Shown: positions 1 to 35,675, numbered from the stretch's first letter. The stretch: DNA of 35,675 nt from Candidatus Micrarchaeaceae archaeon (GCA_038730205.1 JAVYRW010000002.1:1-35675), one strand, 5' to 3'. Made by a program: numbers and translations. The notes: a model not told the origin generated them from the letters alone.

Positions 1-2580
1 ACACCACCACAAAGATACTCATTCAAACTTATAAAAGAAGAAAAAAATATATTAGTTACGGCACCTACCGGAAGCGGTAAAACATTTTCTGCTTTTACCG
101 GAATACTTAGCGATTTAATGGATTTATCAATAGCAAACAAACTAGAGGATAAAATATACTGTATTTATATCTCTCCTTTAAGGGCGCTAAACAACGATAT
201 TTTTAGAAATTTAAGCGAACCACTTGAACAAATATTTTCTGAATTATCTATCCCTCTAAAAAAAATAACAGTTGGAATACGAACTGGAGATACTCCTCAA
301 AAAGATAGGCAAGCTATGTTAAGAAAGCCACCAAACATTCTAGTAACTACTCCAGAAAGTTTAGCAATATTAATAAACTCTCCAAAATTTTTAGAAAATA
401 TGAAATCAGTAAAATACATAATAATAGATGAAATGCATGAACTTGCAAGTAATAAACGCGGTGTACATTTATCTTTATCTATAGAAAGACTTGCTGATTT
501 AATAGGTCACGATTTTATTAGAATAGGTTTAGGTGCTACGTTATCACCTTTGGAAGAAGCAGCTAATTATCTTGTGGGTTATGATAAAAACGAAAAAGAA
601 AGGGATTGTTATATAATAGACGCTACTTGGGATAAAAAAATGGAGTTTATGGCAATGAGTCCTGTTAAAGATATAATTAATACTAAAGATGAAACTATAG
701 AAAAAAATATTTATTCTATACTTGACGGTATAATTAAAGAAAATAAAACTACACTTATATTTACAAATACAAGAAGTGGTACTGAGCGTGTTTCTTATAA
801 TCTAGAAAAAAGATTTAAATACGGCGAAGACAAAATAGCTGCCCATCACGGTTCTTTATCCAGAGAAACAAGATTAGGAGTTGAAGAACAACTAAAGAAA
901 GGTAAATTAAAATGTGTTGTTTCATCTACTAGTTTAGAATTAGGAATTGATATTGGTACTATAGATAATGTAATACAAATAGGTTCACCAAAAAGTGTAG
1001 CCCGAGCTGTACAAAGATTTGGAAGAAGCGGTCATAGTTTTAATGATGTTGCTGCTGGCGAAGTAATAGTGACTAATAGAGATGATCTTGTAGAATGTTC
1101 TGTTATGCTTGATGCAGCTAAAAAACATCATATAGACACATTCAGAGTACCTAAAAATGCACTTGATGTTTTAGCTCAACATTTAGTTGGTATGTCACAA
1201 AACAAAAAATGGACTGTAGATGAAGCTTTTTCAGTAGTAAGAAGATCCTATGCTTATCACACACTAGATAAAAGTGATTTTATATCTTTATTAGAGTATT
1301 TATCTGGAATGTATGTTGGTTTAGAAAGCAGAAGAGTTTATGCAAAAATATGGTACGATGAAAAGGAAAAAACAATAGGAAGAAGAGGCAAACTAACCCG
1401 TTTAATATACTTTTTAAACTTAGGAACAATACCTGATGAAGTAGCAATAGATGTAATGGGTAAGGACAATAAATGGATAGGGAGTATTGAAGAGGAGTTT
1501 CTTTCTAGATTAAAACCTGGAGATATTTTTGCATTAGGCGGTAAAACATATAGATTTGAATATGCAAAAGTAATGAAATGTTATGTTTCAGCAGCACCAG
1601 GTTCAATACCTACAATACCTCCGTGGTATTCTGAACAATTACCATTAACTTATGAACTTGCAATAGAAATAGGCAAGTTTAGGGACATTCTTTCTAAATC
1701 AATTACATCTAATAAAAAAACAAAAAAACAAACTAAAAAAACTACATTAGATCTCTTATCTAAAAATATGTTAAAACCTAATGAAGAAAGCAAAAAAATA
1801 TTAGACTCTATGCCCATAGACAAAAATGCAAAGAACTCGATATATAATTACTTTGCAGAACAACTTTTTTATACTGGTTATGTGCCTACTGATAAATTGA
1901 TTTTAATAGAAATGAGTTATGACGATAATGAAGACAGAGAACTTATAATTTTTCACTCACTTTTCGGTAGAAGAATTAACGACGCTTTATCTAGAATATT
2001 TGCGATGATTTTAAGTGAAAAAGCAGAAATGGAATTGGGTTTAAGTATTAATGATAATGGTTTTGTAATTGGTCTTCCAAGGAAAAATTCAATAAGTAAG
2101 AAAATTATAGAAGAAACTATTAAAGATGTAAGCGAAATAAACGCGCTTCATTTGCTGAAATCAAATATTAAAAAAACAGAAATGATGCGAAGACGATTTA
2201 GGTATAACGCTGCAAGAAGTTTTATGATACTACGAAATTACAAAGGTAAAAAAATTAGTGTCAGAAAACAACAAATCAACTCACAGTTAATATTAAAAGC
2301 AGCAGAAGAAATAAGTCCAAATTTTCCAATAATTAAAGAAACATATAGAGAAATATTTGAAGATTTAATGGATCTTCCAAGAGCCAAACAAATACTAAAT
2401 TCAATAGGAAAAAAAGATATAGAAATAAAAATAATTAAGACAGAAATTCCTTCTCCATTTTCTCACATGATGATAACTATGGGCGAAGCTGATGTAATTC
2501 TAATGAAAGATAGGAGAAAACATCTGCGTGAATTAAGACAACAAGTTCTAAAAAATATAAGTAAAAGCGGATTTTTATGA
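1..2580 (+). CDS. lhr: Lhr-family DExH-box ATP-dependent helicase (5' end cut by window edge)
   Basis: Frame 1 is open from nt 1. Nt 61-84 encode Walker A APTGSGKT upstream of the ORF-track ATG at 118, so the true start lies outside the window. Motif II IIDEMHEL (DExH), motif III LGATLS and motif VI QRFGRSGH are present, followed by a long C-terminal DEAD/H-associated-type region typical of Lhr. Confidence 0.9.
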   Translation, partial: TPPQRYSFKLIKEEKNILVTAPTGSGKTFSAFTGILSDLMDLSIANKLEDKIYCIYISPLRALNNDIFRNLSEPLEQIFSELSIPLKKITVGIRTGDTPQKDRQAMLRKPPNILVTTPESLAILINSPKFLENMKSVKYIIIDEMHELASNKRGVHLSLSIERLADLIGHDFIRIGLGATLSPLEEAANYLVGYDKNEKERDCYIIDATWDKKMEFMAMSPVKDIINTKDETIEKNIYSILDGIIKENKTTLIFTNTRSGTERVSYNLEKRFKYGEDKIAAHHGSLSRETRLGVEEQLKKGKLKCVVSSTSLELGIDIGTIDNVIQIGSPKSVARAVQRFGRSGHSFNDVAAGEVIVTNRDDLVECSVMLDAAKKHHIDTFRVPKNALDVLAQHLVGMSQNKKWTVDEAFSVVRRSYAYHTLDKSDFISLLEYLSGMYVGLESRRVYAKIWYDEKEKTIGRRGKLTRLIYFLNLGTIPDEVAIDVMGKDNKWIGSIEEEFLSRLKPGDIFALGGKTYRFEYAKVMKCYVSAAPGSIPTIPPWYSEQLPLTYELAIEIGKFRDILSKSITSNKKTKKQTKKTTLDLLSKNMLKPNEESKKILDSMPIDKNAKNSIYNYFAEQLFYTGYVPTDKLILIEMSYDDNEDRELIIFHSLFGRRINDALSRIFAMILSEKAEMELGLSINDNGFVIGLPRKNSISKKIIEETIKDVSEINALHLLKSNIKKTEMMRRRFRYNAARSFMILRNYKGKKISVRKQQINSQLILKAAEEISPNFPIIKETYREIFEDLMDLPRAKQILNSIGKKDIEIKIIKTEIPSPFSHMMITMGEADVILMKDRRKHLRELRQQVLKNISKSGFL

Positions 2581-3323
2581 TTTTAGATAAAAATGTAGAG
2601 ATAATTGAAGGTCTTCCTGTTATTTATATAAAGTCATTATCTGCAATAGTTTGTTCTGATTTACATTTAGGTTACGAAGGTGTTTTTGCTGATTCTGGAA
2701 CATTTCTTCCAAAAAGAAATTTATCACATATAATGAAAATTCTTAAAATTGCAAAAGAAAAAACAAATGCAAACACATTAATAATAACTGGTGATATCAA
2801 AAATGACTTTTCAAAAGTACATACTGAAGAATTAAATGAGTATTTTGATTTAATATCTTATATAAAATTAAAGTTAAAAATTGAAGATATAAAAATAATA
2901 AAAGGTAATCATGATAATTTTATAGATTCAATAAATAAAGATAATGTTAAAATATACTCTAAAGAAGCAAAACTAGCAGATTTCATTTTTATACACGGTT
3001 CAGAACTGCCACAATCAAAAAAATTTGATTTTCTTATTATGGGCCATATACATCCATCCTTATTTCTTATATCCGATACAGGAAAAAAAGAAAAACTTAA
3101 ATGTTTTTTATTTGGTAAAAATAAAAACAATCAAAAAATATTGGTTATACCAGCTATGAGTTATTTTTCAGAAGGACTCAGTGTAAATTTAGAAAGAGTA
3201 GATAGAATGGCTCCAATTTTTAAAGAAATCTTTAATATTGATGAATTACAGGCATTATGCATAGGCGAAGGAGAAACATTAGATTTTGGCAAAATAGGTA
3301 ATCTTAAAAAATTGATGAATTAA
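2577..3323 (+). CDS. Calcineurin-like metallophosphoesterase, SbcD/Mre11-related (PdeM-like, Lhr-associated MPE)
   Basis: Phosphoesterase motifs occur in canonical order: CSDLHLG, TGDIKND, GNHD, GHIHP. The start overlaps the lhr stop as ATGA (2577-2580). Confidence 0.8.
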   Translation: MILDKNVEIIEGLPVIYIKSLSAIVCSDLHLGYEGVFADSGTFLPKRNLSHIMKILKIAKEKTNANTLIITGDIKNDFSKVHTEELNEYFDLISYIKLKLKIEDIKIIKGNHDNFIDSINKDNVKIYSKEAKLADFIFIHGSELPQSKKFDFLIMGHIHPSLFLISDTGKKEKLKCFLFGKNKNNQKILVIPAMSYFSEGLSVNLERVDRMAPIFKEIFNIDELQALCIGEGETLDFGKIGNLKKLMN

Positions 3324-3755
3324 ATGATGAATTTGTTAACATACGAAATACTTGTTTATACTGATGGTGCATCTAGAGATAATCCTGGGAAAAGTGCATC
3401 CGGTTATTTGATATTAGATGGTAAAAAAGAAATACTAGAAACATTTTATAATGGTAAAAAATCAAATAACGAAGCAGAATACATTGCTGTAATTTCCGCT
3501 TTAAAAAAACTTATAAAAGAAGGCAAAGAAAGTTTTCCAATAATTCTTTATTCAGATAGCGAAATAATAGTTAAACAGCTTAATAAATTATACAAAGTAA
3601 AAGATCATAAATTAATTCAATTAAATGAAGAAGTTATAAAGCTATCAAAACAATTTATGTCTTGCAAATTTGTTAATGTTCCTAGAGAAAATAAACATAT
3701 ATCAAGAGTTGATACTGCACTAAATCAACTTCTCGATTCAATTGAGGATAAATAG
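3324..3755 (+). CDS. rnhA: Ribonuclease HI (type 1 RNase H)
   Basis: YTDGAS (Asp), NNEAEY (Glu), YSDSE (Asp) and HISRVD (His/Asp) match the RNase HI DEDD(H) active-site layout. Length is 143 aa. The ATG directly abuts the upstream TAA (3321-3326 = TAAATG). Confidence 0.85.
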   Translation: MMNLLTYEILVYTDGASRDNPGKSASGYLILDGKKEILETFYNGKKSNNEAEYIAVISALKKLIKEGKESFPIILYSDSEIIVKQLNKLYKVKDHKLIQLNEEVIKLSKQFMSCKFVNVPRENKHISRVDTALNQLLDSIEDK

Positions 3756-3827
3756 TTACATTTTCTATTTTTCCATAAACTATTTATACTTTTTAATTAA
3801 TAATATCGATTGTTAAATAGTGTTCAT

Positions 3828-5354
3828 ATGTCTACTAATTCCCCAAATAATCCACAACAACCAAAAAAAGAAGGAACACGAATAAAAGCGGCAAAAGATT
3901 TTTATGACGAGGCAGGAAAAGCTTTCGAAAATAATGATTTTGAAAAATCTATAGTTTTATATACTAAAGCAATTGATGCTGATCCTAATTATGCTAGTGC
4001 TTATTTCAATAGGGCTCTTTCTTATGCAATAATAAACAAATACAAAGAAGCAACTCGCGATGCTGAAAAAGTCTTAGCATTAGAACCGGAAAGTTATGAC
4101 GCACCTTATGTAATGGGTATAATATCTGAGTATCAGCAGGATTATTCAGGAGCAAAAGAATGGTATGAACTATCTCTTAAAAGAAATCCTAATTATCAAC
4201 AAGCAAAAGCACGATTAGACCAATTAAAAAATAAATTAGATAAACCTTCAAGTGACTCCCCTATTGAATCATCTAACTTAAACATGAATACATCTAATTC
4301 TCAGATATTAGAGGAACAAAAAAATTCTACTGAAGTATCTGATGGTCAATTAAAAAAAGTAAAGTGGCACAAATCAAGCATAACATTCAAAGATGTAGTT
4401 GGAATGAAAAAAGAGAAGAAACTAATCTATGAAAATATTATACTTGCTATAAGAAAACCGGAGCTATTAAAAGCATACGGTAAAAAATTAGGTTTAGGAG
4501 TTATATTTTACGGACCTCCAGGTTGCGGTAAAACTTATTTTGTAAATGCAATTGGCGGTGAGACAAACTCAAATGTGATAATCGCAGCAATAAATGAAAT
4601 AGTTGATATGTACGCAGGTAATACGGAAAAAAACATGCATGCAATATTTGAACAAGCAAGAAAAAATACTCCGGTGGTTATATTTTTTGATGAAATTGAT
4701 GCACTTGGAGGGAAACGTGAAGGCGGAGGAGAACAACAAAGTTTTATGAGAATGGCAGTAAATCAATTTCTTCAGGAAATGGACGGTGTTGAAAAAAATC
4801 CTGAAGGTATATTTGTAATAGGCGCAACAAACCAACCTTGGGACATAGATCCCGCCCTAAAGAGAAGCAAGCGTTTTGGAGAAACTATTTATATACCTCC
4901 TCCTGACTATAAAACAAGAAAAAATGCATTTAAATACAATACACGAAAAATGCCACTTGCAGGAATAAATTTTGGAAGATTGGCAAGAGCTACAATAGGT
5001 TTTTCTCAAGCAGATATTGAAGAAATTTGTGATAAAGCTGCACTTATTCCTGCAGCAGAAGAAGATAGAACAGGAAAAAGAAGAAAAATAAAAATGAAAG
5101 ACTTTATAAGAATGATAAAAGCTCATGGAAACACATTAGATGAATGGTACTCTATGATACGAAAGGAGATAATAAGTAAAACCGAAACTCAAATTGTTGA
5201 TGGTAAAAAACAAACTACCGTAAAAGAAGGCAAATTAAATTCAGAAGAAAAACAAAAGTACAAATCATTAATAAAAGATGTAAAAAGGAACAGTAGCGGC
5301 TGGTATAAAACAATTAAAAAATTGATACGTTTCATATCAATAAATATAATTTAA
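3828..5354 (+). CDS. TPR-repeat-containing single-module AAA+ ATPase
   Basis: The N-terminus has about 3 TPR repeats (AIDADPNYASAYFNRALSY, ALEPESYDAPYVMG, LKRNPNYQQAKARL). Walker A is GPPGCGKT, Walker B is VIFFDEIDA, and the SRH is ATNQPWDIDPALKRSKRFGE. The ORF track starts at TTG 3810, but the in-frame ATG at 3828 (MSTNSP) is more plausible. Confidence 0.8.
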   Translation: MSTNSPNNPQQPKKEGTRIKAAKDFYDEAGKAFENNDFEKSIVLYTKAIDADPNYASAYFNRALSYAIINKYKEATRDAEKVLALEPESYDAPYVMGIISEYQQDYSGAKEWYELSLKRNPNYQQAKARLDQLKNKLDKPSSDSPIESSNLNMNTSNSQILEEQKNSTEVSDGQLKKVKWHKSSITFKDVVGMKKEKKLIYENIILAIRKPELLKAYGKKLGLGVIFYGPPGCGKTYFVNAIGGETNSNVIIAAINEIVDMYAGNTEKNMHAIFEQARKNTPVVIFFDEIDALGGKREGGGEQQSFMRMAVNQFLQEMDGVEKNPEGIFVIGATNQPWDIDPALKRSKRFGETIYIPPPDYKTRKNAFKYNTRKMPLAGINFGRLARATIGFSQADIEEICDKAALIPAAEEDRTGKRRKIKMKDFIRMIKAHGNTLDEWYSMIRKEIISKTETQIVDGKKQTTVKEGKLNSEEKQKYKSLIKDVKRNSSGWYKTIKKLIRFISINII

Positions 5355-5383
5355 ATTATTAATATTTCTATATATACTATACA

Positions 5384-5391
5384 TTTAAATA
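5384..5391 (+). promoter_or_regulatory. Candidate archaeal TATA box (TTTAAATA) upstream of the giant surface gene
   Basis: Consensus-like TTTAAATA lies about 38 nt upstream of ATG 5426. The region is AT-rich, so chance occurrence is possible. Confidence 0.35.
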
Positions 5392-5425
5392 TTTACATAT
5401 AAAACTATTAATTATTGGTTACTTA

Positions 5426-8400
5426 ATGAAAAATAAACTTTTGTTTAATTTATTATTTTTTTCAATTATACCCCTATTTATTTTTTCAAGTATATCTGGA
5501 GCTTCAAATCCCTATCAACCTTCAGTCATACTTAATGACAATGTAAGTAATACTTTAGTTTCAAATGTTCCGGTATTTACTACATATTTAAAAAACATAT
5601 CAACAAACGCAACAATATCCGAAAAAACATTTAATCAAAATCAACTTCCTGCAATAATATACATGCCAAATCAAACAATGCTTTATTACAAATTAGCCTG
5701 TAGTTTTACAACTGGCTCAACTACTCATTATTATCAAAATTATTCTATTAATACAGTTAATCTTCCTTGTACTGATTATTATTATGCTCTTTCAGGTTCA
5801 GAAACATTATTTTATTCGAATGGAACCACTTCTCAATATAATATTTCAACACAATCAATTACTCCAACACAACCAAATTATTCCTCAGGTGGCAGCGGGT
5901 TAGTTTCTAATTACAATGTATCTCAATTAACAAATTCTGCAACAGCCTCTTCTCAATCAATCACACAAGCATATACAAACATACTAAATCAAGCATTAAC
6001 AGGTCAAAACAGTACTACTAATTCTACATCTATTAATCAAATTTCAAACCTAATTCCTATAACTCCAGCAACAATAAATATACCTCCCCAAACTTTAATA
6101 ATACCTTTAAAAAATGGCGAACAGATAACAATAAACATACCAGAAATATCCGAGCAAATGAATGTGAGTAGTGCAATTCAAGCTGCATTTCAGTCTTCAA
6201 TGCAATCATCAATAGATACCGCAATGCAACAAGCGTCTTCTAATTTACAATCAGCCATTCAATCAGATATACAATCATCTATACAATCTAGTTTAGGTAG
6301 CACTCAAGAAACATCTGGTTTCGGCGCTGCACTTTCAGGTTCAATTTCTTCAGCAATGTCAGTAGCAATAGAGAATGAGATGTACTCCGCTCTTTCAGGT
6401 CAAATAGGTCAAAGTATAACCTCACAAACAATACCTCAGTTAGTATCAATGGCACAAGCAACAATATCCTCTAATTTAGAATCACAATTAAATACATATA
6501 TTTATCAAGGAATATACTCACTTGAACCTACAATGAGTTCTTCAGAGGTACAATCATTAACTGATTCAATAATTCCATCTGTAGTTACCGGCACAGAGTC
6601 ATCTATTGATAATTATATTACTTCGGCATTTTATTCTAATACTGGTTCTCTAATAACTCCCCAATTATTAAACACAATTTCTACACAGGCAAGCACATCA
6701 ATAATTGGTAGTGCAACAGGTTATCTTGGAAGTTACATTAACTCAAATGAACAAAACATAATTTCACAACTTCCAACACCAATAGCAAATCAACAATTTA
6801 CATCAATTATCTCATCTGCAATAACATCTAATTTAAACACAGCATTACAAAGTTCTTTACAAAACGCATTTAATGGTCAGTTCCAAACTCTTATTCAAAA
6901 TAATCTTCAAACTGGTCTCTCTAGTTTACCTACTTCTCTTCCTACACAATTAACAAACGCTGAAGTACAAAGTCTTTCATCTTCATTATCCTCTTCATTA
7001 TCACAAAGTTTAACTCAAAGTCTTAGCTCATCATTAAGTCAATCACTATCTCAAAATCTTGCATATGGTTTATCTCAAGATATATCTCAAAGCATTTCAT
7101 CTTCACTATCACAATCACTTAGTCAATCAATATCTCAAACATTTTCACAATCGTTTTCACAAAGTATAGCTCAAAGCATCTCATCTTCATTATCACAATC
7201 ATTATCACAATCATTATCCCAGGAAGTACTTAATGTAATACCGCAACAATTATCCTCATCATTTACTTCTTCATTAGAACAACAACTTGCTCCTACAATA
7301 GGTTCATCTTTAGCATCTCAAATAGGTTCAAATCTTCAAGCAGGTTTAGAACAAAGCATATCTTCCTCTATACAACAAAGTCTTTCAAGCAGTTTTGAAC
7401 AAAATATTCAGAACTCTTTATCTTCTAATTTAGAAAGTAATATTTATCCACAATTTCAAAACAATTTATTTAATAATATGAATAATTATTTGCAGCAACA
7501 ACTTCCTCAATCAATAAGCTCTTCATTGAATACAGCAATATATCAAGGCATTCAATCAAATCTACAAAATTATATATCACAAGATTTGTCTCAAAATATA
7601 CAAAGTTCATTACAAAATTCATTATCAACATTATTACCACAGTCTTTAGCAAGTAATTTAGGTACATCGATAACCGAATCAGTAGTACAATCTTTGTCAT
7701 CTTCATTATCAGAATCATTATCCCAAACATTACAAAATGGATTAAGTAATGGTTTATCACAATCAATAGGTCAATCACTTAGTCAATCATTAAGTTCAAG
7801 TCTTTACTCTTCATTTTCTACAACTCTTCCACAAACTATTTCAACATCATTAACTTCTGGAATAACTTCATATTTAGGAAGTTCATTATCCTCTAGTATA
7901 GGTCCATCATTAGCTTCATCGATAGACTCTTCTCTTTCAGGAGCACTACAAAACTCAATTTATAATGGTTTTTCAAACGGTTTAACATTACAATTACCGT
8001 CAACCTTATTTAATTATTTAGGTAGTTCTTTATCATCAACACTTTTATCTAGTATTTCAAGCTCGATAAGTTCCTCAATATCTCAATCAATAATTAGTAT
8101 TTTGCCTAACTCATTTTCTTATATAGCTTCACAAGCTATAACTAGTAATATAAATAATTTAGTTAACGGAATAGGAAACGGAATAGGTACCGGCGTTTTT
8201 TCATCAAGTACCATAACCTCAATAACTAATGGAGTTTCAATTTCTATAAGTCAAACTGTACCTACTGCTATATCCTCTGCTCTTTCAAGTGAGTTATCAA
8301 ATTATCTTCCTGGATCTTTAGGAAGTAGTTTAGGTTCTTCAATCGGACAATCTTTATCTACTTCAGTTGTTTCATCTATTAGTAATACATTTGGTTCTGC

Positions 8401-11400
8401 ATGGGCAAACTCGGGTACAAGTACAACTTCAGCAATTACTTCTTCATTGTCTACAAATCTTCAATCTACAGTAACTAACTATATGGGTTCACTTACAGGA
8501 TCAATTCAACAATCTATAAATAATTACTTAGCTAATGGTCTTTCATCATACTTAACTGGTGAGCTTTCAAGTAGCTTACAATCTATTCTTGGAAATAACG
8601 CCGCAAAAGCAATACAAATAGCATCTACTATATATAATGCATACTCAGATTACTCTTCATATTTCCAAAGTTCATCAGCTTCAATCGCATCATCATTGCT
8701 TTCAACAAGTTGGCTTTCAATATGGGGTGTTTTAGCTACCGGTAATTTTCCATTAGGTGAGTCTTTTCAAACAACATACTCCGGAGCACAAAATGATAAA
8801 ATAGTTCAAACTACATCACAAACATATCAAACATCTCAAGTAAATTCTATAAACGCAAATAATATTCAAGACTCAGAAACATATTTATCATGTCCAACTA
8901 CTATAACTAATAACAATCCAACAAACATATTTACAAATCCGGGTTCATTTGTAGGTGGGAATCAATGTATAAATCCAGTAAATTCATTAACAACACAACT
9001 TCAAATAACAACTTATGTTCATGATAGATTTTTTATACCATTCTCTACGGTAGGCGGTTTATCGATAACAAATCCTGGATTTACATTAGCTGATGTTATT
9101 TCTTATACTCCCGAGATAGATGGCGAGTTATCTAACGGTTTTTCAACAACATCTTATATATTCCAAAATGTACCTTCATTTGCGCAACATGCATTATGGT
9201 CTTGGAGTACACCTTATCCTAATTTTGCAAATGCTAAATCAACCTCTGCTACCTATACAAACGGATTCCAATTCTTGCCTTTAGTCGTTTGTAACTACAT
9301 GTTTACTTATTCAGTAACTACTAACTTAAATTGGATTAAAAATATTGACATACCATTTGAGTATTTAGGTTCTAACGGAGCAATTTTAAATGTAGGAACA
9401 CCTATACTTCCAGATTTAACTTATAATTTTAACATATCTCTTAAGAATCAAAATGGGGTTGCAGAACCAAATCTTACTAACTTTAGGTATTCTACAATAA
9501 CACCTTATCATTATTCTACACCTCAAAATACATTAGAACCATTTCCAATAACCTTACAAGGAACATTTATAGCTGCTTATAATTCTTCAGGTTCATCACC
9601 ATACGGCAGTTATGAATTTAATAGAACTGGAGAAGGAATAAATACAAATACACAAAAAGCTTATCAATTTATGTCATCAAACGATCAAATGATTTCAATA
9701 GCATCTTTACCTAACGATTACATATATGTTCTTTATTTAAATAAATCAAATGCAGGGGAAATCTTATTAACATCACAACAAGGAAATTATGATAATAACT
9801 ATGCAAATGTTACAAACGAATCTATTTCTCAAAATCCATCTCAAAACAATAGTTTGTCATTTACAAAAGAAACAAATGCTTACCAAAATAATTCTAAATA
9901 TACTGAATCATTTCAAAGTACATATAATCCTCAAATAACTGCTATATTAAATCCGTCTACTAATCAATTAACCATTCAAGGTTCTGGATTCGAACCTACG
10001 GGTTCCGTTTCTTATTATATTGTTCCTTATGTTGGTTCTCCTACTACACAATCTAACTACGATGGTCAAGTTCTTCAAAAAGGTACGGTAGAAAATTATG
10101 TTAATTCTTCAGGAAGCTTCACTAAACAAATAACCTTATCAAGTTCATTAACTAATTATCCTTATCAAATATATTTAGAAGAACAGGTAGCAATAACTTC
10201 ATCTATTGAAACCCTTGGAGGAGCTGTTCAACCTTACAATTATTATTTCTCTAATTACGCAACAATCTCTCCAAATCCTTATATAAATGCAGTTTACACT
10301 GGAAAAAGTAATACATTTTCAATAACAGGTTCACAATTTACTCCTGATAACTCTGTAACTTTAAGCTATGAAATTTTATCGACATCAAGTAGTGGTGGAT
10401 TCTTAAATGGCGCTCCGCGTTTTTATGGAACAACCTCAGTAATAGCAACAAGTACTGGTGGTATATCTGCGACACTTCCTGTTTATCCGTCAAATCAATC
10501 TTATATTGCATCAATATCGGCAATAGATTCATATACAAAAACATCGAGTAACAAAGTAAATATTCAAGTAAGTTCATCAAACAAAGTTGAAAAATCTTTA
10601 GGTACTTATGACATAGCAGTCTTCAGAGTTTACAATAATACTTATTATAACACAACAATTCCATTACCCAATAACGATATTTCATGTGGATCTTCTAGTT
10701 CTGGTTGCCAAAGTATATGGAATACAGAATGGGATAATTATTGGTCAACAATTATAGATAAAGGAGGAGGAAATATAGAACAAGTTAATAATATACCTTT
10801 ACACATAAATGACATTGTAAATCCGATATCAACGTACAGGGCATTTAATTTGTATAATATATCTCTAGATTATCAAGGAGATATTTTTATAGCAAGTACA
10901 GAAACATATGATGGCGTAACAAACAGTTTAATAATGAAATATACAAATAGAAACGATGTTTCTCCAAATGTAAATACATTAAATAATTTATATTGTACTT
11001 CTATTTCATGTTTAACACCCTCATTTAATTACAAAGATACAATAAATAACAATCAATTAAATGAAATAGCCGTCTCGCCTAACGGTGCACAAGTTTATCT
11101 TGCATCACCACAAATAGGTGCAATATATGTGTTTAGTGGTAATGATCTTTCATATTCAAGTACGATAAATTTAGGTTTCTTTAAAGATTCTTCAGGAGCT
11201 CCACCTTCACCAACAACCTCTTCATCAAATCCAATAGGTACTCCTGCTCTAGCTTCATTGAATATTTACTACTGGTTACAAAACGGTGGTCTTTATGGTC
11301 AAACACCTGATTGGTTAAGTAGCTATAACCTACAACCTACCTATGATTTAGATAAAAATTCATTTCACAGGCCTTTAGCTATAAGAGATATTAATGGATA

Positions 11401-14317
11401 TCTTTATGTATTAGACAACTGGGCAGGCATAATAGGTTATCCTTCACAAGGAAGTAGTACTTACTCTAGTATATTTTCATCACCAGCACAGGGCATATAC
11501 TTTAATATGTTGATGCTTCGTGTAATCAACTCAACTGGTTATGATGTACCAATACAACCTACAAACTTTAATGATATGTTCCAACAAGATACATGTGCAG
11601 TAGCAAATACCACACAAGCAAGTACTTGTTACTCAAATGTCCCTCCAAGTAATTATTGTGTACAAGCAGCACAAAATAGTGGAAATTACTGTATACCTCA
11701 ACCAATCACATCTTTATCTAGCAGACTTTACTGTGAACCAGGATCTATATACTATGGTCAATCATCATTTCAGTTCCAATGCGTATCATCTGGATCATTA
11801 TCTCCTAACTATTATCAAACAGCATCAGCATCATTATACCCTTCAAATACATTTCCACCATACGGTTGGATATTAAGTGCAACAGTATCTGGTTATAACG
11901 GCAATAACAATCCAAAAACATTCAGCTTGTTCGGTGAATCGCAGTATTATTATACTCCAAAAGGAACATGGCTTTTAGGAGGTTACTCTTCTAAAGAAGG
12001 CTATTATCCAATAGGTCCAGAACTGCCTCAACTTCAATGTTCTTCAGGTTTTACTTCTAATTATTGTACAGTACCTCAATTAGAAGGTGTAGGCTTTTCA
12101 ATAAATTATAACAATACTATTGCAATACTTACAGACGGCGGAAATGGTAACCCATCCCAAAATATAGCTAATCTGGTTTATGGGGAGTTAATAATATCTA
12201 GATTTAATATCTTCAATTATACTAATGTTGGTGGTGGTGTAAATTATGTTTGTTATGCTGGACAATACTCTGGCGAACCTTATGGTTCAGGCCCTTGTCA
12301 AATAGCCCCTCAACTTTTTGGAGGTACAAACTCAGGAACTCCTATATTGAGTCCACCTATATATTTAGGTAATAATCCATTCAATTATTATGAATCATTA
12401 GGTGCCCAAAAAGTATTTCAATACGCTAATAATTTATATTCTACATATGGCAGCGGCAAGGGAAGTCCATCGGCAGAAGAAAGTAGTAATTATAATCAAC
12501 AATGTATTAATGAAGTAACAAATGGTCTTACTCCAAGCAACTGTGTTAATGGTTATCCAACTTCATTACCATTAACAAGTATAACTAGTGGAATAACTTC
12601 TGTTACAACTGCAAAACCAATACCTCCATCTGTACCTATACTTGAAAGTAGTATTAGCGGTTTTTCAATAGTTCCTTATGCATATCAAACAACAATAAAA
12701 CAAAGTTGGACAAACTTTAGATTGATATTTGGACTTCCATACTGTCCGGGCTCATTACCTTCTGTTTATTTAAGTAATACACAGACAAATTACGGTTATG
12801 TCTCTACAGCACAAGAAACATCATCCTCATTAACTGCACCAATAGAAGGAGGAAGGAGTTATCTTTCATATGAAAATGCATATCAATCTGGATATTATGT
12901 GCCTAATCTTTCTGATGTAGGTGTTTATTTATCACCACAAATATTCCTTAATATAACTGGTAATAGGTTGTTTTCTGAGTTATATGTTAACGCTACTGAG
13001 TCATTAAATACAAATAAACAATATATTTTAAACGCAACTCAACAAATTAATTACATTGTAAACTTCAATAAAATAGGCAGTAATATGGAGTTCGAAACTA
13101 TAACCTCAAAATCAGTATCACTAACCACACCATCAGCAGCCAATTTACCTTATACTAATAACGTCCCTATAAATACCGGTCTATCCTATACTCCTGTATT
13201 AGTACCTCCTCCTGGTTTTGGAGAAGTTAATTTGTTTAATTGGTATCAACAAATAGTTTATGATAGTCCAATACAACTTTATCTAAATGGATCTTTTGGA
13301 AATATACCTTACGGTTATCATCGATTAATTTTTGTATTCAAAGACAGATTTAATAACACTATTTATGCACCAGTAGACGCTGATATAGCAAGATTAACTG
13401 CAATAAATTTGAGTGTAAATCCAACAGTAGATCCTGCAAATGCTAATCAAACTTCATTAAATATCAACGGAACGGCCGGTTATTATGCAATAAATGCATT
13501 AGGAAATAACTTTTATCCTTTACAAAATGGTTATGTATATTTATATTATGGTCAGAATATTGATTATAATGGAATAAATCCGACAAAAACTGTTGGGACC
13601 GGAAGTGTGCTTTCTGCACAGATGTGTGCATTCGGAACTCCAGGTTCAGTAGGATATCCTAAACAATGTATTTTAGCAAATCCATTAAACGCATCAGAAT
13701 CATTTTCTGGAAATATTATAACATATGCTCCTCAATTTAATAATAAAGGTGAATGTAATACGGCACAGCAGAGCATTATTAATATACCTACTCCTAACTG
13801 TAACATATATACAAATGCAGTATGTCCTATAGGTTCAAACGGACAACATCAGTACTGTGATCCGATTAGTTTTTCAGGAAATGGTTTATGTACAAGCCAA
13901 TTAGGACTTATGGATATAGCAAAAACAAATAGCAATGGACAGTTTTCATTTAATACAGTTGCTTGTGGCATAACACAGTCTCAAGTAATTGCAGATTACT
14001 ATGGTTATCCAGCTCCTGAGCCTGTAATAGCCCAACAATCATTTTTACCAAGCGCAGCTAATCCATCATCTACACAATATACACAATTCTACGTTTACAA
14101 TTACTCCTGGATGCCAAACGAAACAATAACTTTAACACAAATAGGTTTATTTGAGCTTTCATATGGTAATCTAACTATATACGGTATAATTTTAGTAGTT
14201 TTAATAATTATATTATCAATATTCTTAAGAAATAAATCTCAGAAAAGAAAAAGAGTTAATAAATCAAACAAAAATTCAAAAGTAATAAACAACCGTTCAC
14301 GAAGTAAAAAAACTTAG
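5426..14317 (+). CDS. Giant (2963 aa) secreted, C-terminally membrane-anchored cell-surface protein with a Ser/Gln-rich low-complexity region, NHL/YVTN-like beta-propeller blades and Ig-like modules
   Basis: An 8.9-kb uninterrupted ORF in an AT-rich genome is unlikely by chance. The N-terminus has a Sec-type signal peptide (MKNKLLFNLLFFSIIPLFIFSSISGA). The C-terminus has a TM helix (IYGIILVVLIIILSIFL) followed by a polybasic tail (RNKSQKRKRVNKSNKNSKVINNRSRSKKT). Propeller-like blades are EIAVSPNGAQVYLASPQIGAIYVF and RPLAIRDINGYLYVLDNWAG. Ig-like segments are LTIQGSGFEPTGSVSYY and FSITGSQFTPDNSVTLSY. There are Cys-rich C-terminal modules and very many N-x-S/T sequons. Confidence 0.9.
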   Translation: MKNKLLFNLLFFSIIPLFIFSSISGASNPYQPSVILNDNVSNTLVSNVPVFTTYLKNISTNATISEKTFNQNQLPAIIYMPNQTMLYYKLACSFTTGSTTHYYQNYSINTVNLPCTDYYYALSGSETLFYSNGTTSQYNISTQSITPTQPNYSSGGSGLVSNYNVSQLTNSATASSQSITQAYTNILNQALTGQNSTTNSTSINQISNLIPITPATINIPPQTLIIPLKNGEQITINIPEISEQMNVSSAIQAAFQSSMQSSIDTAMQQASSNLQSAIQSDIQSSIQSSLGSTQETSGFGAALSGSISSAMSVAIENEMYSALSGQIGQSITSQTIPQLVSMAQATISSNLESQLNTYIYQGIYSLEPTMSSSEVQSLTDSIIPSVVTGTESSIDNYITSAFYSNTGSLITPQLLNTISTQASTSIIGSATGYLGSYINSNEQNIISQLPTPIANQQFTSIISSAITSNLNTALQSSLQNAFNGQFQTLIQNNLQTGLSSLPTSLPTQLTNAEVQSLSSSLSSSLSQSLTQSLSSSLSQSLSQNLAYGLSQDISQSISSSLSQSLSQSISQTFSQSFSQSIAQSISSSLSQSLSQSLSQEVLNVIPQQLSSSFTSSLEQQLAPTIGSSLASQIGSNLQAGLEQSISSSIQQSLSSSFEQNIQNSLSSNLESNIYPQFQNNLFNNMNNYLQQQLPQSISSSLNTAIYQGIQSNLQNYISQDLSQNIQSSLQNSLSTLLPQSLASNLGTSITESVVQSLSSSLSESLSQTLQNGLSNGLSQSIGQSLSQSLSSSLYSSFSTTLPQTISTSLTSGITSYLGSSLSSSIGPSLASSIDSSLSGALQNSIYNGFSNGLTLQLPSTLFNYLGSSLSSTLLSSISSSISSSISQSIISILPNSFSYIASQAITSNINNLVNGIGNGIGTGVFSSSTITSITNGVSISISQTVPTAISSALSSELSNYLPGSLGSSLGSSIGQSLSTSVVSSISNTFGSAWANSGTSTTSAITSSLSTNLQSTVTNYMGSLTGSIQQSINNYLANGLSSYLTGELSSSLQSILGNNAAKAIQIASTIYNAYSDYSSYFQSSSASIASSLLSTSWLSIWGVLATGNFPLGESFQTTYSGAQNDKIVQTTSQTYQTSQVNSINANNIQDSETYLSCPTTITNNNPTNIFTNPGSFVGGNQCINPVNSLTTQLQITTYVHDRFFIPFSTVGGLSITNPGFTLADVISYTPEIDGELSNGFSTTSYIFQNVPSFAQHALWSWSTPYPNFANAKSTSATYTNGFQFLPLVVCNYMFTYSVTTNLNWIKNIDIPFEYLGSNGAILNVGTPILPDLTYNFNISLKNQNGVAEPNLTNFRYSTITPYHYSTPQNTLEPFPITLQGTFIAAYNSSGSSPYGSYEFNRTGEGINTNTQKAYQFMSSNDQMISIASLPNDYIYVLYLNKSNAGEILLTSQQGNYDNNYANVTNESISQNPSQNNSLSFTKETNAYQNNSKYTESFQSTYNPQITAILNPSTNQLTIQGSGFEPTGSVSYYIVPYVGSPTTQSNYDGQVLQKGTVENYVNSSGSFTKQITLSSSLTNYPYQIYLEEQVAITSSIETLGGAVQPYNYYFSNYATISPNPYINAVYTGKSNTFSITGSQFTPDNSVTLSYEILSTSSSGGFLNGAPRFYGTTSVIATSTGGISATLPVYPSNQSYIASISAIDSYTKTSSNKVNIQVSSSNKVEKSLGTYDIAVFRVYNNTYYNTTIPLPNNDISCGSSSSGCQSIWNTEWDNYWSTIIDKGGGNIEQVNNIPLHINDIVNPISTYRAFNLYNISLDYQGDIFIASTETYDGVTNSLIMKYTNRNDVSPNVNTLNNLYCTSISCLTPSFNYKDTINNNQLNEIAVSPNGAQVYLASPQIGAIYVFSGNDLSYSSTINLGFFKDSSGAPPSPTTSSSNPIGTPALASLNIYYWLQNGGLYGQTPDWLSSYNLQPTYDLDKNSFHRPLAIRDINGYLYVLDNWAGIIGYPSQGSSTYSSIFSSPAQGIYFNMLMLRVINSTGYDVPIQPTNFNDMFQQDTCAVANTTQASTCYSNVPPSNYCVQAAQNSGNYCIPQPITSLSSRLYCEPGSIYYGQSSFQFQCVSSGSLSPNYYQTASASLYPSNTFPPYGWILSATVSGYNGNNNPKTFSLFGESQYYYTPKGTWLLGGYSSKEGYYPIGPELPQLQCSSGFTSNYCTVPQLEGVGFSINYNNTIAILTDGGNGNPSQNIANLVYGELIISRFNIFNYTNVGGGVNYVCYAGQYSGEPYGSGPCQIAPQLFGGTNSGTPILSPPIYLGNNPFNYYESLGAQKVFQYANNLYSTYGSGKGSPSAEESSNYNQQCINEVTNGLTPSNCVNGYPTSLPLTSITSGITSVTTAKPIPPSVPILESSISGFSIVPYAYQTTIKQSWTNFRLIFGLPYCPGSLPSVYLSNTQTNYGYVSTAQETSSSLTAPIEGGRSYLSYENAYQSGYYVPNLSDVGVYLSPQIFLNITGNRLFSELYVNATESLNTNKQYILNATQQINYIVNFNKIGSNMEFETITSKSVSLTTPSAANLPYTNNVPINTGLSYTPVLVPPPGFGEVNLFNWYQQIVYDSPIQLYLNGSFGNIPYGYHRLIFVFKDRFNNTIYAPVDADIARLTAINLSVNPTVDPANANQTSLNINGTAGYYAINALGNNFYPLQNGYVYLYYGQNIDYNGINPTKTVGTGSVLSAQMCAFGTPGSVGYPKQCILANPLNASESFSGNIITYAPQFNNKGECNTAQQSIINIPTPNCNIYTNAVCPIGSNGQHQYCDPISFSGNGLCTSQLGLMDIAKTNSNGQFSFNTVACGITQSQVIADYYGYPAPEPVIAQQSFLPSAANPSSTQYTQFYVYNYSWMPNETITLTQIGLFELSYGNLTIYGIILVVLIIILSIFLRNKSQKRKRVNKSNKNSKVINNRSRSKKT
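6971..7222 (+). repeat. Degenerate 12-nt / tetrapeptide repeat (S-Q-S-hydrophobic)n inside the giant gene
   Basis: The translation reads SLSSSLSSSLSQSLTQSLSSSLSQSLSQNLAYGLSQDISQSISSSLSQSLSQSISQTFSQSFSQSIAQSISSSLSQSLSQSLSQ. All six Ser codons and several Leu codons are used, so the repeat is conserved at peptide level rather than DNA level. Confidence 0.85.
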
Positions 14318-14326
14318 ACTTAAATT

Positions 14327-14452
14327 TTATTCTTCGTCGTCTTCGTCTTCTTCCCAGTCGTCGTCTGAGTCATCTTCGCTTTCATCATCCCAGTCGTCAT
14401 CGTCTGAGTCATCTGCTAACTGCTTTCTAGCTATAGGGTATATTGTTACCAT
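14327..14452 (-). CDS. Unannotated 41-aa hyperacidic micro-protein (MVTIYPIARKQLADDSDDDDWDDESEDDSDDDWEEDEDDEE)
   Basis: It runs ATG (14450-14452, minus) to TAA (14327-14329) and falls below the ORF-track length cutoff. By my count 56 of 126 nt are G/C (44%), within an otherwise very AT-rich 300-nt spacer. The motif DDSDDD(D)W is duplicated in one frame. A TATA-like TTTATAAT lies about 32 nt upstream on the minus strand. Confidence 0.55.
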   Translation of the reverse strand: MVTIYPIARKQLADDSDDDDWDDESEDDSDDDWEEDEDDEE

Positions 14453-14480
14453 ATATATCACTGTAGATATTTAGATAGGT

Positions 14481-14488
14481 ATTATAAA
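14481..14488 (-). promoter_or_regulatory. Candidate TATA box (TTTATAAT on the minus strand) for the acidic micro-ORF
   Basis: The plus strand reads attataaa. The element is centred about 32 nt upstream of the minus-strand ATG at 14452, which fits a leaderless or short-leader transcript. Confidence 0.3.
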
Positions 14489-14586
14489 TAAAATATTTAA
14501 ATCTATTGGATTTTGTTTTTTACAAAAATTCATAGATATTTAAATTAAAAAATACTAGAAATCAACAAAGATATAAAAACATAAAC

Positions 14587-14594
14587 TATATAAT
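14587..14594 (+). promoter_or_regulatory. Candidate TATA box (TATATAAT) for tRNA-Ala
   Basis: It is centred about 28 nt upstream of the tRNA 5' end at 14619, the typical archaeal TATA-to-TSS spacing. Confidence 0.4.
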
Positions 14595-14618
14595 CTTTAA
14601 AGTCAAATATTCAAACAT

Positions 14619-14723
14619 GGGCTTGTGGCGCAGCGGCAGCGCGCCCGCTTTGCAAGTAATTAAAAAAAGTTTTATTGAAACCAAACAAGCGGAAGGTCGC
14701 GGGTTCGAATCCCGCCAAGTCCA
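14619..14723 (+). tRNA. tRNA-Ala (anticodon UGC) with a 33-nt intron at canonical position 37/38
   Basis: The cloverleaf was folded by hand. Acceptor GGGCTTG/CAAGTCC includes the Ala identity pair G3:U70. D-stem is GCGC/GCGC, anticodon stem CCCGC/GCGGA, anticodon TGC at 14651-14653, T-arm GCGGG-TTCGAAT-CCCGC, discriminator A, and no CCA is encoded. A 4-bp helix TTTG (14649-14652) / CAAA (14682-14685) is flanked by two 3-nt CA|A bulges, a canonical bulge-helix-bulge core. Confidence 0.9.
14655..14687 (+). other. tRNA-Ala intron (33 nt, BHB-type)
   Basis: This is the sequence between position 37 (A14654) and position 38 (A14688). The A/A junction makes the exact boundary ambiguous by 1 nt. Confidence 0.8.
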
Positions 14724-14877
14724 GTATTTTAATTAAATATTTATATAAAATTAACATCAGATAATTTTAATATATAACTAATACTATTTAATTGTTAAAA
14801 TATTATTTTATATTTTTATTTATTACTAAATTTATATATTAATGTTAATTACATAATAATTAAAACTTTAGATTTTT

Positions 14878-15369
14878 ATGTCACAAACTCAATTTATAAC
14901 TTCAGGTTTATCACTACAAGATATAGGTATACTTCTTGTTATAGTTATATTATACATTATATATAGAATTTATAAAAACACAAAAGGAATTCAGTATACT
15001 CAAAAAAATATATATCGTGGGCCTGTAATATATTTAATTTTAGTATTTTTAGGATTGCTATCATTTAATACTAATTATATTGATTTTATAATAGTAATTT
15101 TTTCAATAATTTTAGGTTATTTTATAGGGAGAAAGTTATCTGTTGGTGTAAAATTTTTTGAAAAGAACGGTATCACATTTTACAAAAGATCTCCATTAAT
15201 ACTTGAAATATGGCTTATATCTTTTTTAGCAAGATTCATAATTGAAATATTATATCCTAACATATTTATTTTATCTTTAATAACTGAAATTATTTTAGCA
15301 TTAACTACCGGTTTGATTTTAGGAGAAGCATATCATATTGTAATTTCACACAAACAAAAGAAAAATTAA
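14878..15369 (+). CDS. Small polytopic membrane protein (4-5 TM), tentatively DUF1453/CcdC-like
   Basis: The 163-aa product has hydrophobic segments IGILLVIVILYIIY, VIYLILVFLGLL, FIIVIFSIILGYFIG, LILEIWLISFLARFII and LITEIILALTTGLILG. The segment FFEKNGITFYKRSP followed by a TM helix resembles my recollection of CcdC-family proteins. This was not verified. Confidence 0.6.
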   Translation: MSQTQFITSGLSLQDIGILLVIVILYIIYRIYKNTKGIQYTQKNIYRGPVIYLILVFLGLLSFNTNYIDFIIVIFSIILGYFIGRKLSVGVKFFEKNGITFYKRSPLILEIWLISFLARFIIEILYPNIFILSLITEIILALTTGLILGEAYHIVISHKQKKN

Positions 15370-15448
15370 GTAATTATCTATGTAAAAATAAGTAGTATTA
15401 TTAAACTATATAAATATGATGTGAATATTATACTTCATAGATGTTTTG

Positions 15449-17554
15449 ATGAAAGGTATACTTTTTACAACAGATGCGATTTTTTCATTATTAATAGTTG
15501 CATTCGCAATTACAATCCTTTCCTACTTCGTTTTTACTCCAGATTCAAATTTAAACATAAGTTTTTCTAAAGTAGATTCAATTCTTTCTTTATTTACTTC
15601 TACAAACATTAAAACATTATCAGCACAAAGTTCTTTTAATAATAATTTATTACGAACTGTAGAACAAAGTCAATGGACACAAATTGGCGAAAATTCTTCC
15701 AGGTCATATACTAATCCTTCTGGACCAAATTATCCATTTATTCTTTACTCATATTATGTTCCTAATGGTATTACTACTAATTTGGTAAGTTCATTTGGAA
15801 CCATCTATTTCGGATCAAAAAATCAAATTTTTGCAATAAACAGTAGCACAGGAAAAACAAGTTGGATAAATACACCATTTATAACTTCAAATACTGTTTT
15901 ACAACCTAACTCATTAAACATCTATTCTGGTCAACTTATCTACACTAATGGGACTCAAGTTCATGCCGTTTCATTAAATAATGATAGCTATATTTGGAAT
16001 TATTCATTAACTAATAATTATGTTATAACCTCTTCTCCTTTAATTTTTAATAATCAAATTTACTTTGGTGCTTCAGATGGTTCAACATATCAAATATACT
16101 CAATAAATACATTTAATGGATCATTTTCAAAAAATGTTATAACTCAATTTCCAATACTTTATTTAGGTCAATTAAATGGTTCTATAATAGCTACGGATTT
16201 AAATGGCAATATGCTTTCAATGAACTTTAATAGCACATTAATGTCAAAAATTGCACAAAGTGGTCCCACAATTCCATTTACTACCCAGGGTTCTTATATT
16301 ACTCTTGAAAACGGAACCCAATTTTGTAAATCTTCTGCATCATTTGTAGAAGAATGTACTCCACACGGACTCACAACTAACTTTGCAATTTCCAAAAGCG
16401 AATATAACAATTTAAGACTTCTTCCTAATGAATTATTCGATATAGAAAAACCCGGGACTTTAAATTGGGTTTATAATACAAATTTAAATACAGGAAATAC
16501 AGTAGGAAATCCAATAATATCTAATAATACTGTTTATACTATTTGGAATGACGGTTTTATTCTTGCAAATAATTTATCTAACGGCGACTTAATTTTTAAA
16601 ACTCAAACACCTTCAAATACTTTAAAATCAATGATACTTTCTGATGGTATATTGTCAGTGGCTTCTGCAAATCATATTTACTCATTTGGAAGTTGTTTTT
16701 CAAATACAAATGCAAGTTTAGTATACGCATTAACCTATTTATACTCAAAAGGTTTTGGTAGCTGTGCAACCTATTTATCTTACTCGGAATATCCATCAGA
16801 TAATTACGGTGTTCAAATTAACGGGGTGTATGGGCCTTCAAATACACTTTTACAGTATTCTGGAAACTCTTTTACAGAATTTAATGATACTATTAATGTC
16901 TATACACTTTATTTGGGTTCCGGCGGATCAGGTCTTTCTTTAGGAAGTGGATTTACACCAAACACTTGGTACTCAATTGGAGTTGTAAATAATGTTTCTC
17001 TTGGAACTATTTCTCTGTATATAAATGGTAAAGAAATCAATAGTCAATCGTCAACTATATCTAATGATTACTCTTTATCAGAATGGATTTATCCACAAAA
17101 TACAGTTTCATTACAATATATTAACGGAATGTTTGCTAGTTTTGGAGCGGATAATAGCTTATTAGTCGGTTGCGCATCAGTTCCATGTATAAACGGTTTT
17201 AATGGTATTATAACTAATTTACAACTTTATTCAGGCACCCTTACTTATAGTAATTTATCTAATATTTATCAAGAAGGTATAGCAAACTATCCTGTTTCAA
17301 ATATGGGTCTTTATGCGTGGTTACCTTTAGAAGGAGATACTAATGATTATTCCGGATTAGGACATACTGGTTATAACTCAAATGTTACATATACTTATTT
17401 ACAATATACTCCTCCATTAATATCTTCTTCACAATCAATATCTCAAGTATCTATACTTTCTCCTGTAAAAAATACTCAATCAATAATAGGGGCTCCAATT
17501 TCAAGTTCACAGGGAGGTAAATTATATAAATTCGGTGTATTTACATGGCAATAA
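15449..17554 (+). CDS. Type IV prepilin-like (class III signal peptide) surface protein with PQQ-like beta-propeller and LamG/ConA-like domain
   Basis: The N-terminus MKG|ILFTTDAIFSLLIVAFAITIL has a basic residue and Gly followed by a roughly 20-aa hydrophobic helix with an FxxDA-type motif. Propeller repeats are IYFGSKNQIFAINSSTGKTSW, QVHAVSLNNDSYIW, QIYFGASDGSTYQIYSINTFNG and NTVYTIWNDGFILANNLSNGDL. The LamG_3-type end motif is GFNGIITNLQLYSGTLTYSNLSNIYQEGI. The ORF track starts at TTG 15446, but the ATG at 15449 is preferred. Confidence 0.7.
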   Translation: MKGILFTTDAIFSLLIVAFAITILSYFVFTPDSNLNISFSKVDSILSLFTSTNIKTLSAQSSFNNNLLRTVEQSQWTQIGENSSRSYTNPSGPNYPFILYSYYVPNGITTNLVSSFGTIYFGSKNQIFAINSSTGKTSWINTPFITSNTVLQPNSLNIYSGQLIYTNGTQVHAVSLNNDSYIWNYSLTNNYVITSSPLIFNNQIYFGASDGSTYQIYSINTFNGSFSKNVITQFPILYLGQLNGSIIATDLNGNMLSMNFNSTLMSKIAQSGPTIPFTTQGSYITLENGTQFCKSSASFVEECTPHGLTTNFAISKSEYNNLRLLPNELFDIEKPGTLNWVYNTNLNTGNTVGNPIISNNTVYTIWNDGFILANNLSNGDLIFKTQTPSNTLKSMILSDGILSVASANHIYSFGSCFSNTNASLVYALTYLYSKGFGSCATYLSYSEYPSDNYGVQINGVYGPSNTLLQYSGNSFTEFNDTINVYTLYLGSGGSGLSLGSGFTPNTWYSIGVVNNVSLGTISLYINGKEINSQSSTISNDYSLSEWIYPQNTVSLQYINGMFASFGADNSLLVGCASVPCINGFNGIITNLQLYSGTLTYSNLSNIYQEGIANYPVSNMGLYAWLPLEGDTNDYSGLGHTGYNSNVTYTYLQYTPPLISSSQSISQVSILSPVKNTQSIIGAPISSSQGGKLYKFGVFTWQ

Positions 17555-20500
17555 AAAATAATTTATTTATTTATTTAATTATATTCTCAAAAAGTTCTAA
17601 AAAAGGACAGCTTTTTACATTAACAACTTTAATACTTTTTATATTAATGTTGTCTGTATTATTTTCATTTGTTTTTATCGAAACTCAATATTACTCTCAA
17701 CAACAAAATATTGCTATTTCATCAGGACAATTAAATATTTTACAATCAATAAATACAACCGCAAGAGAATTCGGATCAGATTCATCAAAACAAGCACTTT
17801 CTGTACTTTCTTATTATGAATATAATGCAAGTATGAGAAATGATAATTTCATAAATAATTTAACTTTATATTTGCATTATTTAATCTCTAACGGTACGCT
17901 CCCAAATGTGAAATCAAATTCACCCTCAGCAGCATATCTAAGTAATGCTATGGGTAATTTAACATTTTCACAATATAATCAATCACTTGTTAATTATTAC
18001 AGTTCTTTAGGTATACAATCGGTAAATGAAACAAACTTTCAAATATCTCAATCTAATCCCTATACGTTATCATTAAATTATATAGAAAATATAATTTTTA
18101 ATCAAACAGGAATTCCATCAAAATATACTTTGCCTGTAAATATAAATATAAATCTTACTGGAAAATATGATTTATTTTATCTGCAACAAGGAATATTAAG
18201 AAATATAAATTTTGCAAATATAAATAATCAAACACAAGTAATAACGGGAGGTTATGCTGTTTCAGGTTCTAACTTCGGTGAACAATACGGTACTGTAGTT
18301 TTAGTAACTGACAATTCGTGTCCATCTTATACTACTGCAGAAGAATCAAGCATGATACTTGTAGCAAATCAATTATCTGGACTTAGTTCTTGTTACAACA
18401 ACTTCGAAGGTGTAATAACAAATCAAAGTGAAAATTTTTTAACGATCCCTTACTTAATTTATTCACAAAACACAGTATTAACAAATTATTTCTTAAACGG
18501 AACAAATATAGAACTTTATCCTAAACAATTAGAAGCTTTAAACATACAAAATTTAATTAATTCAGTATCTAACAATTACTATTTTACTTCACCTTTTACC
18601 TCTTCGTATATTCAAAGAGCTTCAGATATTGTCAATTCATCTAATTATGGTATATTTAATCTTCCAAATAATGAAAGAACCGTAGCAACATTTAATGGTT
18701 TAACTGATATTGTATTATCGCCTTCAGCTAATTTAAAAGTCCCAGTATCAAATAATGGCTTATCAATAAACTTATGGGTTCTTCCTGGTAATTTTGAGCA
18801 AAACAACGCCGGATTAATAACAACAGGTGCAGGATGTGGCATTAATCTATTATTTGCAACTGCAAATAAAATTCAGACTACAAATAATTGTGGTAATTTT
18901 CAAACAGGAAGTTATCAATTTACTCCAAATGTTTGGTATGATATAGGTTTAACAATAACGTCTGGTTCTTCTCCAACTTTATCATTATATGTAAATGGGA
19001 ATCAAATAGTTAGTTCAGCTACATTTTTTTCATCAGGAACCTCTTGGACAACCATGTACTTAGGAAGTAATTTAGGCTCAGAGTTTTTTAACGGTTCTTT
19101 ATCTAATATACAAATATACAACACATCTCTTTCTAAACCTTCTATGTTTTTACTTTATAAAAGAAACCTCAATGGGCTTCCTATTTCAAATAATGGTTTA
19201 GTCGGTTGGTGGTCTTTGAATGGCAATACTAAAGATTTAAGCGGTCAAAACACTATTACAACTTCATCAACAGTAGCATTTACAAATAAAATCAACGGTT
19301 TACCAACAATCAATGTAACTTACTTTAACGGAGTTAATTCTTATTTTTCATTACCTGCAGAGGTATTTAATTATATAACAAGTGGAAGTGGAAATACATA
19401 TACATCTTCTTTCGCAATTTGGTTTAAATCTACAAGCGATGGTGTAATTTTAGGACAACAAAATACTCAAGTTGGGTCATCTCCTTCTGGTTTTGTACCA
19501 TCAATATATTTAGATACAAACGGTATTTTAAGATCAAGTTTATTTTGGCATGGTTCACCTTCTGATCAAATAGTATCTACAACTCCTTATAATGATGGTA
19601 ATTGGCATTTACTTGTTGATACGTACTCAAATGGAATTGAAACATTGTATGTAGATGGTAAGGAAATAGGTACGGATTCTTATCCAGAACAAAGTTACTC
19701 AAGTACATATTTTTATCAATTAGGTACTGGATACACTTCAACATGGCCATCGGCACAAACTGGTTGGTTTTATTTTAAAGGAGAGTTAGCAAATGCACAG
19801 GTATACAGTACATTATTATCGCCACAACAAATACAGCAAATGTATAATGCTGGAGTAAGTTCGGGGCCTATAAGCTTTTCTGGCTTAACTGGTTGGTGGC
19901 CACTAAATGATAACTTTAACGATGTAATTAATACTGAACCTTTAAGTTATCCAAACGGGGTGACATTTACTTCTCTTAACGGTTCAGTAATAACTTCGCA
20001 AAACGATAATCTAAATTCAGTTAAAGTTCCTGGAATTTATTGTACAAATGAATTTTCCTGTTTTGATTCTAATACTGGTGGTGTATATTTGGGAAATTCT
20101 CCATTAGTAATTGGTTCTAAATTACAGGTAGCTCAATTTAAAACATATTCATTTATAACAGCTAATATTCCTTTATCTGGAAATTTTGGTTTATCTATGT
20201 GGGTTCTTCCTGGTAAAACAACTTCAGAAGAGTATCCAGTAAGTTTTTCTGGAGTTAACGGAATAACTATCACAACTTCTTCAGGAATAAATAAATTTGT
20301 TTTAACTGATGGCGTTAATACACTTTCATCAACATCAATAAATCCTATGTCTTGGTATTATGTTGCAGTCACAAAAAACGGAAATTCTTATACATTATAT
20401 CTAAATAATACTGAAGAAGGCACTTCTAACATGGCAACAATTCCAATAAACAACTTTACATTAGGTTCTTTGTTTAATTTAGCCGATGGTTTCAATGGTT

Positions 20501-20778
20501 CTATATCGAATGTTCAATTATATTCTAATACATTATCCACTTCACAAGTTCAAACACTTTATAATGAAGGTATATACGGTTCACCACTTAACTCAAATGT
20601 TGTAGCCTGGTTTAATTTAAATGGTAATTGTTATAATTATACATTTAGTCAATACAATTGTTATTTATCGAGAAATGTTACATATCCCTATTTATATGGT
20701 AATTATAGTGCACCAAATTATCCTATACAAACTGTAGAAAATGGCTATCAGGCACTAGGATACGGTACTAAACCTTAA
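17545..20778 (+). CDS. Type IV prepilin-like (class III signal peptide) surface protein with three LamG/ConA-like lectin-type domains
   Basis: The KKGQ|LFTLTTLILFILMLSVLFSFVFI motif lies near the N-terminus. Three modules each end in the LamG_3 signature: FFNGSLSNIQIYNTSLS, FKGELANAQVYSTLLSPQQIQQMYNAGV and GFNGSISNVQLYSNTLSTSQVQTLYNEGI. Modules begin with W-x-L-x-G-type strands (LVGWWSLNGNTKDLSG, LTGWWPLNDNFNDV). The gene overlaps the upstream gene by 10 nt (ATGGCAATAA). Confidence 0.7.
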   Translation: MAIKNNLFIYLIIFSKSSKKGQLFTLTTLILFILMLSVLFSFVFIETQYYSQQQNIAISSGQLNILQSINTTAREFGSDSSKQALSVLSYYEYNASMRNDNFINNLTLYLHYLISNGTLPNVKSNSPSAAYLSNAMGNLTFSQYNQSLVNYYSSLGIQSVNETNFQISQSNPYTLSLNYIENIIFNQTGIPSKYTLPVNININLTGKYDLFYLQQGILRNINFANINNQTQVITGGYAVSGSNFGEQYGTVVLVTDNSCPSYTTAEESSMILVANQLSGLSSCYNNFEGVITNQSENFLTIPYLIYSQNTVLTNYFLNGTNIELYPKQLEALNIQNLINSVSNNYYFTSPFTSSYIQRASDIVNSSNYGIFNLPNNERTVATFNGLTDIVLSPSANLKVPVSNNGLSINLWVLPGNFEQNNAGLITTGAGCGINLLFATANKIQTTNNCGNFQTGSYQFTPNVWYDIGLTITSGSSPTLSLYVNGNQIVSSATFFSSGTSWTTMYLGSNLGSEFFNGSLSNIQIYNTSLSKPSMFLLYKRNLNGLPISNNGLVGWWSLNGNTKDLSGQNTITTSSTVAFTNKINGLPTINVTYFNGVNSYFSLPAEVFNYITSGSGNTYTSSFAIWFKSTSDGVILGQQNTQVGSSPSGFVPSIYLDTNGILRSSLFWHGSPSDQIVSTTPYNDGNWHLLVDTYSNGIETLYVDGKEIGTDSYPEQSYSSTYFYQLGTGYTSTWPSAQTGWFYFKGELANAQVYSTLLSPQQIQQMYNAGVSSGPISFSGLTGWWPLNDNFNDVINTEPLSYPNGVTFTSLNGSVITSQNDNLNSVKVPGIYCTNEFSCFDSNTGGVYLGNSPLVIGSKLQVAQFKTYSFITANIPLSGNFGLSMWVLPGKTTSEEYPVSFSGVNGITITTSSGINKFVLTDGVNTLSSTSINPMSWYYVAVTKNGNSYTLYLNNTEEGTSNMATIPINNFTLGSLFNLADGFNGSISNVQLYSNTLSTSQVQTLYNEGIYGSPLNSNVVAWFNLNGNCYNYTFSQYNCYLSRNVTYPYLYGNYSAPNYPIQTVENGYQALGYGTKP

Positions 20779-20858
20779 ATAAATTTTACGTATCTCTCTA
20801 AATTAAAAATTACAATATATTTTTTAATTAATGCGATTTATTTATTTTAGTTGATATA

Positions 20859-21731
20859 ATGTTACCGGAATGGTTATCAATAAAGCCTGCATCAACAGAA
20901 AAATATTCTGTAATAAAAGAAACAATTGCAAAAAGAGGTTTGCATACCGTTTGTAGTGATGCTCATTGTCCTAACGCTTCCGAATGTTGGAGTTCTGGCA
21001 CTGCAACTTTTATGGTATTGGGAGGTTTATGTACAAGGGGTTGTAGATTCTGCGCGGTTAAAAAAAGTGCAACTGGCGAAAAACCAAACCTTAATGAACC
21101 ATTTCTACTTGCTAAATCAATAAAAGAGTGGGGTTTAGATTATGTAGTAATAACCTCTGTGTGTAGAGACGATCTTCCAGATCAAGGAGCTTCTCATTTT
21201 GCCAATTGTGTTGTTGAAATAAAAAAACAAAACCCAAATACATTTGTAGAGTTGTTAATACCTGATTTTTCTGGAGATATTTCATTATTAAAAGTGATAA
21301 CTGATTCAAAACCTGATGTTATAGGTAATAACTTAGAGACGGTAAGAAATTTATCCAAAAAAATTCGTGATAAAAGGGCCGATTATGATCAAACACTTTC
21401 GTTATTAAAAAATATTAAGAAATTAAATAATAAAATATTTACAAAATCTGCAATAATGTTGGGAATGGGAGAAACTTCAAATGAAATACTAGAAACCATG
21501 GAAGATTTGCGCAATAATAAAGTTGATTTTCTTGCAATGGGCCAGTATCTACGCCCGTCTCAATTTCATACAGAGGTAAAAGAGTATGTAACTCCTGAAA
21601 AATTTTCATACTTTAAAAAAATAGCAGAAGAAAAAGGATTTTTATTTGTTGCCTCAGGCCCTTTCGTAAGAAGTTCTTACAAAGCAGGAGAGTTCTTTAT
21701 AAAAAGTTTAAAAAACACAAATTATCTATAA
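20859..21731 (+). CDS. lipA: Lipoyl synthase (radical SAM)
   Basis: The auxiliary cluster motif is CSDAHCPNASEC (Cx4Cx5C), the radical-SAM motif is CTRGCRFC (Cx3Cx2C), and the C-terminal RSSY motif is present (FVRSSYKA). Confidence 0.9.
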   Translation: MLPEWLSIKPASTEKYSVIKETIAKRGLHTVCSDAHCPNASECWSSGTATFMVLGGLCTRGCRFCAVKKSATGEKPNLNEPFLLAKSIKEWGLDYVVITSVCRDDLPDQGASHFANCVVEIKKQNPNTFVELLIPDFSGDISLLKVITDSKPDVIGNNLETVRNLSKKIRDKRADYDQTLSLLKNIKKLNNKIFTKSAIMLGMGETSNEILETMEDLRNNKVDFLAMGQYLRPSQFHTEVKEYVTPEKFSYFKKIAEEKGFLFVASGPFVRSSYKAGEFFIKSLKNTNYL

Positions 21732-22468
21732 AAATTCCATTCTTTACTTTTATATTTTTTAATTAATTCTTTTGTTTCTTTTTCTTCTTGCTCATTTAAT
21801 TTTCCAAAATATGTCTCTTTATTTTTTGTAAATGAGTTAAGAATTGATTCGTATAAATTATCAAAAGTAATATTCGGATTCTCATTTGTTACTGATGTAA
21901 CCCTATCTTCAACATTAGTTATCATTTTATCCGATATTTTTTCTTTACTAACATTAAGTAAAGAAAACATTTTTAATAAATTCAATTTATATAATATAGT
22001 TCCGTGTTGGAGAACAACCCCGTTTTTTCTAGATTGAGCATTTCCAGATATTTTTTTATTACCAACAATTATATCATTTATAGGAACAAAAGTAGACCTA
22101 ACTCCTAAATTATTTAAACCCTCAATTAAATAACTACAAATTTCTTTGTAACTTTCTCTTATTCCTTTTGAAAATAACTCTTCATTTCCTATTATGCTAT
22201 AAGTTAACTCACCATCAGAATCATGAAATACTGCTCCGCCTCCAGTTATTCTTCTTACATATTCAATCCCAGAATTATTACAATTTATTATGTTCACTTC
22301 TTCTTCCATACTTTGAAATCTACCTATTGAAACTGCACTAGGGTTCCATTTATAAAATCTTATTGTAGGTTCTGATATTTTTTCTGAAATACCATTGGAT
22401 ATCGCTTCATCTATAGCCATATTTTCATAACATGAAAATGATCCTAATTTTAATACTCTCCATTTCAT
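21722..22468 (-). CDS. lplA: Lipoate-protein ligase A, catalytic domain only
   Basis: The BPL/LplA/LipB-type core is RRITGGGAVFHDSDGELTYS with the lysine region GNKKISGNAQ. At 248 aa it lacks the LplA C-terminal domain. Its 3' end overlaps the lipA 3' end by 10 nt (convergent). Confidence 0.85.
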   Translation of the reverse strand: MKWRVLKLGSFSCYENMAIDEAISNGISEKISEPTIRFYKWNPSAVSIGRFQSMEEEVNIINCNNSGIEYVRRITGGGAVFHDSDGELTYSIIGNEELFSKGIRESYKEICSYLIEGLNNLGVRSTFVPINDIIVGNKKISGNAQSRKNGVVLQHGTILYKLNLLKMFSLLNVSKEKISDKMITNVEDRVTSVTNENPNITFDNLYESILNSFTKNKETYFGKLNEQEEKETKELIKKYKSKEWNFYR

Positions 22469-22740
22469 TCTTTCATCTCTAGAATGGCATTTGTTATTGA
22501 AATATTATCAATACCAATAATCTCTATATTATTTTTTTCTAAACATAATTTTATTTGTAATTCAATTTTACTTCTTTCAATAGCACAACCGATTAAACTT
22601 TTTTCTAAAAGTTCTAAACCATTATCAGGATAAACAAAAAAATCTCCTAAAATCTTTATATTATCTATTTTATCTGAAAAATCTAATCTAATCTCAAAAA
22701 GTTTCCCATTTTTAATTTTATATTTTTTAACTTTATACAT
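22465..22740 (-). CDS. lplB: Stand-alone lipoate-protein ligase C-terminal domain protein (LplB-like)
   Basis: The 91-aa product contains GKLFEIRLDFSDKIDNIKILGDFFVYP, typical of the LplA C-terminal domain. It lies immediately upstream of lplA with an ATGA stop/start overlap (22465-22468), the split arrangement known from Thermoplasma acidophilum. Confidence 0.7.
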   Translation of the reverse strand: MYKVKKYKIKNGKLFEIRLDFSDKIDNIKILGDFFVYPDNGLELLEKSLIGCAIERSKIELQIKLCLEKNNIEIIGIDNISITNAILEMKE

Positions 22741-22801
22741 ACATTTTATAAGTATTCACAACATTATTTAACTTTTTTCTTACAAATATTACTGTGATAT
22801 A

Positions 22802-23164
22802 ATGATGCCTAATATGGACCCTAGAATGTTAAAAAGAATGATGGACAGTATGGGTATTAAAAACACCAACATAAATGTAATTAGAGTTATTTTAGAATGT
22901 CCAGATAAAGATATAATTATAGAAGGTCCGGATGTTTCAATAATAGAAGCTCAAGGAACAAAAACATATCAAATTACTAGTGGAAAAATATCTGAAAAAG
23001 ATAAATCAAAATTAGAAATAAGCGAAGATGATATACATTTTGTTGGAGAGCAAACTGGGGTTTCAGATACAGATGAAATAAAAAAAGCAATTGAAAACTC
23101 TAATGGCGACATTGCACAAGCAATATTACTATTAAAAAACGAAAGTAAAGATACTGCGGGTTAA
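22802..23164 (+). CDS. nac: Nascent polypeptide-associated complex protein (archaeal NAC, NAC + UBA domains)
   Basis: The N-terminus reads NMDPRMLKRMMDSMGIK. The NAC beta-barrel segment is VIRVILECPDKDIIIEGPDVSIIEAQGTKTYQI. A C-terminal UBA-like segment is EIKKAIENSNGDIAQAILLL. Confidence 0.85.
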   Translation: MMPNMDPRMLKRMMDSMGIKNTNINVIRVILECPDKDIIIEGPDVSIIEAQGTKTYQITSGKISEKDKSKLEISEDDIHFVGEQTGVSDTDEIKKAIENSNGDIAQAILLLKNESKDTAG

Positions 23165-23172
23165 TTACTTAA

Positions 23173-23493
23173 TTACTTGCCTAATATCCTATAAATCTGT
23201 AATGAAGGTATATTATCTATTTTTATTACTTCACTTCCATCTGCTAAACCTGCCTTTATTATTACACTCACGGCTTCATTTCCAACTATATTTCCTGTAT
23301 ATAAATAAACATCTTTTAGCATTTCCAGTGCTTTTACAGTTTCTACTAACTCTCCTTTGTAAAAGTTTGAATATTTTTTTAAATCTATTACCGTGCCAGT
23401 TTTTTTATCTTTATAAACATTGCCAATTATTTTTTCATCACACATAGCAATCATGTCTCCATTTTCTGTTCTGTGTTTTTTAAAATAAATCAT
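23173..23493 (-). CDS. DUF424 (COG2412) family protein
   Basis: The 106-aa product has FKKHRTENGDMIAMCDEKIIG ... FYKGELVE ... NIVGNEAV ... IDNIPSLQIY, matching the conserved archaeal DUF424 pattern. It lies 4 nt downstream of the GT2 gene on the same strand. Confidence 0.7.
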   Translation of the reverse strand: MIYFKKHRTENGDMIAMCDEKIIGNVYKDKKTGTVIDLKKYSNFYKGELVETVKALEMLKDVYLYTGNIVGNEAVSVIIKAGLADGSEVIKIDNIPSLQIYRILGK

Positions 23494-23497
23494 TTAT

Positions 23498-25051
23498 TTA
23501 CCTATATTTATAAAACATAAATAATGTGGAGATATATAAAAAGCCGTACCATAACAACCATATTCCTCCAAATATATTGTTTATAAGAATTGCAAAAATA
23601 CTAAATATAAAAAGCATAACAGAAAAAGTAATCTCAAAAACAGAATTTCTTAATGCATAAATAATCTTTCCGTATTTATTATTTTTTGAATGTCTATCCC
23701 ATATTACGTTATATTTTTTTCTAAATATTGCAGAAAAAGCAGCTTTAGCTCTTACAAAAGAAAGTGCAAAATTCAATAAAAATATCATAAATCCTTTCTT
23801 AATTGAATTGAAATATATTTTTGTTATTATTATTGGTGCTATTATTGAAACAAAAAGGGCTCCAACGCCTAATAACTCTAAATCAAAACTAATATACTGA
23901 GATGTAAATATATTTGAAATGTTTAATTGAGAAACAGGTAATTGTGAAAAAACTATCATTATTGATATTAAAGTGAACAATATTAACATTACCGATATAT
24001 AATTCAGTCCAAAGCCATGTGTCATGTAATCGACATTAGATAAAGGCGAAAGTGCTTTTTTAGTGTTATACCTTGTTCTCTTTATAAAATACCCCAAGAA
24101 TTGTGTGTCCCCATAATTATATCTCCACTGCTGTTTTACTAATTCAGTAAAGCTTTCAATAGGTTTTCCTAACGCATAAATTTTTGGTATGTATAAACTT
24201 TTAAATCCTTGTATATCTGATTCAAAACTAAAGAATGTGTCTTCTATAACATACTCTGGAAATCCACCTATTTTTTTAAGTAACTCCGTTCTTATTAAAC
24301 CACAAGAACCTGCAAATATTGCTGTATTATTAAGTGCCCTAGATGGTTGTATAAATTTAAAGAAAAACGCATCGAATAAATCTATAGTATCTGAGAAAAA
24401 TGTGTGTTTTTTGTATCTTTTTTCTGTTTGTATATAGGCTAATTTACTATCTTCAAAATAAGGCAATAAATCTAATAAGAAATTTTTATTAGTTAAATAT
24501 TCATCATAATCAAATATTGCTAAATATTCTTCTTTTAAATCTTTCAATAAATTATTCAATGCACCTGCTTTGTAACCCTTTCTATCTGTTCTATGTATAT
24601 ACTTATAATTGTATTTTAAAGAGGATTTTTTAATATCAGAAGCCTTTTTAATATTTGTAGAATCATCTAACATATAAAAATTAATTTTATCTTTAGGATA
24701 ATTTAGTTCTAATAATCTTTTTATGTTTTTGTCTACTTCTTTAGGATTTTCATTAAAAACTGCAATTGCAACTGCAATTTTAGGAAAATCTTTAATTGGT
24801 TTCAAAGTCTTTTGTATTTTTTTAAGATACTTTGCGTATAAATACGATCTATAATATGAGTAAGCGGTAAATGTATTAAAAAGACCAGCAACTATTGATA
24901 ATATTAAATAAGAAAAGGCAAGAAAATAACTGTAAGCATTATTCGCATTATTTATTAGATAAATTGAGAATCCAAAACCGAATATAGTTAATGAAGCAAA
25001 CACTACAACTGCAAAAATCCTACCAAACAACTCCTTTCTAGAACTTTTCAT
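23498..25051 (-). CDS. Membrane-integrated family-2 glycosyltransferase, processive beta-glycan synthase type
   Basis: There are two N-terminal and several C-terminal TM helices. GT-A motifs occur in order: AVFNENPKEV, YMLDDSTN, KGYKAGALNN, FDYDEY (DxD), VIEDTFFS (ED) and KQQWRYNYG (QxxRW-like with Tyr in place of Trp). Confidence 0.8.
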   Translation of the reverse strand: MKSSRKELFGRIFAVVVFASLTIFGFGFSIYLINNANNAYSYFLAFSYLILSIVAGLFNTFTAYSYYRSYLYAKYLKKIQKTLKPIKDFPKIAVAIAVFNENPKEVDKNIKRLLELNYPKDKINFYMLDDSTNIKKASDIKKSSLKYNYKYIHRTDRKGYKAGALNNLLKDLKEEYLAIFDYDEYLTNKNFLLDLLPYFEDSKLAYIQTEKRYKKHTFFSDTIDLFDAFFFKFIQPSRALNNTAIFAGSCGLIRTELLKKIGGFPEYVIEDTFFSFESDIQGFKSLYIPKIYALGKPIESFTELVKQQWRYNYGDTQFLGYFIKRTRYNTKKALSPLSNVDYMTHGFGLNYISVMLILFTLISIMIVFSQLPVSQLNISNIFTSQYISFDLELLGVGALFVSIIAPIIITKIYFNSIKKGFMIFLLNFALSFVRAKAAFSAIFRKKYNVIWDRHSKNNKYGKIIYALRNSVFEITFSVMLFIFSIFAILINNIFGGIWLLWYGFLYISTLFMFYKYR

Positions 25052-25100
25052 AATACTTCCTGTTATACTGCTAAAATATATTCTTATTTAAATGTGAAGA

Positions 25101-25108
25101 TATATATT
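25101..25108 (+). promoter_or_regulatory. Candidate TATA box (TATATATT) for tRNA-Ser, in a spacer shared with the divergent GT2 gene
   Basis: It is centred about 30 nt upstream of the tRNA 5' end at 25134. The spacer is AT-rich, so this is weak evidence. Confidence 0.3.
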
Positions 25109-25133
25109 AATAAAGTTATTTAAAATATTCACT

Positions 25134-25256
25134 GCCGGGGTGGCGGAATCCGGTAACGCGCCGGTCTCGAGATTCAAATCACGAGAGCTGATCTATGATG
25201 CGAACAAGGCAACCGGTTTCCTTCTGGAATTTAGGGTTCAAATCCCTACCCCGGCG
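25134..25256 (+). tRNA. tRNA-Ser (anticodon CGA), class II, with a 39-nt intron at or near position 37/38
   Basis: The fold was done by hand. Acceptor is GCCGGGG/CCCCGGC with discriminator G. The D-stem is 3 bp (GCG/CGC). Anticodon stem is CCGGT/ACCGG with loop CTCGAGA (CGA at 25168-25170). A long variable arm has a TTCC/GGAA stem. The T-arm is TAGGG-TTCAAAT-CCCTA. Mature length is 84 nt. Confidence 0.88.
25172..25210 (+). other. tRNA-Ser intron (39 nt)
   Basis: This is the sequence between G37 (25171) and A38 (25211). The central BHB helix is imperfect, with CTCG/CAAG pairing at 3 of 4 positions. Confidence 0.7.
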
Positions 25257-25299
25257 AAAAATACTTAAAATTACAACAAATCTATTGCAGTTTTATATT

Positions 25300-26358
25300 T
25301 TATCTAAAAAGTAGCTGAATTTCATCTTTTTTATCTGAGAATGCTTTTGTTATGGGCTCCATTATCTTTATCAAACTATTAGATACAGCATTTTTAAGAT
25401 CTGCCGGATGTATTTTTTTATTTTCAAACTCCTTTTCCAATAAAGAATAACTTTCAAATTCTAAATTTCCTCCATACTTTTCAGGTCTTTCAATTTTTAA
25501 TTTTCCTAGCGTTGGCATAATTATGTATTTACATAATCCTAAAATTGGATTCTCATTTATAATACCTTCAGGGCACCATCCTCCGCTGATTATTTTTCTA
25601 ACTTCTTTTTCATCAGAAAGTATCGGTATCGAAGAACCTGGTTTTGATTTACTCATTTTCATTGCAGTAACTATCTCTTCTTTATCTGCGCTTTCTTGTA
25701 CTTTCGGTGGTTCAAGAAGAGATTGTATTAAATGTGTATGCATCAATGCTAATGGTTTTTTATCATTTAAATCTTTGAAAACTTCTCTTGCAAGCATATG
25801 TACCTTTCTCTGATCCATGCCTGCATGCGCAACATCAGCTCCAAAGGCTCTTATATCAGCTACCTGCATTATAGGATAAATATATTGTGAAACGTATAAA
25901 GTGTCTTTCTCACTTCTTCCTTGAATTATCAATGTACGTGTAGCTCTAGCCATGGTTGTCTTTGTAGCTATTTTCATAACCTCTTTCCAATACTCATTAT
26001 TATTGTTGTATAAATCTGAACCTAGCGTAATTCTACTTGATGGACATGCAATAGAAAAAAGTTTTTTGTAAAACTCACTTGCCTTTTTTATTTTTTCCCA
26101 ATCCCCTCCTAATTTCTGATTAGCAACTGTATGCCAATCAGCTAGAAGAATATTAGTTTCAAAACCTATTTTAGCTAAATCATTTATTTTTTTCCCTGCA
26201 CATAAAATATGTCCTATATGTGGCATGCCACTTATTTCTAAACCAAAATAATGAACTGGTTTAGTTTTTGTTTCAAGTATCTGTATTAAATCTTGTTCTG
26301 TAACTATCTCTTCAGTAGGTTGTGACTTAATTATTTCTAATTTACTTTGAATATCCAT
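25300..26358 (-). CDS. tyrS: Tyrosyl-tRNA synthetase, archaeal type
   Basis: The HIGH motif is MPHIGH and the KMSKS motif is exact. YPIMQVADI, GMDQRKVHMLARE and RPEKYGGNLEFESY..LEKEFENKKIHPADLKNAV closely parallel the Methanocaldococcus jannaschii TyrRS sequence as I remember it. Confidence 0.88.
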   Translation of the reverse strand: MDIQSKLEIIKSQPTEEIVTEQDLIQILETKTKPVHYFGLEISGMPHIGHILCAGKKINDLAKIGFETNILLADWHTVANQKLGGDWEKIKKASEFYKKLFSIACPSSRITLGSDLYNNNNEYWKEVMKIATKTTMARATRTLIIQGRSEKDTLYVSQYIYPIMQVADIRAFGADVAHAGMDQRKVHMLAREVFKDLNDKKPLALMHTHLIQSLLEPPKVQESADKEEIVTAMKMSKSKPGSSIPILSDEKEVRKIISGGWCPEGIINENPILGLCKYIIMPTLGKLKIERPEKYGGNLEFESYSLLEKEFENKKIHPADLKNAVSNSLIKIMEPITKAFSDKKDEIQLLFR

Positions 26359-26486
26359 TTGTATCAGTATTTTAAGAATGATATCTCTTATAAACTTTTT
26401 CTTTAAAAAACCATTTACAGTAAAGTTTTTAAAATCTGCAAATCTTTTTATGTTTTTGTTTGTATATATTAAAAAAGGCGACTTTA

Positions 26487-27560
26487 ATGGCTAATAAAGA
26501 ATTTGTTTCACAAGATGATGAAGAGCTACTTAAATTTATTGAATCAGCTAAACCAAAAATATATGTTGTTGGTGCCGGTGGTTCTGGTTCAAACACAATA
26601 AACCGCATATCTGAAATAAACATAGAGGGAATTAATCTAATAGCTATGAATACAGATGCATCACATTTAGCTAAAATAAAATCAAATAGAAAGGTGCTTA
26701 TAGGTAAAAAAATAACTAGAGGTTTAGGTGCAGGAAGCGATCCAAAACTAGGAGAAGAATCAGCTATAGAAAGCAAAGAAGAGATAAAACATGTAATTAA
26801 TGATGCTCAGTTAGTTTTCATAACTGGTGGTATGGGGGGTGGTACCGGTACAGGTTCCGCACCAATAATTGCCCATGAAGCAAAAGAAGCAGGAGCTTTA
26901 ACTGTTGCAATAGTAACACTTCCTTTTTCAAGTGAAGGCAAAACACGTTTAAGAAATGCTCTTGAAGGTCTATCTAGATTAAAAAGAGTTACAGATACTA
27001 CAATAATTATACCTAATGATAAATTACTTGCAGTAGCTCCTGATCTTCCGTTAAATATGGCATTTAGAATAAGTGATGAAATATTGGCTAATGCTACGAA
27101 AGGAATAATAGAAATGGTAACTAAACCAGGAATGGTTAACTTAGACTTTGCAGATTTGAGAAGTGTACTTAAAGATTCTGGTTATGCTGTAATTGGCATA
27201 GGCGAGGCTAACTCTACACAAACAAACGATCGTGCTTCAGTTGCAATAAATAATACTTTAAGTAGTCCTCTTTTAGATGTAGATCTTTCAACAGCTAAAA
27301 AAGCTCTTGTCAATATTATAGGAGGAGAAGATTTGACATTAAGAGAAGCGGAAAAGATTTTCCAAGAAGTAGCTGCACGTATAAGTGAAGATGCAATGAT
27401 GAAGTGGGGAGCAAGAATTGATCCTACAATGCAAAAAAGCGCAATAAAAATTATGGTAGTTTTAGGCGGAGTAGAGTTTGCTGATTACTCTGACGTTGGT
27501 ATAAAAAAGAAGTTAGAAGAGTCTAAAAATGTAGATTTGGATAAAATATTTGAAGAGTAA
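26487..27560 (+). CDS. ftsZ: Cell division GTPase FtsZ
   Basis: The N-terminal GTP-binding segment is VVGAGGSGSNTINR and the tubulin signature is GGMGGGTGTGSAP. NTDASHL and the T7-loop region are also present. The ORF track starts at TTG 26460, but the ATG at 26487 (MANKEF) is preferred. Confidence 0.92.
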   Translation: MANKEFVSQDDEELLKFIESAKPKIYVVGAGGSGSNTINRISEINIEGINLIAMNTDASHLAKIKSNRKVLIGKKITRGLGAGSDPKLGEESAIESKEEIKHVINDAQLVFITGGMGGGTGTGSAPIIAHEAKEAGALTVAIVTLPFSSEGKTRLRNALEGLSRLKRVTDTTIIIPNDKLLAVAPDLPLNMAFRISDEILANATKGIIEMVTKPGMVNLDFADLRSVLKDSGYAVIGIGEANSTQTNDRASVAINNTLSSPLLDVDLSTAKKALVNIIGGEDLTLREAEKIFQEVAARISEDAMMKWGARIDPTMQKSAIKIMVVLGGVEFADYSDVGIKKKLEESKNVDLDKIFEE

Positions 27561-27657
27561 TGAATAAATCAAGTTAAAAACATAAAAAAATTCTTTGCTA
27601 TAATAACAAAAGTTATAGCAAAACATTATTAAATTCTTTTATTATATAATTAAATTT

Positions 27658-28692
27658 ATGGCCAGTTTAAATTTTAAACATAAAACACACGGTTTTCAAA
27701 GAAAAAGATCTCCAACAACTTTAATAATTGCAGCAATTATAATAATAGCGATTGCAGTAGTTGTTTTGTTGTCTTTAGGTGGAGTTAATAAAATTTCAAG
27801 TTCACAAACGTTTACAATTAAACAAGGTTCATCTTTACAATTTACACTACCTTCCTCTCAAAGCACATTTTCTATTTATCTGAATAACGCAACAACATCA
27901 TCCGCTGGTTTACTAGTATCACAATCCCCAGTATTATCTAGTACAATTGTGTCATTTTTAATAAACAATGGTTCAACATTAAATATAAGTACTGAGGGTT
28001 TATCAACTGCCAATTTACAAATCAAACTTTTATCTTCAAATTCAACATACGCAAAGCTTCAATTAACTCCAGTACCTTCTGGTCTTACAATACCAACAAG
28101 TAGTTTTGTAATAAACTCACAACCATCCCCCATTCCTAAAAGTTCAATCACTCCTGCACAGAGTACAATAAGCACAACAACTTCAATACAATCTAGTACA
28201 GCACCAAAAACATCCCAACAGAGTACTGTTCCTACAACAACCACAACCACTCCTAGTATATCTCAATCAATAATTACCGAAGCAAATAACAGTTATATAG
28301 GAACATTGGTTGCTAATCTAAACATTCTTTATGCAGAGGAATCACAGTGTACTTCTTCAATATATAATCAAACATTTATTTCATATGTTCATCAGCAACC
28401 TATAGGTCCATTTTCTTACCAAAACGTAAGCACAGTCACTCCAAAATCTATACTTACTAAAATAACAGGACCATTCTCTTATGGTTATCTTGTTAATTAT
28501 ACTTCTAACTCAGACTCTAAATTAACTTCTGGTTTGGCTATAAGTATGGAATTAAACTCAACTACTGGAGTAATATCAAATGTAAAGTTTTCAGGAATAT
28601 TTGAAGGTCAAAATTACACAGATATTCATAACTCATACACATTCCAAAGTGGTATAGGTAATTCATGTGCCGCTTTAATACCCTACTCATAA
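27658..28692 (+). CDS. Ser/Thr-rich exported protein with N-terminal signal anchor (hypothetical)
   Basis: A basic N-terminus (KHKTHGFQRKRS) is followed by one TM helix (LIIAAIIIIAIAVVVLLSL). A Ser/Thr/Pro-rich linker follows (TISTTTSIQSSTAPKTSQQSTVPTTTTTTPS). I recognise no catalytic motif. Confidence 0.6.
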   Translation: MASLNFKHKTHGFQRKRSPTTLIIAAIIIIAIAVVVLLSLGGVNKISSSQTFTIKQGSSLQFTLPSSQSTFSIYLNNATTSSAGLLVSQSPVLSSTIVSFLINNGSTLNISTEGLSTANLQIKLLSSNSTYAKLQLTPVPSGLTIPTSSFVINSQPSPIPKSSITPAQSTISTTTSIQSSTAPKTSQQSTVPTTTTTTPSISQSIITEANNSYIGTLVANLNILYAEESQCTSSIYNQTFISYVHQQPIGPFSYQNVSTVTPKSILTKITGPFSYGYLVNYTSNSDSKLTSGLAISMELNSTTGVISNVKFSGIFEGQNYTDIHNSYTFQSGIGNSCAALIPYS

Positions 28693-28728
28693 TAATAAAG
28701 AATTAAAATACAACAGACAATACTATGC

Positions 28729-30984
28729 TTAAGTATTTCTACTACTACTCTGATCTTGATCTTGTTCTACTTTTTTCTTTTGTTTTTGAGATATGGGTAT
28801 TACAAACCAAAATGTACTCCCCTTTCCAGTATCTGAAGTAACTCCTATCTTTCCGCCATGTAAACTCACTATTTCTTTTGCTATACTTAATCCTAATCCC
28901 GTTCCAGTACCTTCTGGTCTTGTAAGATTACTCGTTTCCTTTTTAACCTGGAAGAACTTTTTAAATAATTTATTTTTGTATTCTTTATTTATACCTATTC
29001 CTGTATCATTAACCTCAACTCTTACCAGCGGATTTTTTTTACCATGGTTTTTAACTGAAACTGTTATACCCCCTTTATCTGTAAATTTTATTGCATTACT
29101 TATTAAATTAACAAAAACCTGTATCAATCTGTTAGGGTCCGCTTCTACAATGTGAGTGTCACTGTCAACTGTAAAGCTCAATTTTATTCCTTTGTTAGTG
29201 GCTACATTTTCAAGGGATTTTATTATTGGACTTTCTTTAATATCATTAAAATCTACTGGTTTAATATCCAATTTAATTTTTTTAGATTCTAATTTTGCAA
29301 CGTCTAAAATCTGCGAAATTAATTGTAGTAATCTATCTCCTTCATTTATTATTATACTTAAATTTCTTTTTTGTTCTTCGTTTAACGCTCCAAATTCTTC
29401 AGCTATCATTAATTTTGAAAAACCCATTATATTAGTTATTGGAGTTTTAAGGTCGTGAGATATGTTATAAATGAACTGAGTTTTTAATTGACCTTCATAC
29501 TTTAATCGTTCAGCTTTTTTATTCATTTCATTTAGTGCTATTTCTGTTTCTAAAAGTTTATTTTTTGTTACCAATTCTTTACCTATAAACATAAATCCAT
29601 TTATTTTACCCTCAGTATCATATGTTGGTTTTACTGTTTGTAATGAAGGTAAAGCGCTTCCATCATTTTTATTTATTATAGAAACTTCCATACCGTTTAA
29701 TACTCCTCCTTTTTTAACAATATCAAATGAGTTTATTATTTTTCTTTGACTTTCTTTATCTGCACAAATACTAAAAACATCAAAATTATTTAAAATATCC
29801 CTATTATACCCAGTTATTTTTTCGAAACTATCGTTAACACTTTTTATATAACCAGAAGTATCAGTTATAACTATCATCTCTCCAGAAAATTTAATTATGT
29901 CGTCTATGGTCCTCTTCAAAATATTTGAATACTTTTCATTATTTCTTAATATAAAACCCACAACAAAATCTTTATTCTTATTCAGAAAAAGTTTTGTGTT
30001 TATAACTGATGTATTTTGCAATTTCATTGGCAACTCAAAAACTTTAAATTCAAATTCTTCCAAAAACTTCTTTTTTAAATCTTCTTCATCAAACAATCCA
30101 TAAAGTTCTTTTCCAATAAAATACTCTTTATCTAAGTTTTCGTAACCATCTATACCGCCACCTGTCCAATATATCTTGAATTTTTTATCCATTAATAAAT
30201 AAAGTTGTACTTTATTAAACTCTATCAGTCTTTCTATATTTTTACCATATTCTATATCGGTAGTTTCATTAAATATTAGATGATACTCTGAATTATTTAT
30301 TTTACTAAACGATACATCAAAGGTTCTTTGTGACGTACTTAGTTTAGTAGAAATTTTTTTTGATTCAAAGAATTTTTTATCTTTACTAAAATCAAATAGT
30401 GTATCTATTTGAAAACCTTCTGGATATTGAACATTCTTTTCTATTATATCGAGGAATTTTTTATTATACCTCAAAATTTTTTTATCTATATTAATTATTA
30501 CTTGCGGAACTTCACTATTAAAAACAACATCAAAATATCTATTTAATAAATAATTTTTTTCATTAAATAATATTTTTTCATATTCCTCTCCTATCATATT
30601 AGAAAAAAATTCGTATAGTTTTATATTTTTTTGATCAAACGCATTTTCTTTCAAAGAAAGCAAAATTATTATTCCAAACTGTGTATTTTTTGTTCTTATT
30701 GGTAACATTAAACAGCTTTTAAAATTCTTATTTTTGTAATTTATCAATTCTGGAAAAGCCGAGTATCCACTTAAGTTATTATCTACATAGGGTTTTTCTG
30801 TATTTATTAAAAAATCATCAGTTTGGGTTCTATCTTCTGGCTTTATATAAAAGTTCTTGCTTTTAAACTCATCTGCACTTAAAAATTTTTTAAGTTTTTC
30901 TCCTACAAAACTTAGATATTCTTGATCAGAAATTACTTTATCGTGTTTTATACTTTCTAGAAACTCCAAGATCCGTACTTCCAT
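28729..30984 (-). CDS. Cytoplasmic sensor histidine kinase (GAF-like + PAS domains, HisKA, HATPase_c)
   Basis: The H-box is ISHDLKTPITNI, the N-box NLISNAIKFT, the G1 box VNDTGIGI and the G2 box GTGLGLSIAKEIV. A PAS-like segment (IVITDTSGYIKSVNDSFEKITGY) is present. No TM helices were noticed. Confidence 0.85.
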   Translation of the reverse strand: MEVRILEFLESIKHDKVISDQEYLSFVGEKLKKFLSADEFKSKNFYIKPEDRTQTDDFLINTEKPYVDNNLSGYSAFPELINYKNKNFKSCLMLPIRTKNTQFGIIILLSLKENAFDQKNIKLYEFFSNMIGEEYEKILFNEKNYLLNRYFDVVFNSEVPQVIINIDKKILRYNKKFLDIIEKNVQYPEGFQIDTLFDFSKDKKFFESKKISTKLSTSQRTFDVSFSKINNSEYHLIFNETTDIEYGKNIERLIEFNKVQLYLLMDKKFKIYWTGGGIDGYENLDKEYFIGKELYGLFDEEDLKKKFLEEFEFKVFELPMKLQNTSVINTKLFLNKNKDFVVGFILRNNEKYSNILKRTIDDIIKFSGEMIVITDTSGYIKSVNDSFEKITGYNRDILNNFDVFSICADKESQRKIINSFDIVKKGGVLNGMEVSIINKNDGSALPSLQTVKPTYDTEGKINGFMFIGKELVTKNKLLETEIALNEMNKKAERLKYEGQLKTQFIYNISHDLKTPITNIMGFSKLMIAEEFGALNEEQKRNLSIIINEGDRLLQLISQILDVAKLESKKIKLDIKPVDFNDIKESPIIKSLENVATNKGIKLSFTVDSDTHIVEADPNRLIQVFVNLISNAIKFTDKGGITVSVKNHGKKNPLVRVEVNDTGIGINKEYKNKLFKKFFQVKKETSNLTRPEGTGTGLGLSIAKEIVSLHGGKIGVTSDTGKGSTFWFVIPISQKQKKKVEQDQDQSSSRNT

Positions 30985-31043
30985 TTCTATACCTAATATT
31001 TTATATCTTAATATATTAAAATCTATAAAAACATGTGTTAATA

Positions 31044-31700
31044 ATGGATATAAATACAGCGTTCGAAGGTGTATACAAAATAAATAATAAATTAGCTACT
31101 AAAAATCTTACCCCTGGGATAAAAGTTTATGATGAAGAACTTATAAAAGTTAAAAATACCGAGTATAGATTATGGAATCCATATAGAAGTAAACTTGCAG
31201 CATCTATTATAAATGGATTATCCGAATTAAACATTAAAAAAGGTTCACAAGTTCTTTATTTGGGAGCGTCTACCGGAACTACAGTTAGTCATGTAAGTGA
31301 TATAATAGAAGAAGGAAACGTGTTTGCAGTTGAAATCTCAAAAAGAAGCATGCGTGATCTTTTAACATTGTGCGAAAAACGTGAAAATATCTTACCTATT
31401 TTTGAAGACGCATTAAATACTGATTCATATCTCTCAGAAGTAGGAGAAGTAGATATAATATATGAAGATGTTGCGGCTCCAACACAGGATAAAATATTAA
31501 TAAAAAATGCAGAGTTGCTTAAAAAAGGAGGTTCAGCTTATGTTGCAATAAAGTCACAAAGTATCGATGTGTCAAAAGATCCAAAAGTAGTATTTGAAGA
31601 ATTTATCAAAAACATTTCGCATAAATTCAAAGTAGTTCAAAGGATTAAAATAGAACCATTCGATAAACTGCATTTATTTTTACATCTTAAAAAATTATAG
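31044..31700 (+). CDS. flpA: Fibrillarin-like rRNA/tRNA 2'-O-methyltransferase
   Basis: YRLWNPYRSKLAA is present, along with the SAM-binding segment VLYLGASTGTTVSHVSDI, plus VFAVEIS and IYEDVA. The ORF track starts at GTG 31035, but the ATG at 31044 is preferred. Confidence 0.88.
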   Translation: MDINTAFEGVYKINNKLATKNLTPGIKVYDEELIKVKNTEYRLWNPYRSKLAASIINGLSELNIKKGSQVLYLGASTGTTVSHVSDIIEEGNVFAVEISKRSMRDLLTLCEKRENILPIFEDALNTDSYLSEVGEVDIIYEDVAAPTQDKILIKNAELLKKGGSAYVAIKSQSIDVSKDPKVVFEEFIKNISHKFKVVQRIKIEPFDKLHLFLHLKKL

Positions 31701-31754
31701 TTATCAAGCAAAAAATTCAAAAGTAATATAAATTTTGTTTACCTACTTAATTTT

Positions 31755-32561
31755 ATGTCATTAAATTCAAACTATATATCAGAAATGAAAACTTTATTAC
31801 AATCATTATTTCCTGCAGTGTGTAATAATTGTGCTTCAAAAATATTAATTCCAAATAATTTAGGCATATGTACAGTTTGCGAATTAGTTGTTATAAAAGA
31901 AGGAAACAATTCACAAGCAAATTTATTTGAAAAAATAACGCCTTTGATAAATAAAGATTCCGTTACTCAAGCATACACTGCTCTTAATGCTTTATCAAAA
32001 GAATCAACAACACCCTCTATTTCTTATGTTTTCGGTATTTTTTATAGTATTTTATCTGATTATGCCTATACTAATCTAAATTATAATGGAAAAGGTTTTA
32101 TGGAAGAAAATTCCGCAAACAAATATTTATCTTTAGATTTAACTTCAAAGTCAAAAGAATTTTTCTTCAGAACATTAAAACAAATATCAAAAATTGAACA
32201 AAAAGGAAGCGATATTATATATTTAGAGTTTATTACAAATATAAAATTAAAAAGAATGTTTTATGCTCTTAATTCTTTGAAAGTTCTAAATCAAAATAAA
32301 ACAGGAGAAATTTATAATAATTATGCAAATATGGTTTATGCTGTTGAGTCAAAAAGAAAGGATGCAGAATATTTTGTTAAACCTTTACTTAACACTTCCC
32401 CCATTTTATTTTTTTATATATCAAAAATATTAGCTCAAAAAAAGAATTTAAAAGAAGCTATAAAAATACTTGAATATATAAACTCAAATGTAAATATACC
32501 TACTTCATATGCATACTTTAAAAAATTAGAAAGTATTTTAACAGCCGCTGGTTTTGATTAA
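31755..32561 (+). CDS. Hypothetical protein with N-terminal CxxC...CxxC zinc ribbon and a helical (TPR-like?) body
   Basis: CNNC and CTVC are separated by 11 residues near the N-terminus. The rest looks alpha-helical. I recognise no family. Confidence 0.5.
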   Translation: MSLNSNYISEMKTLLQSLFPAVCNNCASKILIPNNLGICTVCELVVIKEGNNSQANLFEKITPLINKDSVTQAYTALNALSKESTTPSISYVFGIFYSILSDYAYTNLNYNGKGFMEENSANKYLSLDLTSKSKEFFFRTLKQISKIEQKGSDIIYLEFITNIKLKRMFYALNSLKVLNQNKTGEIYNNYANMVYAVESKRKDAEYFVKPLLNTSPILFFYISKILAQKKNLKEAIKILEYINSNVNIPTSYAYFKKLESILTAAGFD

Positions 32562-32563
32562 AA

Positions 32564-34006
32564 TTATCCTTTAATAACAACAAGTGGTTTATTTTTTGAT
32601 ACTATCTTTGCTAATCCGGCCCTTTCAACAACACTAACTACTTCATCAGGATTTTTATAAGCCCATTCAGCTTCTTCACTTATTAGCTTTCTAGTTCTAA
32701 CTCTTATCTCTATATCTTTTTCTTTTAATATGTTGAAGGTTTTGCTTGAAGGTATCTCTCTTAAAGCCTGATGCCTTGACATTAATCTTCCAGATCCGTG
32801 GCATGCGCTTCCAAATGATTCCTTCATTGAATTTTCCATACCACAAAGAATATAACTTCCTGTGCTCATACTTCCCGGTATTATTACTGGTTGACCCACT
32901 ACTCTGTATTTTGAAGGTAACTCCTTAGTACCTTTTGGAAATGCTCTTGTGGCACCCTTTCTATGTATATACAATCTTCTTTTTTCACCATTTACTGTAT
33001 GTTCTTCATGCTTGGCTATATTATGCGCAACATCATAAAGTAGTTCCATCCCCAATTCTTCATGATCCTTTCCAAATACTTCAGAAAAGCTTTTTCTTAT
33101 CAGGTGTGTTATTATCTGCCTATTAGTGAAAGCGAAGTTTACTGCGCAGTTCATGGCCATTATGTAATTTTGAGCTTCTTTACTTCCTACTTTTGCATAG
33201 CTAAGTTCTTTGTCTGGTAGCTGTATATTGTTTCTTTGTTGATAATCTAGTAAGGTTCTTAAGAAATCACTACATATCTGATGGCCGAAGCCTCTAGATC
33301 CTGTATGAACCATTATGACTATTTGATCTTTTTCTAAGCCGTAAGCTTTAGCTATATTTTCATCAAATATTTTCTCTACTTTCTGTATCTCTAGAAAGTG
33401 GTTCCCAGCTCCTAGCGTGCCTAACTGGTTTAAGCCTCTTTTTTTAGCGTCTTTACTTACTTTTGAGAAATCTGCTCCGTCTAGCCTTCCATGTTCCTCT
33501 ATCCTTTGAATATCATCTTTAACTCCATAACCTTTTTCAACAGCATACTTTACTCCTTCTTTTGTTATTAGTTCTAAATCACTTTCTTTAAAGCCTAAAT
33601 TTAATTTACTTCCAACTCCTGTAGGTACAGTTTTAAATAAAGTATCTGAAAGCTCCTTTATTTTTGGTTTGAGTTCATTAACATTTATTGATGTTTTAAT
33701 TAATCTAACTCCACAATTAATATCAAAACCTACGGCTCCTGGTGATATTATACCTTCCTCTGCATCAAAAGCAGCAACTCCTCCTACAGGAAAACCATAT
33801 CCCTGATGCCCATCTGGCATAACTAAAACATCTCCAACTATTCCTGGAAGTTTTGAGGCATTTATTGCCTGTTGTACAGTACTATCTTTTTTCATTTTTT
33901 CAAGCATATCCTCTGTACTATAAAAAACAACACCACCATTCATTTGTTGTTCTTTTTCAATTTTAAATTTAACTTCTGAAATCTTTTTTATCTTAATATT
34001 TTCCAT
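32564..34006 (-). CDS. rtcB: RNA 3'-phosphate/5'-OH ligase RtcB (tRNA-splicing ligase)
   Basis: GFDINCGVR, GAGNHFLE, HTGSRGFGHQ and CHGSGR are the conserved RtcB metal and GMP-histidine motifs. Length is 480 aa and there is no intein. Confidence 0.92.
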   Translation of the reverse strand: MENIKIKKISEVKFKIEKEQQMNGGVVFYSTEDMLEKMKKDSTVQQAINASKLPGIVGDVLVMPDGHQGYGFPVGGVAAFDAEEGIISPGAVGFDINCGVRLIKTSINVNELKPKIKELSDTLFKTVPTGVGSKLNLGFKESDLELITKEGVKYAVEKGYGVKDDIQRIEEHGRLDGADFSKVSKDAKKRGLNQLGTLGAGNHFLEIQKVEKIFDENIAKAYGLEKDQIVIMVHTGSRGFGHQICSDFLRTLLDYQQRNNIQLPDKELSYAKVGSKEAQNYIMAMNCAVNFAFTNRQIITHLIRKSFSEVFGKDHEELGMELLYDVAHNIAKHEEHTVNGEKRRLYIHRKGATRAFPKGTKELPSKYRVVGQPVIIPGSMSTGSYILCGMENSMKESFGSACHGSGRLMSRHQALREIPSSKTFNILKEKDIEIRVRTRKLISEEAEWAYKNPDEVVSVVERAGLAKIVSKNKPLVVIKG

Positions 34007-34199
34007 AAAAACACAACTAACTTTTAATACTATCTTAAAGTAGAAAAAACCTAATTTATACTTTATACCTCCAACACTAAATATATATACGTGAACGAAT
34101 AAACATTAACTGTAACTCTTTATTTTTATTATTTTAAAAATTAAAAAGCAAAATATAAAGAAAGATTTAAATATCAATCCTGTTTAAGTTGTATTAACG

Positions 34200-34207
34200 T
34201 TTATTAA
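34200..34207 (+). promoter_or_regulatory. Candidate TATA box (TTTATTAA) for tRNA-Leu
   Basis: It is centred about 30 nt upstream of the tRNA 5' end at 34234. Confidence 0.3.
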
Positions 34208-34233
34208 TGTAATGTTGACAATTATTAGATGCT

Positions 34234-34331
34234 GCAGGGATGGCAGAGCCTGGTCAAATGCGACAGACTCAAGATCTGTTGGCTTAGGCCTACGAGAGTT
34301 CAAAAGTATTGAACAAATCTCTCTCCCTGCA
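34234..34331 (+). tRNA. tRNA-Leu (anticodon CAA), class II, with a 13-nt intron inside the T-loop
   Basis: The fold was done by hand. Acceptor is GCAGGGA/TCCCTGC with discriminator A. The D-stem is 3 bp (GCA/TGC) with GG in the D-loop. Anticodon stem is ACAGA/TCTGT with loop CTCAAGA (CAA at 34270-34272). The variable arm is GGC-TTAG-GCC. The T-stem GAGAG (34294-34298) / CTCTC (34319-34323) encloses 20 nt instead of 7. Removing 13 nt restores the T-loop TTCAAAT. Confidence 0.8.
34303..34315 (+). other. Non-canonical T-loop intron of tRNA-Leu (13 nt; exact junction ambiguous within 34301-34317)
   Basis: Any 13-nt window starting at 34301 through 34305 yields TTCAAAT after excision. GTTCAA (34298-34303) and TTGAAC (34309-34314) are perfect reverse complements, forming a hairpin across the intron. 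Confidence 0.65.
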
Positions 34332-34350
34332 CATTATTAATGGTGTATTA

Positions 34351-35118
34351 ATGATAAAGAATATAAAAAAGAATAAATTAAAGAACTCTAAAGTCGTTGC
34401 CTCTAAAAAAGTTAAGACAAAAAAAACTGAAAAAGTAACTAAAAATAAGTTTCTTGGAAGGTTGAAAAAAATAAAACTTAAAGAAAAGGCAATGTTTGAG
34501 GTACCACACTACCCGCAAAGTGAAGAGTTTACAAGTTCTGCAGCATGCGCAATGATGGTTCTTAAGTATATAAATCCAAAGTTTAATTTTAAGAAAGAAA
34601 GTGAGTACTCAATATGGCAAGAAGCCGTAAATGGAAGTGTATGGCACGGTTCAAAATATGGTGTTGCATACTCGATCTCAAAAAGAGGCGCAAAGGTAGG
34701 GATAATAAGTAACACTAAAGATGAAGGTTATGATAAAAAAATAGCAGTATATGAAAATGTCAATTTAGATACTTTAAATTCGTCATTCAATGAAATAAAG
34801 CAAAAATCAGAAAGTATGAACATAGAAGAGGAACACAGCGATATTACACTTAACTCAATAAAGAAAGCATTATCTGCAGGTTTAATACCTATTGTTTTAA
34901 TAGACGCAAGTCAAGTTAATACTTATTTAGAGCCTTCACCACATTGGGTTGTTGTAAAAGGCTATGATAAAGATGCGTTTTATATAAATGATCCTTACTC
35001 AGATAGTACAATAACCATAGATCCTGATGCATTTAAAGTAGCAATAGGTTTTGATGCAAACCATCATATGGTTTTAATAGATACAAAACATTTTCAAGAA
35101 CCTAAATTAAAGAACTAA
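34351..35118 (+). CDS. Peptidase C39-like (papain-fold cysteine peptidase family) protein with a Lys-rich N-terminal extension
   Basis: VPHYPQSEEFTSSAACAMMVLKY carries the candidate catalytic Cys. PHWVVVKGYD carries the His, and YINDP the Asp or Asn. The ORF-track start at 34309 lies inside tRNA-Leu, so the first usable ATG is 34351. ATG 34492 (MFEVPHY) is an alternative that would drop the polybasic region. Confidence 0.65.
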   Translation: MIKNIKKNKLKNSKVVASKKVKTKKTEKVTKNKFLGRLKKIKLKEKAMFEVPHYPQSEEFTSSAACAMMVLKYINPKFNFKKESEYSIWQEAVNGSVWHGSKYGVAYSISKRGAKVGIISNTKDEGYDKKIAVYENVNLDTLNSSFNEIKQKSESMNIEEEHSDITLNSIKKALSAGLIPIVLIDASQVNTYLEPSPHWVVVKGYDKDAFYINDPYSDSTITIDPDAFKVAIGFDANHHMVLIDTKHFQEPKLKN

Positions 35119-35150
35119 TTAAAACATTCACTTTTTATTTTATCTTGTAT

Positions 35151-35675
35151 TTATTTTTCTTTTATTTGTTTAAATAAATTATCGTAAAACTCAAGAACTC
35201 CTTTCGAAGAGAAAAAATTAAGTTTTTTACCATCTATCTTTACGTTATTTTTATTAATTATATCTAATATTGTATTAGGAATATCAACTTCGTTTTTTAT
35301 TACACACATTGAACTTACTTCAATAGGTATTGGCGTATATTTGGGTAATACAACCGGAGTATTGCATTGTAAACTTTCAAGAACAATTATACTTAAACCT
35401 TCTCTTTCTGACATATGTAAAAATACCGAGCTACTTGCTAATTCTCTATATAACTCTTTTTTATCTTTGTAAAATTGCTTGATTACTACATTTTTTTCCA
35501 AATCCAATTTTATAACAAGTTTCTGTATATTATTTTTTTCAATACCATTTCCTATTATTACTCCCTTTATTGTTTTATCTAAACTTATTACTTTCTTGAA
35601 AATTTCTAACCATTTATCTATTGTTTTTTCTTTAATAAAACGTCCAGCAAAAATTATTTTTCTTTCGTTCTTTAT
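35151..35675 (-). CDS. Family-1 (GT4-type) glycosyltransferase, C-terminal part (5' end beyond the window)
   Basis: The minus-strand frame stays open from 35507 to the window edge. It reads IIFAGRFIKEKTIDKWLEIF...GVIIGNGIEKNN...FLHMSEREGLSIIVLESLQCNTPVV, the GT-B nucleotide-sugar binding half with the E-x7-E motif. Confidence 0.8.
   Translation of the reverse strand: MKNERKIIFAGRFIKEKTIDKWLEIFKKVISLDKTIKGVIIGNGIEKNNIQKLVIKLDLEKNVVIKQFYKDKKELYRELASSSVFLHMSEREGLSIIVLESLQCNTPVVLPKYTPIPIEVSSMCVIKNEVDIPNTILDIINKNNVKIDGKKLNFFSSKGVLEFYDNLFKQIKEK

Follow-up and report, generated by a model that had tools for sequence, protein, structure and literature searches.

The window analyzed here, a stretch of 35,675 nucleotides from a Candidatus Micrarchaeaceae archaeon (GCA_038730205.1, JAVYRW010000002.1), contains four plus-strand genes for envelope proteins between positions 5426 and 20778. 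ORF calling placed the gene for a giant protein of 2963 aa at 5426–14317, that for a polytopic membrane protein of 163 aa at 14878–15369, and gene E (p4; 1077 aa) at 17545–20778. The longest ORF of the third gene, D (p3), spans 15446–17554 and would encode 702 aa. Because every orthologue opens with MKG (7/7), the true start of gene D is almost certainly the ATG at 15449, which yields a product of 701 aa (15449–17554, plus strand). The D stop and the E start overlap by 10 nt (ATGGCAATAA, 17545–17554, plus strand). Together, the four genes occupy ~41% of the window. An initial reading of this DNA from its sequence alone (the sequence-only reading) had described these four ORFs with their domains and the 10-nt overlap, taking up about 40% of the window, and all of them were found. 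Its sizes of about 700 and 1077 aa for the two large proteins also stood, and only the start of the third gene was moved, from 15446 to 15449.

Between the giant gene and the downstream genes lie an antisense, minus-strand ORF for an acidic product of 44 aa (14327–14461) and a plus-strand tRNA gene (14619–14723; Rfam RF00005, 55.3 bits), which reads as tRNA-Ala(UGC) and has an intron, with a 35-nt insert within the anticodon loop. Since this ORF and the tRNA gene divide the giant gene from the rest, 5426–20778 is not one unbroken unit. The giant gene and that of the 163-aa protein are separate transcription units. As the sequence-only reading had noted, the window contains no homologue of an assembly ATPase, a TadC platform protein, or a prepilin peptidase. 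The B and C genes, which accompany D and E in relatives, are also absent from the window. These relatives are named Candidatus Micrarchaeia/Micrarchaeota, in agreement with the earlier guess of a DPANN cell.

The giant protein had been described as secreted and C-terminally anchored, and its features bear this out. A single N-terminal hydrophobic segment (residues 3–27) is Sec-like and ends in SISGA↓SNP, the body consists of ~900 aa of S/Q-rich low-complexity sequence and ~1750 aa of Cys-containing sequence, and a single C-terminal hydrophobic (transmembrane) segment (residues 2908–2939) is followed by a basic tail. The protein, which has few homologues, is probably a type I surface protein that is adjacent to the D/E pair and not part of the pilin module. 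The SLP_Mh-type S-layer protein of Micrarchaeota is a ~100 kDa protein with the S-layer N-terminal domain PF05123 (bioRxiv 10.1101/2021.04.28.441871). Pfam searches found no PF05123 in the giant protein, which at 2963 aa also differs from this type in size. The 163-aa protein has ~4–5 hydrophobic segments, which fits its description as polytopic, and has no match in Pfam or NCBIfam. It forms a singleton cluster, with no homologue beside the D/E pair in the related loci L001–L009 or in the 80 pilus loci described below. Judged by these searches, the 163-aa protein is lineage-specific, and its association with the pair is not conserved.

In D, the 3-aa leader MKG and a hydrophobic helix precede a PQQ/BamB-like β-propeller of the 8-bladed type and one LamG domain. 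The predicted class III signal (15449–15541, plus strand) comprises the MKG leader, with cleavage predicted between G3 and I4, followed by ILFTTDAIFSLLIVAFAITILSYFVF. The hydrophobic segment covers residues 1–33, and AF2 predicts a helix at residues 8–25 with low confidence. The propeller (~aa 96–415; 15734–16693, plus strand) was recognized by Pfam PQQ_2 (above cut-off, E 1e-8) and Beta-prop_ACSF4, by a PDB profile search that matched designed 'Cake' propellers, 3hxj, and BamB, and by a low-confidence AF2 strand pattern at aa 118–413. The LamG/ConA-like domain (~aa 470–640; 16856–17368, plus strand) was assigned from Pfam LamG_3 (Laminin_G_3, 18.5 bits, below the 27.6-bit cut-off), from tblastn matches at 17123–17416, and from the L008 orthologue, in which the LamG region reaches 99.6 bits. 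In most genomes the body of D is composed of propeller and LamG, and in L006 and L009 it is LamG-only (594 aa). D is the orthologue of the D gene found in pilus loci (715 aa), with 26% identity over residues 1–473 (E 6e-28).

E opens with a 21-aa leader and a long N-terminal helix; a family-specific domain of ~300 aa comes next, followed by three LamG modules. Its predicted class III signal (17545–17688, plus strand) comprises the leader MAIKNNLFIYLIIFSKSSKKG, with cleavage predicted between G21 and Q22, followed by QLFTLTTLILFILMLSVLFSFVFI. The hydrophobic segment spans residues 20–49, and the AF2 model (pLDDT 67) has a 75-residue N-terminal helix (residues 19–93, pLDDT 65–81) with globular domains after it. 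The E-family N-terminal domain (~aa 96–378; 17830–18680, plus strand) is defined by profile A4, which found 346 cluster representatives, 155 of them at E≤1e-30, with the domain in an N-terminal position in nearly all matches. This domain has no Pfam match and no significant PDB sequence match. The three LamG/ConA-like modules (~aa 380–540, 590–770, and 860–1035; 18682–20649, plus strand) were identified by Pfam (Laminin_G_3 over three stretches, E 3e-40), by the AF2 model, in which they fold as β-sandwiches, and by Foldseek, which returned neurexin and laminin LG domains (neurexin LNS2-6 at E 7e-17). D and E thus have four LamG modules in all, which together with the PQQ-like propeller is the content that the sequence-only reading had proposed; the LamG of D is sub-threshold in Pfam and clear in orthologues. 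The check by AlphaFold and Foldseek that it had suggested upheld the helix and the LG-type folds of E, whereas the model of D was poor (pLDDT 41).

E is the orthologue of the pilus-locus E gene (862 aa), with 33% identity over residues 7–581 (E 4e-56). Its length ranges from ~850 to 1400 aa across genomes, and the L009 homologue has 535 aa. The bodies of both D and E vary across genomes on a constant N-terminus, a pattern of modular swapping. Against their L001 orthologues, D and E have dN/dS values of 0.14 and 0.12, respectively, similar to that of LplA (0.115), and these ratios show both genes to be under purifying selection.

The N-termini of the families B, C, D, and E each follow the pattern [KR][GAS]↓x and then a hydrophobic tract, with a conserved motif specific to each family. 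For the E family, the pattern [KR][GA]↓(Q/I/V/L) plus hydrophobic tract was found in 142 of the 168 sequences checked, a set made up of E-family representatives together with 7 homologues of the giant protein that had entered it in error. The motif occurs in 38/50 E, 30/39 D, and 24/35 C ORFs compared to 24/657 other ORFs, ~10 of which are themselves obvious pilin-like genes; by this count, the N-terminal motif is specific to these families. The D-type motif K[GA]↓xxFT(L/M/T)DA(I/V)F(A/S)L, which reads MKG↓ILFTTDAIFSL in the window, was found again in 30 D-family genes, and the N-terminus of the window E reads KKG↓QLFTLTTL. C and D have the motif FxxxD(A/V)IF in common and were aligned by hhalign with a probability of 89%; other than C with D, homology among the B–E families was not detectable. 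The B helix carries the pilin-typical Glu at +5 (QIALEF...). The +1 residue is Gln in the window E and in the B and C of relatives, I/V/F in D, and I/V/L in many E orthologues.

Conservation is highest in the hydrophobic helix and lowest in the leader, as expected of a pilin α1 helix and not of a plain membrane anchor. The majority-residue fraction of D is 0.91 in residues 1–30 compared to 0.65–0.73 in the remainder. Conservation of E is poor in the leader (0.37), whose length varies from 3 to 29 aa across the family, and good in the helix (0.61). The K/R at −2 and the G/A at −1 are conserved across proteins that are otherwise only 25–50% identical. The site of E is identical to the KGQL of EpdD and that of D resembles the KGIS of UpsB, both of which are experimentally supported archaeal pilin sites (PMC4371748). 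These patterns support the prediction that D and E carry class III (prepilin-type) N-termini, which the sequence-only reading had recognized.

In the related loci L006, L007, and L008, the genes follow the order B-C-D-E, where B has four LamG modules and C encodes ~180 aa. This group is convergent to a T2SSF-T2SSF-(~230 aa)-T2SSE-(coiled coil) group. A scan with the ATPase, one genome per species, gave 80 Micrarchaeota loci with ATPases 61–82% identical, and one T2SSE plus two T2SSF genes are present in 72 of these 80 loci, as well as in L006 and L008. Among the 46 informative loci, i.e., those with at least 5.2 kb of sequence beyond the second TadC gene, E adjoins this TadC gene in 33, and C, D, and E are all present in 31. 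As judged from these gene orders, B-C-D-E is a conserved operon of four predicted pilin-like genes, which in most Micrarchaeota is convergent to a type IV pilus assembly operon with a FlaI-type ATPase gene and two TadC-like genes. The same 10-nt D/E overlap occurs in L001, L005, L006, and L008 and in 22 of the 31 D/E pairs of the 80-locus census, and its conservation throughout the phylum suggests translational coupling, with D and E made in fixed proportion. No A24-type motif was found in the 80 loci, and no FleN/MinD or EppA gene in the pilus locus of relatives. In the low-GC lineage of the window, the D/E pair adjoins lipoyl synthase, away from the assembly operon, so a pilus-independent role could have arisen there. 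The pilus link, which the sequence-only reading had put forward as inference, is thus borne out by dozens of Micrarchaeota genomes in which D/E orthologues directly adjoin the genes for the ATPase and the TadC-like proteins. The synteny check that it had called for found the pair conserved with the same overlap and pilus-operon linkage, and the giant and 163-aa proteins not co-conserved with it.

Because their orthologues adjoin type IV pilus assembly genes in related genomes, we read D and E as probably pilus-borne adhesins. We consider it reasonably likely that they are class III-signal members of a Micrarchaeota type IV pilus-like set, B–E, serving as modular minor pilins or tip adhesins. 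The class III signal, in which a short basic leader with Gly/Ala as its last residue precedes a hydrophobic helix of ~21–25 residues, would be recognized by a prepilin peptidase of the FlaK/PibD/EppA type, which would remove the leader. Extraction of the helix from the membrane would then fall to a FlaI-type ATPase and a pair of TadC-like platform proteins, presumably encoded elsewhere in the genome, and D and E would be assembled into, or atop, a filament. The bodies of D and E are too large to be packed along a filament shaft, which makes a tip or cap position most likely. There, D and E would most likely join B and C in a complex that caps the filament or forms its tip, initiates assembly, and presents the lectin-type modules, which may bind glycans or glycoproteins on another cell, possibly a host, or on a surface. 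Counting against this reading are the apparent lack of a globular pilin β-domain between the helix and the propeller of D, the poor AF2 model of D, and the leader of the window E, which at 21 aa is unusually long and is partly hydrophobic. A further such point is the Phe at +3 of both sites, which would presumably fail a strict FlaFind pattern.

Class III signals and linkage to an assembly operon would fit equally well with D and E being processed and handled by the ATPase and TadC proteins and kept as a short membrane-rooted assembly, with the binding domains held in the S-layer space, like the Sulfolobus class III-signal sugar-binding proteins, and with no long pilus. In line with this, a small major-pilin gene is not constant in the locus (a gene of 157 aa is present in L008, and QSAxEF-type genes in a few loci), and the L008 ATPase also matches the bindosome BasE model (E 1e-41), though with a lower score than for FlaI. 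However, the genes for archaeal major pilins often lie apart from those for assembly (PMC4371748), so little weight attaches to a locus without one. Moreover, thin filaments seen on a cultured Micrarchaeon 'could represent archaeal pili' (PMC11329633), and four distinct pilin-like proteins look more like tip or initiation complexes than like substrate-binding proteins. We regard such a bindosome-like assembly as unlikely. It is quite unlikely that D and E are type II membrane proteins, i.e., tethered lectins or scaffolds without a pilus, whose helix is never cleaved and whose linkage to the ATPase operon elsewhere reflects only co-regulation of surface functions. The location of the pair beside lipoyl synthase, far from assembly genes, in the window and its closest relatives would agree with this, as would the result that no Pfam or NCBIfam pilin family model matches D or E at E≤1; leader cleavage of both proteins is a sequence prediction. 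But the residues at −2 and −1 and the family-specific helix are kept while the leader is free to vary, and the same pattern recurs in four adjacent families beside pilus genes compared to ~2% of unrelated ORFs, which is more than a simple anchor would need.

The sequence-only reading had combined the giant, 163-aa, D, and E proteins into one 15-kb attachment apparatus. All four genes are on the same strand and encode envelope proteins, and according to Makarova et al., some archaeal pilus loci encode 'S-layer-like' proteins that contain Cys and are anchored at the C-terminus. In addition, the C-terminal 350–800 aa of the giant protein are matched by large anchored ORFs (29–35% identity, E 1e-33 to 1e-60) that stand 4–5 kb upstream of the assembly operon in six loci (L040, L047, L061, L070, L072, and L083). 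Yet these are the only 6 of the 80 pilus loci with such an ORF within 10 kb, even by profile search, and three opposite-strand TrkA genes always lie between it and the pilus operon. In L010, the giant homologue retains its own upstream neighbors (Lhr helicase, Metallophos phosphoesterase, RNase H, and TPR-AAA ATPase) and not the D/E pair, and the pair in turn has upstream genes in L001–L005 and L009 that differ from those in the window. With the tRNA gene and antisense ORF in between and the 163-aa protein confined to this lineage, a single apparatus is highly improbable. The giant and 163-aa proteins are probably separate surface or membrane proteins, and their position upstream of the pair coincidental. 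Of the overall interpretation, the class III nature of D and E and their tie to a pilus-like system were retained, and the inclusion of these two proteins was dropped.

Among known systems, the TafC protein of the Haloarcula hispanica Tat-fimbriae (PMC11821415; NCBIfam NF052521) is a minor subunit of LamG type in a surface filament of an archaeon. NF052521 scores 51.8 bits on the LamG modules of E and 111 bits on those of B. With a family cut-off of 410 bits, these low scores indicate a domain-level resemblance only, and these fimbriae are exported by the Tat pathway and not by class III signals. The Sulfolobus bindosome resembles D and E in having large binding proteins, not pilin-sized, with prepilin-type signals and a dependence, predicted for D and E, on a pilus-type ATPase and membrane protein. 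In contrast to D and E, with their lectin and propeller domains, the bindosome proteins are PibD-processed solute-binding proteins that feed ABC transporters, a context not found here.

The loci of relatives have the same component set as the archaeal clade-1 loci of the Methanococcus maripaludis Epd type (Makarova, Koonin and Albers 2016, PMC4858521), namely one ATPase, two TadC-type proteins, several class III-signal proteins, and two large predicted adhesins that the model puts at the pilus tip. The Gln at +1 of the relatives' B and C and of the window E is as in EppA substrates, whereas D and many E orthologues have other residues there. The large proteins of the clade-1 model carry DUF2341, whereas no DUF2341 match was found in D, E, or B; the sole match, sub-threshold at 17.3 bits, was to the 535-aa E homologue of L009. 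Two type IV pilus systems are present in 'Ca. Mancarchaeum acidiphilum' Mia14, along with a single A24 prepilin peptidase (MIA14_0570) and an expansion of LamG genes, for 'some' of which Golyshina et al. (2017, PMC5498576) noted a link to the pilus loci, so the linkage of LamG to pilus loci was already known. When compared by layout, its locus MIA14_0170–0177 (ATPase, two TadC, and the secreted component 0176), which the same authors placed in the clade-1 group, matches the pilus locus of relatives; genes 0174, 0175, and 0177 are neither listed as pilus components nor called pilin-like there (PMC5498576). In the window, the D/E pair is detached from the assembly operon.

The bacterial PilY1/PilC proteins with the core minor pilins H, I, J, and K (FimU-PilVWX, GspHIJK) parallel B–E in that four minor pilin-like proteins are encoded together and are thought to prime assembly, cap the filament, and present a β-propeller adhesin at the tip. 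In both sets, one member has a helix without an acidic residue, E here and the K subunit in bacteria. The parallel to PilY1 drawn in the sequence-only reading holds for function and fold class and fails for the propeller type. PilY1 is a non-pilin with its own propeller family, whereas D bears a BamB/PQQ-type propeller directly on a pilin-like helix; D matched no PilY1 or Neisseria_PilC model, and its propeller matched only PQQ_2, BamB, and Beta-prop_ACSF4. PilY1 also has a Sec signal and docks on the minor pilins, whereas D has a pilin-type N-terminus of its own.

By analogy, the closest studied counterpart of D and E is PilC of Streptococcus sanguinis, in which a ConA-like lectin on a pilin acts as a tip-located glycan adhesin and which, together with PilB (with a vWA module), forms a tip complex with PilA (PMC9934059, PMC8179133). 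The S. sanguinis system is bacterial, the one described here archaeal, and no sequence homology extends beyond the LamG/ConA fold class. D and E, known here from sequence alone, are also two to three times larger and carry a β-propeller in addition to as many as three or four LamG modules, and D is seemingly without a globular pilin moiety. In both systems, a class III signal and pilin helix bear a grafted adhesive module (of the ConA/LamG superfamily), several minor pilins are encoded together, and their bulk would force them to the tip.

The sequence-only reading had joined four ORFs into a single 15-kb cell-surface locus. All four proved to be real: a giant protein (5426-14317, + strand, 2963 aa), a 163-aa membrane protein (14878-15369, +), and the proteins D (15449-17554, +, 701 aa) and E (17545-20778, +, 1077 aa), referred to here as the pair. 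The start of D was corrected to ATG 15449, because every orthologue begins with MKG. The 10-nt overlap claimed between the last two genes is present, and the claim of propeller and LamG modules held in the Pfam searches, where D matched a propeller of the PQQ/BamB type and, weakly, LamG, and E had three LamG domains. The 163-aa protein is polytopic, as had been suggested, and the giant protein has a Sec-type signal and, near its C-terminus, a transmembrane segment followed by a basic tail, in line with the secreted, C-terminally anchored protein that had been described. The single locus itself was not upheld. A tRNA gene and an antisense ORF interrupt it, and the giant and 163-aa proteins are not neighbors of the pair in relatives. 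The antisense ORF (14327-14461, − strand) lies directly after the giant gene and encodes 44 residues of an extremely acidic, D/E/W-rich composition; the tRNA gene, which contains an intron, lies at 14619-14723 (+). On contig L010, which carries an orthologue of the giant gene, a 42-aa ORF (19079-19207, −) is found at the same place. The small antisense ORF may therefore be a real gene.

The window has a G+C content of ~30%, and its proteins have full-length relatives that bear the names Candidatus Micrarchaeia or Micrarchaeota. Archaeal housekeeping genes surround the four ORFs (Lhr helicase, lipoyl synthase, LplA, NAC, FtsZ, fibrillarin, and RtcB). ARAGORN detected no tRNA in the window; Rfam gave three intron-containing tRNA genes, all on the + strand, at 14619-14723 (read as a tRNA-Ala(UGC) that has a G3:U70 pair), 25134-25256, and 34234-34331. 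Their introns of ~35-43 nt are located in the anticodon loop, and the tRNA-splicing ligase RtcB (32564-34006, −) is encoded in the same window. The longest ORF of a DUF3335/Peptidase_C39-like protein (34309-35118, +) overlaps the third tRNA gene, so the true start of this protein is probably further downstream. The block at 20859-22740 encodes a lipoyl synthase together with an LplA-type lipoate-protein ligase and a small protein corresponding to the C-terminal domain of LplA. This block adjoins D/E in all close relatives and is notable in a reduced DPANN genome.

Six full-length relatives of D were found, with 45-74% identity. The E orthologue directly follows D, and the 10-nt overlap is kept in every contig that is readable there. 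Downstream of the pair, the relatives have the same genes as the window (lipoyl synthase, LplA, NAC, DUF424, a GT2 glycosyltransferase, a class I tRNA synthetase, and FtsZ). Their upstream genes encode a CBM_6 protein (opposite strand) and an inositol phosphatase, and neither the giant nor the 163-aa protein. Synteny across relatives, which the sequence-only reading had put forward as a check, thus upheld the D/E pair but not the 15-kb locus. Against the orthologues of the related contig L001, dN/dS was 0.14 for D and 0.12 for E, similar to the 0.115 of LplA, all rough values at dS >1.2. Decay of the pair after relocation was considered and rejected, given the dN/dS of 0.12-0.14 and full-length ORFs in at least seven relatives. 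The bodies of D and E vary while the N-terminus stays constant: in the related loci L006 and L009, D is a LamG-only protein of 594 aa, and E is ~850-1400 aa long.

The seven D orthologues have one N-terminus in common, MKG(I/V)(L/V)FTTDA(I/L)FSL(L/I)IVAFAIT(I/L/V)L, and the fraction of the majority residue is 0.91 in residues 1-30, compared to 0.65-0.73 elsewhere. The E family is broader than that of D and includes Micrarchaeota and Marsarchaeota. A profile of the 400 N-terminal residues of E found 346 cluster representatives in a search of 1.84 billion proteins (155 at E<=1e-30), where the domain was almost always N-terminal. Its members start with a leader that is basic and variable, then have [KR][GA], Q/I/V/L-L-(M/L/F)-T-(L/I), and ~20 more hydrophobic residues. 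This motif was present in 142 of 168 checked sequences, which include seven homologues of the giant protein added by mistake; most of the other exceptions were truncated gene calls. The leader was 3-29 aa long (median 11) and had the lowest conservation in E (0.37), whereas the conservation of the helix was among the highest (0.61). The predicted cleavage sites (arrow), KG↓IL in D and KG↓QL in E, match those listed for the characterised archaeal pilins UpsB (KGIS) and EpdD (KGQL) (PMC4371748). The leader of E in the window (17545-17607; MAIKNNLFIYLIIFSKSSKKG) is long and in part hydrophobic, in contrast to the hydrophilic leaders of its orthologues, e.g., MEIKNNIINHLLPNLKGSKKA. In the window, no ATG, GTG, or TTG lies nearer to the KKG↓Q site than the start of E. 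In the AF2 model of E (pLDDT 67), residues 19-93 form a single helix, followed by globular domains, and Foldseek with this model gave LamG-type matches only (neurexin, laminin, PAPP-A, pentraxin, and botulinum Hc). The profile of the E N-domain gave nothing significant against PDB sequences. The AF2 model of D, built from seven sequences, had a pLDDT of 41, too low for meaningful fold matches.

In more distant relatives, the pair sits within a larger cluster, together with two further pilin-like families, B and C, and pilus assembly genes. B (892-1101 aa) has four LamG domains and the N-terminus K[AS]↓QIALEF..., and C (~180 aa) begins with [KR][AGL]↓QFWSFD(V/A)IFA.... D and E retain the 10-nt overlap in this cluster. 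The assembly genes are convergent to B-C-D-E and comprise two T2SSF genes (TadC/FlaJ-like), a ~230-aa gene, a T2SSE ATPase (256 bits against the FlaI model), and a wHTH coiled-coil protein. A scan with the ATPase, in which one genome per species was used, gave 80 Micrarchaeota loci with ATPases 61-82% identical. These loci were surveyed by ORF calling and BLASTP. The second TadC gene was complete in 72 of them, and 46 of the 72 were informative, with at least 5.2 kb of sequence past this gene. E adjoined the second TadC in 33 of the 46 informative loci, and C, D, and E were all present in 31. The overlap was exactly 10 nt in 22 of 31 D/E pairs of the 80-locus survey. The class III-like pattern of a prepilin leader was found in most ORFs of these families (E, 38/50; D, 30/39; C, 24/35), compared to 24 of 657 other ORFs, 10 of which are evident pilin-like genes. 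When the four families were compared by hhalign over their N-terminal regions, only C and D showed similarity, and we therefore make no claim of paralogy for all four. No A24-type GxGD(V/I)K motif was found when the 80 loci were scanned by regex.

Other genes accompany the assembly operon. In ~25 of 80 loci, the gene immediately upstream of the operon, in the same orientation, codes for a ~231-aa membrane metalloprotease of the M50 (site-2 protease) family that has a PLDGSKVL motif (e.g., 7957-8652 in locus L040). Two genes present in nearly all 80 loci are constant members of the operon: a protein of 400-450 aa that is winged-helix-like at its N-terminus and has a long coiled coil (17364-18575 in locus L008), and a ~230-aa protein without a family match (15153-15839 in the same locus). 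Some loci carry extra pilin-like genes for proteins of 180 to >1200 aa with the classical archaeal motif [KR][AG]↓QSA(M/V/I)E(F/Y)L (L038 7698-8240, L074 14657-15565, L075 4627-8283, L080 14435-17296, L082 14614-15606, and L091 14929-16871). The L091 gene has InlB B-repeat (Flg_new_2) domains. The small genes of the QSAxEF type are candidate major pilins.

Of the four families, the window has D and E only, without B and C. The four loci of lowest G+C in the scan (L078 and L091, 27-28%; L037, 32%; L087, 35%) hold the assembly genes, and in L087 and L091, the two with enough following sequence, D/E do not lie beside them. These loci are compatible with a lineage in which the pair moved beside lipoyl synthase, and the MAGs are not necessarily close kin of the window.

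The giant protein was considered separately. It contains ~900 S/Q-rich, low-complexity residues and a Cys-containing body with N-glycosylation sequons, and it has few relatives, which are separate from those of the pair. On L010, the giant gene keeps the upstream Lhr, Metallophos, RNase H, and TPR-AAA genes along with the small antisense ORF, and unrelated genes follow downstream. In six loci, large C-terminally anchored ORFs, homologous to the C-terminal 350-800 residues of the giant (29-35% identity, E 1e-33 to 1e-60), lie 4-5 kb upstream of the assembly operon. The order there is giant, membrane protein, three TrkA genes (opposite strand), M50 peptidase, and assembly operon. A profile search of the 80 loci found no giant homologues beyond these six. 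We read this arrangement as a neighborhood that one subclade has in common, and not as a sign that the giant belongs to the pilus; a looser functional tie may still exist. The position of the giant beside D/E in the window is probably a chance juxtaposition with an unrelated surface protein. Identity with the Micrarchaeota S-layer protein was ruled out, as the known one is ~101 kDa and has PF05123 (bioRxiv 10.1101/2021.04.28.441871). The C-terminal 1814 aa of the giant had no match among PDB sequences. Its matches to DUF445 and GerPC (Pfam) and to a serine-rich protein (NCBIfam) were taken as compositional, because they fall inside the S/Q-rich low-complexity stretch. The 163-aa protein forms a singleton cluster, with no homologue in any locus examined.

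The D/E pair in the window is conserved and can be explained as part of a known kind of system, and the data fit a role of B, C, D, and E as putative minor, modular pilins. For these four proteins, we infer cleavage, filament incorporation, tip position, and ligand as follows. A prepilin peptidase would cleave their leaders, the ATPase/TadC machine would pull them out of the membrane, and they would cap a filament or short pseudopilus, exposing lectin-type and propeller modules. A bolder proposal, which we offer only tentatively, at somewhat less than an even chance, is that the four proteins form a Micrarchaeota-wide pilus cap with ~8 LamG domains and a beta-propeller that both recognises and grips the glycosylated surface of a host. 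Host range would then be set by swaps of body modules on the constant helices (propeller or LamG-only D; E of 850-1400 aa), and D/E would have been uncoupled from the assembly operon in the low-GC lineage of the window.

Pili-like connections of DPANN archaea have been observed by microscopy. To our knowledge, no DPANN host-binding adhesin has been identified. The present analysis names candidates for a role in host attachment, namely four pilin-like proteins that are encoded together, bear lectin and propeller modules, and adjoin a pilus assembly operon detected in 80 Micrarchaeota genomes. If the proposal is true, the B-C-D-E cap would be what episymbiotic Micrarchaeota use to recognise and hold their hosts. 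Mia14, Ca. Micrarchaeum harzensis, and ARM-1, Micrarchaeota that are in culture, are expected to have orthologues.

Mia14 has two type IV pilus systems, one A24 prepilin peptidase, and an expansion of LamG-like proteins, some linked to pilus loci (Golyshina et al. 2017, PMC5498576). Its locus MIA14_0170-0177, for which an ATPase, two TadC genes, and, at 0176, a secreted component are listed, has the same layout as the loci found here; MIA14_0174, 0175, and 0177 are not given as pilus parts (PMC5498576). We did not find stated in the literature consulted the pilin-type N-termini on the LamG and propeller proteins themselves, the four conserved families B-E, the phylum-wide locus, or the D/E translational overlap. 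The loci resemble the clade-1 Epd-type model (Makarova et al., PMC4858521) in having one ATPase, two TadC, and large predicted adhesins, but the DUF2341 of this model was not detected here. A +1 Gln, as in that model, occurs in E of the window and in B and C of relatives, but D has I/V/F at this position and many E orthologues have I/V/L. The parallel with PilY1 drawn in the sequence-only reading applies to function only, as the propeller of D is of the BamB/PQQ type and is carried on its own pilin-like helix. The nearest studied case to D/E is PilC of S. sanguinis, a pilin with a ConA-like lectin module that binds host glycans and joins PilA and PilB in a complex at the tip (PMC9934059). Archaea may build modular pilins as Gram-positive bacteria do, on a much larger scale.
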